64,000 bases of DNA from Ginglymostoma cirratum. Taxonomy: Eukaryota. Positions 1 to 64,000 of this stretch are shown here, piece after piece (the stretch's first letter is position 1; each line of letters begins with the position of its first letter). The stretch spans positions 25,584,533-25,648,532 of the forward strand of contig JAHRHZ010000062.1 in the NCBI GenBank assembly GCA_024137785.1, in the 5' to 3' direction. The notes beneath the pieces were generated by a model. That model saw only the letters and a list, made by a program, of their open reading frames with translations. It made no database searches and was not told the origin of the DNA. Position numbers and translations under genes: made by a program.

Positions 1-132
1 AGCAGGAAAACTTGACGTTTGGGTCTAGGCCCGAAACGTCAAGTTTTCCTGCTCCTATGATGCTGCTTGACCTGCTGTGTTCATCCAGCCCCATGCTTGT
101 TATCTCGGATTCTCCAGCACCTTTTATCTCTG
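1..132. repeat. Penelope-derived palindromic repeat (partial)
   Basis: AGCAGGAAAACTTGACGTTT..AAACGTCAAGTTTTCCTGCT inverted arms; nearly identical to the 45932-46531 copy. Confidence 0.8.
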
Positions 133-1436
133 AAACAACGTGTGGAATTTGGTTAGAGCACAAAAAACACAGCAGATACAAACCCAAAGTAGAACATTGA
201 ATAAAACATAACTAACATTGGATTCAGTTTTGTCTGCCTTATTTCTGGAGTTCAGAGTAAACATTAAAAAATTAGAAGTGTGTTAAGTAAAACATTGCAT
301 AAATACAATGTTTAAATAATATCATATTTATATAAATTACATACTGTACTGTGCCAAAGGCTCCCTCTCATGTACTTCTTAACTCAATGTTGTGTGTCTG
401 GAAATTATAATTCAACATACATTACCAGGCTCTGGAGTCAACTATTGTACAAGTATTTCTGTGTACGTCAATAAGGAAGGAAACAGTATTTCTCAGTTAT
501 ATGTATTTTATTTAGATTTCATTATTTACTGTATTTATAGATCATACCATTTGAACATTTACATTTTCTCATTAGGATACATTTAATTACAAATTGTAAT
601 ACAAAAAGACAAACGGTATAATTTTGTGTCAACCACCATCCATATACAGTAGAAACAAACAATTTGTCAGTTTGTAAGCATGACAAGGGAAACATAGTTA
701 ATGTTGCCAATGTATTTTTTGGTTGGCTATGACAAAACATTTTACAATTACTTACAGGTAAAAATCTCAGGAGATAGATTATCCAGTTTTCACTATTCAA
801 GAGAGAATCATTTAAAAAAAATTAAGGCAGAGTACTTTCTGACACACATTCACTGGGAAGAGATGGATTCCATTGCCAGAGATACAAAAATATAAAGTTT
901 TCACTGTTTAAAAAAAAAAGCAAACCAGAGGGAAGGAAAGAAGTTTAAAAATAACTGTCACTGTACCGGCTTTTGTGATCATAATTTTTAGATTGGACCA
1001 TAGCGAACACCTTGTGGTTATTACAAGATATAGCATAAGCCAACATCAAGTCCCTTCTGAAGGGTTACTGGACTCAAAACCAGTAATCTTTCTCTCCACA
1101 GATGCTGCCTGACTTGATTTTCTCCAGCAATTTCTGTTTTTGCTTCAGGTCCCAATACCTTGGAAGCTATGGCAAATACTTAATTATGTCTCCAATTAGC
1201 TTTTGCAGTTAGTCTGAAAATTTTAGATTTCTCTATAATTTTAAGAAGTGACTCAAGTAAAGTACGTTAAAGAAAAATCTAAATTATTATTAAAAGTAAT
1301 TCACCACGGATTAGATTGGAGTCTTAACACTAGCAACAAAGACATGATCAAATACATAAGAAACTAAGATTCATGTAGCTGTGTATATAACAAAATTTAA
1401 CATGTGCAATAACATGGTCTAGCTATTCTATTGAGA

Positions 1437-1738
1437 GCAGCGTGGTGGCTCAGTAGTTAGCATTGTTGCCTCACAGCACTGGGGACTCAGGTTTGATTCC
1501 AGCCTTGGATGTCCGCGTGGATTTCCTCTGGGTGCTCTGGTTTCCTCCCACTTTCCAAAGATGTGCAGAGTAGGTGGATTGGCCATGCTAAATTGTCTGT
1601 GGTGGGCAGGCCAGGTAAATTAGCCATAGGAAATACAGGGTGACAGTTATGGGGTAGGGGAGTGGGGTCTGGGTGGGATGCTCTTCTGAGGGTCGATGGG
1701 CCAAATAACCTGCTTTCATGCTGTAGGGCTTCTGTGAA
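1437..1738 (+). mobile_element. tRNA-derived HE1-type SINE
   Basis: A box TGGCTCAGTAG, B box GTTTGATTCC, core TGCTCTGGTTTCCTCCCAC..CCAAAGATGTGCAG, CR1-like tail. Confidence 0.8.
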
Positions 1739-2046
1739 CTGGGCTGCATTCTCAGCATGGTCGAACTAATGTCCACCATGATGTCATCTTCCAGAGCTCT
1801 GTTAATTTGTAAACTACTTTTAAAAATGTTGAGCAAAGACCTCTAATTGTACTTGGCAGTCACCTAGTGCAGGACAGAGCCTGCCTGCAGATAGCCACTA
1901 ATTATCCAACAATTCTACTCAAAGTTGATTTTCCTACAAATTGAGGACTTCCATTGAAGTCATTTGAAAATCTGTCACTTACATGGAATTTATGTCATCT
2001 TAGGAACAATATGGTAATTATATCAGGTGATGCATTTTCATGGTAT

Positions 2047-3178
2047 ATAGAACATAGAACAGTACAGGCACTTCGGCCCACGATGTTGTGCCAACCTATT
2101 ATCCTACTAAGATCAATCTATCCTTCATATCCTACATTTTACTATCATCCATGTGCCTCTCTAAGAGTTGCTTAAAAGTCTCTAAAGTATCTGAATCCAC
2201 TACCAAAATTGCCGCATGCATTCTATACATCCATCACTCTGTGTGAAGAACCTACCTCTGATATCTCCCCTATACCTTCCTCCAATCACCTTAAAATTAT
2301 ACCCCCTTGCAATAGTCATTTCCTCCCTGGGAAAAAGTCTCTGACTATCCACTCTATCTATGCCTCTCATCATCTTGTAAACCTCTATCAAGTCACCTGT
2401 CATGCTTCTTCGCTCCAATGAAAAAAGCCCTAGCTCCCTCAACCTTTCCTCATAAGACCTGCCCTCCAGTCCAGGCAGCATCCTGGTAAATCTCCTCTGC
2501 ACCCTCTCTAAAGCTTCCACATTCTTCCTATAATGAGGTGACCAGAACGGAATACAATATTCCATGTGTAGTCTAACCAGAGTTTTATAGAGCTGCAGCA
2601 TAACCTCACGGCTCTTAAACTCAATTCCCATGCCAATGAAAGCCAACACACCGTACGCCTTCTTTACAACCCTATCAATGTGGGTAGCAACTTTGAGGGA
2701 TCTATGGATGTGGATCCCAAGATCCCTCTGTTCCTCCACACTGCCGTGAATCCTGCCCTTAACCTTGTATTCTGCATTCAAATTCGGCCTTCCAAAATGA
2801 ATGACTTCACACTTTTCTGGGTTGAATTCCATCTGCCACTTCTTTGCCCAGCTCTGCATCCTGTCAATATCCCGCTGCAACCTACAACAGCCCTCCACCC
2901 TGTCCACAACTCCACCAACCTTCGTGTCATCGGCAAACTTACTAATCGACCCTTCTTCATCCAAGTCATTTATAAAAATCACAAAGAGCAGAGTTCCCAG
3001 AACAGATCCCTGCGGAACACCACTGGTCACCAAGCTCCAGGCTGAATACTTTCCATCTACTACCAACTTTTGTCTTCTATTGGACAGCCAGTTTTGTATC
3101 CAGACAGCCAAACTTCCCTGAATCCCATGCCTCCTTACTTTCTAAATGAGCCTACCATGTGGTACGTTATCGAATGAT
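2047..3178 (-). mobile_element. CR1-clade (HER1-like) LINE, 5'-truncated, RT 3' end
   Basis: ORF 2200..3111 with SGVPQGSVLG, FINDLD, SKFADDTK, LERVQRRFTRM, DLIEVYK; microsatellite-like tail (minus GTTCTAT repeats) near 2047-2060. Confidence 0.93.
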
Positions 3179-4339
3179 TTTGATATACTCATCTTTGCAT
3201 TTGACATCTCCTGGAAGAAAATACCAAATGGTGGGCTAACCACAGAACTGGAGAAGTAATTTCCAGCTCAAGTCCACTGGAGTTTTATCATTTTTCGGGC
3301 TCAGGTCTAGGAAATTTAATCATATTACGCAAAAGGAACAATGCACTGGAAACAAAAAATGCTGCAAATCACGGTCAGCCATACAGCAGTAATTTGCTTT
3401 TACTTTGAAGCAACAATGCACTGTTTTCTTCATTAAAATTTATCCTATTATCAAATTTTCCAGTTCAAAAGGCAGAGCTTTAAAGCTGTAATTAATACCT
3501 GTAGCAAAGCGTACCTTCTTTTCTCAATAGTTAATTTAAAAAGTATCCATCCATACTAACTCTTCAAATGACAGCATTACAACAAATAATAATTTCTTTA
3601 TGATAACAAATTTGAGGAAATTTCTAGGGTGAGGTTCAGAGTTTTTCTAGTAGTGACCAAGGATTTGAAACATTGACTGCTCCTTTCCTCCAGATGCTGC
3701 CTGGCGTGCTGTGTTCTTCCAGTCCCCTGTTTGTCTACCTTGGATTCCAGCATCTGCAGTTTTCTTGTCTCTAACAGTTTGGCTACTTTGTAGTTCAGTG
3801 AACAAATTGATAAATCTTGTGTTTGCTGGACTGCAAAACAATTCCTATGTAACTGAATGTTTTTTTAGAAAAAAAAAACGTTGTGACGATCAACCTGTTT
3901 AATCTAGTCTGAGGTTGCAACAGGAAGAGGTGTATTTTGAAAACCAGGACAAAACAGAATTCCATATCTAAAGTCAGTCTTGAAATGTACTAAAATGTGA
4001 TGAAATCTCACATACAACTGGAGAACTGAAATGAATTACACATTTAAAACTGCGGTTGCATTTTCTCAGTGAAGTGCACATCAAACTCAGTCATCCAGAA
4101 CTGGCTAAAATTCAAAGAACACCTTAACACTCTCCATCTTTCTGAAATGTTTAATGGGCTCTCAAGTTTAAACCATAAAACTCCTCCTAAGTTGTGACTG
4201 AGAGAAGGTTTCACTTCCACTTATTGTTAAATAACTTGTCTTTATATTGTGCATTGTTGTGTCCACTGGAAATTTCAAACTTCATGTCCAATGATTTAAT
4301 GTGATGGAGATGTTACATAGCAAAAAAAAAAAATCCCAC

Positions 4340-4500
4340 AAACAGTAATGTCACAATGACCAGTTGACATGTTATTGTGATGCTAATTGAAGAATAAATA
4401 TATTCACCAGGAAACTAGGGAATGCCCTCCTTTGAAATATTGCCATGGGATTTTTTATATCCAGCTGAAAGGCCAGATGGGACCTCAGTTTCATGTCTCA
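4340..4500 (+). mobile_element. Probable DeuSINE (AmnSINE1/SacSINE1-like) fragment
   Basis: TTGAAATATTGCCATGGGATTTTTTATATCCAGCTGAAAGGCCAGATGGGACCTCAGTTTCATGTCTCA resembles the recalled 3' part of AmnSINE1/SacSINE1; a similar piece lies at about 50100-50200. From recall only. Confidence 0.45.
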
Positions 4501-5788
4501 CTGGATTTAAGAAGTTTTATCTTGCTTTACAGCAAATTGATATTTCTATAAGACCATAACAAAAGGGAACAGGAGGAGGCCCTTCAGCCCCTTAAGTCTG
4601 CTCCACCATTCAATAGGATCGTGGCTGATCTGACATTCGTCACGCCCACTTTCCTGCCTTTTCCCCCATTATCGTTCATTCCTCCACCAACCACCCCCCA
4701 CAACCACCACCGCCAATCAAGTATCTATCGGAACTTTAAAATAGACAACTCTGCTTCCCATAGCTTTCCTTGGCAAGGAGTTCTAAAGACTGTCAACCAT
4801 CAGAAGAAACTCCTGCTGATCTGAGTCTTAAATTGGCATCTGTTTAGACTGAGGCTTAGATTCTCCCATTTGGAGAAACATCTTCTCAGCATTTAACCTG
4901 TCGAGTTCCTTAAAATCCTATGTTCTAATGAGATCACCTCTCATTCTTTTAAACTTCAATGATTAGAACCCCAATCTGTTTAGCTTTTGCTCATGAGACA
5001 ATCCATTGATTATGATGGTTTTCTGAATGAAATTTCTCCCCGCTATTTTTCCACCCACTTCTGTGAACAACACTGCAGCTAGGAATAATCCTCATCTAGT
5101 ACTGTCCACCTGGAGTTACCAGTATGAATCAACTGGACAGTGGTCAACTTAAAGTCCTGCCCTAACTCAGAGGGTAAAGAGATAACAAGTGTAAATAATT
5201 GAAATTAATGTCGTCAAAGTCTGCTACTTTTAAACATAATTGAGCCTACCACCCCAATTTTAATTGCTCACTATAACGTATGTGACTTAATTGGCTTACT
5301 GAACAAGTGAAATCCTACTAGAAACTCCAGATGACCAAAGTGCAATTTTCAAATGGGCTAAACAGGTCAACAAAAATCAAACTGCTTCAAATTGCTAGAA
5401 ATCAGAAATAAAAAGAGTGAGAAATGCTCAATATGTCTGGCAACATTCGTGGAGAGAGAAACAGTTAACATTTCAAGTCAAGGAGCTCTATTCTGAACCC
5501 TTCAAAGCATTGAACAAAAACAAAGTTGCTGGAAAAGCTCAGCAGGTCTGGCCGCATCTGTGGAGGAGAAAACAGAGTTAACGTTTTGGGTCCTGTGACC
5601 CTTCCTCAGAACATTTCAAAGCACTTCATCATTTCAAGCTGGAATTTTTTGTTTTATATTTACCAGCCATACAAGTGTTTAAAGCAGAATGATAAATGCC
5701 AGTTGTGTGGGAGCAATTTAAAATAAAACTTGCACCATCTATATTTATCTTGTGTTCAAAATAGATGCAAGAAATCTTTATATTTATC

Positions 5789-6102
5789 TTAGAATGCCAG
5801 ACGCATATTTTTTTCCATAAATTCTCTTGTTTCTGGGTGAATAAACTCACATCTGATTCCTATCCCATTATCAGATTCTACTGGTGTAAATTCTATACTT
5901 GTTAGAGATGAGAAGAGACCATTTTCAGCAACTTCAGGCTTAGTATAAGCCACCAGACCCATGAAGGGTTCCTCTCCTTTAAACCACCTAATTTCAATTT
6001 CTTGAGGTGCATAATCAGTCAGTGAAACGGTGAAAGTTGCCACTTTGTTTTTCTCTGGTTTCACTGGGTTACATTTGATTTCCGACAGAGTGGGAGGGGA
6101 AC
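5789..6102 (-). CDS. Gene A exon 10 (terminal coding): post-TM C1-like domain 6
   Basis: Acceptor ttctgttttaag|GT. SPPTLSEI..ATFTVSLTDYAP..IRWFK..NGLFSSLTS..IRCEFIHP..LAF then TAA at 5791-5789. B-strand Cys replaced by Val. Confidence 0.88.
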
Positions 6103-9100
6103 CTTAAAACAGAACAGAACGTACAAATTATGAGTGTGCACATTATCTGCAGTGATAGTTTGTCTCAATGTTACAGTAAGTGTTCTTGACATAACTTCAG
6201 CAAATTCAATTGTTCAATTTAGCAAATTCAGTTACTACTTCATATGGAACAGTAAGAATCAGGAGATATCAAACATTGGACCAAGAAATATTTGGGATTG
6301 ACAAACGAGATAAACATTCAAAGGGATATCATTTTTAATAAGGCCATGAAATAGATTTCCCAGATCATTTGCACTCCAGAATACTAAAAGAATTAGTAGA
6401 AGCATTAAAAGGCTTCAAAAAAATTGTGAATTCTTCCAAGTTGACTGGAAGGCAAATATTATTTTTCCTGCTTAACAGTTCAGAATATAGCATGAAATTA
6501 CTGAACTGTTAGAAAAGCATGGATAGTCAACTTGGATTTACAAAAGGTGGCTCATCTTTTGGTGAGGCCTAAAGCACCCTCTGCATAGTAAACAACTATG
6601 CATCCAAAAAGGTGGTTTTAACAGCATATAGTCATGACATTTGGGTGAGCTCTCAGTAATGGCTTCAAGTTCCGCATCTGGGATCATGCTTTGATTAGTT
6701 ATTCTCACTAAGTTTAGAATGGCAAAGAGTAATGTTTGATCATCTGGCAGGTTCTAGTCTTCTGAAACCAAAGAATTGGTGCATTCACCCATCCAGGCCC
6801 ATTTATAACAAATAGAAAAGCACTGGAAATAGGTATCCAGGAGCAGACTGGCACTTTCCTAATTGACATTTTTTTTCTTAGAAATCCATGATAAATTCAA
6901 TTCTGTTCTTGTTTCTTAAATTATTCAATGCTCTAGTTCTACAGTAATTAGGATTTTGTACAATTTTAAACACACCTGGAAGATTCAAACACAGCTGCTT
7001 TTGAATAGAATTGGGTGAGGCTTCATGCATCACTTCGAATACAATTTCCTTATTATAATCCAAAGCTGTTGGCGTTAACTCCATGCTGGAAAATAACTGA
7101 TAATAGCCACTTTTTTCCTTCTGAGGCTCTGTGGTTGTGATTCCACTAGAGACATACTTGTTATTCATTAGCCATCTGGCAGAGGATACATTTCCAGAAA
7201 AATTTTTTACGTGGCATTTAAGAACAAGACGTTTTCCATAGGATGGAATTTCTGGCTCTGGAACGATGTCAGAAACTACTGGAATTCCTGTTTGGAAACA
7301 ACAAGAAATTGTTCATCAGGCTTTTGTATCCCACATCCAAGCTGATTCCACAACAAGATCTATTGTACCCATATCACTACTCATTATTGCACTGGTACCT
7401 TCCCTATTTAAGAAATCACCTCATTTTCCTTTTACTATTCCCCAGGAACGTTAAACATCCTTGCACATTCTTATCACATTTGGATTATCGCTCACCTCTT
7501 CAATACCCTGCACTTCACATTTCTTTTGATTTTTTTTAAAACTTCCCTTCAACTGAACACTCCCCCTTGAGCTAATTAGTTTAAAACCCTTTCTACAAAG
7601 TTAATTATACAATTTTCCAGGATACTGGTCCCAACATAGTTCAAATGAAACCCATCCCAACAAACTTCTCTTTCTCCAGTCCTCCAGAACTCATTTCTCC
7701 CAAGGCATCTTTGAACCATACATTTACCTCTTTAATCTTAATTATCTTTTATCAATTTGCATCTGGCTCAGACATTAATCTGAGGATTACCACCTTTGTG
7801 ATTGTGTTCAATTTAGCCCTGAAGTGCTCATAATCCCCTCAGCAAAACCTCTTTTCCTAGTTCTACTTATGGCATTTACGCATATGTGGACCACAACAAT
7901 TCGATCCTTCCCTTCCTGTTTCAAGTTCCTCTCCAGTCCAGAAAAGATGTCCTGAATGTGACACCAGGTAAGGGACACAGCCTTTGGAACTGTTGTTGTT
8001 GCAGGAGAAAGTGCCATTACCTAAACTATGCAATCCCTATTATTACCTCATTTCTCTTTTCTCCACCAAGCAACTCTCAAAGAGCACACCCCCTCAAAAA
8101 AACAACTTAACTGCCACTCATGAACATGGTGTGGTTAGTTTTCTCATACACCCTAAAGTCTATGACCCTGTCAATACCAAGAGCAACTTCATACCGTTTT
8201 CAATAAGGTGAATGGTTGAGGCTACTCCAAAGCTAAATTGTGAATCCAATACATGCCACACTCTCAGTCACACACTCCTGCTGCAGACCACAAACATATT
8301 TGATGTCATTAACTTAAAGGGTGTGACTTTCTCCTGCAAGTGTGTCCAGTATCTCTCTTCATTTTTGATGTGTCTCAGTGTCCACAGTTCACAGTCCAGC
8401 TCGTTAACTGAGCTTAAGTTCCTCAAGCAACCACTACTTGTGCAGATATGGTGCATCACAGATGTACCTGTGTCCACCAGTTCCCAAAGCTGCCAACCAC
8501 CACCTGCCCAGTCACCTCTATTATATTCAATTAATTAACGAGTCTGTTAAATATTTTTAAAGGTGAACTTCTTAACTATACTCTTCAGCTGTATTAATGT
8601 CTCCTGAATGAAATTAACTGACCAAAAGACATGGAGGAAATACCCACCAATCACCTAATTGTTTTCCTGTAATATCACACTTTGGCTGTTAAAGGAAGAA
8701 ACAAGTTAACAGATGTCTCTGACACTGGTTTTTATCTCTCACTGTTACTGCTCTTCTCACACAGACACCTACTTTCATGGCTCTTCATGCTGACTCCTCA
8801 TTCTCTTACACTGTTTTGAAAGCATGAGCTCCTTCGCTTCAGTTGTGCTGATTTACTCCAAACTCCTCCCAGTTTGCTTCACAGTGACTTTGCTGCACAA
8901 TCCTCCTAGTTCCCTTCACTGCAATTCTGACTGTTGCATACTCCTGCCAGTCCTCTCCGTTTTCTGCCTGTTAATCAGTTCTCAATTTATACTCGTACTT
9001 TTCCCATCAATCCATCTGCTGTAATTCAATTACTAGACTCCTGTGTGGAAACTAAATCAAACATTTGCTGAAAATCCAAAATACATTACATCTACTGGTT

Positions 9101-12100
9101 CTCCTTTTAGTTACACTAATTTCATTTTGTTCCTCAGATTCACAAGTCCTAAGTTATCTAGTATTTAAAAGATTTTCCGTATCTTCTCCCATGAAGATAG
9201 CCACAAAGTAGCAACTTAATTTCTTTGTCATTTTTTTAAAAAAACTATAAATTCTCCTGTCCTCCCTGCTGTAATGGGTTTGTACTTGTCATAGCTAATC
9301 CTTTCCCTTTTACATACCCAAAAATGTTTTCACAGTCCTGCTTTATGTTCCTCTCTACATTTTTATTTTTTATGTTCTTAAACCAGTTTCTGGGACTTTT
9401 GTGGAGTTCAAAATTGCTCCCAATCCTCAGAACTGCCACTTTACCTGGATTCTATGTAAGCCACTTCTTCTGTTCTAATGCAATCTTTAACTTTTTTCAT
9501 TAACCATGTTTGGTTTACATTTCCTTTTGAATATTTGTTCTTTCGAGGAATGTACATCTGTGATCAACCATTTGGTGGTTCAAAATAGCCTGATTTAGAC
9601 TTGGCTCCTCAATGTACTGCTCCAGAAACTCATCTCGTACACACTGCAGCATTTCAACCTCTATACCATTAAATAAAAACTAAAAGAACTGTGGATGCTG
9701 TAAATCAGGAAGGAAAACAGAAGTTGCTGGAAAAGCTCAGCAGGTCTGGTCGCATCTGTGAAGAAAAATCAGAGTTGACATTTCAGGTCCAATTACCATT
9801 CCTCAGAACTCAGAACTGAGGAAGGGTCACCCGACTTGAAATGTTAACTCTGATTTTTCTTCACAGATGCTGCCACACCTTCTGAGCTTTTCCAGCAACT
9901 TCTGTTTGTGTTCCATTGTATTAATGTTGATTTAGTTTTTCCCTAGGGTGGGGGAGTTCAAAAGTAGGGAGTGTATTTTTAAGGTGAGAGGGGATAGATT
10001 TAAAAGACACCTGAGTGGCACCTTTTTTCACACAGAGGGTGGATTGTATGTGGAATAAATTGCCAGAGGAGGTGGTAGACACTGGTACAGTCACAACATT
10101 TAAAAGACATTTGAACAGGAACACCATTAGGAAAGGTTGAGAGGGATATGGGTCAAACCAAGGCAAGTGAGACTAGTTTAGATTGGGAAACTTGGTCAGC
10201 ATGGATGAGTTAGACTGAGGGGTCTGTTTCCATGCTGTATGACTATGCATAAACTGAAGCTGACCGTTAAACTACAATTATACATGTTACATGCATTTTT
10301 AAATTTCTGATTTTTACACCATGCCCAACATTACCACCACAGTTGGTAGTCTGTAAAAAAGAAACTCTCAGAATGTTTTACTCCCTTTGCTGCTTTTTAA
10401 TTCCAGCCAAACTGATTGTAGATCTTGGATCTTTGATGCAACATCCTTTCTTACTAATTTTTACTTTGGTTCACTTGCATTCATTTTATTTTACTCGCGT
10501 TAGCCATTGATAAACCTTACAAGCATTCAAACTAGGAGAAGTAGAGGCCGTTTGGCCCCCTTGGACGTTCTCTGCTCTTCAATAAGATCATGGTTGGTCA
10601 GTTTGTGTTTCATATTCCACATTTCCCATTTACTCATGATAATATTTTATTCCTTGGTCTAACAAAAATATATTTATCCTTGCTTAAAAGTATTCAATGA
10701 GCTGCCTCTGCCACCTTCTTAAGCAGAGTTCTAAAGTCTCTCAGTCCTCAGTGAAAAAAATTCTCCTCCTCCGTTTCCTAATGGGCAACACTAGATTTTT
10801 TTTGAATAGTGTTCCCTAATTCTGTACTCACCCACAAAACAAAATATTCTTTCCACACCCGCTCAAATCAAGGCCATTCAGGATTTATACCAAGTCACCC
10901 CTCACTCATTTCAACTCCAGTGAAAACAAGCCCAATCTGTTCAACATTTCCTCTTAGTACAACCACTAATTCTAGGTATAAATCTAGTAATCTATTTCTG
11001 AATCCGTCCAAACATTTACATTCTTCCTTAAACAAGGAGGCCAAAACTTCACACAGTATTTGTGATGTGGTCTCACTCATGTCCTATAGAACGAAGCATA
11101 ATATCCTTACTTTCATATTCAATTCCTCTTGTAATAAAGGTTAGCATTCCGTTAGCCTTACTGATTATCTGCTTTACCTACATACTAAATCTTTTGTGAC
11201 ACGAACCAATGTATCCAAATCACTTTGCACCTTGGAATTCTTCAACCATTCTTCATCTAAGTAATATTGTGCTTCTTTATTCTTCTCACCAAAGTGAGCA
11301 ACTTCACATTTTCCACATTACATGCCATCTATTATAGCGTACAGGATTTAGTGATGTCAACTATGCATTCAGATACATTTTGACTTGGGGACATCTACCA
11401 CCAGTAACTGATATCATTAAGTTTTTAGGTGTAGGTGGCCATTTTGACAGCTATCTTTGAATTCAGGCCATTTAACCCATTTTTATTTTTCTCGCCAAAG
11501 TGATCAATTCCATATATTTCCGCAGCCTGCTGCATCTGCAAAATATTTGTCCACTCACTCAACCTATATTAGTCTGTGATCTCTTCATGTCCTCTTCAAA
11601 ACAAACTTTACTTTTTTTTGTGCCATATGACAACTTAGCTGCATTTGCTCACCTGATCAAATGTCTTCTGGAAATCCAACTATAATATGTCAATGGGTAT
11701 ACACTGTGCACATACTACTTATTCAAACCAAGTCCAAGAAATTGGTTAAAATTCGTTTTCTTCCTTTCACAAAAAGAATACCGCATCCTCCTAATAACCT
11801 TGACTTTTTCCCCAGTATCCAGGCATAAGCTCCTTAATGATTAATTCTAACACCCCACGACAGACATCATGCTAACTGGACTATAGATACCCAGTTTCTG
11901 CCTCCTTCCGGTCTTGAATAGGCGGGTTACATTTGCTTCTTTCCAGTCTGTTGGAACCTTTCCAGAATTTAGTGAATTTTGAAAAGCCAACACAAATTAA
12001 TCTACTACCTCAGTAACCACCTTTTCTAAAGGCAAAAGGATGACACACATCATGATCCGGGCACTGAGAAACTTGCAGCTCCATCAGTGTGCTCAGTACC

Positions 12101-15100
12101 ACTTTCCTTCCAGTCAAATTTTCACTATGTTCCTCGCTCCCTTCCACCTCCTGATTTATAGCTACTGTTAGAAACCTTTTCGGTAAATCGAGATTAGCTT
12201 TGTCAGCATAAGAAATCTGTTTCACACAGAAAGAAAAATGGAAGCCTCCAGTTATTGGCAAAAGATTTCCCCTGCTACAAGCGGAGTTTAGATTACAAGA
12301 ATTGGCAATGTTTACCAAAAAAAATGGAAACAAGCATAAAGCCAATGAGCAGCATTGCCCTTTGAGCTCATTGAATTATGTCAATTCAAGATTCGTCAGT
12401 TCTGAAGAATGGTGTTCTGAAAAAGGGTCACCAAATCCAAAATGTTAACTCTGATTTCCCTCCACAGATGCTGCCAGACCTGCTGAGATTTTGCAGCAGG
12501 TTCTGTTTTCGTTAAACATTTATCAGTAAACTCAGTGCAGTCAATAAATTGTGATGAAAACAAATTTGAGTTGGATGTCAGATGTCCTGGTGGTTCAGAA
12601 GACCAAGTTCAAACAGAAAATTTCATTTCCTGATCTTCCCAGGAATAGAGATTACATCCAGCAAGCAGCAAATCAGCAAATAGTATGTTGAAGGAATTGA
12701 GCCTGTTGTTGTCAATACTATAGTTCCAAAGGAAGAATAGAAATGTTGTTATATACTTCAGCACAGATTGAGAATTAAAGAAGATTGAAGAGGTGGTGCA
12801 TACAACCCCCTTGGAAACCACTACCAAGAAGAAACTATAATGTCCAATGATTGAAGGCATAGTCAAGAAGAAATTTCCTGGTTCTAGGATCCAGGATACT
12901 GCAAAAATGAAAGTGTCTATTTCCACAGTTGTTCTCATTGAGGAAATCTGGGAGTCTGAAGGTCCTGCAGATTTGCAATGGAGCAAGTGCCTGTTTTAGT
13001 AGGAAACCATACTTCTGCAAAAGGAAATCTGAAGTTTTTTTAAAGGATTACTCTCATCTGAAGGGATTTTCAGCCTTCACATTGTCGGAAACAGAATAGA
13101 AGTCAACAAATTTCAACTCAAAGTTCTATCTATCTTCCAAGCCTGAAGATAATGTGTTTTGAGAGAATAGTCAGACTCCAGACTGCCCAAATGTGTAAAG
13201 AGACTTGTGGAGATACAGCAGTTGCAAACTAATTATGTAGACAAATATATAAATATTAATAATGGGTAGAAAAAAAGACTGGTTGTAGGCATTGTATAAA
13301 GCTGTAAGGATGAATATCCTGGAGTGAATTAAATACCACCTGCTACAATGATGCCATATGGACATGTGGGAGAACAACTTAGGATCTTAAATGAGCAAGA
13401 CCTACTACCTTTAGGTCTTCCACACAGCCTCTGCAATGAGGATAACCTTGTTGTCAAACAATAAACTATATTTCGTTTAAAACAAAGCCTCTTCTCATTA
13501 AACTATCAGGTGGTTTCTCACTGCCACATTGGACCAAACAGTCCCTAGGTGTCTCTACCAGGAGAAAGGATGGTAGCAGAAGTTCTACCGAAAGCTTACG
13601 CAACATAATGAGCAGTGGTGAAGATTCGTCTTACATCAGAGCAGGCAAATGTGATCTGTATCACTGAAGATTCTTCCTGAGAATATCAAGAAATGAAATT
13701 CTCTGTTTGTACTTAATCTTCTGAACCACCTCAGCATCTGACGTCAGAGACAAACCTGTCATCATGACTCTAGAGTATATGCAGTCAGGTCATAGATCAG
13801 CAGGATATTACTGGATGCCTATTCCTCTACCAAATGCCTATTATTACAATTATTTTGACTTTTTTGGCGAATGCATTGACTCAAAAATAACTCACGTTGA
13901 CAACTGAAAATAAGTATTAGAATTTTAAAATAGCTTTATAATCCAATTAGGACTTCAGGTTAAATGCAATCAAGCTTTAAAAATGTGACTGGAAAGCAGG
14001 AAGAATTGCCACTGTTTTTGTATTTTGTAAGCAGGAACACACCACTGCCTCTGGAAAATTTCAATATGATACAACAAATTTATATTTGGAGTTATCGAAG
14101 TGTGGTAAAACTTCACACACATTCCTAAATATAAAAGTGTGTAGCCTATACATAGTCTAGACTAAGTTTAGTACAGAAAAAATATACACTAAATTCATAC
14201 CTCCAAGATGAAGGATGAAACTAGATCTTGAAGGCTTGTGAGAAGTTGGGAAATGTAGAACCTCAACTTTGAATTCCATCTGATGATATTCTGGCTTAAT
14301 TAACAATTTCCATCGACTTTCACAGTAGAAGAAGCCAGTTTGTTCATCTTCCTGAGGTTCAGTAACAGTGATTCCTGCGTCATCAATTCTCTCATTATTT
14401 ATAAACCACATGAACAACGTTTCCTTTGGAAAGAAGCCATATGCATGACATATGATGGTTGCTTCTTTTCCTGCCTCTGGGAATTCTGGTTCACTTTTTA
14501 TGTATTTCACTAATGGTGGAGACACTGTAATAACAGAAAATATATAGTTAGACACAATAGAATATTGCAAGTTTCTATAATAACTCAGGAATTTTAAAGG
14601 TAGTACAGCTACAGGATGAGGTTACAACAAATCTAAAATTTTAGTTATTCACAACTATAAGTTATATCATTGATAATAACCATTTTGAAATATTATTGAA
14701 ACACAGAAGATAGGATTTGGCTATCCAGTCCATCAAGCCTGCTCTGCCATTCAATATGAACATGGCTGATCATCCAACTCAGTGCCCTGTTCCTGTTTTC
14801 TCCCCATATCCTTTGAATAGTTTCAAGGAGGGGTTGGATATAGTTCTTGGGGCGAAAGGGATCAATGTTTTGGCCTCATTCACTTTCTGTGGCAGAGAAA
14901 GTGACAATCTCACCACTCTCTGGGTGAAGAAATATTTCTCATCTCAGTCTTAAATAGCCTACCACTTCCTAGTCTACTCCAGTTAGAATTTTTTTTGAAA
15001 GATTTCCCCTTCAATTTTCTAAACTCCATTTAATGTAGTCCTATACAATTCAATCTCTCTTTAGTCAGTCCTGCTATCCCAGGAATTGTTCTGGTAAACC

Positions 15101-18100
15101 TTTGATGCACTCCGTCCATGGCCATCTTTCCTCAGATAAGGAGAGAAAAATTGTATACAATACTCCAGATGTGGTTTCACCAAGGTCCTGCAGCAAGACA
15201 TTTCCACGCCATACATACAAGTGAAAGTTGTGTGTATCATTATTGTACACTAACAAATTCATACATTTAGCAAGAATGTGTCTTTTACATCAAAATTTTC
15301 TGCACAAAAAATGATCTTTTAAGTTGATATTCTACAAATGTAGGTAGTTAGCATGAAAACAATGCTTTCATTCTGTCTCAGTACATGTGACAAATAATAA
15401 ATCAAAACAAATTAACATGTTGTTACCTGCAGAACTCTAATATGTCAATAAATAAAACAATGAATGATTTCATCAGATTTTGGCATGAAAACGTTTCGAT
15501 ATACTTAGCACAGTTGAATACTGTGAGAAAAAAACTATAGTATTTATCATAATACAGAAATCAGTCGTAACATTTTATTTGCTGTGTTGATGAGAACAGA
15601 AACAAAGTATCAAACAGTTCATGACGTGAAATTTGCCCTTGTATTAGACAACAACATATGAGTATCGCGGTTTCACAGCTACATTCTTGAATAAAATTCA
15701 GCATGCCAATTGTGACAATATGAGGACAAATTAGACAAAAGGATGTGTTTTAAGAAGCATCTTAAAGGACATAAAGGTGGGAAGAGAGACTGAGGATGGG
15801 AATTCAAGAGTTTAGAGCCTCAGCTGCTACAGGCAGCTACCAAATTGGAGTGCAATTACTTTTCATGTAGAAACTAAAAAAAAATTGCATAGCTCCCACG
15901 GCACTAATGAAATTTGGAAAAATCTGACTGGTGACAACTCTCCTCCTTTCACAGATTGACACTCTTCCCTCCCCTCACTATTTACAGCCCAAAGCAGGTT
16001 TTTTTTAAAACCCCAAAACATACCCATTCAGTTCCGAAGGAATTTTGGGCTAGCTACAGGTCACAAATACTTTATTTTCCCCTTGGTTACAAAAGAATTA
16101 TCTTGACGTCACAGAATTGTTTTAGTCTCACAGTAGCTACACTGTAGGACAGAGCACAAATTAAGACATAATCAGAGCTTGTTGGAAAATTGCTCCGATA
16201 ATCATGGGTGACTTTAATTTTAGTATAGAAATAGGCAAACTAAATTGACAAAGATAGCATTGAAGAGTTCATGGAGAATGTTTGGGATAATTTCTTACAT
16301 TGTAAAACCAGGGAATTAGCCATTTTAAATCTAGAATATGTAAATATGACTGGATTGATGAAGAATTTCTTCATAAAATATCCTCGAGAAGAATGATCAT
16401 AAACAATGTGAAGGTTCACTGGTGGTTCTCAGATATGGAGGGATTTACTTATGAGGACAGGTTGAGTAGAATGGGCCTATACTCATTGGTGTTTACAAGT
16501 AAAAGGGTGACCTTATTGAAATATAAATGTTCCTTGGGGGACTTCACAAAGTAGATGCGGGGAGAGATTATTTCCTCTTTTGGAAGTGCCTAGGACCGTG
16601 GGCATAACTGCAGAGTACGGGGTCACCCACTTAGTTCAAAGATAGCAAAGATTTTCTTCTCTCAGGTGCTGGTGAATCTGTAGAATTCTTTATTGCAAAA
16701 GGCTGTAAAGGCCGGGCTGCTAAATGTATTCAAGGTTGAGAAGAATTTTAATCAGTAAGTAAATCAAGGGTAACAGGGAAATGACAGGAAAGAGGAAGTG
16801 AGGATTATCAGATCAACTATGATCTTATTAAATAGTAGAATGGACTCCATGAACCAAATGGCTCCTTCTGCTCTTATGTGTCATAGACTAACATCCTGAT
16901 GAACCTCCTCTGCACCCTCTCTCGTGCAATTGCATCCTTCCTATAGAACAGTGGCCAGAACTGCATAACGTATTCCAGCTGTGGCCCAACTTACACCTGA
17001 TACAGTTTCATTGTAATTTCCCTGTTCCTGTATTCAATGCCTCGACTAATAAAGGTCACTATCCCACATGCATTCATAACTACTTTATTCAACCGTCCTG
17101 TTGCCTTCAAGGATCTGTGGACATGCAAACCAAGTTTCCTCTGACCCTCTATATTTCCTACTATCCTACCATTCATCATTTACTCCATTGTCTTGTTTTT
17201 CCCCCTAAAGTGACTCACCTCACCCTTCTGGTATAATAGATTGGGCAAATTACCAAAAAGTGACTGTAGCAAATTCATTTTAAGATGGATGAAGACAGAT
17301 AATGCAAAATAGTGAGAGAAGTAAAGGCAATGTTGAGAAGATTAGACAAATAAATTTTTGCTTTTTGGAGAGGGGGGCAGTGGAGAGTGGGTGAGCAGAA
17401 ACACTTATGTGGAGCATAAACATCAACATGGACTTCTTCGCCTGTACGTTCTTTTGTTTCTGTATTACTATACAATGTAATTCCAAAACTTTATTTCCAC
17501 ATTAGTTCTGAAATGATGGCCTGCAAGAAGAAAGTGTCAGTTTTGCTTGATGAAATTGTTTTTTCCAATGTTATCTCCACTAATATCAAGTATTCCAAGT
17601 CAAGTCTAATACAGTCAGCTATGGGACAAACCCTATTCTGCCTTCCCCACGATTATGCAGGCTCAGCCTCACTTTCTACCTTTCTTACTTTTTTGCAAAT
17701 ATCCATTCTGACATTTGATGTGATTTTGTCCCCAGCAGGTATTTTACCTGATGCGACACTGCTTATGTGATCCCTCGTAACGTAAACTGGCAATAGGTAC
17801 TGTGGTATTGAACAATCCCACAGACATTAATTACAACTAGCTATTGTGTACAAACATTCACAGGCATACAGAGGAGGTGGCAGCATAGCAAAAACATCAA
17901 TGGATTCGTAATCCTGGCCACAGGCTCAAGTTCTGAGGACATAGCAGATGTTGAAATTGGAGTTCAATTAAAAACAAACAAAACCGTGAATTGAAAAGCT
18001 AGTCTAACAGCAACCATATAACCACTGCCAACCTAGTTTGTTAATGTCATTTACAGAAGGAAATCTGTCACCTTACCTGGTCTTTCGTGTGACACCAGAC

Positions 18101-21100
18101 CCACAGCAATGTGGTTGACTTTTAACTACCAGGCAATTAGGGATGGACACTAAATGCTGACCAAGCCAGCTATACCCATATCCCATGAATGAGTAATAGA
18201 AAGAAGAAAAAAAATCAGTGTTTTGGCTAACATTAAGTTGTTAGAATATTAAAAAAAAAGCACTTCCAATCATGTCATGCTTCAAGTGATCCCAGTTAAG
18301 ATGGGGACTGAGGCCTTTATATGCTTATAATTTCGTGCTATGATACACTGATGATGTCATAAATGCTTCCCTTAAAGGTATAATGGCATACCATATACTG
18401 CCATGAGATAACATTACAGTATTTTTGGCTAGTTTTCTGTTTATGTCATGAATTGCTTTGAGTTGACGGTAACTGAGCTCAAGTTAACAAGGAACTGACT
18501 GAAGTTCTATTTTCGTTTCATTGAAGACTGCTTGCAAGGATAGGAAGCCTTCATTTAATTAATTTGGCTAAAATCCAGAGATTAAAATGCAGTGCATGAA
18601 TCCAGTATATAGATTCCACTAAAATCATGTGTTTCACAAAAAGTTAACAAAGTCAACCACATGTGCACTTTATATTGAACATTGTCATGTTTATTTCAGA
18701 ATATGTCAATAATAACAAAACATCTTACTTACCTAACCGATTCAGTACACGTTCAATTTTTCTGGACCCGGTGATACTTTCATGCTGGAATTCACAAGTT
18801 AATGCCTTCCCCAAATCTTCCCTACAAGGAATGAATTCAAAACGACTTGTGAAATAATAAAGACCATCCTTTCCATAGTTTACTTCAGTATTGGCATTCA
18901 TTTCCTTTGATACAATATCGCACTTTTTCCAGATAACTTTAATGCCTTTTGGAAAGAATGAGTATATTCTGCAAGATGCCATTGTTTGTTCATCAACAAT
19001 CGGACTTTCTGGTGACAGTTTTATATTATCACATTTTGGGATAGCTGTGGAAAAAAAATTGGGAAACATAAATTTTGATTGTTTCATTATAGCTTTGTTC
19101 CAAACTGAAGTTTTTAAGACTTATTTCAAGTTGAAACAGCAAAAAAAAAGGCATCTGCTTAGCAAAGTTACAAATGACTGTACAAATATTTGATTTTAAC
19201 TATGCATCTGAATTGCCACCCTTGTACAAAATGCAAGGTAGCTGAGTAAAGATGATAAGCTACTATCCATTCTAACCCTGGATATACCAATTTGCTGATC
19301 GTTTTTTCTGAATTTCTGAAAAGTTCTCCCATGAGAAGGGCTGTTCTGATGTCATAATGCTAGCCTTCAAGCTTTGGAATTCCTTTCCCAAATTCCTATG
19401 CCTCTCCACCTCATTCTGTTGTTTTGAGATATTTTCCTTATCCTGGTAAAATCTGGTTCTCTGGCTTATTCCAAGTATGCATTCAGGAAACATCTTTTCT
19501 AAATTACAGCAACCACAGCAACAACCCAAAGAATAGGAGACCAGAAGTAAAACACAATAAGATTGCTGCCAAAGTGAAATTCAGAACAAACTGAAGTTAT
19601 AACCATTCAATTCAATATTTTAGACTTGTTCAATAAAATAAATTCAGTGTAGAAAGGAGACCCCAAAAATCATAGCCAGAAACCGTTCGATTTCTTCTTC
19701 TTGATTATTTTTACAGGAAAAATATAATCTCTGAGTAATACTTCATAAATATAACAAATGCGTTTCTCATTCCCAGGTGGAAAGGTCCACCATTTATGTT
19801 GATGCACATACAATTTTATCCAAGATCTTCTAAATGTTGTCATATTTTGAGAGACAATTTAAAAATTGTAACGATATCAACATTAGGTAATGGCTCTTAC
19901 TGCTAATCAACAACTTATCCACTCAATACTGTAGCTCTTAACTTCTAAATGTGCACTTCGATAATTGATTCTATGCTGATTGTTAAGAGATCAAAGCAAA
20001 ATCTGTGGTAAGGCAAACAAAATAAAAATGGAGAAATACTGATAGTACCTGTTAAATTTAGCTTAATCCGTTCACTTATTTGTGTGTCTGTGGCTGGATG
20101 TGTTACTTCACAAATATATGCTGCTTCATGATCTTCATTAATAGTTGGTATAAAATACAAAACACTGGCGACAGTGTGCGTGTGGTCTTCATATTTCAGC
20201 TCAGTTGTACCGTGGGTGTACTTGTGTTGCCCTGGTTCTGTTATTTCAAAGAACTCTGTTTCTCCTGGCTGAAGTTTCCCAATTTCTTTTTTTATTGCAT
20301 TCTTTTCTTTGTACCAGGTGATAGCCAGCGGTCTAGGTTTAAATCCAGTGATCGGACAGGTCACAGCAAGCACTTCTTCATGAATAATACATTGTGGTAT
20401 CACTAGATCAGTCATTCTTGGTCCAACTTTGTTTTTAAAACAAGAGAGAAAATACAATTGTTTTAAAAGTTCTCAGAATTGATAAATATAGACTACTTAA
20501 AGTAAAACCTGACAATTATGCTATCTATTAACTGGACAAAGGGCAATTCAGAAATCCCCATCTTTTGAAAAAAAGCTGCTAATATTGGTGTGTGAGGTTC
20601 AGACTATGTCGGCAGACTGGTCAGCTCGTTTCACAAAATGCTATAATGCAGCTGGTGTATGATTTTAAAACATGGTCTGGTCTGTACTACCACAGTCTTA
20701 TGCAGCAAATGTAACTATGGGAGACTATACAAAATATTGCAACTGTGCAGTTATTAAGGCTCAAATTCAAAAGGATGTATCCAATTAACGAAAAATGGTC
20801 AAATGAGAACAAATAAAATTGCATAAAGGCTCAAAAATAACTTTTTAAACATTTTAATCTTCACAAATGTAGCAAGGAAAAAGAAAAAATGTAAGCAAGA
20901 TACATAATCTACATAATTCGAGAGCAAACATGGGCGAAGATCTTGCTCTTTAAAGAATCTCTCAACCTTAGCCATCAGTACCATATTTCTGCTAAATAAA
21001 TCAAGATTCCATGTCATAAGGCATTACCTTGCTGACTCATGTCAAGACTTCTCCCAACATCATAGGTCTTTCACTGTCATATAAATTTATACCTCCACAT

Positions 21101-24100
21101 GGCAAGCAGTAAAGTCACTTTGTGGAACACTATGTGCTTGAATTAATAAACCAATCACAATAGAAACTGGACTACTTTCTTCACACAGTTTGGGCTTAAG
21201 GTTGGGGACATGTCAGCCAAAGCTTTCTTCATCTGTTCTACTTTGAAAAATAAAGCATTGTCATGCAAGCCAGTACAAGTACTGAAAAATGCAATTCTTT
21301 TGATTTTGTGAGCATGATAGTTGTACAGGAATGCAGAGGCGTAAACGCCCGAGTGGAGTGAGGGCTATGCCTACAATTAGGATTACTATATGTATGTTGC
21401 CTGGTGTCCACAAATATCTTTAGAAAATGATATAGTTCTATAACTGATTCCCGCTAATATTTTAATCATGTTGAATGCAAGCAGACAGAGCTGTTCCTGA
21501 TCATTTGAAAGATGGTGGGCCAAGATCTTTATGACGATATAGTTCCTACTGATCACTTAGTCATTATTTATTTTATTGTCAATTCATTCAAAAATAGAGT
21601 TTTTTTTAAATTTACAAGTAATAAATATAAACTGATCCTTAAAGTTCTCCAATAATAGACAATTCCACCTTCCAGTAATATGGAAAAGTACAAAAATGGG
21701 CTTATATATGTAACCAATAGAGACTTTGCACCAGTCTTCATGTTGGAAGACACCAGTAGCGTACCAGAACTTCACGAGTCTGGGTATAGAAGTGAGTGCA
21801 GTGGCCGTCCCTAAGCAGAAGGTGCTGAGGAAGCTGGAAGGTCTGAAGGCAGCTGAACCACCCAAATTGGATGGACTACACCCAGGGTTCTGAAGGAGAT
21901 AGCTAAAGAGTTTGCAGAAACATTAATTTGATTTATTGTTGTCACATGTACCAAGACACAGTGAAAAGTATTATTTTGTGCACTAACCAGAGAAATCATA
22001 CCTTAATTTTAATGTGAAACAACACTGTGCTTTGAGTAGTATAGCTGCAACCCAATGACTCAAAATGTTTAGCTCAATGAACAGGTTTTACTGTTGTGAC
22101 CATTACTACTTCTACAATAGCCAAAACAAGTGAATTGAACCTGTTATTAAAGCCTGTCACATTAGAATCAACAAGTGGAAGTATGTCTGGATTCTACATG
22201 AAAGGAAACACGCTGCTCTGATTCTCTGGTAAAAAGGTGATAAAGTGGAGGTCAAAATCAAGATCTGTGAAGCAACTTTGAAAGCAAAAATAATTGTTCT
22301 ATCTATTCCAGGGATGTCAATAATAGATTTTTGCCCAACCATGTACAAGATTGAAATTACAGGAAATTCAATAATAACTGTGGTCACTCATACAATTGTC
22401 AGAAGTCAAAGCAAATTACTTTTTTGCAGCATGAAGCCTATGCATAATGATCCTCCGATTCTCAATAAACAATCGTTTTCCTGTTAATGTGTACTTATGT
22501 CTTTACTTCATTTTTTTTTCTTAGAGTCTTGTGGCTCCCAATGCTTATTTTAAAAACACTCTTCAACTCATAAAAAGGTTGTCAACCGCTGGTCTAAATA
22601 CACAAGATTAAGAAATTATTCACCAGTGTGTAACAATGTAACATCTGCTGTCTACATTTTTCAATCCTGCTTCATTCATTGTACAACTACTATAACAAGG
22701 TTGTGAAATACACAACATTGGGGCAGTGGAAGCAGAGGAGGGTGGGCTGAATAGGCTGGGGCTATCTTCCCTGGAATGTCAGAGGTTGAGGGGTGGCCTT
22801 ATAGCAGTTTATAAAAATCATGAGGGGCACGGATAGGGTGAATGACAAGGTTTTCCGCCCCAGGATAAAGGAACGCAAAACTAGAGGGCATAAGGTTAAA
22901 GATGAGAAGGGAAAGATTTAAAAGGAACTTAAGGGACAACATTTTCACGCAGAGGGTGGCGTGTGTATGGAATGAGCTGCCAGAGGAAGTAGTGAAGGCT
23001 GGTACAATTGGAGAGAGATGATTGGTGGTGAGGGGAGAAGAGAGGTTGAGAAGGCCAGACCTTCATGGTGACCTCAGCTGGTGTGGGAATTGGACTTACA
23101 CTTACACTGCTGACGTCACTCAGCATCACAAACCAGCCACCTAGCTAACTAAGCAAACCAATCTCCGTGTGCAAGTGTACATACATATCTCTTCATAAAC
23201 AAAATTTCTTTGGATATGTTTGATTGGCATCACTTGTAATTACTTACTTCCTTCAACTTTCAGGCAAGTCTTCTTAATTATAGGCATTTTGAGAGCACTA
23301 TGGTGGACTTGAACCTGGAGGATAGCTTGATTGTCTGTATATATATCAGGCCAGAACAAAACTTCACAATTCATGCTGGTGCTACCATCGTTGTTGTGTT
23401 TAACAGTCGGCACCTTAAAATTAAAGGATTTATCTTCTTCAATTTGAGATGTATGTTTTGAAATTAGTTTCTGCTGCTCATCCAGTCCAGAATCCTGTAA
23501 GCTCTGAGGTGTAGAGCTCCATGAATAAATTACATTTGGTTCACTATTTTTTCTTTGCAGCAACCAACGAATAGAAATGTTCTCAGGTCTATATCCGGAA
23601 ATCTGACAATTCATGAGAGCCTCTTGGAGATGTATAATTCTTGGAGGTTGGCTGATAGTGGAAACTTTTGGAGGAACTATAAAAGAAACACCAGGATATT
23701 TATCCATTCTATACCACAGGGTTGGTCATCTCAAAACATCAACATTAATCTATCCTATGACAAAATACTGTTTACTGGAATAACAAAGATCAACAACAGT
23801 AGGTTCATATATAAATAGTAATGAAATTAAATAACATTTCTCACTGAAATAAATTTGTCTTGACCAAAATAATCATTAGCCTCCTTAAAGTTAAAATAAA
23901 GTTCTGGGAGATAGGGAGACACAAACAGACAGATCATCTACCAAATAGAAAATTAAGGCAGAAGAGCAGAAAATTTAGGACATAAGGATACAAATAAGTA
24001 AACAAACAGAGTAGCAGATTCAGTAACGTATGGTGGAAGCCAGTGTTTCACAATATAATGAAAAAGATCATTCGAGCAAAAGATTGATCTCCAGGGAAAT

Positions 24101-27100
24101 CAGGTAAAGAGAGGGGTATGGGGGAGAAAAATCAGTAGACATAAGATCAGACAACAAACACAATGTGAGTCACAAATCCCCAGAAGGGAGAGAGATGACA
24201 AAATAGAAACACATTATGCACACAAAAGATAGACAAAGCTATGGTGAATTGACACAGACAGAACAAAGATTAACAGATCAGTTCATGAGCTCAAAGTACG
24301 TTTAAAAAGTGTGAGATAGTTGTGAAAACAAAGAGGTGACAGCATGACTGTTCATACAAAACTAGGGTAGCAAAGAAGTGGTCATTTTTGAGCTTCTTTC
24401 CCTGCATTTAATTTGCTCCTCGGTTCGGAGCTATTTCATCTTGAGTCAAATGCTGAAGCCAGAGAACAGAAGTCACTGTAAAGATATCTAATTTTCCTCC
24501 TTTACTGGACATTTGTAGCTTTAAACTAAATTGTTCAGATATAAACAAATCCAAAGTAGCATTATTTTTGAAAAATATTTAATTTGGTAACTTTAATCTA
24601 ATGATTACTTTGTCATATTATTATCCACCGATCATTTACAAATACTTAAAAGTTTTACTGAAAATCTGGTTTGTTTTATGAGCTAACCCATGGTATTGGG
24701 CCTCCTTCCCTACACACTGCACTAATGTTGCTTGTGGTATAATTTTAGTTTCAATGCTCATATAGTCAGATGCTGCCATGTTCCAAGAAAAGCGTTCTAA
24801 ACAAAAACTCCAACAGAGGTGAGCCATCATTCTACAAAGCAAGAATTATTTAATATTTTTCACATTCTGTACTCTTAAAGTGAACTGAAGGATATGTTAC
24901 CTTTTTTAAGGTACTTCAGATACACAAAAAATCCAATGCCTGCAATTGCTGTACACGCCAATATGCTAAGGATTACACATCCAGTTATTATCCCTACTGG
25001 TACAACAACTTCTGGCTCTGTAGGTAAAACAAACAGTTGTTTTAACAGTGAATAGCAAAATAGAACAATATATGAAAATTGAGACTTATTCCAAGACAAT
25101 GGTCTAAAAAGTATATAAAACTACAAATGCATTGTAAGTTGACAGAGAAAACCGAACATCTCACGTTAGCATCTTCACAGGTGTAAGTAACATTAGTTTA
25201 TTTCCAGCAACTGTCAGTCAGCATTTTCAACATTTCTTGAACTTACATGAACTCCAGAATTTGAAGATTTATAAAAATTCTTCAGCATCATCACCAAAAG
25301 GTTGATTAAAAAAAGGGGGGAAAAGATGAATGTGAACTAAGCAGATATTTAACAACAGACTGCAGCAGCTTTTACAACATTAACAAAAGATGAAGAGAAT
25401 TGCTAATGCAAACGTTGGTGCCTTAGAAACAGAGAGAGAAGAAATTATGGAGAAAGAAATGGCAGGGATTACGAACAAATAAAAAAAACAGAAAAAAGCT
25501 CAGCAGGCCTGGCAGCATAGATCGTAGATCACAGAATCATAGAATCCCTACAGTGTGGGGACAGGCCCTTTGGCCCAACAAGTCCATGCTGACCCTCAGA
25601 GCATCCCACCCAGACGCATCTCTCCTATAATCCACCTAATCTACACATCCCTGAACACTACGGGCAATTTAGCATGGCCAATCTACATAGACTGCACATC
25701 CTTGGACTGTGGGACGAAACCGGAGCACCCGGGGGAAACCCGCACAGACAAAGGGAGAATGTGCAAACTCCACACAGACAGTCACCCAAGGGTTGAATCG
25801 AACCAGAGTCCCTGGTGCTGTGAGGCAGCAGTGCTAACCGCTGAGTCACCGTGCCGCCCTCGAAGAGAACAACAGCATCTGCGAAGAGAAATCAGAGTCC
25901 ACGTTTTGGGTCTAGTGACACTTCCTCAGAACAGAGAGAAAAGAATTCAGGGGCTTAAATCCAACAAATTGGCAAGTTGGTCAAATGGACAAACACCTGA
26001 CAGCTGAATTTCAATGCAGAGAAATGTGAGGTAATGCATTTTTTATAGAAGAACACGGAGAGACAATGCAGGCTCAACAGGACAACTTAGAGGGGAGTAT
26101 AGGAGCAGAGGGACCTCAGGATTCAAATGTATAATTCTCTGCAGGTGGCTAGGCAAGTTGAAATTGTTAAGGCAACTTATAAGATCCTGGAGTTTATAAA
26201 TAGAGGCACCATCGACTTGAGTCCCGGTGGATATTTTGCCCGTCCAGTAAGAGGAACAATGATGTCACTGAACAACTGCATGATGTTCTTCTTGGGGAGG
26301 ATGAACAGCCAGAGGTTGTGATCCAAATTAGTATTAACAACAAAGACAGGAAGGGGGATGAGGTCTGCAATCAAAATTGAGTGAGTTATGGAGAAAAATA
26401 GTAAGCAGATTTCTAAAATAGTGATCACCAGATTATTCTCAGTGCCAAAGGAGTAGAAATAGGCAGTTGTATCTTGACTGGAAAGCTCATGAAGGAAGGA
26501 GGGCTTTAGATTCCTGGAACACCAGGACTGACTCTTGAAAGATGGTGCCTGTGCAAGCCATATAGCCCGCCCGTGACAGAACGTGTCTGGTGTTCGTTAC
26601 TGGTGCGGTTGGGAAAGATTTAAAAGAATTCAGTAGGACATTGGAACAGAAGGCAGAAAGTAATATCAAGGTACATAAAATGCCAAAGAGAGGCTGCTAG
26701 TGCAGAAGTAGAGAAAAATAAGTTAATAAGTGAAGTCGGAATAAGGGTGTAAATAATGAAGTCTAAAATCAGAATTAGACTGCACGTATGTGAATTCACA
26801 GAACATCATTAAAATTGGGGAGTTATAGCTACAGATTGCCACATGGAATTACAATGTCTCTATAAAGACAGATACCTGTGTCAAGGAAGAGCAGGTATAA
26901 GTGTTAAATATTCTTGGTTACAAGGTGTTCACAAATGTAAGAAAGGAAATAAAGGGAGGGGTGGTGTTTCAGGTTAAGAAGAACATTGCAATACTAGAGA
27001 AAGAGGATTTTTTCAGAGGTTAGGGACAGAAACGATTTGGTGAGAGCTTAGGAATAAAAAGGGTGCAATTGCATTACTTAGCTCAGACTTCAAACCATCA

Positions 27101-30100
27101 ACTAGTGGGAAAGATACAGAGGAACATATCTGCAGGGAAATGATAGAGAGATGCTAACAGTGAGCAGTTATAAACAGGGACTTTAATTACTCATATCAGA
27201 TATCTCCTTATTTAATTTATGGGATAGGAGATAATGGTACTATAAAGGGTCAGGAAGGAGCAACCATTGCTAGATTGCGTTCAGGAGAATTTCTTACCAT
27301 AGTCTGTGTTCAATCCAACAAGAAACAAGGTACTGCTAGACCTATTTCTTGATCTACTTAGCCCACCTGATTCTGATGTGACAGTGGAGGAACATTTAGT
27401 GGACAGTGATCTTGTATCACAAGGTTTAGGATAACGGTAGAAAATGACACCGATCATCCAGAGCAAGAATAACCAACTGGCACAGTTGGGCTGAATAGAC
27501 TGGAACCATCGACTGGTGGGATAAACACTAACTGATCGATGGGCTATCTTCAAAAGGGAGATGGTTTGAACACAGTCAGGATAAATTCACTCAAAATGGT
27601 TAAAAAGCTAAGACAAACAAATCCATAGCTCCCTGGATAAAACAGAAGAAAAATCATGACGTGTGTAAGATAGTAAATGCAATTGAGAACCAAGCCAAAT
27701 ACAAATGGTTCAAAAGGGAGGTGAAGAGGCAAAAAGCAGCAAAGAGAGAAAATAATTGACAAAAAAGCAAGCAGCTAACAAAATGAAATACCAAAAAGTC
27801 TTCCATAAGAATATCAACAGTAAAATGGTGATGAAAGGAGAAGGAGGACTGATTAGGAATCAAAAAGGGGATTTACACAGAGGCAAAAGGCATAGCTGAG
27901 GCGTTAGATGAACACACTGCATCTATCACTGAGGTGGATGCTACCTATGCCATGGTGACACAGGAGGAAACTCAACCTAGAAGGGCTTACAATCAATAAG
28001 GAGGTATTAACTAAGTTTCCACTACTTAAAGTTCATGAGGCATTGGGATTGGATGAGCTGTATCTGAAGATAAAGGAAGTGAAAGTAGAAATTGCAGAGG
28101 TACTGGCAATAATCTTTCAAGCTTGCCTGGATTCAGGAAACATTGTGCCCCTACTCAAAAAAAATTTTGGAACAATCGATGTAACAATTACAGACCATCT
28201 GATTTATCTGTGGTGGTGGGGAATCTTGAGAGAAAGTATTCGGGATAAAATTAATGGGCAAAAATGAAAATTGTGGATTAATTTGGAAGGGTCAGCATGG
28301 ATTTATTCAAGGAAGGTCATGTCTAACTAATGTGTAGTGTTTTTGAAGAGATAACATCAAGGGTTGACAAGAGCAAGGCTGTTGATGTGTAGTACATGGA
28401 TTTGCAAAATTCTTTCAATACAGTGCTATCGGCAGACTTGCGAAGCAAGCTGTAAGTCATGGAGTTAAAAGGGCAGTAGCAAGAATTGGGTGAGAGATAG
28501 GAAATGGTTAATGGATATTTTTGGGCTTGAAGTTGTGTAGTGGAGTTCCTGAGAAAATTGGAGAAAGGAGGAGGATAATAATTGCAGACAATAATAACTG
28601 GAGCCTTTGCTTTTCCCATACATAAATAATTTCTGTCTCCTCACGGTTTCTAGATGTTGATGTAAAGAAGGGCAGTGCAGAACTTCTAAAGGCCATTCAT
28701 TGATAGCTGCTGCAGTGGACAACAGGCAGCCGACGAAGTTGAATACAGAGAAGAGAGAGTTGAAACATTTTGGTACAAAGAACATGGAGAGACAGTGCAA
28801 AACCAAGGGTATGATTCTAAAGGGTGTGCAGGAGAAGAGAGACCTTGGTGTGTATATATACACAAGTCATTAAAAGATGCCAGGACAGATCATGACAGCT
28901 GTTAATAAGGCATACAGTTTTCTAGGATTCATTAGAAGGTCATAGCGCATAACAGGAGGGATCTTGCGCTGAACATGTAAAGGACACCAGTTGGACCTCT
29001 GCTGCAGCACTGTGTATGGTTCTGGACACCACGCTATAGGACAGATGTGACTGCCCTAGACAGTGCATAGAAGAGATTTATGAAAACGTTCCAGAATGAG
29101 AAACTTCCTAATGATTGGAATATTTGGGACTGTTTTCCTTAGACAGAGGAGAGTTGAAAAAATTTTTCAAATCTTGAGGGGTCTAGAGTGGATAGGAAGA
29201 AACTGCCCTCACTTTGTAAAAGGATTGAGAACCAGAGGGAACAGTTTGTAAGACTTTTGCAAAAGAAACAAATTCAAAATGAGAAGAAGCTTGTTCACAC
29301 AGTGAGTTGTGAAGGTTTGAAATGCTCTGCCGTAAGTGTGATGAAGTCAGGTTCAATTGAAACATTCAAGGTGGTATTAGATAGTTATTTAAATAAAAGT
29401 AAAAAGGTAAAATAACCATAGGGCTGCTGTCTCTTCAAGAAACAACTGATGGTAGTTCTACCAGAAGCTCACCACACCTCAGGCGAAGGGAGAGATTGAG
29501 GAGAATCCTTCAATGGTAACCTTACATGCTGTGGGAATTGAAACCATGCTGATTACATCACTCTGTGTGGCAAACCTGCCATCCAGCTAACTGAGCTAAC
29601 CGAACCCCAAAATGATGAGTGAAGTGCAGGCATTGCTGGAATGCAAATCCAGGATCACCTGTTTATTGGACTGGCACTTTAAATCAACCAAGCCATGGCA
29701 CCAACAGTAGAAACAGTGCACACAGTTATGAGGAACTGCAAAAGGACTGGCATTAAACGTTCAGAGGGCAGGTGTCGGCATAATGGGTCAAATGACTGCC
29801 TTCTGCACTGTAATAATTCAATGAGTCAGAGGTGTGAAAGTGCAGTTGAAGTTAGAGATCAGCCATTATCCTATTGATGGAACAGGCTCAACAGGTTAAT
29901 ATGGTCAACTTTTAGTGTCAGCAACATTTGCAAAATGATCTTGAGGACAAGAGGCAGGCAGCATGGGTTCACGTGGAAAAGGAAGGAGAAAGAGTAACAC
30001 GAGAAGAAAAAAAAAGTCACAAATCAACTCTGGAAATGAAGTGACGGAAAAGTATTTAATTAGGTCAAAGTTGAAATTAGTTTTGTTGGGATATCGAGAG

Positions 30101-33100
30101 ATGAAGCTCAAGTTCTTGTGGAAGGATGTTTTGAGGTTACCTAATAGTTAAATGAATGAACAAACAAACAAATCTAGTTAGGAATCCTGGATTGTTTGAG
30201 ATAATCCAGAATTAATATAAAAATATTAACAATGCCGATTTCAACCACCTTGGCTTGATGATGAACATCTAAGTTACATCCAAGAATGAAATCCAGGTTA
30301 CATCAGCTAGAGTTAGAAGCATGACAAAATTACATAAGTAGTATCTTAAATCCAAATGCATCAACATGATGCTGAAAAAGATCTTGCAGTCAATAGTGCA
30401 AAACATTGCACTCTAAGGGATGTGAAAGGTTGATTCTGAAGAAAGAAGACGAGAGGAAGATAACAGCTTTTGAAATGTGTGGCAGAGGATACTCAGTCAG
30501 TTGGAAGGATACAAAGAAAAGTGATTGAGTTAGATCAAGAGTAGAAGTTCAAAAATCTAAAAGGGCTGTTAATCAGAATTAGAGGGAGAAAGATTGACAA
30601 GTACAGACTTTGGAAACAAAGACACTGCGGCCCTGAACTGAAGCAACTGGAGAAATTAAGCAAACAAAAAAGAAAGGCAAAGAAGAAAGGCTGAATAGAT
30701 GGCTGCTGTTGAAACATGAGGGAAGACTGAACAAAGGCAGAGAGGAAGCAAGACGTTAATCAATATTTGCGGTAACATTATGATGAAAATGAACCAGTAA
30801 TTAACAACAAGGCATTGTCCCAGCTTAGATGGTATACTGGCAATATTGACCAAGTTCTAAAAGGTATGGGACCAGATTTTGCTGCTGTGCGGAATTTTAA
30901 AGCATTTCAAAGACAAGTTTGCTGAGGTATGATCAGAAAACAATGCTGCAAAGAAAGAGTAACTGGGATATTAGTCCAAAGCAGAACAAACACCTTATTT
31001 CTCTAAACAATGAGAATTAAGGATTGAGAACAAAGTGAGAAAGGACAAGGAAGGAACATGAAACAGCCTGGGTTAATTGAGTGTCAAATCAAGTTAAGGA
31101 AGAAAGGTTTGATACAGAAAGGTAGGACTTATACAGTAAATCCTGTAGATCCTCAGGAGTGTTGTGGAACAGAAGGGTCTAGGAGTACAGGTACATAGTT
31201 TGTTGAAAGTGGCGTCACAGGTGGACAGGGTGGTGAAGAAGGCATTTAGCATGCTGGCCTTCATCGGTCAAGGCACTGAATGTGGGAGTTGGGAGCTCAT
31301 GTTACAGTTGTGTGAGTTGTTGGTGAGGCCGCACTTGAAGTACATAAGTACTTAACTTCCGTACAGTTTTGGTCTCCCTGTTATAGGAAAGACATAGTTA
31401 AACTTGCAAGTGCAAAAAGAAGATCTACAAGGATGTTACCAAGACTAGTAGGCCTGAGTTACAGGGAGAAGTTGGCCAGGATAGGACTTTATTCTTTGGA
31501 ACATAGGAGAATGAGGGGCACAGATAGGATGAACGCATATAGTCTTTTTCAACTAGAGGGTATAGGTTTAAGGTGAGAGGGGAAAGATTTAAGAAGGGCC
31601 TGAGGAGCAACTTCTTCATACAGAGACTGGTGTGTACATAGAATGGGCTGCCAGAGAAAGCAGTTGAGCCAGGTACAATAGCAACATTTAAAAAGCATTT
31701 GGATAGGTACATGGACCAAATGCGGACAATTGGAACTAGCTGAGTGGGCACCATGGTCAGCATGGACCAGTTTGAGCCAAAGGGCCTGTTTCCATGCTGT
31801 ATGACTCCATGACTCTATGACACTAAAGCATCTGAAAAGATAGAAAAACAAAGGCAAAAACATTAAGATTTAAAATTTTAAAAACAACCTAAAATAACTA
31901 TTCACAATCAGAAGGAATGAGAGATCACACTAATGAGTGCCCACTTACTAGGGCAGACAGCTTAATTGCCAGTCCTTAACAATAATCTTACTGTTAAAAT
32001 CTACTTATGCTGATTATTAGAATTAACTTTCTGTGGTAAATTTAACAGATAATTAGTATTTAAGCACAGCAAATTCATGGAAATCATGAGAAGGTTAGCA
32101 TTTTTACAAAACTAATCACACAGCTGGGGAAAAAAATCAACTAGCAACTTGTATTGGTTCTCAGTTCACAGGATGTAACTTCTTTGCTTCAAGTTGATGG
32201 TTAATTTACGTTTGTCAGCAAAAGCTCCCTTTTCCTTCTAAGCAAAGTATGGCCCATTGCTACAATTGCTCCTGACTATTTGGAAAGCCAACAGAAGTTA
32301 TGTACTTATGTAGGGATATAGGGCAAGTTTGAAAGGGAAGTGAAACGTTTAACCAAGCAAATGGCAATTTCTTTTCATGTAGCTAAAAAGAGAAAATCTC
32401 ATGACACACAAATTATTTTAAATGCTTTACCACTACAATAGCGCTTTTCAAAATTGTCGAGTGTCAAACTTGTGGAAAGGCAACACATCTTACACAATAG
32501 GAATTACTGAACCACTCAGGACTCTTTTGGTGATATCTTTCTTTCAAGTTTTTTCAGAAAGCTTGATAGGCTATAACTATCATCAAATATTTTGTTCAAG
32601 CATTGTTGAAAACCAAACTTGAAACTCAGTTTTGGAAAGCTGTTAATTGTGGAAAACTTTAAATCAAACTTGATACAGCCATCAAACTCCATAAGCACAA
32701 CTTTCAATAGGGTTTATTCAGTTAGTATAAATTTCAAATTATTACCAAAACAGGGGCACTGAAGTTTCAGTTTAAAAATGGACCAAATAAATCCACAATT
32801 TCAAATTTAAGCACAAATACCATTCAGTTCAAAATTCCCCTTTGCCTATTTCATCAGTGCCACTAACCGTAAACCACAGAATAATTTCAAATGACTACGT
32901 TAAACCTTCATGTGTAATAACAGAGTAAAATTTCTGTGTTCTTTTTGTAGCTGCATTTTCTAACATAAACCAGGCTTCATGTACAAGTTCACGAAAACAT
33001 TAAACATACCTTTGACAGTCAGTTGGGCTTCCAGTTTTAAATCCTTATTAAGTGATTGGTGTTTTACATAGCAGATATAAATATTGCCACTGTCTTCAAG

Positions 33101-36100
33101 GGTTGGTCTCAACCTCAATCGGCTGGAAACGCTGTAGGTTCCATTTTCATGTTGAATTGGGGATCCTGTGCAGATGTGTTTTGAAAGCATTTGTTCCTCG
33201 TTTTTTGTTTTCTGTATCCAGCCCATCTCAATTGAGACAGGATAAAAATCAACACTGTCACATTTCACTGATTTCTCCGTACCATGTTCAATTGTGATTG
33301 CAGTTGAAGATAAGCTTACCTTGGGCAGGGCTGCAAATAACAATATATCAGATGTTTAATATTTGACGTAAGTATTCACCTGTTCACATCCTCTGGTTAT
33401 GTAATGATTGCACAGATTGAAATGTCTGGTGTTCAAAATATCCTTTCCTCACAGCTGTCCTCTCTCACTGCTCCTTTTATTCCTGTTGCTTCATGGTCCC
33501 ATACAACTTTGTCACCGGTCTGTCTGCTCTCAAAGGCTGGTGACAGGCTGTTGACTGATGTATTCTGTTTTGGATACTCCAGTTTGCTCCAAAAAGTAAG
33601 ATTTTCAAGAGATAACTATGCTTTATTAAAATTAATATTTTAGGAGACATGGTGGCCCACTAGAATTGAAAAGTATCGATGTACTGGGTTCTGTTCTAAT
33701 ACATGCTTTGGTTGTGCTGTCACCTGCCCTTTTGCAATGCTGTATACTTATCTCATCAAAAACCTCCTGCAATCAGGATGAAGGCTGAACACACAAGTGT
33801 TGCTCCAGCTGTCAACATTGCACATTTCTAGCCTTGTAGCTAGCCATGCTGTGCTGTCTGTAATTCATACATCTTAACTGTTCTGAAAAAGCCAACTACT
33901 TACTAACTGACAAAGGTTTCAGTTCACATCTCCTTTGTCACTAACTTCTCCAAGATCAATTTTGAGAACAAACATATTTGTGTTGTTTGACTGCCCTTCT
34001 TTCATAGTCCATCACAAAGTAGTCCTGTGGATCTGAACGCATTATCTAGAGGCAGAGAAAACAGGAATAGAGAAGGCAACTAATGACTTGTTTCATTGAG
34101 CAAGTGGTCCTTCAGCTTCCCGGTCACTAGAGACCAATAACTTAATGTTCTGATAAACATACCATGGCCTGACTGGCATGGGACTTCTGCCTAATAGCAA
34201 CACAGTCTAACCAATATCTAATGCCTGTCAAGCAGCAGCAAAGTGAATTCCTTCTTTGCTCAACTGGGGGCAGATGACACATTATGGTCTAGCAAGCATT
34301 AAGCATACTCACATCTACAGCTACAACTTTGTCAAAGCTCAATATTGCATGGCTCAAACAAAAACCCCAACAGCCATGACTGTGGCCAATGTGCTACATG
34401 CGGCAAATACAATGGACAGCACTGCACTAGATTGCTCATAGTCAATGATACCATCTGCACACAACTATTTTCATTTTAAATTTAATGCACTCACAATTCA
34501 GCAGACAATAAGAATCAGGTAGTGGCTCTTACCTGAAACAGTCATTGATGACTTTCCACTTCCATTGTCTGGGGTTATGAAAACAACACAAGTGTAGTCT
34601 CCCGCTTCAGAAAATTGCACACTTGGAAGAAAAAGGGAAGCTATTCCTTTCTTCAAATGATCATCAACAATTGTGGCTCCTTTTCTGTATGGTATATGTT
34701 TGCCAGCAATGAATTGATAAACCTCTCGTTTCTCTGTATCTAGAGAGCCTGATTTTTGGTAGAACCAGTGGACTCCCATGTTTTGAAGGTCAATTTCTCT
34801 TCTGAAGTCAGAAACTTGGCACTCCAGAACAACATCTTCATTTACAGTGGCTTTCACAATTCCTGAATTCATCGACACAATTAGGTTACCTTGTTCTGCA
34901 ACAATCAAGATCAAAATTATCAGTATAGATAATTCATCCAGCAGCCCAACTATTTTGATAAAGATGCTATCAGAACAATATATATCTTGAACATTAAGTC
35001 CTGAATCGACTGAAGTATTGCTATCATTTCAACAATTCCATCAACATCCTGCATTTGTGGAACACCTTCGACAACAATAATGCACCAAGCATTGCAGGAA
35101 AAAAAACACTAGAAGTTCAATGCTCAGCCAAAACAGGAGCCTAGATGATGTCAAAAGATTGTATGAAGGTCTTCATAAAACAAATGAGGCCCAAGTGGTG
35201 TATTCTAATGTCATTGGACTAGTAACTCAAAACCGAGATATGGGCATATCTGGCTATGCTAGAATTATTTGCCTAGAATTATTTGTCACCAGACCTGAAA
35301 CGTTAACTCTGTTTTCTCCTCCACAGATGCTGGCAGACCTGCTGAGCTTTTCCAGCAACTTTGTTTTTGATTTACAGCATCTGCAGTTCTTTTGGTTTTT
35401 ATCTGCGTAAAAGGGTTCAACTTCCATCAGTGCAGATGGTCCAATCTGAATTTCAATAGAAGGAGGAATTAAAAAATAGCTCTACAATAAAATTCAACCA
35501 CTGCTAATAACTGTGAAAAAACACACTGGCTCATTAATGTCATCTAAGGAAGGATGCTGCTGTTTTTACTTGCTCTGGCCTACATGCGACTCCAGACACA
35601 GAGCAACTCTCAAATAGGCAAATAATTCTAGCCTAGCCAGATATGCCCATATCTCAAGGATAAAATTTAAAACAAAGGTATAGATAAAAACGTGGAAGTA
35701 GACGGTCTTTGGCATGAAGAGAAAATGAGGTCAGAATTCCAACTTGGGATCAAACAGGACACTGCAATTGTAAATAGGATGGCTGAAACTGAGAGAATCC
35801 AACTAAGATAAAGGTGCCTATACTGCAGTGGGGGCATGGGGGCATGATTTTCAGTTTAAAGAAATTTCAACCTGTTTTTGATTGAACTGGATGTCAGACA
35901 AGCAAGCTGAGGGAAAGTGGCAGAGTTTGAAGGGAGGTGGTGGTGGTGGTGTCAAGCTGGGTGTGATTGGTGTACATGTAGACAAAGATAGTATGTCTTC
36001 ATTATATATCACCTCGGCACCATATAGTTGAAAATAAGGTTAGACCAAGGATAACTCCTCAAATATCTCCAGGGGCAAAGTTGGACAGATGTCATGACTT

Positions 36101-38155
36101 TTATAGCCATTTTGAGAAGAGAACATTGGCAACAAACATTTCCTGATCAGCATAAAGATGCTAGGTGCTTAGATACGAAGGGTAGCTGCTTTCCCTATTT
36201 CCATCTGTGTTCCAAAGAAAAGTATCTAGTGACAAAGCAGCACTTGGTGAAAATTATACCTGCTGGAAATTGTAACATTATCAACATAATATTTGCCCGT
36301 CAAAACTGGGGGCTTCCACAAGCAGTGAATACATTGTTTTGGAAAGGGTGCAGAGGAGATTTACCAGGATGTTGCCTGGTATGGAGGGAAGGTCTTATGA
36401 GGAAAGGCTGAGGGACTTGAGGCTGTTTTCATCAGAGAGAAGAAGGTTAAGAGGTGACTTAATAAAGACATACAAAATTATCAGAGGATTAGGTAGGGTG
36501 GACAGTGAGAGCCTTTTTCCTCGGATGGTGATGGCTAGCACGAGGGGACATAGCTTTAAATTGAGGGGTGATAGATATAGGACAGATGTCAGAGGTAGAT
36601 TCTTTACTCAGAGAGTAGTAAGGGCATGGAATGCCTTGCCTGCAACAGTAGTAGACTCGCCAACTTTAAGGGCATTTACATAGTCATTGGATAAACATAT
36701 GGATGATAATGGAATAGTGTAGGTTAGATGGGCTTCAGATTGGTTTCACAGGTCGGCACAACATCGAGGGCCGAAGGGCCTGTACTGCGCTGTAATGCTC
36801 TATGTTCTATGAAGAGAAAATTAAAAGAAAGCAAGCAATAGAAATAAGATATTCACACAACTCATTAAATTGGCTGCCTTGCATTTTCATGTTGTTTAGC
36901 TAAGGAGAGAGGCTGCAGGAACTCAGGTTATTACCACTGCTGCAGGGAAGGCTGAAAGGAGACCTAAGCGAGATATGTAAGATTGTGCGGGACAAGGACA
37001 GGGTGAACAGAAAGCAGCCATTGCCCTTAGTTAAAAGGTCAATAATAAGGGGGTGTGATTTTAAGGTGACAGACAGGAGGCTTAGAGGGAGTTTGGAGGT
37101 ATTTTCTCTCACCCGGAGGGTGGTGGAAATCTGGAATGCACTGCACGGCAAGGTAGTTGAGTTGGGAAACCTCAAAAGTCTTTAAAAGGTACATGGATAA
37201 GCTCTTGAAATGTCATAACATTGAAGGCTGGGGGCCAAGTGATGGTTTGGGGAACTAGTGTAGACTTAGAGTAGTCTTTCTTTGGTGCAGACTCCATGGA
37301 TCTCTAGTGTACAGTATGATTCCACAACCCTGTATTAAAGCAGGCTGTGCCCAGTTAGCTGATGGGGCACTGGGTCAGAACCTCAGATCAGGAGCTATGG
37401 AGTGAGACCAAGATCCTACCAGTGGTCAGTGCCCAGCTGTCCAACAGCCCGTGCATGGCAGAATAACGACATATATTTTTGAAAGGGATAGCAGGAACTG
37501 CCGATGCTGAAGAATCTGAGATAATAAGGTGTAGAGCTGGATGAACACAGCAGGCCAAGCAGCATTAGAGGCGCAGGAAAGCTAACGTTTCAGGTCTGGA
37601 CCCTTCTTCAGAAAGAAAGCCCTTTTTCTGCAGAAGGATCTCGACCCGAAACGTCAGCTTTCCTGCACCTCTGATGCAGCTTGGCCTGCTGTGTTCATCC
37701 AGCTCTACACCGTGTTATATCATATATTTCTGAAACACGTTATTCAAACTAATGTCATTTCCGTAACGAAAGTAGAAGCAAAATAGGTACAATTGTATTT
37801 TAAAAAGCGCAGAAATGCTGAAGGTCACTGGCCCCGAAACATTAATTCTGTTTTCTCTCTCCAGATGGTGAATTTCTGAGTTTCTCCAGCTCGACGAAGA
37901 ATTTAGGCTTTATTTAGCCAATTTCAAAACAAAACATATTAAATAGAGGCCTTGGATAGGAAATGCCCATCTCATGTTTTACACCCGGAGAAAATTCACG
38001 GGCAAAGTACAAAGGCGGAACTTTTGCACGCAGCATTCCCGAAGCCGGCCGAATGGCCGCTCCCCCTATCCCCGACCTTTACCTGAGTGCGGTACCAGGG
38101 TCAGCAGCACTAACACCAGGACCTGAGGCAGCAGCGAGCTCCTCACCGGGCCCAT
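5789..38155 (-). CDS. Gene A (spliced, 10 exons, ~980 aa): B7-H6/NCR3LG1-like type I membrane protein, SP-IgV-IgC1-TM followed by six C1-like Ig domains
   Basis: Exons 38155-38083, 34895-34533, 33330-33010, 25017-24901, 23676-23248, 20426-20049, 19044-18733, 14524-14201, 7287-6976, 6102-5789. All introns are GT..AG and phase 1; lengths 73+363+321+117+429+378+312+324+312+314 = 2943 nt give one open frame ending TAA. The V and first C1 resemble human B7-H6 from recall. No symbol given because orthology is untested. Confidence 0.85.
6976..7287 (-). CDS. Gene A exon 9: post-TM C1-like domain 5
   Basis: Acceptor tttccaaacag|GA, donor CCAG|GTGTG, 312 nt; extends ORF 6878..7168 upstream. GIPVVSDI..LVLKCHVKNF..ARW..SGYYQLFSSMELTP..IVFEVMH; F-strand Cys replaced by Phe. 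Confidence 0.88.
7560..8500 (-). mobile_element. Degraded CR1 ORF1 remnant (Zn-finger/zipper + SGNH-esterase-like)
   Basis: HIC..C..ELDCELWTLRHIK (8268..8477) and IQDIFSGLERNL..IVVVHICVN (7808..8017) resemble shark CR1 ORF1p. Confidence 0.6.
9678..9912. repeat. Palindromic repeat (second subfamily, GCTGGAAAAGCTCAGCAGG type)
   Basis: Arms GAAGTTGCTGGAAAAGCTCAG..TTCCTCAG / CTGAGGAA..CTGAGCTTTTCCAGCAACTTC. Related copies or half copies near 1055-1150, 5380-5610, 12415-12510, 35290-35400, 59000-59225 and 63251-63445. Confidence 0.75.
9930..10247 (+). mobile_element. CR1 3' end
   Basis: FKVRG..FFTQRVDCMWNKLPEEVV remnant and CR1 3' UTR ending CATGCTGTATGACTATG. Confidence 0.75.
10520..12170 (-). 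mobile_element. Old degraded CR1 fragments
   Basis: Degenerate 3' UTR and RT remnants (e.g. minus-strand YSPVSMMS near 11870); boundaries approximate. Confidence 0.55.
14201..14524 (-). CDS. Gene A exon 8: post-TM C1-like domain 4
   Basis: Acceptor ttctgttattacag|TG, donor GGAG|GTATG, 324 nt. ATIICHAYGFFP..MWF..EFKVEVLH; F-strand Cys replaced by Val. Confidence 0.9.
14700..15150 (-). mobile_element. Degraded CR1 3' fragment
   Basis: Minus strand FFTQRVVRLS-type remnant and CR1-type 3' UTR. Confidence 0.6.
16190..17230. mobile_element. Two abutting degraded CR1 fragments (+ about 16190-16890, - about 16890-17230)
   Basis: ORF 16991..17179 LGLHVHRSLKA..RGIEYRNRE (minus); plus-strand YEDRLSRMGLYSL at 16449. 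Confidence 0.65.
18733..19044 (-). CDS. Gene A exon 7: post-TM C1 domain 3
   Basis: Acceptor tttttttccacag|CT, donor TTAG|GTAAGT, 312 nt. ASCRIYSFFP..VIW..DGLYYFTSRF..LTCEFQHES; both Cys present. Confidence 0.9.
20049..20426 (-). CDS. Gene A exon 6: post-TM C1 domain 2
   Basis: Acceptor aaacaaag|TT (weaker pyrimidine tract), donor ACAG|GTACT, 378 nt. VTCPITGFKP..ITW..YICEVTHP; both Cys present. Confidence 0.87.
22735..23010 (+). mobile_element. CR1 3' fragment
   Basis: LNRLGL..TRGH..FTQRVACVWNELPEEVV. Confidence 0.7.
23248..23676 (-). CDS. Gene A exon 5: post-TM C1-like domain 1 with long polar insertion
   Basis: Acceptor tcttttatag|TT, donor GGAA|GTAAGT, 429 nt. VPPKVS..LMNCQISGYRP..IRW..NNDGS..ILQVQVHH; the F-strand Cys is replaced. 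Confidence 0.87.
24901..25017 (-). CDS. Gene A exon 4: transmembrane exon EPEVVVPVGIITGCVILSILACTAIAGIGFFVYLKYLKK
   Basis: Acceptor ttttacctacag|AG, donor AAAG|GTAAC, 117 nt, phase 1/1. Long hydrophobic run followed by basic stop-transfer KYLKK. Confidence 0.88.
25530..25860 (-). mobile_element. tRNA-derived HE1-type SINE
   Basis: Minus GGCACGGTGACTCAGCGGTTAGCACTGCTGCCTCACAGCACCAGGGAC..GGTTCGATT, V-type core, tail GATTCTATGATTCT. Confidence 0.85.
26190..29410 (+). mobile_element. Old, heavily degraded long CR1 copy (ORF1 esterase, endonuclease and RT remnants)
   Basis: Scattered CR1 remnants (QPEVV-type ORF1 segment near 26300, EHLVDSD near 27390, VEIAEVLAIIFQ at 28085, QHGF at 28293, 3' end near 29300); no intact ORF; boundaries approximate. 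Confidence 0.65.
31115..31822 (+). mobile_element. CR1 3' fragment
   Basis: ORF 31164..31355 LGVQVHSLLKVASQVDRVVKKA..LVRPHL; tail ATGACTCCATGACTCTATGA. Confidence 0.85.
33010..33330 (-). CDS. Gene A exon 3: extracellular IgC1 domain
   Basis: Acceptor tttgcag|CC, donor AAAG|GTATG, 321 nt. C1 hallmarks C..DFYP..W..NGTYSVSSRL..YICYVKH; both Cys present; NGT sequon; ICTGSPIQHENGTY resembles B7-H6 VITGPTIKNMDGTF. Confidence 0.92.
34533..34895 (-). CDS. Gene A exon 2: IgV domain, B7-H6-like
   Basis: Acceptor ttgattgttgcag|AA, donor TCAG|GTAAG, 363 nt. DVVLEC..MGVHWF..REVYQF..YRKGATI..LKKGIASLFLPSVQFSEAGDYTCVVFITP parallels recalled B7-H6 ([52 protein letters not shown]). Both Cys and the Trp are present. 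Confidence 0.92.
36336..36811 (+). mobile_element. CR1 LINE 3' end
   Basis: ORF 36339..36683 LERVQRRFTRM..RGRFFTQRVV; tail CTCTATGTTCTATG. Confidence 0.9.
36895..37330 (+). mobile_element. Degraded CR1 3' fragment
   Basis: LQELRL..LKGDL..TRRVVEIWNAL remnants. Confidence 0.7.
37488..37720. repeat. Penelope-derived palindromic repeat
   Basis: GATAATAAGGTGTAGAGCTGGATGAACACAGCAGGCCAAGC ... GCTTGGCCTGCTGTGTTCATCCAGCTCTACACCGTGTTAT inverted arms of about 90 bp. Confidence 0.8.
38083..38155 (-). CDS. Gene A exon 1: signal peptide MGPVRSSLLPQVLVLVLLTLVPHS
   Basis: Not in the ORF track. ATG in strong Kozak context (gccATGG), 24 codons + 1 nt, hydrophobic core VLVLVLLTLV, donor TCAG|GTAAAG, inside the only CpG-rich patch of the window. 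Confidence 0.85.
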
Positions 38156-38242
38156 GGCCCCTCTTTCTCTCTCTGTGTCCCGATCCCGCGCTTCTCTCGC
38201 TGTAAACCCTACAACACGAACCGGCAGCTTCCGCTCCGCCGG

Positions 38243-38254
38243 AGTTTCACTTTC
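38243..38254. promoter_or_regulatory. ISRE / IRF-binding element
   Basis: AGTTTCACTTTC (minus strand GAAAGTGAAACT) matches the ISRE consensus AGTTTCNNTTTC exactly, 88 bp upstream of the ATG. Confidence 0.7.
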
Positions 38255-38863
38255 ACCGAGTTACGTCCGGGTTTGGGCGGAGCTGACTGTCCAATTTCCA
38301 CCGCTGGAGGGGGAGGGGGAGGGGGAGGGGAGGGTGTAGCGATTGCAGAGTCAGCTTGGTGAAGGTGGATCCAGTCCCGAAACTGAGCACCCATATTAAT
38401 CATTGTATAACATAATATCTGTTTTAATAAGAAAATATACAAGCTCATTAGAACTTGTCTTGGGTACGACTACTGAAATTAAATCTATTAAATCAAAACG
38501 CCCCAACCAGAACAACCTAAAAACGTAGAGATAGCAAGAACTGCCCAGTTAGTTGGTGGGGCACTGGGTCCGAACCTCAGATTAGGAGCCATGGAGGGAG
38601 ACCAAGATCCTACCAGTGGTCAGTGCCCAGCTGTCAAACAGCCCGCGCTGGAGTCAGAGATAACAAGGTGTGGAGCTGGAGGTACACAGCCGACCAGGCA
38701 GCATCAGAGGAGCAGGAAAGTTGACGTTTTGGGTTGGGATCCTTCTCCCGACCGGAAAGGTCAACTTTCCTGCTCCTCTGATGCTGCCTGGTCTGCTGTG
38801 TTCCTCCAGGTCCACAATGTGTTATCTAAAAACGTAGACGTCCTTCAAACCTCAATTGCGTCA

Positions 38864-40131
38864 GAGAACATGGAACAGTACAGCACAGTTCAGGCCCTTC
38901 AACACACCATATTATGCTGACCTATTATCCTACTCTAAAAATCAAACTAATCTGCATACCCTTCATTTTACTATCATCCATGTGCCTATCCAAGAGTCAC
39001 TTAAATGTCCCTAATGTATCTGACTCCACTACCACTGCTGGCAGAGCATTTCATGCACCCACCACTCTCTGTGTAAAGAACCTACCTCTGACATCTCCCC
39101 TACACCTTCCTCCAATTACCTTAAAATTATGCCAATTTATAATAGTCATTTCCGCCCTGGGAAAAAGTCTCTGGCTATCCACTTGATCTATGCCTTTCAT
39201 CACCTTGTAAACCTCTATCAAGTCACCTCTCATCCTTCTTCACTCCAATAAGAAAAGCCCTAGCTTCCTCAACCTTTCCTTATAAGACCTGCCCTCCAGT
39301 CCAGGCAGCATCCTGGTAAATCTCCTCTGCACCCTCTCTAAAGCTTCCTCATCCTTCCTATAATGAGGCAACCAGAACTGAATACAATATTCTATGTGAG
39401 GTCTAACCAGGGTTTTATAGAGCTGCAGCATAATCTCACGGCTCTTAAACTCAATACCCCTGCCAATGAAAGCCAACACACCATATGCCTTCTTAACAAC
39501 CCTATCAACTTGGGTGGCAACTTTGAGGGATCTATGGACGGACCCCAAGATCCCTGTGTTCCTCCACACTGCCGAGAATCCTACCATTAACTCTGTATTC
39601 TGCATTCAAATTCGATCTTCCAAAATGAATCACTTTTCTGGGTTGAATTCCATCTGCCACTTCTTTGTCCAGCTCTGCATCCTGTCAATGTCCCTTTGCA
39701 ACCTACAACAGCACTCCACACTATCTACAACTCCACCAACCTTCGTGTCATCAACTAACTCATTAACCCACCCTTCCACTTCCTCATCCAAGTCATTAAT
39801 AAAGATCACAAAGAGCAGAGGTCCCAGAACAGATCCCTGCGGAACACCACTGGTCACCGAGCTCCAGGCTAAATACTTTCCATCTACTACCACCTTCTGT
39901 CTTCTATTGGACAGCCAGTTTTTTATCCAGACAGCCAAATTTCCCTGAATCCCATGCCTCCTTACTTTCTGAATGAGCCTACCATGGGGAGCCTTATCAA
40001 ATGCCTTGCTAAAATCCATATACACCATATCCACTGCTCGACCTTTATCAATGTGTTTTGTCACATCCTCAAAGAATTCAATAAGGCTTGTGAGGCATGA
40101 CCTGTCCCTCACAAAGCCATGCTGACTATCT
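38864..40131 (-). mobile_element. CR1-clade LINE, 5'-truncated, same subfamily as 2047-3178
   Basis: ORFs 39630..40112 (SCLTSL, YMDFSKAFD, GVPQGSVLGP), 39240..39605 and 39051..39233 are frameshifted RT segments; long runs nearly identical to the 2.2-3.1 kb copy. Confidence 0.93.
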
Positions 40132-40807
40132 CCTTCCTAACATCACCATGAAACCATCACCAATTGTTAGAAAAACCCATCTGGTTCACTGATATCCTTC
40201 AAGGAAGGAAATCTGCCATCCCCACCAGGTCTGGCCTAAAAGTGACTGCAGACCCATGGTGATGTGGTAGACTCTTAATTGCCCTCTGAAATGGCCTAGC
40301 AAGCCATTCGGTTGTACCAATTGGTACAAAGTCTCAAAGAAATGAAACCGGACGGATCACCTGGCATTGACCTAGGGACCAGAAAAGACAACAGCAGAAA
40401 CAGCCCTTTCCACCCTGCAAAGTTCTTCTCACTAACATCTGTGAATGGTTTTGATCTCCTTACCTAAGGAAAGAGATAATCAGTCCAGAGCAGGTTCACT
40501 TAGTTGATCCTGGATACAGAGAGACTATCTTCTGAGGAGAGATTGAAAAAGTTGGGTATGTATGCATTGGAGTGTAGAAGAATGAGAGATGGCCTTATTG
40601 AAACAGTGAAACATTGAAATGGAATGTTTCACAGCAGGATTTGAGGAGAAAAGATGGATGGGTAATGTTTGACTCCTTGCTCCCTGTAAAGAGATGATCT
40701 TCACAATATCTAGACGGAGTTGAGACCACTCATGGGAATAGTGAAGGCTCCCATGCCCAGGCGACCCATGAGCTTCATGTTCTGTGCTGCGTAGCCCTCC
40801 TACTACC

Positions 40808-41113
40808 ATCATAGAATCAAAGAATCCCTGCAGCGTAGAAAGTGGCCATTTGACCCATTGAGTCTGCATTGACTTTCTAAAGAACACCCCAAACAGACAA
40901 CCCCACCACCACCCAATCCCCACATTTGTCAAAGCCAATCTACCTAACCTGCACACCTTTGGACCGTCAGCAGTAACTGGAGCACCCAGAGGAAATGTAC
41001 TCAGACACAGGGAGAATGTGCAAACTTCACGCAGTCACCCAAGGCTGGAATCGAACCCAAGTTCCTGGTGCTGTGAGGCAGCAAGGCTAACCACTGTGCC
41101 ATCATTTCGCCCA
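40808..41113 (-). mobile_element. tRNA-derived HE1-type SINE
   Basis: Same head, core and tail as 25530-25860. Confidence 0.8.
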
Positions 41114-42048
41114 ATTTGAACTCATTCTTCAGATGCTCAAACTTCTAACCCCTTGTACAACTAATGCCCTCTCTTCTCTTTTGCAGTGGCATCCACAGCC
41201 ATGAAGAGGACATGGCCTGACCCGATCAGCAAGTAGCTCCTTGGAATGGACCAGAATGCATTGAAGTTAAGCTTTTCTGTTACCTTGATGGCCACTGTAA
41301 TAGGATGACCACCCACTCCTTCTGATTGCATGTCCTGTTTCAGTAAATGACACAGTTCTGGTATGGTGTCTAGGGACGCCAGTCAATACTGAACCGTGGA
41401 TGCCTGAAAGAAAGACAGGGAAAATGGCAGATTCTGAGTCTCCTCATCCTCCTCTGCATCCTGGGAAGACTTCCGTTTGCTGCTTCTCTCTCTCTGGAGG
41501 CTGTTCAGCAGCCATTGATGTTTCTGTTGTTCAAAGATTTGCTTTTGTAATTGTTGCCTCCTTTTGTGTTGTCTGTGTGGGACTGTGACAGTAACGATAG
41601 TCCCAGCCATTGTAGATCCATTTGAAATAGGTGCACTGATACTCTGTGGGGAATATCATAACCAAAACAGCTTCTCGGTGACATGATTCCTGAGCAGTCA
41701 TAACAAATAGAAATGAAGCTTCATGTTAGGCTGAAATACGTTATGGCATGGACAACTCCTAGACAGAAGGCAACGTACTTGCCTCTATATGGACCTCAGT
41801 TATTTCACCTTATTTAGATAGGTGTAGTGCAAAACATGTCACCAAACAACAGAGCGAGATTATAAATCTGGTAGGACTAGACTCTCATTGCAGTCTCCCC
41901 CATCCCACTCACTCAGCTAAGAAATACACCATTGGGTATAACAGACAATGTTCTTACATATTTACAGTTAAGTGTGGCAGGGGAGCAGCTCTAAAGCAGT
42001 GTGCAGCAGTGACACTTGTGAAATATGTATGTGAACTGGTGTACACAG

Positions 42049-42250
42049 GGATAACAAGGTGTAGAGCTGGATGAACACAGCAGGCCAAGCAGCATCATAG
42101 GAGCAGGAAAGCTTGATGTTTCAGGCCTAGACCCTTCATCAGAAAACATCAAGCTTTCCTGCTCCTATGATGATGCTTGGCCTGCTGCGTTCATTCAGCT
42201 CTACACCTTGTTATCTCGGATTCTCCAGCATCTGCAGTTCCTATTATCTC
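42049..42250. repeat. Penelope-derived palindromic repeat with flanking direct repeat
   Basis: Inverted arms 42050-42120 / 42145-42215; flanked by CTGGTGTACACAGG at 42036-42049 and 42250-42263. Confidence 0.8.
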
Positions 42251-43587
42251 TGGTGTACACAGGTGTCACTTTCAAGATTTCTAGCAGTCACACCAGCTTT
42301 GCAGAGATGACAAAGATCCATTATTAGAAGTGATGAAATTGTCATGATTGCTTGAGGCCAAGGTTTTTAATCTGTTTTAGAAACATAGCTTCCAAAGATT
42401 CATCAGCCTCAAAACATTACCTATGTTTCTCTTGCTGCAGATGCTGCCAGACCTGCTGAGTTTCTTCATCACTTTCTGTTTTTATTTCAGATCTCCAGAA
42501 TATTTAATGTACAATTTGGTCAATGCACAAGCTGCATATGAAATGCAATTTGATTTGTACAGGTGTGGCATTATTAAATCTACGGATGCCCAATTAATGC
42601 ATTTGCCCCTAGCAAAGACTTACATAACAAATCAGTCTGCCCTGTCCTGCACCAGCAGAAAAAAGAAATAAACTTATGTGTTTTCACCATTTTGCTTTTA
42701 GATTTGTTAAGTTTCAGTTGAAAATGGCACACCATCCAGGTCATGCTCTTGCAAGTGATTTGTAGAGTCTGCCCAATAGTCCTAACCCTTCATGTTCTGT
42801 TTTGAGTTGCTGTCCCTGTCAACCCCATCAGCTTTCATGCCCCATCATCCAACACTTTATTTGACTTATAGCATCTCCAATTTTCCCCCTCAGCCCATGG
42901 CTTACTACATTGCCATGTCTATGATTTTAATCCACTGTCCTCCCACTGAAATAACGTGATAGTGACTTGGATTCCACAGCATCCACACACTCCTACGCTC
43001 TAAAGCATTCCAGCCTTTCATTTGGACTTGGGCAACTTGATTGTCATTCACCCCTCATTATCACAGCATGATATAGCCCATCCCCAGGCCTGACTTTCCG
43101 ACTTATCCGACACTCCATGGATCATCTGATAAGACCCCTAATGCTTATTATCTAAATCCCAGTTCTAACTGTGGCTCAATCCCCAGACTGACTGGTGAAG
43201 ATATCTCCAGATGAGTATCATCCAGGCCCTAGAGTGATGTTTCCATTGCTCCCTGAATGATGAACTTATAACCTTCAGAATGGCTGACCTGCAGGAATAA
43301 AAGGCCCATCCACAGACAGGAAAGACAATGATCCCCAGGCAGTGGTGGGCTCAAGTGACTGACTGGGTCCAATTTCCCTTACTGCAATTGAATGAGTCCT
43401 TCAACCAACTGTGGTGACTCTCCATAATTGACCATAAGTGCCCTTGACCTCTCTAAGGACTGGTACCCTTTAACATCAAGACAGGGGGAGAAGTGTGGGA
43501 AAGTTCAAACAGAAAGCCGAAATAAAGAGCTAACCAGAGGCTGACTACCCTTTCCTCTCAGCAAGACACCATCTCCCACAGACAGAG

Positions 43588-45550
43588 GTCATAGAGTCAT
43601 ATACAGCATGGAAACAGACCCTTCAGTCCAACTCGTCCTTGCCGAACAGATATTCTATATAAATCTAGTCCCATTTGCTAGCATTTGGCCCATATCCCTG
43701 TAACTCTTCCTATTCATACACCCATCCAGATGCCTTTTAAATGTTGTAATTATACCAGCGTCTACCACTTCTGCTGGCAGCTCATTCCAAATATGCACCA
43801 CTTCTGCTTGAAAAGTCCCTTCTTTATCTTTCACCTCTCACCTCAAACCTAAGCCCTCTATTTTTGGACTCCCTCCTCAGTGGAAAATACCTTGCCTATT
43901 TATCCTATCCGTGAACCCCAGGATTTTATTAACCTCTATAGGTCACCCCTCAGCCTCCAGTGCTCCGGAGAAAGCAGCCCCAGTCTATTCAGCCTCTTCC
44001 TATAGCTCAAACCCTCCAAACCTGGCAACATCCTTGTAAATCTTTTCTGAACTCTCTCCAGTTTCATAACATAATTCCTATAGGATGGAGACCAGATAGA
44101 ACATGCAAAACTCCAAAAGTAGCCGAACCAATGTCCTGTAGAGACACAACATGACCTCCCAGTCCTATACTCAATGCACTGACCAATAAAGGGAAGCATA
44201 TTAAACACCTTCTTCACTATCCTATCTATCTGCGATTCTACTTTCAAGGAACTATGAACCTGCACTCCAAGGTCTGTTTCTTTAGCAACAGTCCCCTGGA
44301 CCTTACCATTAAGTGTATAACTCCTGCCCTGATTTGCCTTTCCAAAATGCAGCACCTGACATTTATCTAAATTAAAGTTCATCTGCCACTCCTTAGCCCA
44401 TTGGCTATCTCATCACGATCCCATTGTACTTTGTGGTAACCTTATTGCTGTCCACTATATTTCCAATTTTAGCGTCATTTGCAAACTTACTAACCATACC
44501 TCCTATGTTCACATCCAAATCACTTATATAAATGACAAAAAAACAGTGGACCCAGCACCAAACCCTTTGGCACATTGCCGGTCACGGACCTCCAGTCTGA
44601 AAACTAACCCTCCACCATCACCACTCTCTGCCTTCTACCTTGGAGCCAGTTCTGGATCCAATGATATAGATGTCCCTCTATTCCATGTGATCTAACCTTG
44701 CTAAACAGTCTACCACGAGAAACCTTGTTGAATTCCTTACTGAAGTCCATATGGATCACATTCATAACTTTATCCTCATCAGTCTTTGTTACCTCTTCAA
44801 AAAAACTCAATCAAGATAGTGAGACACAATTTCCCAAGCATAAAGCCATATCGACTATCCCTAATCAGTCCTTGCCTTTCCAAATACATGTAAATTCTGT
44901 CCCTCAGGATTCCCTCCAACGACTTGGCCACCACCAATGTCATCTCACCAGTCTATAGTTCTCTGGCTTTTTCTTACCACCTTTCTTAATTAGTGGCACA
45001 ACATTAGCCAATCTCCAGTCTTCCGGCACCTCACCTGTGTCTTTTGATGATAAAAATATCTCAGCAAAGGGTCCAACAATCTCTTCCTTTCAGTTCCCAC
45101 TGATTTCTAGGGTACACCTAATCAGGTCCCGCGGATTTATCCACTTTTACGCATTTTCAGACGTTTAGCATCTCCTCCTCTGGAATATGGATATTTTTCA
45201 AGATGTCACTATTTATTTCCTCATGTTATATATCTTCCATATCCTTCTCCACAGCAAACACTGATGCAAAATACTTGTTCAAGTATCTCCCCCATCTCCT
45301 GCGGTTCCACACATAGGTGGCCTTGCCAATCTTTAAGGGGTCCTATTGTCTTTTGTCCTTAATGTATTTGTAGAATCCCTTTGGATTCTCCGTAACCTTA
45401 TTTGCCAAAGCTATCTCATGTTCCCTTTTTGCCCTCCTAATTTCTGTCTTAAATATACTCCTTCAATTTCTGTAGTCATCCAGCATTCCCTAAACCCATC
45501 AGCCTTGCCCTTCACCCTAACAGGAACATACTGTCTCTGGACTCTTGTTA
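43588..45550 (-). mobile_element. Degraded CR1 LINE (RT region to 3' UTR)
   Basis: ORFs 43936..44382 (FNLDKCQVLHFG, LERVQKRFTRM) and 44604..44810 (MDFSKEFNKV); tail repeat (minus CTCTATGA) near 43588-43600. Confidence 0.9.
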
Positions 45551-45931
45551 TCTTATTTTTGAATTATTTGTGTTTCACAGGGATATACAGAAAAGGAGGT
45601 TAAAAATGGACTGCAAACCCTGGTCCTTGTGTTAGTGTCCTGATGTGTTAGTGCGCTGGAAGTCACAACTTGAGAGTAGCTATTAAACAGCCCTAGACTA
45701 CAGGTAAAAGAGAGAAAGTTCTTGTTCTGAGTGCTGGCAGACAACACCAGGTTGTGGCCCTGACTGCGCTGTAAATCCCTGTAAAGGCCCAGTTGTGGGT
45801 GTAGATGAGATTAAATAAATCTCTGAGAGCTACCAGGATTTTGTGCTCAAAGGAAGGGTGGTCACAATTCCACAGGATGAGGTGAGCAAGCCTGTCATAA
45901 TACTGAGGGCTACCAGGGCAAGATTGTTATG

Positions 45932-46531
45932 AGAGATAAAAGGTACTGCAGATGCTGGAGAATCCGAGATAACAAGCATGGGGCTGGATGAACACAGCAG
46001 GTCAAGCAGCATCATAGGAGCAGGAAAACTTGACGTTTCGGGCCTAAACCCTTCATCAGAAAAAAGGTTTAGGCCCGAAACNNNNNNNNNNNNNNNNNNN
46101 NNNNNNNNNNNNNNNNNNNNNNNNNNNNNNNNNNNNNNNNNNNNNNNNNNNNNNNNNNNNNNNNNNNNNNNNNNNNNNNNNNNNNNNNNNNNNNNNNNNN
46201 NNNNNNNNNNNNNNNNNNNNNNNNNNNNNNNNNNNNNNNNNNNNNNNNNNNNNNNNNNNNNNNNNNNNNNNNNNNNNNNNNNNNNNNNNNNNNNNNNNNN
46301 NNNNNNNNNNNNNNNNNNNNNNNNNNNNNNNNNNNNNNNNNNNNNNNNNNNNNNNNNNNNNNNNNNNNNNNNNNNNNNNNNNNNNNNNNNNNNNNNNNNN
46401 NNNNNNNNNNNNNNNNNNNNNNNNNNNNNNNNNNNNNNNNNNNNNNNNNNNNNNNNNNNNNNNNNNNNNNNNNNNNNNNNNTATGATGCTGCTTGACCTG
46501 CTGTGTTCATCCAGCCCCATGCTTGTTATCT
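45932..46531. repeat. Penelope-derived palindromic repeat spanning an assembly gap
   Basis: Left arm 45932-46060, right arm begins 46065, is cut by N run 46082-46481 and resumes 46482-46531; flanked by AAGATTGTTATGA on both sides (about 45920-45932 and 46532-46544). Confidence 0.8.
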
Positions 46532-46714
46532 AAGATTGTTATGATCTCAGTTCATGTTACTATTGGGCAAACCAAATCTCATTTGACTGATTGTTTTGAG
46601 TTTAGTGTAGTCATTTACTGAAAGGCGAGTACACAAAACTGCAGATTTTCTTTAACAATAAAACAGAAATTTATTACATTAACAGAAAACAAAGTAAAAT
46701 TTAACAAAGGCAAC

Positions 46715-47265
46715 AGGACAGGTTGTTGAGGGGTTAAAATATATATGGAATACCTGCTTTTATTGATCAATAGGTAGGGTTAAGGTGGATGTTGGTGTAA
46801 GATGTTGGTTAGGCTAAAGCTGGAGTACTGTGCGCAATCTGATTGCCAAATTAAAGGAAGGATGTAATTAATCTGGACAGGATGAAGAGGAGACTCACTG
46901 TGATTTGGAGACAGGCTTGGGTTGTTTTCCTTCGAGGAGAGAAGGCTGATGGGGAATCTGATTGAGGTATATAAAGTTATGAGGGGCATAGATAGACAGG
47001 ATGAAACTTTTCCCCTTAATAGAGGTTTCAATAATCAGGTTCATAGATTTAAGAAAAGGGGCAAATAATTTAGAAGGGGTTTAAGGAAGAATTTTTTCAT
47101 CCAGAGGCTTTCTTGAACTCACTGCCTTGAAGGGTAATAGAGGAATCATTGCAACATTTAAGAAGCATTTAGAAAAACTCTTGCCTTAGCAAGTGCTGGA
47201 AAATGGGACTGGGAAGGTGTTTGATAGCTGGTACAGGCATGATGGGCTGAACTCTATGTCTCTTT
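46715..47265 (+). mobile_element. Degraded CR1 3' fragment
   Basis: LVRLKLEYCAQ, RRLMGNLIEVYKVMRGIDR remnants. Confidence 0.7.
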
Positions 47266-50200
47266 GAAACAAACTAAGCTCTCTAAATACGGAAGTCAGT
47301 TTAAAAGATATGAAAACACACAGCAAAGTCTCATCAGTTCCCTAAAACCAGCACTTTACAGTGATCAAAATTCAGAGAAGTTAGCCCATTATCCCACATC
47401 GTTAAATTTGATGCATCTGATTCTTCCTATTTCTTTCCTGTGAATATTAAGTTTCTTACATGATCAGCCATAAAACTGAAAGTTTATATTTTCTCAGTCT
47501 TTTAAGGATCTGCAGATTTCTAACCAAACATTCCTGGTCTGTATGTTGCACAAACTAATTTTCTACTAAGATAACTTATTTCTCAAGCTGTTGTATACTG
47601 CTTTCTAATAGAGAAAATGTGTCTCACCTCCAAAACTGCACAAAAACACTTCCAATCTCTGGGCTTCTTAAGCCAAAATCCTGCTTGACCTCTCTGACCC
47701 TAAGAGGTTCAAGCTGAGGAGGGTCAACTTGCCTCTAGAAAGGTGACCTTCAGTCTGTCAGACCCATCCAGACACATGGCCCTGCGATTATCCCACCAAC
47801 ATTCTAGGGCCAAAGGGCTCCACTTCTAGCAGGCCCTCTCTACAGCTGGAGAGCCAGAGACTGTAGAATGACTCAGTGGGAGGGAGGAAAAGAAGAAAAC
47901 CTACTGAAGGCATTTTTGAGGCCTAGGTGAAAAAAGGTAGAAGGCAGTATAACTTTCTGCATAAATGTTTTTGGTGTGAACTGTCATGTGTTTGTTAATT
48001 TCTATGTAGACAGTAAATGCATCTTAAGACCTCCAGCAGTACTTTATGGCTACACACATGGCTCCCTGAATAGACGTCTGGGGAAAAGGTGCATACACCT
48101 GACATTGGGTAATGGTGACACCTTCGTCCCTCCTCATTCAATATTCTTAATAGTTAGCTCCCTCTGTGAAGGATGTATCTGTCAAAGGGTTTACCAGCAG
48201 CAGCTGTAGCAGGGAGGTTCCACATACAGACAGGGTCAACATTGTAGGACAGTCATGGAGTAGGCAGTCCGTGTTCTATATTGCATTGGCCTTTGACCAA
48301 CATTCTTACCCTCTAAAAGCCTCAGGATTAGTGTTGGTTGCAGTACCCTTCCTTGAAGGTCGAGTCACTTATCTCATCCACTCTGAGTGTAGTGATAGCT
48401 CTTTTCATCTCCATCACAGCACAGCGAGCACTCCGTAACCAATGATTTCCAGACTCGGCTGGAACGAGCCAAGAAGCTCCCAAACGTAAATATTCCCTTC
48501 CTGGTGGCCCTGTCCGTTAACACCATAGGCTTCACATTTCCCAAAGTACCCATCCAACCCATGTGCCTATTTTCCCCACCCAGCCCCTTGCATATGAGGT
48601 ATCCATGTCAGGAGTGATCATTCACCGCATTCCCCTTGAAACCAGGTCACTCCTGACTATGGACAACGCTTCCCTCATGTATGACACCCTTCTCGGGCTT
48701 TCTTTCATGTATATTCATGTGTAAATCCTCCTGCTTCACTTCACAACAGTACAGCTGGCAGTAAGCTAAAGTTGCCAGGTACCTCCTCCACCTCCCATTA
48801 TGAGAATTACCGAAATCTAGTTTGTTCAGCACATTTGGTAAGTGAGGAAGCTGAATATTAATGAGGTGATTTGTGATGTTAATAAAGCATTTAACAAGTT
48901 ATAATCCCTCTTAATTGGCCATTAGCTGCTGCCTGCAAGAAACTCACCTTGGCGCTCAGCAAATGCATTGAGATGCAGCAAGTTTCTCCCAACTTTTAGA
49001 TAGGACTTGCTTAACGGTGAGTAGTTTGACCAGTCGCATTGTATCCAGAACATGGGACTTTACATCTGCCTTTAAAATAAGAAAAAGTTTGGAGCTAGGT
49101 GACCTTCTTAAATACTTTGAGGGGATCTGGTCTGGTCCATAACACCCCGTACATAATGATCTGAGAGAGCTGGCCACACCCCATTCAGGCTACTTTTTAA
49201 AAAATCCAAAGCCTCCCAAGCTGTTTACATTACCCAGGCTGCTTTGCCTTACAACCTCTCTTCAAAAAAAAGACAAAATAACCTCTTAAACCCATAGTAT
49301 CATCACAGGGGGCAGATATTTATATTATTCAGATTACAAATTGAGAGTGTTAACCAATTCTGCATCTTTATTGGACAGTTTTACTTCAGAATAAATTAAT
49401 TTTGTGTTTAGCAAAGATATCCAGTTGATGGATCTTTTCATTCTAAGTATAACATATAGAAAGCATACACCAAATGGGGAACTTGGGTAAAATATTTTAA
49501 AATTTATGTTGTAACCCAGGGAGTGGTGAGATGAAAGTCAATGATTTGTCTATCTTGGCAAACACAAAATTCAATTACTGCTATTTTACATTCCTACAAT
49601 GAAGTGACAATATTGCTGAACGTAGAATATAGAAATACATAGTTTATTTATATATAAAAAAATACAAACATAAAAAATGTACAAAGAAAGTTCTGACAAC
49701 TAAATCTTAATATGACTTTTTTTAAAAATACAATTAAAATGGATATTTAATCAATATTAATAAAAACAAATCTCAATTGTAACCATTTCATACAATGGCC
49801 CAGATATTTTGGTTTCCTGATAACTGGGGAATGACATTGACTATACAATAACTTCCTGGCAACTTGTAATTTCTAGTGGACAATTACCAGCCATTTGGAA
49901 GTCTCTACAAAAGTTCTCATCTGAGTCACAGTAATCAACTTTAGAAGGTTTCCACTTGCATACATTAATAGTTATCCAGAAAAGGCTAGAGGAATTGAAA
50001 CATGTTCTAATTCCAGGCTCATATAAATCACCCACCTGAAAAGGCAGCCACAATTACAATGAAATACTGGACTGACTTCACCCACTCTGACAGTAAAGTA
50101 AATGGGCCTGCTTTTAATGTGTCATATGGAAGACACAGTGGTCTCAGCACTGCAGGACTTCCCTTGGTACTAATCTGAAGTGTCAGCTTAGATTTTGTGC

Positions 50201-51394
50201 TGGAAAAGATTCTTGAATTACCTTTCCAATTCAGAAAGAGTGTGTTGTTGGGGAAGAGTCAAGAGGAAAAAGCAGAAATATCTATTATTGCACCTATTTC
50301 TCAAATAACAATTTTCAGTTAGTTGAATAGGTTAGTCAAAATACATAGAAAATACCGTTCCAATATAGTAACATGGCATAAAAATACCACTTGGCAAAAT
50401 GGCAAATTCAGACAGATTCTCAAATGCGGAATACAAAAATAGTTCACAACGTTTCCATTTTTTGAAATGGACATTACTACTGTTTGTTTACAAATTTTCA
50501 GAGGAAACATCTAAACAACAGTCCGTAAATAAATCAAACTGTCTTCATTTTAAAGTGGATCCAATAGTCATCAACAAATGCATCTTATTATTACAAAGTC
50601 ATGTACTTTGTGTATGAAATAAACGATAAAGTGGACTTACTAAACAGCACAAAAGGCACATGTTATTATGGTATTGAGCTGCCTCTTCAATTATGGTATT
50701 AGTGGATATCTTCAATTCAACAGACTCAGCAGTGCTGAACTAACTGATTTTTTTCTTTGAAAAATAAAAGTACCTATCAAACTGAAATGGGACAATACAT
50801 ACTACTTACTCATTTCTCTGCTCCATTAGAGTGGGATGATAACAAAACCCACATGATGTTTGCAAGTTGAAAATTCATAAATTCAAGCAAGAGACTTGTT
50901 ACTAATCAAAGGAATAGACTCCAAGCAACTTTAGCCTCATAGACACAACACTCAGCTGAAACAACGAAGAGCTAGAAAGTTTTCCATGTAGCACCATCAC
51001 AACAATAAGACGATGAAGGAGACTAATGTCATCTTAGCTCATAGGATATAGCTGCATTTCGGGCAAATGTCTCAAATACGGCCAGGAATTCCACCTCTCA
51101 TCTCAATGGTCCTGCTCACACCTACAGCTACACTTAACACTCTGTTCCCCTGTTTTACTTCACTTCCTACAATCACTGTACCAGTCTATCTTCCTCCTAC
51201 TGCTCTCACCACTATTGCAACCTCAACTTACTCAATAGTATTGGTACTGCACGATCATAACAGACACATATGGCTGTTACATTTTTTGCATTGCAGGAGA
51301 AGGTTGCACACAATGTATACAGAAAATGGAAACTGGAGACACCAGAGCCAATTTCTCTATTCAAAAGAGGTCACGTGCAACATTTTAAGCATGA

Positions 51395-51905
51395 TGGATA
51401 AACAACACCACCTTCCGGTCACCAACCATTTTAACTTCCCCTCCCACTCCCTGGGTGACATGTCCATCCTGGGCCTCCTCCAGTGCCACAATGACACCAC
51501 ACGCAAACCGGAGGAGCAACACCTCATATTCTGCCTCAGGAGCCTACAACCTGATGGCCTAAGCACAGAACTCACCAGTTTTAAAATCTCCTCACCCCCG
51601 GCCTCATCCCATATCCAACCCTCCCTCTCATCACTGCCTCCATGACCTGACACATCCTGTCCATCTTCTCCCCCAACCTGTCCGTCCCACCCATCCACTA
51701 ACCAATCCCCACCACTCCCAACCTGTTTTTACCTATCACCGTCTCACCTACCTTCCCCAGCCCCACCTCTTCTCTCTCTGTTTACTTCTGAGCTCCCTTC
51801 ACCCTCCCCATTTCTGAGGATGGGTCCCAACCCGAAACGTCAACTTTCTGATGGTCTGATGCTGTTTGGCCTGCTGTGCTCCTCCACCTCTACACTGTGT
51901 TGTTT
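51395..51905 (+). mobile_element. Penelope-like element 3' fragment (GIY-YIG C-terminus + terminal repeat)
   Basis: LPVTNHFNFPSHSLGDMSILGL..RKPEEQHLIFCLRSLQPDGL is the characteristic tail of Penelope GIY-YIG endonucleases; followed by a C-rich UTR and CTGAGGA..GAAACGTC motif at 51814-51841. Confidence 0.8.
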
Positions 51906-52485
51906 GAGGCTAGTCATGACTGTGAACAGTAGCAACACTGAAGGTGATATCACACAATATTTCTTCACACGTTATCCTCTATTTTCTTCACACTTCTCTC
52001 TCAGTCCTAATGCTATGTGGAATTTATTTTAGCAGCCATTTCCCCCTCTAATTCCTTTAGCAGACATTTCCCCCTGTAATTCCTTCACAGTAACAGTTGT
52101 CACTTTCTTTCATTAATATATTCTGTTTTGACACAAAGATTGACTTTTAAGGTATATTTTTAATACCCAACCTTTTATTAGCTAGCTAATGGCTTTTCCC
52201 CATTGCTTCTGATCATTCAGCTAACAAGAACAAAAATATTAGTACTGTTCATACAAGTAGGAGATATACAGATTACAATGCTCCAGGATAAATTTATTGG
52301 TGACCAGTAAATCTCAGACTAAATTGGATGCACAAAAAACAAAGCTAATGTTGATCGCACATTCCACATTTCACCTATGAAAGTATTTTATTATACATTA
52401 TAAAGTCTAAGCAAGAATATTCCTTCACTTTACAGCTGCAAAATCAGAATGCATTGATTACTGTTTCAGAAACTGCCATACCAAT

Positions 52486-52778
52486 TCAAGTTAATTTCAG
52501 AGTGAAATATCTGCTGATTGGGTCCATCTCAGTGATAATATCAACTTGGAAGTGACAATTATCATCTTCTTGCTTTGGTGTGTAAGTTAATGCAGTGGTG
52601 AAACCTACACCAGTTTCAAATGATTTGTTTTTAATGCAGTTGGTTTCATCTAAAGGGTAAATATCTTTGTACCAAGTGATGTGCGAGTCTTCTAAAGCAG
52701 ATCCCGTAACGGTGCAGGACATCGTTACAGGTTGGCCAGCTTGAGGATGTGGAGTCTTGCAAGTTATCTGTGATACCC
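52486..52778 (-). CDS. Gene B terminal exon: divergent Ig domain
   Basis: Acceptor ataattttacag|GG. VSQITCKTPHPQAGQPVTMSCTVTG..ITWYK..TALTYTPKQEDDNCHFQV..FTLKLT then TGA. A minus-strand AATAAA lies at 52392-52387. Confidence 0.8.
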
Positions 52779-55700
52779 CTGTAAAATTATAGGGTGGAAT
52801 AAAAATTGAGATAGGTAAAACTCTTAATAATATAACAAATATATAGATTTTACTTTAATTACGAGAAGGAAAACAATGATATTCAATAGATTCAGCAGCA
52901 CTCTGCATTCCTACACATTCCTACTGCATTCCTACAAGAAGGAATCCTGTTCTTCAAACTGGGAAAACTGAGTGTGAGATTAAGATGTTGTTACCTCACC
53001 CCAGATGAATAGTTAAAAGCCACATGACTAGAATTTATTCATCTGGGCAAAAATCATGGGTTACACAAAAAAAAAGGGCATGTTTCCAACATGAGAAATT
53101 TTTACTAAATTTGAAACAATTATGGAACATAATATACTTTGGGAAGTGACAAAAAGAGAGCTGCAGAAGATATGGAGGATAGTTAGCATGAAATCATCTA
53201 TTAAGCAAAAGGTCACTTCATGGCACAAAATGCTTCAGTCACCTCCAGGTCAGTAAGGTCCAAGAAGATTGTGCATTCATGGCTATCTACTATATAACAA
53301 CAGCTTCCACTAGTTGTATTAAAGTCTATAAATTGGGAGAAAGCATCAGTAGTCAGTTAAGTCCCAAAAACTGAAATATGCCATTTCAATGTGAATGTAG
53401 CTACATAGATTCTGACTAAAGCACTTTAGGTGATACAGCCAACAAGTTAGAAGCACAACATGAGATCCATTACTACTGTTTCCGCTAAAACTGATGAGTA
53501 CCATTTTAAAGAGTCTTTTTCTTTTATTTGTCTAGATATACCTTTAAGTATGATTTCAGTGCATCCAGACTTGTAGTGTAGAAACGAGCATTCATTTTCT
53601 TTCTCCCATGCATCAGGGCAGAGACATCCATCAGAGACTGCATGTGAGGGGAGTGCATTGAGCAATGAACAGGTCACACATGCAGTGAAAAGTTACTGTT
53701 ATATGGATCAGGATTCCTTGACCCTTTGCTCAAAGCCAGAATAATCTAGCAGTTCAGTTTTAAATTGTGTGCAGATATAAGACAAGTTCAGAATTTGAAC
53801 TGGAGAACTGTGTTGCCAACTTCTGAATGAACGCCATATACAAGTTCACTGACGACACCACAGTAGTGGGACAGATATCTAACAATGATGAGTCAAACAA
53901 CAAAAGGGAGATAGAAGGCTTGGTGACGTGGTGCAATGAAAACAATCTGTCTCTCAATGTTGGCAAAACTAAAGAAATGATCATGGACTTCAGAAAGAAA
54001 GGAGGAGAACACACCCCATCTACATCAACAGAACTGAGGTTGAGAGGGTGAAGAGCATCAAGTTCCTCGGAGTGACGATAACCAACAACCTGACCTGGAC
54101 TTTCCACTTGGTCGTGACAGTCAAGAAGGCACGACAACACCTGTTCTTCCTCAGGCAGCTCAGGAAATGTGGCACGTCCATAAGGTCCCTCACCAACATC
54201 TACAGATGCACTATTGAAAGCATACTATCCGGGTGCATAACGACCTGGTATGGCAACTGCTCTGCCCAGGACTGTAAGAAACTACAGAAGGTGGTGTGCA
54301 CAGCCCAGACCATCACGGAAGCCAGCATTCCATTCATGGACTCCATTTACATGGCTCACTGCTGCAGAGAGGCTGCCAACATCAAAGACCCATAGCACCC
54401 CGGTAGTAAACTCATACAACCTCTTCCATCAGGCAGAAGATACAGAAGCCTGAACATACGTACGAGCAGGTTCAGGAACAGCTTCTTCCCAGACGCTATT
54501 AGCCTGACGGATAGACTCTCTAGCCTCAAATAACGCTGATCTTGTTAAAACTGATCTCGCCTAGCACACACCCTGTGCAATGTAACACGTATGCCTCTGT
54601 CTAAGTCTTTTTAATCTGTACATCCTTTGCTTACTATGATCTGCCTGAACCGCTCATAAACAAAGCTTTTCATTGTATTTTGGTACATGTGACAATAAAT
54701 AAATCGATTATATGCACTGTAGGCCACAGTGAAATATTTAGAGTCGGGCCAACATACTAGAGACCACGGTAGCAGTCAGCAGTTTCCTCATGGTTGCTTA
54801 GTTTGCTTCAATAGTGCTGTTGGGTATCAGACTGGGGAGGGATTTGTTATACATTTTTATTCTTCCCATTATTACTGTTAAGTCTGCTTTCTTGCAGACC
54901 AGTGGCCGTGTACAACCATGACCCTTTCTGGTACCATGACCATGACAGTTCAAACGGGTAGCAAGAGATGCATATCTTCCTGCAAGCCACTGATTAATTG
55001 ATTGATTGATTAATTTATTGTCACGTGTACCAAAATACAGTGAAAAGTTCTGTTTATGAGCGATACAGGCAGATCATAGTAAGTGAAGGATGTACAGATC
55101 AAAAAGACTTAGACAGAGGCATACAGGGAACAAAGCGATAATGAATACAGTACCAAACCAGGGAGCCTACAGCAGGTCCAAATCAGAGACTTACTGCCTA
55201 GCTGATAAATTAAGCTGCATTTACTTCAATGCAAGTAGACCGACAGGTAAGGCAGACAAGCTCAGAGCACAGTTGGGAAGATGGGACTGGGATATTACAG
55301 CTATTATAGAAATGCGGCTCAGGGATGGACAGAACTGGCACCTCAATGTCCCGGGTAGAGATGCTATAGGAAGGACAGAAATGGGGGCAAGAGAAGTTGG
55401 GGGGGGGGTGTTTTTGGTTAGGGATAACGTTACAGTTGTACTGAGGGAGGATATTCCTGGGAGACTGGCAGTGAAGTATATGGATGGAACTTTAAAAAAG
55501 AAAGGGATGATCACCTTGTTGGGATTGTATTATAGGGCCCCCAGCAGTCAGCAGGAAATTGAGAAGGAAATATTCGACATCTGTAAGAATAATAGGGTTT
55601 TAAAGGTAGGATATCTGAACTTTCCAAACACAGACTGGGACTGTTAAGGGCTCAGATGGGGAGGAATTTGTTAAGTGTGTACAGGATAACTTTCTTATTC

Positions 55701-58700
55701 AGTAGGTGGATGTACATACGAGAGAAGGAGCAATACTTGCCCTTCTGGTGGGAAATAAGGCAGGGCAAAGTAGAGGTATCAGTAGGGGACCACTTTGGAA
55801 CAAGTGATCATAATGATATTAGCTTTAAAATAGTTATGAAAAAGATAGAACTAATCATAAAGTTAAAGTTCTAAATGGAGTAAGGTCAATTTTGACTGTA
55901 TTAGATAGGAACTTTCAAACGTTGATTGAGAGAGGCTATTCGAAGGTAAAGGGTAAGTTCGGAAGTGGGAGGCCTTTAAAAATTAGATAACGAGAGTTCA
56001 GAGACAGTATGTTCCTGTTAGTGTGAAGGGCAAGGCTGGTAAGAGTAGGGAATGCTAGATGACCAGAGAAATTGAGGCTCTGATCAAGAAAAAGAACGCG
56101 GCATATATCCGGTTATAGACAGCTGGGAATGAGTGAATCATTAGAGTATAAAGGAATATACTTAAGAGGGAAATCAGAAGGGCAAAAAGGGGACAGGATG
56201 CAGCTTTTACAAATAGAGTTAAGGAGAATCCAAAGACATTCTACAAACATATTAAGGGCAAAAGAGTAACTAGGGAGAGGATAGGGTCCCTTAACAATCA
56301 AAATGGCTGTCTGTGTGTGAAACCACAGGAGATTGGCGAGATGCTAAATGAATATCTTGTATCATTGTTTACTGTGCAGAAAGTCATGGAAGCCAAGAAG
56401 CTTGAGGAAGTAAATAGTGACGTCTTTGACAAGTGTTCATGTTACAGAAGAGGTGGTGTTGGAGGTGCTAAAACATATAAAAGTTAGATAAATCCCTGGG
56501 ACCTGATCAGGTATTTCCCAGAATTTTGTGGGAAGCTAGGGAAGTGATTGCCGGGCCCCTTGCTGAGAAGTTTATATCGACGACAGCCATGGGTGAGGTG
56601 CAGGAAGACTGGAGGTTGGCTAATATGGTGCCATTATTTAAGAAAAGCTGTAAATAAAAGCCAGGGAATTAAAGACCAGTGAGCTTTACCTCAGTGGTGG
56701 GTAAGTTGTTGGAGGGGATTCTGAGGAATAGGATTTAGATGCACTTGGAAAGGCTAGGACTGATTAGGGATAGTCAACATGGCTTTGTGCATGGGGGATC
56801 ATGTCCCACTAACTTGAATGAGTTTTATGAAGTGGTAACAAAGAAGATTCATGGAAACAGATTGGTAGATGTTGTTGTGACTTCAGCAAAGCATTTGACA
56901 AGGTTCTGCACAGTAGACTGATTAGTAAGGTTAGATCACATGGGAAACAGGATGAGTTAGTCAATCGGATACAAAATTGGCTTGAAGGTAGGAGACAGAG
57001 GGTGGTGATAGAGAGTTGCTTTTCCGACTGGAGGCCTGTGATCAGCGATGTGATCGGTGCTGGGTCCACTGCTTTTTGTAATTTAAATAAATGATTTGGA
57101 TGAGAATATAGGAGGTATGATTAGGAAGTTTGAGATGATACCAAAATTGGTGGTGTAGTGGACAATGAAGGTTATTTCAGAGTACAATGGGACCTTGATC
57201 AGATGGGCCAATGGGCTGAGGTATGGCAGACGGAGTTTAATTTAGGTAAATGTGAGGTGTTGCAGTTTGGTAAGCAAAACCAGGGCAGGACTTATACACT
57301 TAATGGTAGGGCCCTATAGACTGTTGCTGAATAAAAGAGACCTAGGCGTGCTGGTGCATAGTTCCTTGAAAGTGGAGTGGCAGGTAGACGGGGTAGTGAA
57401 GAAGGCACTTGGCATGCTTGCCTTATTGGTCAGAGCACTGAGTGTAAGAGTGGGATGTAACGCTGCAGCTGTACAGGACATTGTTGAGTCCACTTTTAGA
57501 ATACTGTGTACTATTGTGGTCACCCTTTTGTAGGAAAGGTGTTGTTAAACTTGACATGGTACAGAAAAGATTTACAAGGATGGTGCTGGGACTGGAGGGT
57601 TTGAGTCATAGCGAGAGGTTAAATAGGCTGGGGCTGTTTTCCCTGGAGCATCAAAGGCTGAGGGGTCAATTTATGGAGGGTTATAAGATCATGACGGGCA
57701 TGGATATGGTGAATAGGTTAGGTCGTTTTCCTAAGTTGGGAGAGCCCAAAACTAGAGGGCAAAGGTTTAAAGTGAGAGGGGAAAGATTTAAAAAGGACCC
57801 AAAGGGCAATGTTTTCCACACAGATGGTGGTGTGTGTATGGAATGAGCTGCCAGAGGAAGTGGTGTAGGTGATTACGAGTAAAGCATTTAAAAAGCATCT
57901 GGATGGGTATATGAATAGGAAGGGTTTAGAGGGATACGGGCCAAATGCTGGCAAATGGGACTAGGTCAGATTGGGATGTCTGGACAAGTTGGACAGAGGG
58001 TCTGTTTCTTGTTGTATGACTATGTCTCTATAAATAGTTCACATTAGTACAAGATCCAGCTAACTCCCACCACCTTGTTAATTAGGCAGCACCTGGATCA
58101 CTACAGGTACATGTATGTACACACTTTACAAGTTTTGATTAAAACAATGGTGGCATTGAAGTTGTGTGCTATTCCTTCTCATTCTTGGCTAAACATGGAA
58201 AAGGTCATTACTTCCACAGGTGAGCAGATGTCATGGGTTTCCACTGTACACTCACTAACCTGATTTCCTTTCCCTAACAGGATTCTTACAAAATTAAAAA
58301 TATGTCGTGCCTTTTCTGACATGATAGATTCATGGCAAATTACAGAGAATAAGGCATTAGGAACAGCAAACTATACTCTATCCAAAATTACTGAAGAAAT
58401 AAGAATATTCGTGTTTGGCATTTTTGTCTTTTTCCCAGCAGCTAGCAACCCTCGACAGTAACTGTATTTGAACACAGGTACAATTGTGTGTAATTAGGGC
58501 AGTGATGAAGAAAACGGGATGCTGGATTGCATCACATCATCCCTGCTTCACTTTAAAGGACCACCCATTAGATCCATTCTAATAGCCAGAAATGAAGACA
58601 GCACTCCTCTCCATCGGAAATGTTATATCTAGATTATTTTGTGCATAGTCTGAAATCCTACACTGACATCACTATGGATTACAACCAAACATGCACAAAA

Positions 58701-61700
58701 CAAAAACTTTCAAGATGGACACTTTACCTTCATCTTTTGGTAGATTTGAATAAGGCGATTCTTCATTTTCAATACCTGAGCACAGAAAGAGTTAGTTAAA
58801 TGAAGTACATCCTTAGAATATTGGAGTATTAAGTAACTCTTTTAAGAGTAATGAATCCGAAGTCATCACAAATTAACTATTCTCAGCAACAGCAATAAAA
58901 TCTGTTTATCGACATAAAGTTTCAATGTCAAGTAAACATTCAAATGAATACACTGGATTCAAGTAACTCAACGTGACAATTATAACATTGTAATGAAATG
59001 AAAACCAAAAGAACTGCAGATGCTGTAAATCAGAAACAAAAATTGCTGGAAAATCTCAGCTGGTCAGGCAGCATCTGTGGACAGAAATCAGAGTTAACAT
59101 TTTGGGTTCAGTGGCCTGTCCTCAGTTCTGTGAAAGGGTCACTAGACCTGAAACATTAACTCTGATTTCTCTCCACAGGTGCTGCCAGACCTGCTGAACT
59201 TATCCAGCAATTTCTGTTTTTGTTTGTGATTGTGATGAAATGCTTTGTTCTCAACTCATCTCTAACAAAATGGCACTCACCTTTAAGGAATAACCAGTAA
59301 GTTTTCTCTTGAACTTCTTTTGTTGCTGGATGCGACACCTCACAGCTGATGACACACTTATGATCCTTCTCAGTTACAACAAATTCTGTGCTTGTAACTG
59401 ATGAGAAAAGACCATCCTCCGCAATTTCAGCAGGTTGGTTAATCACTTCTGAACAAGGTGTCTTGTTTTTAAACCACCTTACTTTGACTGCAGCAGGAGC
59501 GTATTTTGTCAATGTAACACTGAGTGTTAGTTTCTGATTAACTTCAGGAGAATTTGGATCAACATTAATAGAAGACAAGGTAGGAGACAAAGCTGAAAAA
59601 CAAATAAAAGATTTATGAATATTTGGCTATTGAAGCAAATTCATTAATCTTCAAGAGGAACAATATAAAACGAAACTAAATGTACATTTATGGTCTGCAA
59701 TGTAGACAACATCTAGGAAAGAAGAATTAATGATCATGTTCAAAAGATTCTTTTGAAAACAACACTGATCTTAGAAGTAAAGATAGTGGTAGGGTATTTC
59801 AATATACCACTTTATGGCAGCAGTGAGAGACATTTTTACCTATAAATATCAAAGGAGCTCCCAAAGAATAAAGTTCACTGCATTAACACACACAGAAAGT
59901 ACTATCACAGAAAAGACAGACCAAATAAAACCTGGATTCAAAAATCATAATATTAATTATTTTGTCCAACTTGTATTAAGAAGATCCATATTAAAAGTTA
60001 TTTTTCAGAAGACTGACGAACTGAGGCAAAAACAAAAATGTTCAGAACTTCTATGATTTAGTTTCGATCAATGGAATTACTTCAAAAACTGAATTTATTT
60101 GGATATATTTTTAAAACAGTGAACATAATGATCTCATATCAAATATCCTTCTTTTATGCATCACCAGTTAAGGTTTCTTCTACAATCTGTTGAATTCTTG
60201 AGAATTATGGAGTTATTGAATTCCAATTTGCTCGCTGTCATTTATCTTGAAATAGTTTGTTTCATGCCATTCCCCTATCTCTAATGATGAAATCAAATTA
60301 ATTCTCTTTGACCTAGTCAGCCACAATTAACAATGACTTGGAACTTTTCAAATTTTATAAAGAAAAGGGTCATGGTAAAACCTACCTGGAAGTATTAAAA
60401 CTGTCCTTTTTATAACTGGAGCCTTTAATTTAATATGGCACACTTGGAAAGAAAATTCTTGATTAAAATTTACTGCAGTTGGTATTATTCGTAACTGAGA
60501 TGTCACAGAAAAGCATCCATCTTTCTCCTTCACAGGTCCTTTAACTGTGATTCCCTTGACTACCCGGTTGCCATTTTGTTGCCAAGCTGCATCAATGTCT
60601 TGTGGGAGGAAGTTAGTGATGCGACATGTCATAGTAAGGTAACTACCATATTTGGCTTCTGGTGGGTCAAGTTTGATATCTTCAACGTATGGCATTCCTG
60701 TTGAAATTGAATGAAACCACAAGTGATTACAAACCTTATAGCATCATGTTTAAGCATCATCAACAAATATTTGAACAGCTGTCTCCCCAGCCTTTCCCAC
60801 CAAAACTTGGTTGGTGAAACGGAACATGTCACAAATCTACCATTCTGTAATGTGGGCCCTTCCAAAGAAAATAATGAACTTTCAAAATCTTTATGATACA
60901 AGAAGTTTAAGCTGCGACTAACAAATCAGAAGCAATGATGGAATACCACAAATTAGGGCCAAAGGAGCCACTAAAATGGATTTGGAGGTCACTGGCACAC
61001 AAGGAATGTCAGTGAAAACACTCTCCAGCCGGTGTTGAATTCATCCTCAAAATAAAAGCAATGTCATCTTCCTGTTAGAGAGGGTATTGCAGCATTTGAC
61101 CAACAGTAGAAACATCAGGCGGAATCTTAGATGGGTCTGAGTGACATGTGCAATGGTGAGTTGTGTAGCAGAATCAGGCAAGAAGTTCAATGAGGGACAG
61201 TCGGGTGCAGACTTGATGGGCTGAATGACCTCCTTCTGCACTGTACGGATTCTATGAATCTATGTTGTTGTTTGAGGTTAACAGTTAGAGAAGTAAAATC
61301 ATAACACAGCAGATGATTTTACGGCATTTAAAAAAAACCTGGAAATGTGATTTTTGTATTCCTCACAGTTTGGGAAGTCTTGGAGACATCTTTGTTCTGG
61401 GATTTAGAATAAAATTAGTTTAAAAGTACTTAGTGAATGCTGGAAGATTGTGAAACTCATTCACATTAAAGAAGAAACTTTAAATAAGGTATCATTAATC
61501 CTGAACATGTTAAATTATTATGCAGATTGGTGGTTCTTAGCAAGATTTTCTGGTTTCAACTTAATTGACTCTTTGCTAGTTGCAGATTGGATTTCATGTG
61601 GTTTATAGCTCACTAAGAGATGATAGCCAAAATAGATGACACTTAGACAGATCTGCACTCTAAACAGAGTATAAGCTAACACGATCATTCACGTATTTCG

Positions 61701-62955
61701 GAGTGGGGATGGCTTAATCTCAACTTGGACTTCATGGGAGAACAGAAGATGGAAGATTGAGCGGCTTGAAACGAATGGAAAATCTACAATGGTCCCTTGG
61801 AAATTTTGTGTTACAAAAGGGAAGAACAGCTTAGCTTCAGAGTAATGAAAAGTAGAATAAGGGACTGATGCATCCTTGGTCAAGAGAAGGTAAATTAATG
61901 TTTTATTGAGGAGAACAGCTGAAACCAAGAAGACATTTCCAGAAAGCTGAGGCTTACTTATCAGTGGTCCCTACAGAAGTAAATAACTTTAAAGATTGAT
62001 TAATCTCAGAGGATAATTCCTAAGGGCAATAAGAAGTAAACTGGAGTGCACAATATACATAGTTATAAAACATTGTCATGTCTGCTTTGTTTAATTTGTT
62101 CCATATAAAATTTGCTTTGTTGGTTTGTGTAAAAGTGAAATCTTGTGATATATTCTACGGTACAGTAGCTCAGTGGCTAGCACTATTGCCTCATAGCACC
62201 AGGGACCCAGATTCAATTCCAACCTTGGGTGACTGTGTGGAGTTTACACATTCTCCCCACGTTTGGGTTTCCTCCGGATGCTCCGGTTTCCTCCTGCAGT
62301 CCAAAGAGGTGCAGGTTAGGTGGACTGCCCATGCTACATTGCCCACAGTGTCCGGGAATGTGCAGGCTGTGGGGATCAGCCATGTGAAATGCAGGGTTAC
62401 AGGGATCGGGTAGGGTCTGGGCAGAAGGGTGGGTATGGACATGATGAACCAAATGGCCAGCTTCCACATTGTAGGGATTCTATGAAATGGATCACTAGAC
62501 CTAACTTAATGGACTAAACAACCTTCTTTACAAAAAATAAGTCAACTTAATGAACTTGAAACATCTGTCCATTCTAAATAATGTTTCAACATTCTGTAAT
62601 TGCTACGCTGAAATCTTGTTGGAACCAGGCTTACCAAATATTGTCAAAACATGACTGGATGAGACAGGCTTATTTGAAGTCCCAGTGTGAAGAATTTGCA
62701 TTTTGAACTCTTTTCCGTGGTCCACGTAAGTTGGAGTGAATGTCCTTTTGGACCATCGAGAGTACGACCCAGATGATCCATCGAATACAATGTCACCCAT
62801 TTCAATTCCACCTTCAGTTTTCTCAAACCCTTTGAGCCAGAATATTTCGTTGTCTTTTGGATAGAAATCGTAAGCTTTACAGAAAAGGGTTACAGGTTTT
62901 CCTACCTCCGGGTGAACAGGATCAACTGTAACTTCTGTTAGCTTTGGTGCTAGTA
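52486..62955 (-). CDS. Gene B (5'-partial; last four exons): multi-Ig C1-like paralogue of gene A
   Basis: Exons 62955-62635, 60697-60386, 59592-59281, 52778-52486; GT-AG, phase 1, ending TGA. The first three align one-to-one with gene A exons 8-10. The 5' part lies beyond 64000. Confidence 0.82.
53810..54705 (+). mobile_element. Rex1/Babar-clade LINE 3' fragment
   Basis: KFTDDTTVVG..WC..NNLSLNVGKTKEMIMDFRK / KFLGV..YRCTIESILSGCITTWYGNC are typical Rex1/Babar RT C-terminal motifs; 3' end GTGACAATAAATAAATC. An inverted copy of this 3' end sits at about 55010-55130. Confidence 0.85.
55200..58030 (+). mobile_element. Degraded near-complete CR1 ORF2 (APE endonuclease + RT)
   Basis: CIYFNA..WDITAI..LYYRAP..NFPN and HFGTSDH (endonuclease); SQHGFV..SCPTNL and QKRFTRM (RT); many stops and frameshifts. 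Lies in the last intron of gene B. Confidence 0.9.
59281..59592 (-). CDS. Gene B exon: C1-like domain, paralogue of gene A exon 10
   Basis: Acceptor tgtttttcag|CT, donor AAAG|GTGAG, 312 nt. PTLS..TLSVTLTKYAP..VRWFK..EIAEDGLFSSVTSTEF..ISCEVSHP. Confidence 0.9.
60386..60697 (-). CDS. Gene B exon: C1-like domain, paralogue of gene A exon 9
   Basis: Acceptor atttcaacag|GA, donor CCAG|GTAGG, 312 nt, the same length as A exon 9. Ungapped alignment, 37/104 identities by my hand count. Confidence 0.9.
62156..62484 (+). mobile_element. tRNA-derived HE1-type SINE
   Basis: TAGCTCAGTGGCTAGCACT..GATTCAATTCC head; GATGCTCCGGTTTCCTCC core; GGGATTCTATG tail. Confidence 0.82.
62635..62955 (-). CDS. Gene B exon: C1-like domain, paralogue of gene A exon 8
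   Basis: Acceptor tttgtctgcag|TA, donor TTTG|GTAAG, 321 nt. PEVGKPVTLFCKAYDFYPK..EFKMQILHTGTSNKPVSSS versus A PEAGKEATIICHAYGFFPK..EFKVEVLHFPTSHKPSRSS. Confidence 0.9.
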
Positions 62956-63105
62956 CTGCAGACAAACAAAATAAACAGTATTTTTGAGTTTGTATTAATG
63001 AAAATGCCACTATTTTTAAAGATCTCAAGTATCCCTTAATAAATTGTCAACCGTTGTTTTCTTGAACAAAGTGTTGCATTTCACCGACCCTCATTTCCAC
63101 CCCCA

Positions 63106-63150
<45 letters not shown>
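63106..63150 (+). repeat. (CA)n microsatellite abutting a 100-N gap
   Basis: CA run from about 63106 to 63150, then N 63151-63250. Confidence 0.95.
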
Positions 63151-64000
63151 NNNNNNNNNNNNNNNNNNNNNNNNNNNNNNNNNNNNNNNNNNNNNNNNNN
63201 NNNNNNNNNNNNNNNNNNNNNNNNNNNNNNNNNNNNNNNNNNNNNNNNNNGTTGCTGGAAAAGCTCAGCAGGTCTGGCAGCATCTGTGAAGGAGAGGACA
63301 GAGTTACCGTTTTGTGTCCGGTGACCCTTCCTCAGCGGTGACCCTTCCTCAGAACTGAGGAAGTGTCACCCGACCTGAAACGATCACTCTGTTTTTTCCT
63401 TCATAGATGCTGCCAGACCAGCTGAGCTTTTCCAGCAACTTTGTTATTGAATATTGTGAGGCCATTCAAGCCTAATTTTCCACATACTTGGAGGTTGGAT
63501 TTTGTAACGGTGGCATCATGGTTCGTTTTGCGAAGGGGTTATAAAAACTAAATTAGGTATGACAGTCCTTCCAAAACCGTGATATAACCCAGTATATGTC
63601 AGACAGGCAGGGACCCGAGGAGTACCAATTGATCTTTGTATGCACTGTGCTGCTTTAGGACACAGAGCTTAAGTATTGAAATTATTTCAATGAAGCTATA
63701 ACCTTTTTTTTATTCTACCTCACCAGAGCTTATCATTCAAAAAGGTTCTACCCAAGTCTTTCTTTCTTATTTTTGTTTGCAATTATTTTGGGCTTTTGTT
63801 TTAATTCTTGTATTTTTAAACAACAAAGAATATCAAATGGAATAGATTTCATAGGCAGCAAACCAAAACAACTGCAATTTCCTCAGGAACTGAAAATAGA
63901 GGCAGAGGATGGCCATAAGTAAAAAGCTCATTTAGAGAGTTATTATACATTAGAATACAAGAATGATTCAACGAAGTACAGCACTGAGCCACAAAAGATG

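What the first reader, a model, noticed from the sequence alone, without database searches (positions are those of the whole stretch)
5789..23676. Canonical Ig disulfide is kept before the TM but lost in 4 of 6 domains after it
Seen: V and ecto-C1 have both cysteines. After the TM, D1 (ILQVQVHH), D4 (FKVEVLH) and D5 (IVFEVMH) lack the F-strand Cys, D6 (TFTVSL) lacks the B-strand Cys, and D2 and D3 keep both. Replacements are hydrophobic (V, V, F, V), and the core Trp and terminal His are retained, so the fold appears conserved. Established: disulfides do not normally form in the cytosol. Inference: independent support for cytosolic location, and natural disulfide-free C1 folds of possible use for intrabody scaffolds. 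Caveat: N-X-S/T sequons do occur in D1, D2 and D5, so glycosylation motifs do not discriminate.
Basis: partly seen in the sequence, partly recalled or inferred. Interest (0 to 1): 0.72.

Follow-up and report, generated by a model that had tools for sequence, protein, structure and literature searches.

The report
Shark B7-H6 tail sheds its disulfides
This shark relative of the immune ligand B7-H6 carries six antibody-like domains behind its membrane anchor, and four of them lack one of the two cysteines that normally staple such domains, likely because they sit inside the cell, where that staple would not form.

Summary
Observation confirmed. The region is the tail of a spliced 980-aa gene: signal peptide, V, C1, one membrane helix, then six C1-type domains (D1-D6). 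Its ectodomain best matches human B7-H6. D1, D4 and D5 lack the F cysteine and D6 the B cysteine. One gene alone is not significant (p=0.21). Across 109 relatives, 112 of 120 C domains before the helix keep both cysteines, against 218 of 444 after it. Sequon density, unpaired cysteines, flanking charge and an acidic dileucine motif in D1 also favour a cytosolic tail. Corrections: the losses are a few ancient inherited events (D1, D4 and D6 shared with amphibians), not four fresh ones. D2 and D3 keep both cysteines almost invariably, and D1 has a conserved extra core cysteine. Annotated isoforms without the helix would send the tail through the ER. The scan found this architecture before, in the neighbouring paralogue and in a skate. 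Three key papers were not readable, so novelty in print is open. The intrabody-scaffold angle is weak.

The parts
38083..38155 (-). Signal-peptide exon (24 aa)
   Evidence: ATG..GT scan; matches N-terminus of whale-shark model P0001
34533..34895 (-). V domain exon, both cysteines (codons 34821, 34590)
   Evidence: Pfam V-set 1.3e-9
33010..33330 (-). Extracellular C1 exon, both cysteines (33262, 33073)
   Evidence: Pfam C1-set 6.7e-11
24901..25017 (-). Transmembrane exon, net charge -2 before and +4 after the helix
   Evidence: Only strong hydrophobic segment after the signal peptide; charges; TM-D1 splice in 3 of 4 runs laid
23248..23676 (-). D1: B Cys (23608), F site Val (23314), extra E-strand Cys (23368), long disordered insert
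   Evidence: AlphaFold mean pLDDT 86.7; top structural match human B7-H6 C1, Z 12.4
23462..23479 (-). Acidic dileucine-type motif EQQKLI in the D1 insert
   Evidence: 14 of 17 orthologues versus 3.2 expected; 29 of 61 distant relatives versus 13.1; near the low-pLDDT loop
20049..20426 (-). D2: both cysteines kept (20358, 20112); most conserved tail domain
   Evidence: splices D1-D2 and D2-D3
18733..19044 (-). D3: both cysteines kept (18973, 18796)
   Evidence: D3-D4 splice
14201..14524 (-). D4: B Cys (14450), F site Val (14267), variable E-strand Cys (14324)
6976..7287 (-). D5: B Cys (7216), F site Phe (7039), variable G-strand Cys (6991)
   Evidence: splice not tested by RNA here
5789..6102 (-). 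D6 and stop: B site Val (6028), F Cys (5851)
   Evidence: splice not tested by RNA here

Best explanation
This is a B7-H6-family gene whose six C1-type domains follow a single membrane helix and therefore likely hang in the cytosol, where the B-F disulfide would not form, so one cysteine of the pair has been replaced by a hydrophobic residue in four domains. Shown: exon structure, TM-to-D4 splicing, the residues, the family-wide contrast. Inferred: type I topology; the cysteines that remain are buried free thiols kept for core packing (a lone cysteine with no partner is kept in 30 of 30 D6, 37 of 39 D4 and 32 of 35 D5, so keeping a cysteine does not imply a disulfide). Inferred with less support (about 0.4): the tail works as a trafficking and scaffold module, in which the D1 dileucine loop binds clathrin adaptors and sets how much ligand stays at the surface, while the conserved D2-D3 surfaces bind a cytosolic partner.
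For: Signal peptide plus one TM, no later hydrophobic segment above 1.44. TM-D1 joint in X14 (1 read), X1 and X2; a 3.5-kb Logan contig encodes a whole 958-aa orthologue. C-terminal flank more positive in 93 of 112 proteins. Both cysteines kept in 98 of 100 V domains, 112 of 120 pre-TM C domains, 39 of 39 IgH-like control domains, but 218 of 444 post-TM domains; per protein, 89 higher before the TM, 12 equal, 3 lower, of 104. Non-canonical cysteines 0.45 versus 1.92 per 100 aa; sequon observed/expected 1.87 versus 1.15. Dileucine motif enriched in D1 only. Titin precedent for cytosolic Ig domains with 0-3 core cysteines (PMC5766482, passages).
Against: D2 and D3 keep both cysteines almost invariably (44 of 44 and 41 of 43; 53 of 54 and 54 of 54). 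The D1 sequon is kept in 14 of 18 orthologues, as often as an ectodomain sequon (14 of 19), and D2 sequons are enriched (1.56). Five database proteins join C1 directly to D1 without the TM. D1 E-strand Cys is kept in 48 of 66. The dileucine motif is absent from 32 of 61 distant D1 and from paralogue C. Topology was not measured. The RNA status of X1 and X2 is a guess by the tool, although their contigs are spliced.
Confidence: 0.72

Rival explanations
1. Dual topology: the same tail is cytosolic in the TM form but secreted in a TM-skipped splice form, where D2 and D3 form disulfides and the D1 sequon is used. This would explain which cysteines stayed.
For: RefSeq isoform pairs differing by the 39-aa TM exon in two lamniform sharks (742 versus 781 aa); TM-less C1-D1 joins in 5 proteins including a frog isoform; D2/D3 retention; D1 sequon in 14 of 18.
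Against: In X1 and X2 the contigs run through the TM-D1 joint; the C1 exon was outside the stretch laid, so skipping was not tested directly. The isoforms are computed gene models. A secreted form does not explain why D4-D6 would lose the pair.
Confidence: 0.15
2. The retained cysteines are functional redox sites in the cytosol, as in titin: D2/D3 pairs and a D1 B-E pair oxidise under stress and change tail stability or signalling.
For: D1 E-strand Cys appears only where the F cysteine is gone (43 of 56 versus 0 of 4) and falls on the inward register of a confident strand. Titin forms non-classical buried disulfides (PMC5766482, passages).
Against: No coupling between D1 B and E cysteines (26/9/17/8, p=0.77). 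The four F-retaining D1 are one clade. D4 and D5 extra cysteines are not conserved. Sulfur-sulfur distances were not available from the models.
Confidence: 0.1
3. The tail is extracellular or lumenal (helix not inserted, or a separate gene), and the cysteine losses are drift.
For: Sequons are present in D1, D2 and D5.
Against: TM-D1 splice seen; median uncharged stretch of 27 aa with positive-inside flanks; no second helix; unpaired cysteines fourfold higher after the TM.
Confidence: 0.03

Closest known systems
Human B7-H6 (NCR3LG1), ligand of NKp30
   Same: V plus C1 ectodomain is the best PDB match (E=2.5e-32, next family B7-H3 4.6e-17). Full-length frog relatives carry the name NCR3LG1.
   Different: The human tail is described as bearing ITIM, SH2 and SH3 motifs (PMC7654602, passages) and, from recall, is Gag-derived, not Ig. 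Here the tail is six C1-type domains. NKp30 binding of this paralogue is untested.
Titin and other cytosolic I-set Ig arrays
   Same: Tandem Ig domains in the cytosol with patchy retention of B and F cysteines: of 101 I-band domains 21 have three, 43 two, 24 one (PMC5766482, passages).
   Different: These are C1-type, behind a membrane helix, with no conserved G-strand cysteine; no evidence for a mechanical role.
Shark UrIg2 and IgH chains (multi-C1 membrane proteins)
   Same: V followed by many C1 domains.
   Different: UrIg2 has VJ, nine C1 and then the TM; each solved domain has the canonical disulfide (PMC12227049, passages). IgH-like controls keep both cysteines in 39 of 39 domains.

Membership tests
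B7-H6 (NCR3LG1) | V + C1 ectodomain closest to B7-H6 among B7 members | tested here: met
   (whale-shark orthologue, 90-98% identical in V and C1)
B7-H6 (NCR3LG1) | Signal peptide and single TM helix | tested here: met
   (sequence prediction)
B7-H6 (NCR3LG1) | Linkage to KCNJ11 (human adjacency recalled) | tested here: inconclusive
   KCNJ11-like gene on the same contig but 10.4 Mb away
B7-H6 (NCR3LG1) | Binds NKp30 | not testable with these tools
   needs a binding assay; at least four paralogues in this cluster
C1-set Ig domain (D1-D6) | C1-set profile match | tested here: met
   6 of 6 reach the Pfam cut-off of 21 bits: 21, 32, 31.6, 30, 47.4, 27.9; D1 only just
C1-set Ig domain (D1-D6) | Canonical B-F cysteine pair | tested here: not met
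   absent in D1, D4, D5, D6; present in D2, D3. The four are filed as C1-derived, not canonical C1-set
C1-set Ig domain (D1-D6) | Ig sandwich fold with C-strand Trp | tested here: met
   predicted only: D1 pLDDT 86.7, Z 12.4, rmsd 1.7 over 97 aligned to B7-H6 C1, tied within 1 Z with SIRP-gamma, MHC II and V domains; D3-D6 block means 66-89
Cytosolic I-set arrays (titin type) | I-set profile and B/F/G cysteine triad | tested here: not met
   I-set hit only sub-threshold for D2; G-strand cysteine in 5 of 14 D5 only

The most novel reading that the evidence does not exclude
The ancestral jawed-vertebrate B7-H6 carried a cytosolic chain of C1-type domains, a domain class otherwise known from extracellular and lumenal immune proteins. 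The chain does double duty: reduced in the membrane form, where the D1 dileucine loop controls surface display of the NK ligand, and oxidised at D2-D3 in a secreted TM-skipped form. The cysteine pattern would be the footprint of one Ig array folding on both sides of the membrane.
Probability: 0.15. Interest if true: 0.78.

Novelty: new variant of a known kind. Interest (0 to 1): 0.45.

Why it matters
It gives sequence evidence that C1-type Ig domains live and fold in the cytosol behind an immune ligand in sharks, rays, chimaera, coelacanth, lungfish, bichir and amphibians. It also offers a natural series of the same fold with two, one or no core cysteines, useful for asking what the disulfide buys. 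The cysteine loss itself is the expected consequence of that topology; the open puzzle is why D2 and D3 never lost theirs.

Tried and rejected
Replacement disulfides in D4 and D5: rejected, cysteines not conserved. Obligate D1 B-E pair: no covariation; geometry not measurable from the model output. Second membrane helix or hidden TM exon between D1 and D6: none. Origin of the tail from the gene's own C1 exon: D1's top fold match is B7-H6 C1, but identities are flat (19-23% to own C1, 18-20% to IgH C) and the tree does not resolve it (the IQ-TREE run timed out); left open. Full-length fold search gave only generic multi-Ig hits; Foldseek on D1 mixed V and C1 hits. No run listed was on record as an RNA holder; X15 gave no reads. 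Gene A D2 was mis-trimmed and corrected. Literature: 10 full-text searches showed no listing on post-TM Ig domains in B7-H6. Flajnik 2012 (PMC3709836), Ohta and Flajnik 2015 (PMC4594805) and Kinlein 2021 (PMC8273117) are not held and they or their supplements may describe it.
Full report
Observation. The quoted motifs lie in six minus-strand exons between 23676 and 5789. With a signal-peptide exon at 38155-38083, a V exon, a C1 exon and a 117-base TM exon, ten exons join through phase-1 GT-AG introns into one 980-aa frame. All six tail exons reach the Pfam C1-set cut-off, D1 only just. The canonical sites read C/C in V, ecto-C1, D2 and D3; C/V in D1 and D4; C/F in D5; V/C in D6.

Is the tail really joined to the TM? 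Four runs were laid on 14100-25700. The TM-D1 joint appears in X14 (one raw RNA read), X1 and X2; D1-D2 in X1 and X2; D2-D3 in X1; D3-D4 in X1 and X14; X15 gave no reads. Joints beyond D4 and upstream of the TM were outside that stretch. Orthologous models of 941-1039 aa have the same order in sharks, rays and chimaera, and one 3.5-kb Logan contig encodes a whole 958-aa copy.

What it is. The ectodomain of the whale-shark orthologue matches human B7-H6 best (E=2.5e-32; B7-H3 next at 4.6e-17). The gene is the middle one of three tandem paralogues with the same layout, and a fourth V-C1 pair lies about 200 kb upstream. A profile search returned 150 representatives; 109 have one TM with Ig domains on both sides, with 1 to 14 domains after the TM. 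Of the 20 looked up by name, members come from chondrichthyans, coelacanth, lungfish, bichir, frogs, newt and caecilian. The other 41 representatives (no TM, several TMs, or Ig on one side only) were left out of the side-by-side counts.

Is the loss more than chance? In this gene alone, no (p=0.21). In the 109 representatives, both cysteines are kept in 112 of 120 pre-TM C domains and 218 of 444 post-TM domains (domains with a gap at either site dropped); 98 of 100 V domains and 39 of 39 IgH-like control domains keep both. Of 322 replaced sites 97% are hydrophobic. These domains are related, so I counted changes on a tree of 83 ectodomains: 0 at the ecto-C1 cysteines, and 15, 2, 1, 3, 7, 1 in D1-D6. 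The D1-F, D4-F and D6-B states are shared with amphibians, lungfish and coelacanth, each mapping to one change; D5-F maps to four and is mostly Cys in amphibians. So this gene's four losses are old inherited events.

Other signs of sidedness. The C-terminal flank of the helix is more positive in 93 of 112 proteins. Non-canonical cysteines run at 0.45 per 100 aa before and 1.92 after the TM. Sequons are 1.87-fold over shuffles before and 1.15-fold after, but within the 17 orthologues the two sides do not differ (1.04 and 1.16). It sits at the end of the low-confidence insert of an otherwise confident D1 model. That such motifs bind clathrin adaptors on the cytosolic side is my own knowledge, not tested.

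The D4 cysteine is present in 8 of 19 orthologues and the D5 one in 5 of 14, so neither is a conserved replacement bond. The D1 E-strand cysteine is in 18 of 18 orthologues and 48 of 66 relatives, and absent from the four D1 that keep the F cysteine (one clade). It does not co-vary with the B cysteine (p=0.77). The models gave no coordinates, so the distance is unmeasured. This point stays open.

Results against the reading. D2 and D3 keep both cysteines in 41-44 of 43-44 and 53-54 of 54. Lone cysteines are kept as strictly (D6-F 30 of 30, D4-B 37 of 39), which shows that retention needs no partner, but does not explain why D2/D3 never lost one. The D1 sequon is kept in 14 of 18 orthologues. 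Five database proteins lack the TM between C1 and D1, two of them RefSeq isoforms that differ from their partners by 39 aa; such a form would be secreted.

Mechanism. Most likely a type I membrane ligand with a reduced, cytosolic C1-type array. Release from disulfide formation let one cysteine be swapped for Val, Leu, Ile, Met or Phe, and the rest serve as buried thiols (0.72). Function of the tail is inferred: trafficking through the D1 loop and scaffolding through D2-D3, D2 being as conserved as the ectodomain (0.53 versus 0.51-0.55) (about 0.4). Rivals: dual topology (0.15), redox switch (0.10), extracellular tail (0.03).

Known and new. Patchy cysteine retention in cytosolic Ig domains is known from titin (PMC5766482, passages). 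UrIg2 has its C1 array before the TM (PMC12227049, abstract and passages). Human B7-H6 tail motifs come from PMC7654602 (passages). PMC10751288, PMC11599192, PMC6514059 and PMC10450919 were searched for terms only and gave references. Ten searches showed no listing on this architecture, but the three most relevant papers are not held, so absence from print is not established. The scan noted the architecture before in the neighbouring paralogue and in a skate. The finding is real and supports cytosolic C1-type domains, but it is a corollary of that architecture.

Noticed in passing
window 22420 to at least 22774, minus strand: An unannotated exon splices into D2 in X1, X2 and X14 (depth 15.3 versus 14.6 for D1-D2 in X1). 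As a first exon it would give a signal-less D2-D6 protein from an in-frame ATG at 22432; as an internal exon it carries stops and would end the protein after D1.
   Followed up: partly
window 52486-64000 and L011-L012: Upstream paralogue A, V-C1-TM plus seven domains; D1 has lost both cysteines and the Trp.
   Followed up: partly
L008-L010 (7-28 kb downstream of the window): Paralogue C keeps both cysteines in D1 and D6 and lacks the dileucine motif, so it may be nearer the ancestral state.
   Followed up: partly
G000:C62:25827000-25832000 (L028-L029): Fourth B7-H6-like V and C1 exons, with no tail-domain exon found in the 200 kb scanned.
   Followed up: no
about 62.3 kb downstream of window start (L004): Exon resembling an IFITM/CD225 protein (label recalled, not tested).
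   Followed up: no
P0060, P0073, P0090, P0108: Chondrichthyan paralogues whose tail is D1 repeated up to seven times, with Trp at the B-cysteine site.
   Followed up: no
P0085, P0117, P0120, P0103: Frog and bichir relatives with 7-10 divergent post-TM Ig domains; the frog group also lacks the B cysteine in an extracellular C domain and holds several of the few pre-TM losses.
   Followed up: no
window 2200-3141, 39240-40136, 43936-44409 and others: LINE-type reverse-transcriptase fragments in introns and intergenic DNA (label recalled).
   Followed up: no

What the first reader, a model, noticed from the sequence alone, without database searches (positions are those of the whole stretch)
5789..38155. 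B7-H6-like receptor whose cytoplasmic tail is a tandem array of six immunoglobulin domains
Seen: ten minus-strand exons splice in one frame to SP-V-C1-TM-(C1-like)x6-stop, 980 aa. There is one hydrophobic segment, followed by KYLKK, and no second TM or signal peptide downstream. Established: B7-family and other IgSF surface proteins keep their Ig domains extracellular with short or non-Ig tails (human B7-H6 has a Gag-related tail); C1-set domains are typical of lumenal/extracellular Ig, TCR, MHC, tapasin and SIRP regions; intracellular Ig arrays are mainly I-set (titin, obscurin) or filamin-type. Inference: type I topology places about 690 aa of C1-like domains in the cytosol, so a probable NKp30-ligand ectodomain is coupled to an intracellular Ig scaffold (reverse signalling, cytoskeletal anchoring, or binding of intracellular pathogen proteins). 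I know of no functional description; automated models with this architecture may already exist in sharks or amphibians.
Basis: partly seen in the sequence, partly recalled or inferred. Interest (0 to 1): 0.92.

Follow-up and report, generated by a model that had tools for sequence, protein, structure and literature searches.

The report
Nurse shark B7H6, long Ig-tailed form
The ten exons are real and expressed, but they are the nurse shark B7H6 gene already in GenBank; its six immunoglobulin domains behind the membrane anchor are an old feature shared by most jawed-vertebrate groups sampled, and nobody has shown where in the cell they sit or what they do.

Summary
Ten minus-strand phase-1 exons (38155 to 5789) add up to 2943 nt, or 980 codons. 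RNA contigs from three studies join C1 to TM, TM to Ig3, Ig3 to Ig4 and Ig4 to Ig5.

The gene is not new. [quoted passage not shown] The tandem neighbour (52486 to beyond 64000) is QTT61906.1.

The architecture SP-V-C1-TM-(C1-like)n is the usual B7H6/NCR3LG1 model in chimaeras, sharks, rays, coelacanth, lungfish, sturgeon, bichir, amphibians, turtles, squamates and crocodilians.

For a cytosolic array:
- There is one strong TM and a positively charged stretch after it.
- The canonical disulfide is kept in 96% of ectodomain C1 domains but in only 38% of post-TM domains, in a fixed per-domain pattern.

Against it:
- Ig4 and Ig5 keep both cysteines in nearly all species compared.
- RefSeq lists isoforms lacking exactly the TM exon in two lamniform sharks and a toad. 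These would secrete the whole chain.

I found no paper discussing the tail; the three most relevant papers were not readable here. The gene is already known, but the location of the tail is an open and testable question.

The parts
38083..38155 (-). Exon 1: start codon at 38155 and the signal peptide (24 codons plus 1 base); donor CAG|gtaaag
   Evidence: Sequence read. Hydrophobic leader. Matches residues 1-24 of QTT61907.1 with 1 difference.
34533..34895 (-). Exon 2: IgV domain
   Evidence: Pfam V-set 6.4e-10. Best PDB sequence hit is human B7-H6, 1.5e-14. Exact match to residues 26-145 of QTT61907.1.
33010..33330 (-). Exon 3: ectodomain IgC1 domain
   Evidence: Pfam C1-set 6.1e-11. Best PDB hit is B7-H6, 5e-12. 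Its 3' end appears as the loose end joined to the TM exon in runs X2 and X4.
24901..25017 (-). Exon 4: short stalk, the single transmembrane helix and KYLKK (117 nt, phase 1-1, so it can be skipped in frame)
   Evidence: KD 19-mer 2.61. AF2 helix at 269-289. Joint 24901->23676 in contigs of X1, X2 and X4 and in one raw read of X14. No coverage of the intron just downstream, so no read-through form was seen.
23248..23676 (-). Exon 5: post-TM Ig3. It is C1-like with a 35-aa loop. The B-strand Cys is kept; the F-strand Cys is replaced by Val; an invariant E-strand Cys is present.
   Evidence: Pfam C1-set 4e-4. Alignments. pLDDT below 50 only for residues 348-369.
22420..22593 (-). Alternative cassette exon between Ig3 and Ig4. 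It brings a stop after 8 codons, giving a protein that ends after Ig3 or a decay target.
   Evidence: Joints 23248/23244->22593 and 22420->20426 in X1, X2 and X14. Translation.
20049..20426 (-). Exon 6: post-TM Ig4, with both canonical cysteines
   Evidence: Pfam C1-set 1.5e-7. Joint 23248->20426. C458 and C540 are invariant in 13 species.
18733..19044 (-). Exon 7: post-TM Ig5, with both canonical cysteines
   Evidence: Pfam C1-set 1.7e-7. Best PDB hits are SIRP-alpha D3 and IgG CH3. The loose end at 20049 reads its first codons.
14201..14524 (-). Exon 8: post-TM Ig6. The F-strand Cys is replaced by Val. It is the most conserved tail domain between nurse shark and Heptranchias.
   Evidence: 80% identity to Heptranchias.
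6976..7287 (-). Exon 9: post-TM Ig7. The F-strand Cys is replaced by Phe.
5789..6102 (-). Exon 10: post-TM Ig8. The B-strand Cys is replaced by Val. The stop codon at 5791-5789 comes directly after the G strand.
   Evidence: The C-terminus ...MRLAF equals that of QTT61907.1.
38243..38254 (-). ISRE consensus GAAAGTGAAACT, 88-99 nt upstream of the start codon
   Evidence: It is the only match in the window. The function is inferred, not shown.

Best explanation
The protein has a signal peptide and a B7-H6-type V-C1 ectodomain, the presumed ligand face for NKp30-family receptors. A single membrane anchor follows, and then, with no linker, six folded C1-set Ig domains that end at the stop codon. 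This long form is the ancestral state of B7H6 in jawed vertebrates; human B7-H6, by general knowledge, carries a Gag-like tail instead. In the main isoform the array follows the only stop-transfer sequence, so standard topology rules place it in the cytosol. Most of its domains gave up the canonical disulfide before the living lineages split and replaced it with hydrophobic core residues, so they can fold without oxidation. My best guess at the role, which is inference only, is a rigid intracellular platform. It would tie surface display or clustering of the NK-cell ligand to partners inside the cell, much as the B30.2 domain does for the related butyrophilins. The in-frame TM exon may also act as a switch: skipping it, as annotated in other species, would release the whole eight-domain chain as a secreted protein.
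For: Identity: the ten exon translations lie colinearly in QTT61907.1 with 4 differences, and the name comes from the depositors. Transcripts: the TM->Ig3, Ig3->Ig4, C1->TM and Ig4->Ig5 junctions are seen in contigs of three studies. Contigs break at sites where alternative forms were seen but not at the TM/Ig3 joint, and there is no coverage of the intron after the TM exon. Ectodomain. Family-wide architecture: proteins of 840-1200 aa with a leader, one TM near residue 250 and 4-8 C1-like domains after it occur in Callorhinchus, Pristis, Rhincodon, Latimeria, Protopterus, Acipenser, Erpetoichthys, Xenopus, Pleurodeles, turtles, squamates and Alligator. Logan contigs of 3.1-3.6 kb from skates carry the uninterrupted 958-codon ORF including the TM. 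Topology signals: there is one hydrophobic segment, and the net charge of the 14 residues after the TM is +1 or more in 87 of 96 distinct family members. Purifying selection: mean pairwise identity is 54-62% for tail domains against 65-67% for V and C1 across 13 cartilaginous fishes. Disulfide: both canonical Cys are present in 114 of 119 ecto C1 domains but in only 216 of 570 post-TM domains. The same per-domain pattern recurs in representatives from shark to reptile, and V, F, L, I or M fills the lost F-strand position. Fold: AF2 gives pLDDT of about 85-95 for all eight Ig domains.
Against: No experiment places the C-terminus. By general knowledge, C1-set domains are otherwise known only from extracellular or lumenal proteins. 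Ig4 and Ig5 keep both canonical cysteines in nearly all species compared. Ig3 has an invariant B+E cysteine pair, and Ig8 has an A+F pair in 11 of 13 species. That is what disulfide-bonded domains would look like. RefSeq isoforms lacking exactly the TM exon exist in Carcharodon, Cetorhinus and Bombina, and one lacking TM plus Ig3 exists in Lepidochelys. N-glycosylation sequons are at chance level on both sides of the membrane, so they decide nothing. The proposed function has no direct support.
Confidence: 0.6

Rival explanations
1. The Ig array does its conserved work outside the cell. Skipping the symmetrical 117-nt TM exon gives a secreted V-C1-(C1)6 protein, a soluble ligand or decoy. The tail of the membrane form is merely carried along.
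For: TM-less isoforms that differ from isoform X1 by exactly the TM exon are annotated in two lamniform sharks and a toad, and a turtle isoform lacks TM plus Ig3. A frog relative of 1695 aa has 12 C1-like domains and no TM. Cysteine pairs are invariant in Ig3, Ig4 and Ig5. By general knowledge, C1-set domains are otherwise secretory-pathway domains. The stop sits right after the last domain, as in secreted Ig chains.
Against: In the nurse shark, contigs of three studies run through the TM/Ig3 joint without a branch, and TM-exon depth matches Ig3 depth. The deposited nurse shark entries, the UniProt elephant shark entry, the skate transcript contigs and almost all primary RefSeq models contain the TM. 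Four of the six tail domains lack the canonical disulfide that ectodomain C1 domains almost never lose. A 690-aa tail that misfolded in the cytosol should have been removed by a stop codon over 400 million years.
Confidence: 0.2
2. The array is lumenal even in the TM-containing form. This would need unconventional topogenesis, for example an internal signal or cleavage as in IGSF1, where Ig arrays on both sides of a hydrophobic linker end up outside the cytosol.
For: IGSF1 is a precedent for Ig arrays flanking internal hydrophobic sequence; this rests on general knowledge and the abstract seen. The hydrophobic run here is long, about 31 residues.
Against: IGSF1 needs two hydrophobic segments. 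Here there is only one, in the shark and across the family. It is followed by a conserved basic cluster, and Ig3 begins within about 3 residues of it. AF2 models a single helix.
Confidence: 0.05
3. There are two transcription units: a short V-C1-TM gene and a separate gene for the six Ig domains.
For: An ATG at 23707 lies just upstream of Ig3, and reading through the TM donor would give a short tail, GNISFSSL-stop.
Against: Contigs span C1-TM-Ig3 and TM-Ig3-Ig4 and beyond. There is no coverage between 24855 and 23794. The deposited 980-aa protein is colinear with all ten exons.
Confidence: 0.01

Closest known systems
Nurse shark B7H6, GenBank QTT61907.1 (980 aa), and its paralogue QTT61906.1 (1092 aa)
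   Same: It is the same gene. All ten exons match colinearly with 4 residue differences. The neighbouring gene B matches QTT61906.1 exactly over its four exons in the window.
   Different: Nothing beyond allelic differences. I could not read any paper linked to the deposit, so I do not know whether the Ig nature of the tail has been discussed in print.
Human B7-H6 (NCR3LG1), ligand of NKp30
   Same: Both have a V-C1 ectodomain; the shark one has about 30% identity and TM-score 0.87-0.91 to the crystal structures. Both are type I membrane proteins. Reptile orthologues with the long tail carry the same gene name in RefSeq.
   Different: By general knowledge, the human protein is 454 aa with a Gag-related, motif-bearing tail. 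The shark protein has six C1-set Ig domains instead. NKp30 binding was not tested here.
Butyrophilins (BTN3A1, BTN2A1)
   Same: They are B7-related V-C type I proteins with a folded intracellular domain that couples events inside the cell to recognition outside. This is the functional analogy I propose, from general knowledge.
   Different: Their intracellular domain is B30.2/SPRY, not Ig. No homology of the tails is claimed, and no ligand is known for the shark tail.
Shark UrIg2 (V plus nine C1 domains, then TM; PDB 9dmx)
   Same: It is a non-rearranging shark IgSF protein with a long run of C1-set domains. The B7H6 C1 exon hits it at 8e-11 (PMC12227049).
   Different: In UrIg2 the TM follows all the Ig domains, so the array is extracellular. 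Here the TM sits after the second domain.
Titin/obscurin-type cytosolic Ig arrays
   Same: They are tandem Ig domains that fold without the canonical disulfide. Titin I65-I70 is the top Foldseek hit for the whole chain.
   Different: Those are I-set domains in proteins with no signal peptide or TM. Here the domains score as C1-set, and two of the six keep both canonical cysteines.

Membership tests
B7-H6 / NCR3LG1 | N-terminal IgV plus IgC1 ectodomain closest to B7-H6 among B7 proteins | tested here: met
   The V exon hits B7-H6 at 1.5e-14, with the next best, CD276, at 1e-6. The C1 exon hits B7-H6 at 5e-12. The model superposes on 4zso, 3pv6 and 6yjp at TM 0.87-0.91 and rmsd 2.0-2.9 A.
B7-H6 / NCR3LG1 | Type I membrane protein: cleavable leader and one TM after the C domain | tested here: met
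   Hydropathy. AF2 helix at 269-289. This is prediction only.
B7-H6 / NCR3LG1 | Orthology accepted by curators or depositors | tested here: met
   The identical protein is named B7H6 in GenBank. Long-tailed reptile and frog orthologues are named NCR3LG1 in RefSeq. Synteny was not examined.
B7-H6 / NCR3LG1 | Binds NKp30 (NCR3) | not testable with these tools
   Needs a binding assay with shark NCR3-family receptors.
Cytosolic Ig arrays (titin-like) | I-set or filamin-type domains, with no signal peptide or TM in the protein | tested here: not met
   The domains score as C1-set, with I-set below threshold. The protein has a leader and a TM.
IGSF1-like proteins with Ig arrays on both sides of an internal hydrophobic linker, both lumenal | Two hydrophobic segments, or an internal signal peptide, between the arrays | tested here: not met
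   There is one segment only, in the shark and in the relatives examined.
Membrane/secreted splice pairs (as in Ig heavy chains) | Transcripts both with and without the TM-coding exon | tested here: inconclusive
   TM-less RefSeq isoforms exist in Carcharodon, Cetorhinus, Bombina and Lepidochelys. None was seen in nurse shark contigs, but contigs drop rare variants.

The most novel reading that the evidence does not exclude
In the main isoform, the six C1-set domains fold and work in the cytosol. As far as I know, this would be the first cytosolic C1-set Ig array. It would also be the ancestral intracellular module of the NK-cell ligand B7-H6, which the human protein at least lacks. TM-exon skipping would be a conserved switch to a secreted eight-domain form.
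Probability: 0.45. Interest if true: 0.8.

Novelty: already known. Interest (0 to 1): 0.5.

Why it matters
B7-H6 is studied almost only in humans, where its tail is a retroviral Gag remnant of unclear use. The data here show that the long form, with six or more folded Ig domains behind the membrane anchor, is the one found across jawed vertebrates, from chimaeras to crocodilians. If those domains are cytosolic, a domain class thought to be confined to the secretory pathway has an intracellular career. The oldest NK-ligand system would then have an inside-facing module whose partners are unknown. If instead they act in a TM-skipped secreted form, B7H6 would also be a soluble multi-Ig factor. 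Either answer is within reach of simple cell-biology experiments using the deposited cDNA.

Tried and rejected
- **Joined model.** I did not send the joined spliced model to any search. Exons were searched by reference, and full-length comparisons used database proteins.
- **Two-gene model.** Rejected by the RNA joints and the deposited protein.
- **TM exon downstream of Ig8.** The only phase-1 donor inside Ig8 (5851) would cut the domain before its F-strand Cys. No convincing TM open reading frame lies below 5789.
- **Read-through of the TM donor to a short tail.** No coverage was seen there.
- **N-glycosylation sequons as a marker of topology.** Observed/expected is 1.04 for the ectodomain and 1.10 for the tail, so this is uninformative.
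- **GxxxG motif in the TM.** It is present in only 38 of 96 distinct TM regions, so I dropped it.
- **Homodimer test of Ig6-Ig8 (two copies).** The tool gave no answer (score 0.00). This is not evidence either way.
- **Literature.** Seven full-text searches found no paper describing Ig domains in the B7H6 tail. Flajnik et al. 2012, Ohta and Flajnik 2015 and Kinlein et al. 2021 are not held, so prior description cannot be excluded.
- **Foldseek on the whole 980-aa chain.** Beyond the B7-H6 ectodomain match it gave only generic multi-Ig hits.
Full report
**What is in the sequence**

On the minus strand there are ten open exons with AG acceptors and GT donors. All are in phase 1:
- leader: 38155-38083
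- V: 34895-34533
- C1: 33330-33010
- TM: 25017-24901
- six further Ig exons: 23676-23248, 20426-20049, 19044-18733, 14524-14201, 7287-6976 and 6102-5789

The exon lengths sum to 2943 nt, which is 980 codons plus a stop. The stop falls directly after the G strand of the last domain.

Pfam calls the second exon V-set (6e-10) and the third C1-set (6e-11). Each of the six later exons is also C1-set (4e-4 to 1.5e-7). PDB sequence searches agree for the two tail domains I tested. Ig5 is closest to SIRP-alpha D3 and IgG CH3; Ig8 is closest to IgA and MHC class II beta-2.

Only two stretches are hydrophobic enough to act as membrane signals: the leader and the TM exon (Kyte-Doolittle 19-mer 2.61). Every other exon scores 1.44 or less.

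**Is it transcribed as one unit?**

I laid three Logan contig sets from three studies, plus one raw poly-A RNA run, on 19900-25200.
- The joints 24901->23676 (TM to Ig3) and 23248->20426 (Ig3 to Ig4) are present in X1, X2 and X4. The intron ends read CT..AC, as expected for minus-strand GT..AG. One raw read of X14 also shows the TM-Ig3 joint.
- The loose end at 25019 reads the last codons of the C1 exon. The loose end at 20049 reads the first codons of the Ig5 exon.
- One X4 contig of 2410 nt begins in the TM exon and runs through Ig3 and Ig4. Its remaining 1486 nt fit Ig5 to Ig8 (1262 nt) plus part of the 3'UTR.
- An X1 contig carries 356 nt upstream of the TM exon, then the TM exon and Ig3.
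- Contigs break where alternative forms exist, namely upstream of the TM exon and after Ig3. They do not break at the TM/Ig3 joint.
- The intron following the TM exon has no coverage.

In these runs I therefore see neither TM skipping nor a read-through short-tail form. Contigs drop rare variants, so a minor TM-less form is not excluded.

**Identity**

A HMMER search with the last exon found 168 relatives. The best are 960-1200 aa with 4-8 matching stretches. [quoted passage not shown]

QTT61907.1 is 980 aa. The ten exon translations lie in it colinearly; seven are exact matches and there are 4 substitutions overall. The window is therefore nurse shark DNA, and the finding is the B7H6 gene deposited by the shark immunology laboratory.

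The four Ig exons at 52486-63028 match the other entry, QTT61906.1 (1092 aa), exactly. That is a tandem paralogue lying upstream on the same strand. The whale shark RefSeq model XP_020389246.2 (981 aa) is colinear with the finding at 90-98% identity per exon.

I did not submit a joined model to any search. Exons were searched by reference, and full-length work used database proteins.

**The ectodomain is B7-H6-like**

Human B7-H6 is the best solved relative of both the V exon (1.5e-14; the next family, CD276, is at 1e-6) and the C1 exon (5e-12). An AlphaFold2 model of QTT61907.1 was built with 63 family sequences and reached mean pLDDT 85. Its ectodomain superposes on the B7-H6 crystal structures at TM-score 0.87-0.91 and rmsd 2.0-2.9 A.

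**The architecture is family-wide and old**

Relatives share a leader, a single TM near residue 250, and then 4 to 8 C1-like domains. They occur in the following groups:
- elephant shark, including a UniProt entry
- many sharks and rays
- coelacanth, lungfish, sturgeon and bichir
- frogs, salamanders and a caecilian
- turtles, squamates and crocodilians

Many of the reptile and frog models are named NCR3LG1. Skate transcript contigs of 3.1-3.6 kb carry an uninterrupted 958-codon frame that includes the TM. Some frog relatives have up to 14 domains behind the TM.

The first tail domain starts within about three residues of the basic cluster, with a recurrent (K/R)(K/R)-V/I-P-P junction.

**Does the array sit in the cytosol?** This is inference, with evidence on both sides.

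For a cytosolic array:
- There is a single strong stop-transfer segment.
- The 14 residues after the TM carry a net positive charge in 87 of 96 distinct family members.
- The TM exon is present in all nurse shark transcripts I could see.
- The cysteine contrast is striking. Both canonical cysteines are present in 114 of 119 ectodomain C1 domains, but in only 216 of 570 post-TM domains.
- The losses are domain-specific and the pattern recurs from shark to reptile: Ig3 keeps only the B-strand Cys, Ig4 and Ig5 keep both, Ig6 and Ig7 keep only B, Ig8 keeps only F, and Ig9 keeps only B. V, F, L, I or M fills the lost F-strand position. These losses predate the split of cartilaginous and bony vertebrates.
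- The affected domains are still well conserved. Tail domains have 54-62% mean pairwise identity across 13 cartilaginous fishes, against 65-67% for V and C1.
- The affected domains are confidently modelled as beta-sandwiches.

Against a cytosolic array:
- Ig4 and Ig5 keep both cysteines in nearly all species compared.
- Ig3 has an invariant B+E cysteine pair, and Ig8 has an A+F pair in 11 of 13 species.
- By general knowledge, C1-set domains are otherwise known only from the secretory pathway.
- RefSeq lists isoforms that differ from isoform X1 by exactly the TM exon in Carcharodon, Cetorhinus and Bombina, and one lacking TM plus Ig3 in Lepidochelys. Because the TM exon is 117 nt and phase 1-1, skipping it keeps the frame and would secrete the whole chain.

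Sequon density is at chance level on both sides of the membrane and decides nothing.

**Other isoforms in the nurse shark**

A 174-nt cassette exon (22593-22420) lies between Ig3 and Ig4. It is used at about the same depth as the direct joint in X1, at about a third of it in X2, and is seen in raw reads. It brings a stop after eight codons. The product would end after Ig3, or the transcript may be degraded.

In X4, an exon ending at 25247 is also spliced to the TM exon. Read in the TM exon's frame, the junction forms TAG.

**Mechanism and odds**

I take the main product to be a type I membrane NKp30-ligand with an intracellular, largely disulfide-free C1-type Ig array (about 0.6-0.7). The function of the array is unknown. 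My preferred guess is an intracellular platform that couples ligand display or clustering to partners inside the cell, by analogy with the B30.2 domain of butyrophilins. TM skipping may be a switch to a secreted form.

The main rival is that the conserved role of the array is extracellular, in the TM-less form (about 0.2). A homodimer prediction for Ig6-Ig8 gave no answer.

**Novelty**

The gene, its protein and its name are public, and the architecture is present in many public models, so the object is already known. In seven full-text searches I found no paper that mentions Ig domains in the B7H6 tail. However, the three papers most likely to do so are not held. The scan's other first-reader notes on this locus agree with what I found; they cover the paralogue, the cysteine losses, the ISRE and the TM-exon switch idea.

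Noticed in passing
window 52486-64000 (runs beyond the window end), minus strand: A tandem paralogue, gene B, lies here. Ig exons at 62603-63028, 60348-60722, 59156-59590 and 52486-52722 match GenBank QTT61906.1 (nurse shark B7H6, 1092 aa) exactly. It has one more tail domain than gene A and the same cysteine losses.
   Followed up: partly
window 22420-22593, minus strand: An alternative 174-nt cassette exon lies between Ig3 and Ig4 and gives a stop after 8 codons. In X1 its depth is similar to that of the direct Ig3-Ig4 joint, and it is also seen in raw poly-A reads. A second donor at 23244 is used with it.
   Followed up: partly
window about 25247-25330, minus strand: An exon ending at 25247 (donor CAT|gtaagt) is spliced to the TM exon in one X4 contig. 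In the TM frame the junction reads TAG. It may be an alternative 5' exon or a non-productive form.
   Followed up: partly
window 38243-38254, minus strand: The only ISRE consensus in the window (GAAAGTGAAACT) lies 88-99 nt upstream of the gene A start codon. This suggests interferon inducibility, in line with a stress- or infection-induced NK ligand.
   Followed up: partly
window 22732-23085: An intronic stretch has contig depth in the thousands in all RNA runs and many unlike loose ends. It is a highly expressed dispersed repeat and not part of the gene's mRNA.
   Followed up: no
window 2200-3111, 39240-40112, 43936-44382, 57252-57846: Fragments of LINE-type reverse transcriptase open reading frames lie on both strands, between and downstream of the two B7H6 genes.
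   Followed up: no
P0205 residue 274 (TM exon, window about 24955): A cysteine in the middle of the TM helix is invariant in all 13 cartilaginous-fish orthologues compared. Its role is unknown.
   Followed up: no
P0015, P0024, P0025, P0059 (frog proteins): Amphibian relatives have a TM near residue 330 followed by 8 to 14 C1-like domains (total length up to 2158 aa). A 1695-aa form has 12 such domains and no TM.
   Followed up: partly

Follow-up and report, generated by a model that had tools for sequence, protein, structure and literature searches.

The last exons of a nurse shark B7-H6 gene encode part of a probably cytoplasmic array of C1-type immunoglobulin domains

Positions 52486..62955 of the window, i.e. 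the whole 64,000-nucleotide stretch of nurse shark (Ginglymostoma cirratum) DNA analysed here, hold the last five coding exons, on the minus strand, of shark B7-H6 (NCR3LG1; gene B below), which belongs to an old tandem cluster of at least four paralogues. In our main reading, to which we assign a probability of about 0.6, the seven C1-type domains of its tail are most likely cytoplasmic and would provide a surface ligand, putatively binding NKp30, with a docking and sorting scaffold. C1-set domains are a hallmark of antibodies, T-cell receptors and MHC molecules, and to our knowledge they are known from outside the cytosol. Six to eight such domains behind the membrane of an NK-cell ligand, in an order kept across jawed vertebrates, point to a signalling or trafficking module, while the surprise is limited by gene B having already been deposited and named.

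Gene B is the named B7H6 gene and not a secondary copy. It encodes exactly the protein of the nurse shark B7H6 record (QTT61906.1, UniRef100_A0A8A9WSM4, 1092 aa), letter for letter and including the tail, with 1091 of the 1092 residues tiling onto 12 genomic exons and the remaining one falling in a split codon. The protein consists of a signal peptide, a V domain, a C1 domain, a single membrane helix and a tail of about 800 residues made up of seven tandem C1-type domains (D1 to D7). A leaderless all-Ig protein, considered as one outcome in the sequence-only reading, is ruled out by the signal peptide, V, C1 and transmembrane (TM) segments found upstream of the tail. A fusion of B with the neighbouring paralogue A into one long gene is ruled out by B's own stop codon and 3' RNA cover, and A's own signal exon 14 kb further on also speaks against it. 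The features of gene B in the region are the following.

62635..62955 (321 nt), minus strand: exon of C1-set domain D4, Met in place of the F-strand Cys; D4-D5 junction in RNA
60386..60697 (312 nt), minus strand: exon of C1-set domain D5, Phe in place of the F-strand Cys; D5-D6 junction in RNA
59281..59592 (312 nt), minus strand: exon of C1-set domain D6, Val in place of the B-strand Cys; D6-linker junction in RNA
58728..58775, minus strand: 48-nt acidic linker exon with the tyrosine motif SPYSNL; linker-D7 junction in RNA
53447..53637, minus strand: alternative acceptor after the linker exon; two RNA reads in run X13 and one contig in X2
52486..52778, minus strand: final coding exon, with the divergent Ig domain D7 and the stop; RNA cover beyond the stop codon

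The exons of gene B are of phase 1-1 throughout, and the claim that frames and splice sites are intact is borne out by the open, AG/GT-bounded exons of D4, D5 and D6 and by spliced RNA. The description of the introns as filled with transposable elements held for a part of them only, since 65%, 49%, 20% and 0% of the four introns is repeated elsewhere in the region examined; of six intronic ORFs tested, one matched RVT_1, weakly and below the cut-off. All four exon junctions are spliced in RNA, including those of the linker exon, with 23 reads in X13 plus contigs in X2 and X3 for D4-D5, 15 reads for D5-D6, 10 for D6-linker and 6 for linker-D7, and RNA cover runs on past the stop codon. The alternative acceptor, absent from X3, would replace D7 by a 62-residue non-Ig tail. 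The TM-to-D1 junction is based on the deposited protein and database models. Gene B is thus intact and transcribed, and not a silent copy with disabling mutations upstream. The exon list of the sequence-only reading lacked the fifth coding exon (58775-58728).

Gene A, also on the minus strand, shows a corresponding organization.

38083..38155, minus strand: signal-peptide exon, matching the whale shark orthologue P0014 at its N-terminus
34533..34895, minus strand: V-set domain exon, FG loop TPDN, not TPLK
33010..33330, minus strand: extracellular C1 exon, both cysteines retained
24901..25017, minus strand: transmembrane exon, basic residues after the helix
18733..23676, minus strand: tail domains D1 (23676-23248), D2 (20426-20049) and D3 (19044-18733)
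5789..14524, minus strand: tail domains D4 (14524-14201), D5 (7287-6976) and D6 (6102-5789, ending in a stop)

The D4, D5 and D6 exons of gene A are the counterparts of those of gene B, and the proposed pairing in order was found again, i.e. B 62955-62635 (321 nt) with A 14524-14201 (324 nt), B 60697-60386 (312 nt) with A 7287-6976 (312 nt), and B 59592-59281 (312 nt) with A 6102-5789, whereas B D7 (52778-52486) is without a counterpart in A. For the middle pair, 36 of 103 residues are identical without gaps (35%), close to the roughly 36% counted earlier by hand. When all C-type domains were compared with one another, the A/B pair of the same position scored highest at seven of seven positions, and in the domain tree D4, D5 and D6 of B group with those of A, so that domains group by position rather than by gene. 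Between A and B, dN is about 0.6 and dS about 1.6-1.8, i.e. near saturation, which is consistent with the purifying selection that had been proposed. The suggestion of a gene family with an old duplication likewise stood: there are at least four tandem paralogues, and by the tree the A/B split is older than the chimaera-shark split. A duplication within sharks and rays was rejected by the tree and by the AU test (p 1.1e-5, for a group named after the tree had been seen).

The Pfam C1-set cut-off was passed by 11 of 13 tail domains, i.e. D2-D6 of B and D1-D6 of A; B D1 had no Pfam match, and B D7 only weak generic Ig matches. D1-D6 are predicted to form beta-sandwiches (pLDDT mostly 70-89), while D7 is poorly modelled (pLDDT under 50). 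A fold search with the whole model returned only generic multi-Ig matches with titin on top, and an Atlas search generic C1 clusters only.

As claimed, A and B lack the same cysteines, i.e. the F-strand Cys of D4 and D5 and the B-strand Cys of D6. Within the gene B tail the canonical B-F pair is present in D2 and D3 only (2/7 domains), and D1 retains neither of its cysteines nor the core tryptophan; in D2 and D3 both cysteines are kept in 20/20 shark A/B proteins. The losses are not family-wide, gene C retaining both cysteines in D1 and D6 and 3/3 frog proteins having the D5 pair. That they predate the A/B duplication was correct, but they are much older than had been supposed, being common to chimaera, coelacanth, reedfish and salamander in D4, D5 and D6; they most likely predate the shark/bony-vertebrate split too.

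The tail domains are conserved to bony vertebrates at 27-35%, about as much as V and C1 (35-37%), and 74 among the best 150 profile matches show V-C-TM followed by at least three C1-like domains. Full-length gene B orthologues were found in seven of the eight other shark species that came up, and in chimaera. When shorter, amniote-type relatives were sought with the V-C1 part of P0001, 0 of 2222 candidates passed, and therefore the trees contain no amniote protein.

Since the seven C1-type domains come after a single predicted membrane helix, the tail of gene B most likely lies in the cytoplasm, in a type I topology. One hydrophobic segment follows C1 in 20/23 shark proteins and is absent in 3/23, and the net charge after it is positive in 23/24 proteins. 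N-glycosylation sequons number 55 in the ectodomains versus 40.4 expected, a modest excess, and 106 in the tails versus 106.3 expected. The canonical cysteine pair is present in 23/23 extracellular C1 domains versus 57/149 tail domains. Cysteines of the tail would have been lost since the cytosol does not allow disulfides to form, although the retention in D2 and D3 is not explained by a purely cytosolic history.

Within such a scaffold, an acidic dileucine motif in the D1 loop is predicted to control internalisation and thereby set the surface level, the linker tyrosine to recruit an SH2 protein, and each domain position to retain its own partner surface. A strict dileucine motif occurs at the equivalent place in 11/24 proteins, a count taken without a chance control, and a Y-x-N/D-L/I motif in 5/24, all of them shark B.

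The same cytoplasmic tail might instead be mainly an oligomerisation module, pairing through its C1 domains in the manner of antibody Fc or MHC and so bringing ligand molecules together, with a gain in avidity for NKp30. C1-set domains, to which those of the tail belong, are the class that usually pairs, conserved domain order and number are what in-register pairing would require, and D4 ranks with the best-conserved domains when shark orthologues are compared (71-93% in A). However, tail length is flexible, with many gene A orthologues ending after D4 and Hemiscyllium B lacking D5-D6, and the D1 loop and the linker tyrosine exon are left unaccounted for, so we regard this as unlikely.

Rather improbable is an extracellular or secreted form of the array, in which skipping of the TM exon would fuse V-C1 directly to D1-D7. 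Every exon is of phase 1-1, the TM segment is indeed missing in P0019 and P0020 (gene A isoform X2, two sharks) and in P0011 (partial), and the D2 and D3 cysteine pairs are kept; yet the deposited B7H6 and most shark proteins carry the segment, 92/149 tail domains are without the pair, and the tails show no sequon excess. A secreted form may exist as a minor isoform. Less probable again is a tail that acts inside the cell as a decoy for, or sensor of, viral proteins stripping B7-H6 from the surface. Herpesviruses are reported to down-regulate human B7-H6 (PMC6514059), tails vary among paralogues and lineages, and the human one is Gag-like (PMC2715080), but domain order and cysteine pattern are stable across jawed vertebrates, and tail conservation is near that of the ectodomain where an arms race predicts fast turnover. 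That gene B is a decaying duplicate, as the losses in its D1 might suggest, is hardly credible and is refuted by the intact 1092-aa frame matching the deposited protein and by spliced RNA, and further opposed by the full-length orthologues and the same losses in distant vertebrates.

Turning back to the scaffold of a surface ligand, the ectodomain of gene B has the signal peptide, distal IgV, proximal IgC and single TM of B7-H6. In the PDB it matches human B7-H6 best (E 2.7e-32, V and C1 only), and the whole protein scores 115 bits to human B7-H6 versus 69.5 for CD276; with V alone, B7-H6 gives the highest single-domain score, while the two-V CD276 comes first by summed score. Seven of the 11 NKp30-contact residues listed for human B7-H6, which include the FG loop T127-P128-L129-K130 (PMC3135353), are identical in gene B in this alignment, TPLK included, and the FG loop of the shark V domain would be a candidate NKp30-binding site. 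Most B orthologues do not retain the Leu (TPEK and others). Because the human contact loop is kept in gene B alone, A, C and D being without its Leu and Lys, these three are candidates for binding other NKp30 subtypes of the shark. This bears on the co-evolution of NKp30 and B7H6 that a 2012 paper, going by its title, reportedly proposed.

The paralogues, at least the four named A, B, C and D, form a tandem cluster near RPS13. RPS13 and a PI3-kinase (PI3Ka) exon lie 0.26-0.37 Mb beyond it, i.e. within 0.4 Mb, and a KCNJ11-like gene is on the same contig, about 10 Mb away and not adjacent; the human gene list has RPS13, PIK3C2A, NUCB2, NCR3LG1 and KCNJ11 in a row. Database searches returned no named record for A, C and D of the nurse shark genome.

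The Ig array would have been fixed before jawed vertebrates radiated; duplications of whole genes would then have split off the C-type first and separated A from B next. It is tentatively conceivable, though we would not favour it as a whole, that B7-H6 of the jawed-vertebrate ancestor worked both as receptor and as ligand, its signalling module being a fixed-order cytosolic C1-set array in which each domain had its own partner, that C-type and A/B-type had split before the shark/bony-vertebrate split, and that in the human line a retroviral Gag domain replaced the array. C1-set domains, regarded as working outside the cytosol only, would in that case have a second role inside the cell, as old as adaptive immunity.

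Human B7-H6, which natural killer cells recognise as a ligand of NKp30, has 454 aa and a Gag-like cytoplasmic domain (PMC2715080). It shares with the shark protein the type I V-C1 ectodomain, the FG-loop TPLK, the nearby RPS13 and PI3-kinase gene and an ITIM-like tyrosine motif in the tail. It differs in length and tail, gene B, present among at least four copies, having tandem C1-set Ig domains and no Gag-like domain there. Because relatives across jawed vertebrates bear an Ig tail, the Gag-like tail is a feature of the human protein and not of the B7-H6 family, which suggests that it is a derived state. Literature listings showed no publication that deals with an Ig tail of B7-H6 in the cytoplasm, though it may already be described in Flajnik 2012, Ohta and Flajnik 2015, Ohta 2019 or Kinlein 2021 or in their supplements.

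The shark protein also resembles V-C1-TM-(C1)n proteins, as yet uncharacterised, from chimaera, coelacanth, reedfish, lungfish, frogs (one record being named NCR3LG1) and salamander; layout and domain order agree, and so, for the most part, do the cysteine losses. They differ in having eight tail domains in coelacanth, reedfish and one lungfish protein versus seven in shark B, and in being without a counterpart of the linker tyrosine motif. Transmembrane receptors with intracellular Ig domains have reportedly been described. Titin-type cytoplasmic proteins also carry Ig domains in tandem, many of which lack the disulfide; these are, however, I-set domains of soluble or cytoskeletal proteins, whereas those of the shark tail are C1-set and follow the membrane helix in an immune ligand.

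Gene B is already deposited and named: a search with its D4 exon (D1 to D7 being the C1-type tail domains, numbered from the membrane helix, TM) gave a 100 % match to QTT61906.1, i.e. B7H6 of Ginglymostoma cirratum, whose 1092 residues tile on 12 exons, 1091 of them directly and the remaining one through a split codon. Contig C62, which carries the window, belongs to a 4.36-Gb genome, and beyond the window, where the sequence-only reading had suggested looking for SP-V-C1-TM, gene B has D3, D2, D1, a TM exon, C1 and V upstream of D4.

Within the window, the three gene B exons described earlier are present on the minus strand (321, 312 and 312 nt), open, AG/GT bounded and in phase 1, in line with the claim of intact frames and splice sites. 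The ungapped identity of the middle pair, put at about 36 % by hand, is 36/103 residues (gene B middle exon versus gene A 7287-6976), and when all C-type domains were compared, the same-position A/B pair scored best in 7/7 positions, which bears out the claimed domain order. The cysteine losses are also the same in both genes, i.e. D4 and D5 are without the F-strand cysteine, D6 without the B-strand one. The description of the introns as TE-filled holds only in part, repeated sequence making up 65, 49, 20 and 0 % of the four. Further features are:

58775-58728, minus strand: 48-nt gene B linker exon, overlooked in the earlier reading
52778-52486, minus strand: last gene B exon, seventh tail domain, no gene A counterpart
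2203-3141, 39243-40136 and 43939-44409, minus strand, and 55087-57843, plus strand: degraded open frames, which we take to resemble LINE reverse-transcriptase fragments (one weak RVT_1 match, below the cut-off)
46082-46481: run of N, 400 bases, outside coding exons
63151-63250: run of N, 100 bases, outside coding exons

All four junctions inside 52486..62955 are spliced in the poly(A) RNA-seq run X13 (23, 15, 10 and 6 reads) and appear in contigs of runs X2 and X3, which are RNA by our guess. An alternative acceptor at 53637, which lies after the 48-nt linker exon and opens the segment 53447-53637 (minus strand), had 2 reads in X13 versus 6 for the main junction and occurred in one X2 contig (depth 50 versus 97), and was not seen in X3; judging from the sequence, its use would swap D7 for 62 non-Ig, cysteine-containing residues.

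The claimed gene family was recovered on counting, with four V exons, each of them on the C62 minus strand, and hence at least four genes:

Gene D, C62:25.82-25.84 Mb (loci L018-L019), minus strand: V, C1 and TM, plus a candidate signal exon
Gene B, C62, minus strand: V, C1, TM and seven tail domains
Gene A, C62, minus strand: six tail domains
Gene C, about 7-28 kb beyond the window start (loci L038-L040), minus strand: V, C1, TM and D1-D6

In gene C, D1 and D6 each retain their two cysteines. The gene groups with P0043 of a sawshark and P0051 of a lungfish and has a stop codon directly 5' of a splice-donor-like GT; no signal exon was found for it. Gene D is closest to the database protein P0059, whose tail consists of D1 repeats, and among related proteins Heterodontus P0037 has seven D1 repeats, whereas Callorhinchus P0104 and Chiloscyllium P0144 have long non-Ig tails. 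The suggested synteny check placed RPS13 0.37 Mb and a PI3-kinase exon 0.26 Mb past the V exon of gene D, and a KCNJ11-like gene some 10 Mb further on; a table in PMC3826498 gives the human order RPS13, PIK3C2A, NUCB2, NCR3LG1, KCNJ11 in a row.

Relatives of gene B occur in eight other shark species and of gene A in ten, and V-C-TM followed by at least three C1-like domains was found in 74 of the best 150 profile-search hits, a named subset of which (n=20) includes chimaera, coelacanth, reedfish, bichir, lungfish, frogs and salamander. In the per-domain phylogeny, a quick tree built on 103 columns for 84 domains of 11 proteins, with many of its forks open, there is a single group each for ecto-C1, D1, D2, D3 and D5, D4 groups in 10/11, and D6 splits into an A/B-type (96) and a C-type (98) group. 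A second tree, of 25 proteins (V, C1 and D1-D6; LG+G4; without gene D and the short-tailed forms) and rooted by choice on the C type, joins the chimaera protein to B and a lungfish protein to C, both at 100/100. Shark and ray A and B as one group without the chimaera protein, a grouping chosen after the tree was seen, was rejected (p 1.1e-5). Together with this rejection, the placements date the A/B split to before the divergence of chimaeras and sharks; they also date the origin of the C type to before the divergence of sharks and bony vertebrates, more than 400 million years ago. Tail length varies by whole exons (among P0010, P0019-P0023): Hemiscyllium B is without D5-D6, and gene A models end after D4 in Carcharodon, Cetorhinus, Heterodontus, Scyliorhinus and Mustelus. 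Reedfish and frogs also have more distant proteins of the V-C-TM-(Ig)n layout that are longer (P0073, P0122, P0127; 1400-1800 aa) and may represent another family with an Ig array inside the cell.

In shark A and B proteins, the cysteine loss is seen in 20/20 D4, 13/14 D5 and 14/14 D6 domains, and both are kept in D2 and D3 of 20/20. All three losses are common to chimaera, coelacanth, reedfish and salamander; both D4 cysteines are gone in a B-like lungfish protein, the D5 pair is present in 3/3 frogs, and C-type genes keep the D6 pair. This distribution probably puts the D4 and D5 losses before the separation of C from A/B, with the D6 loss characteristic of the A/B line, so that the proposed origin before an old duplication is upheld. 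Genes A and B share codon-position identities of 54, 59 and 41-44 %, and dN of about 0.6 against dS of 1.6-1.8 agrees with the claimed purifying selection, as a rough measure with dS near saturation.

The seven-domain tail would lie behind a single membrane helix on the cytoplasmic side. The protein starts with a signal peptide and has a single hydrophobic segment, and in 23/24 proteins compared the net charge after this segment is positive; sequons are enriched in ectodomains (55 versus 40.4 expected) and not in tails (106 versus 106.3), and the canonical cysteine pair is present in 23/23 ecto C1 versus 57/149 tail domains. We favour, at a probability of about 0.6, that gene B is an NKp30 surface ligand with a cytosolic domain chain, in which each domain position would have its own partner. 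Tail and ectodomain are conserved to about the same degree, and AlphaFold predicts beta-sandwiches for D1-D6, even where the cysteine pair is missing (the D7 model is unreliable). That the tail domains instead pair C1 to C1 and so cluster the ligand is a doubtful alternative. Some points count against the cytoplasmic placement: TM is absent from 3/23 shark proteins, all exons share one phase and the D2 and D3 cysteines are kept, so that a secreted isoform may exist; the same points speak for a mainly secreted product, which we consider unlikely. Four database models (P0019, P0020, P0011, P0040) join C1 straight to D1, without TM, and are possible secreted isoforms. A tail serving as viral decoy is still less probable, and decay of gene B, spliced and open as it is, can practically be dismissed.

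For the favoured cytosolic chain, two candidate signals are of note. In D1, residues 346-372 form a loop that is modelled with low confidence and contains an acidic dileucine-type motif, found at the equivalent place in 11/24 proteins in strict and 14/24 in looser form (raw counts, without a chance baseline). The linker exon encodes SPYSNL, which fits the ITIM consensus; a related motif occurs in 5/8 shark B proteins examined and 0/16 others.

A literature search at listing level found no paper on the Ig tail of B7-H6, an earlier description being possible, and the B7-H6 passages of PMC13262535 and PMC6514059 do not mention it; parts of PMC12227049, PMC10751288, PMC10450919 and PMC12272517 and one table row of PMC7071772 were also drawn on. 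Added here are the history of the paralogues, an age for the cysteine losses and the finding that the NKp30 loop is confined to gene B. Human B7-H6 is the best PDB match of the gene B protein, over V and C1 only, and of its NKp30-contact residues (Table II, PMC3135353) gene B shares 7/11, TPLK among them, where gene A has TPDN, gene C PPND and gene D TPES. Since TPxK is the usual form among B-type relatives, the leucine may match by chance. The human tail, as described in a passage of PMC2715080, differs in carrying its ITIM within a Gag-like domain.
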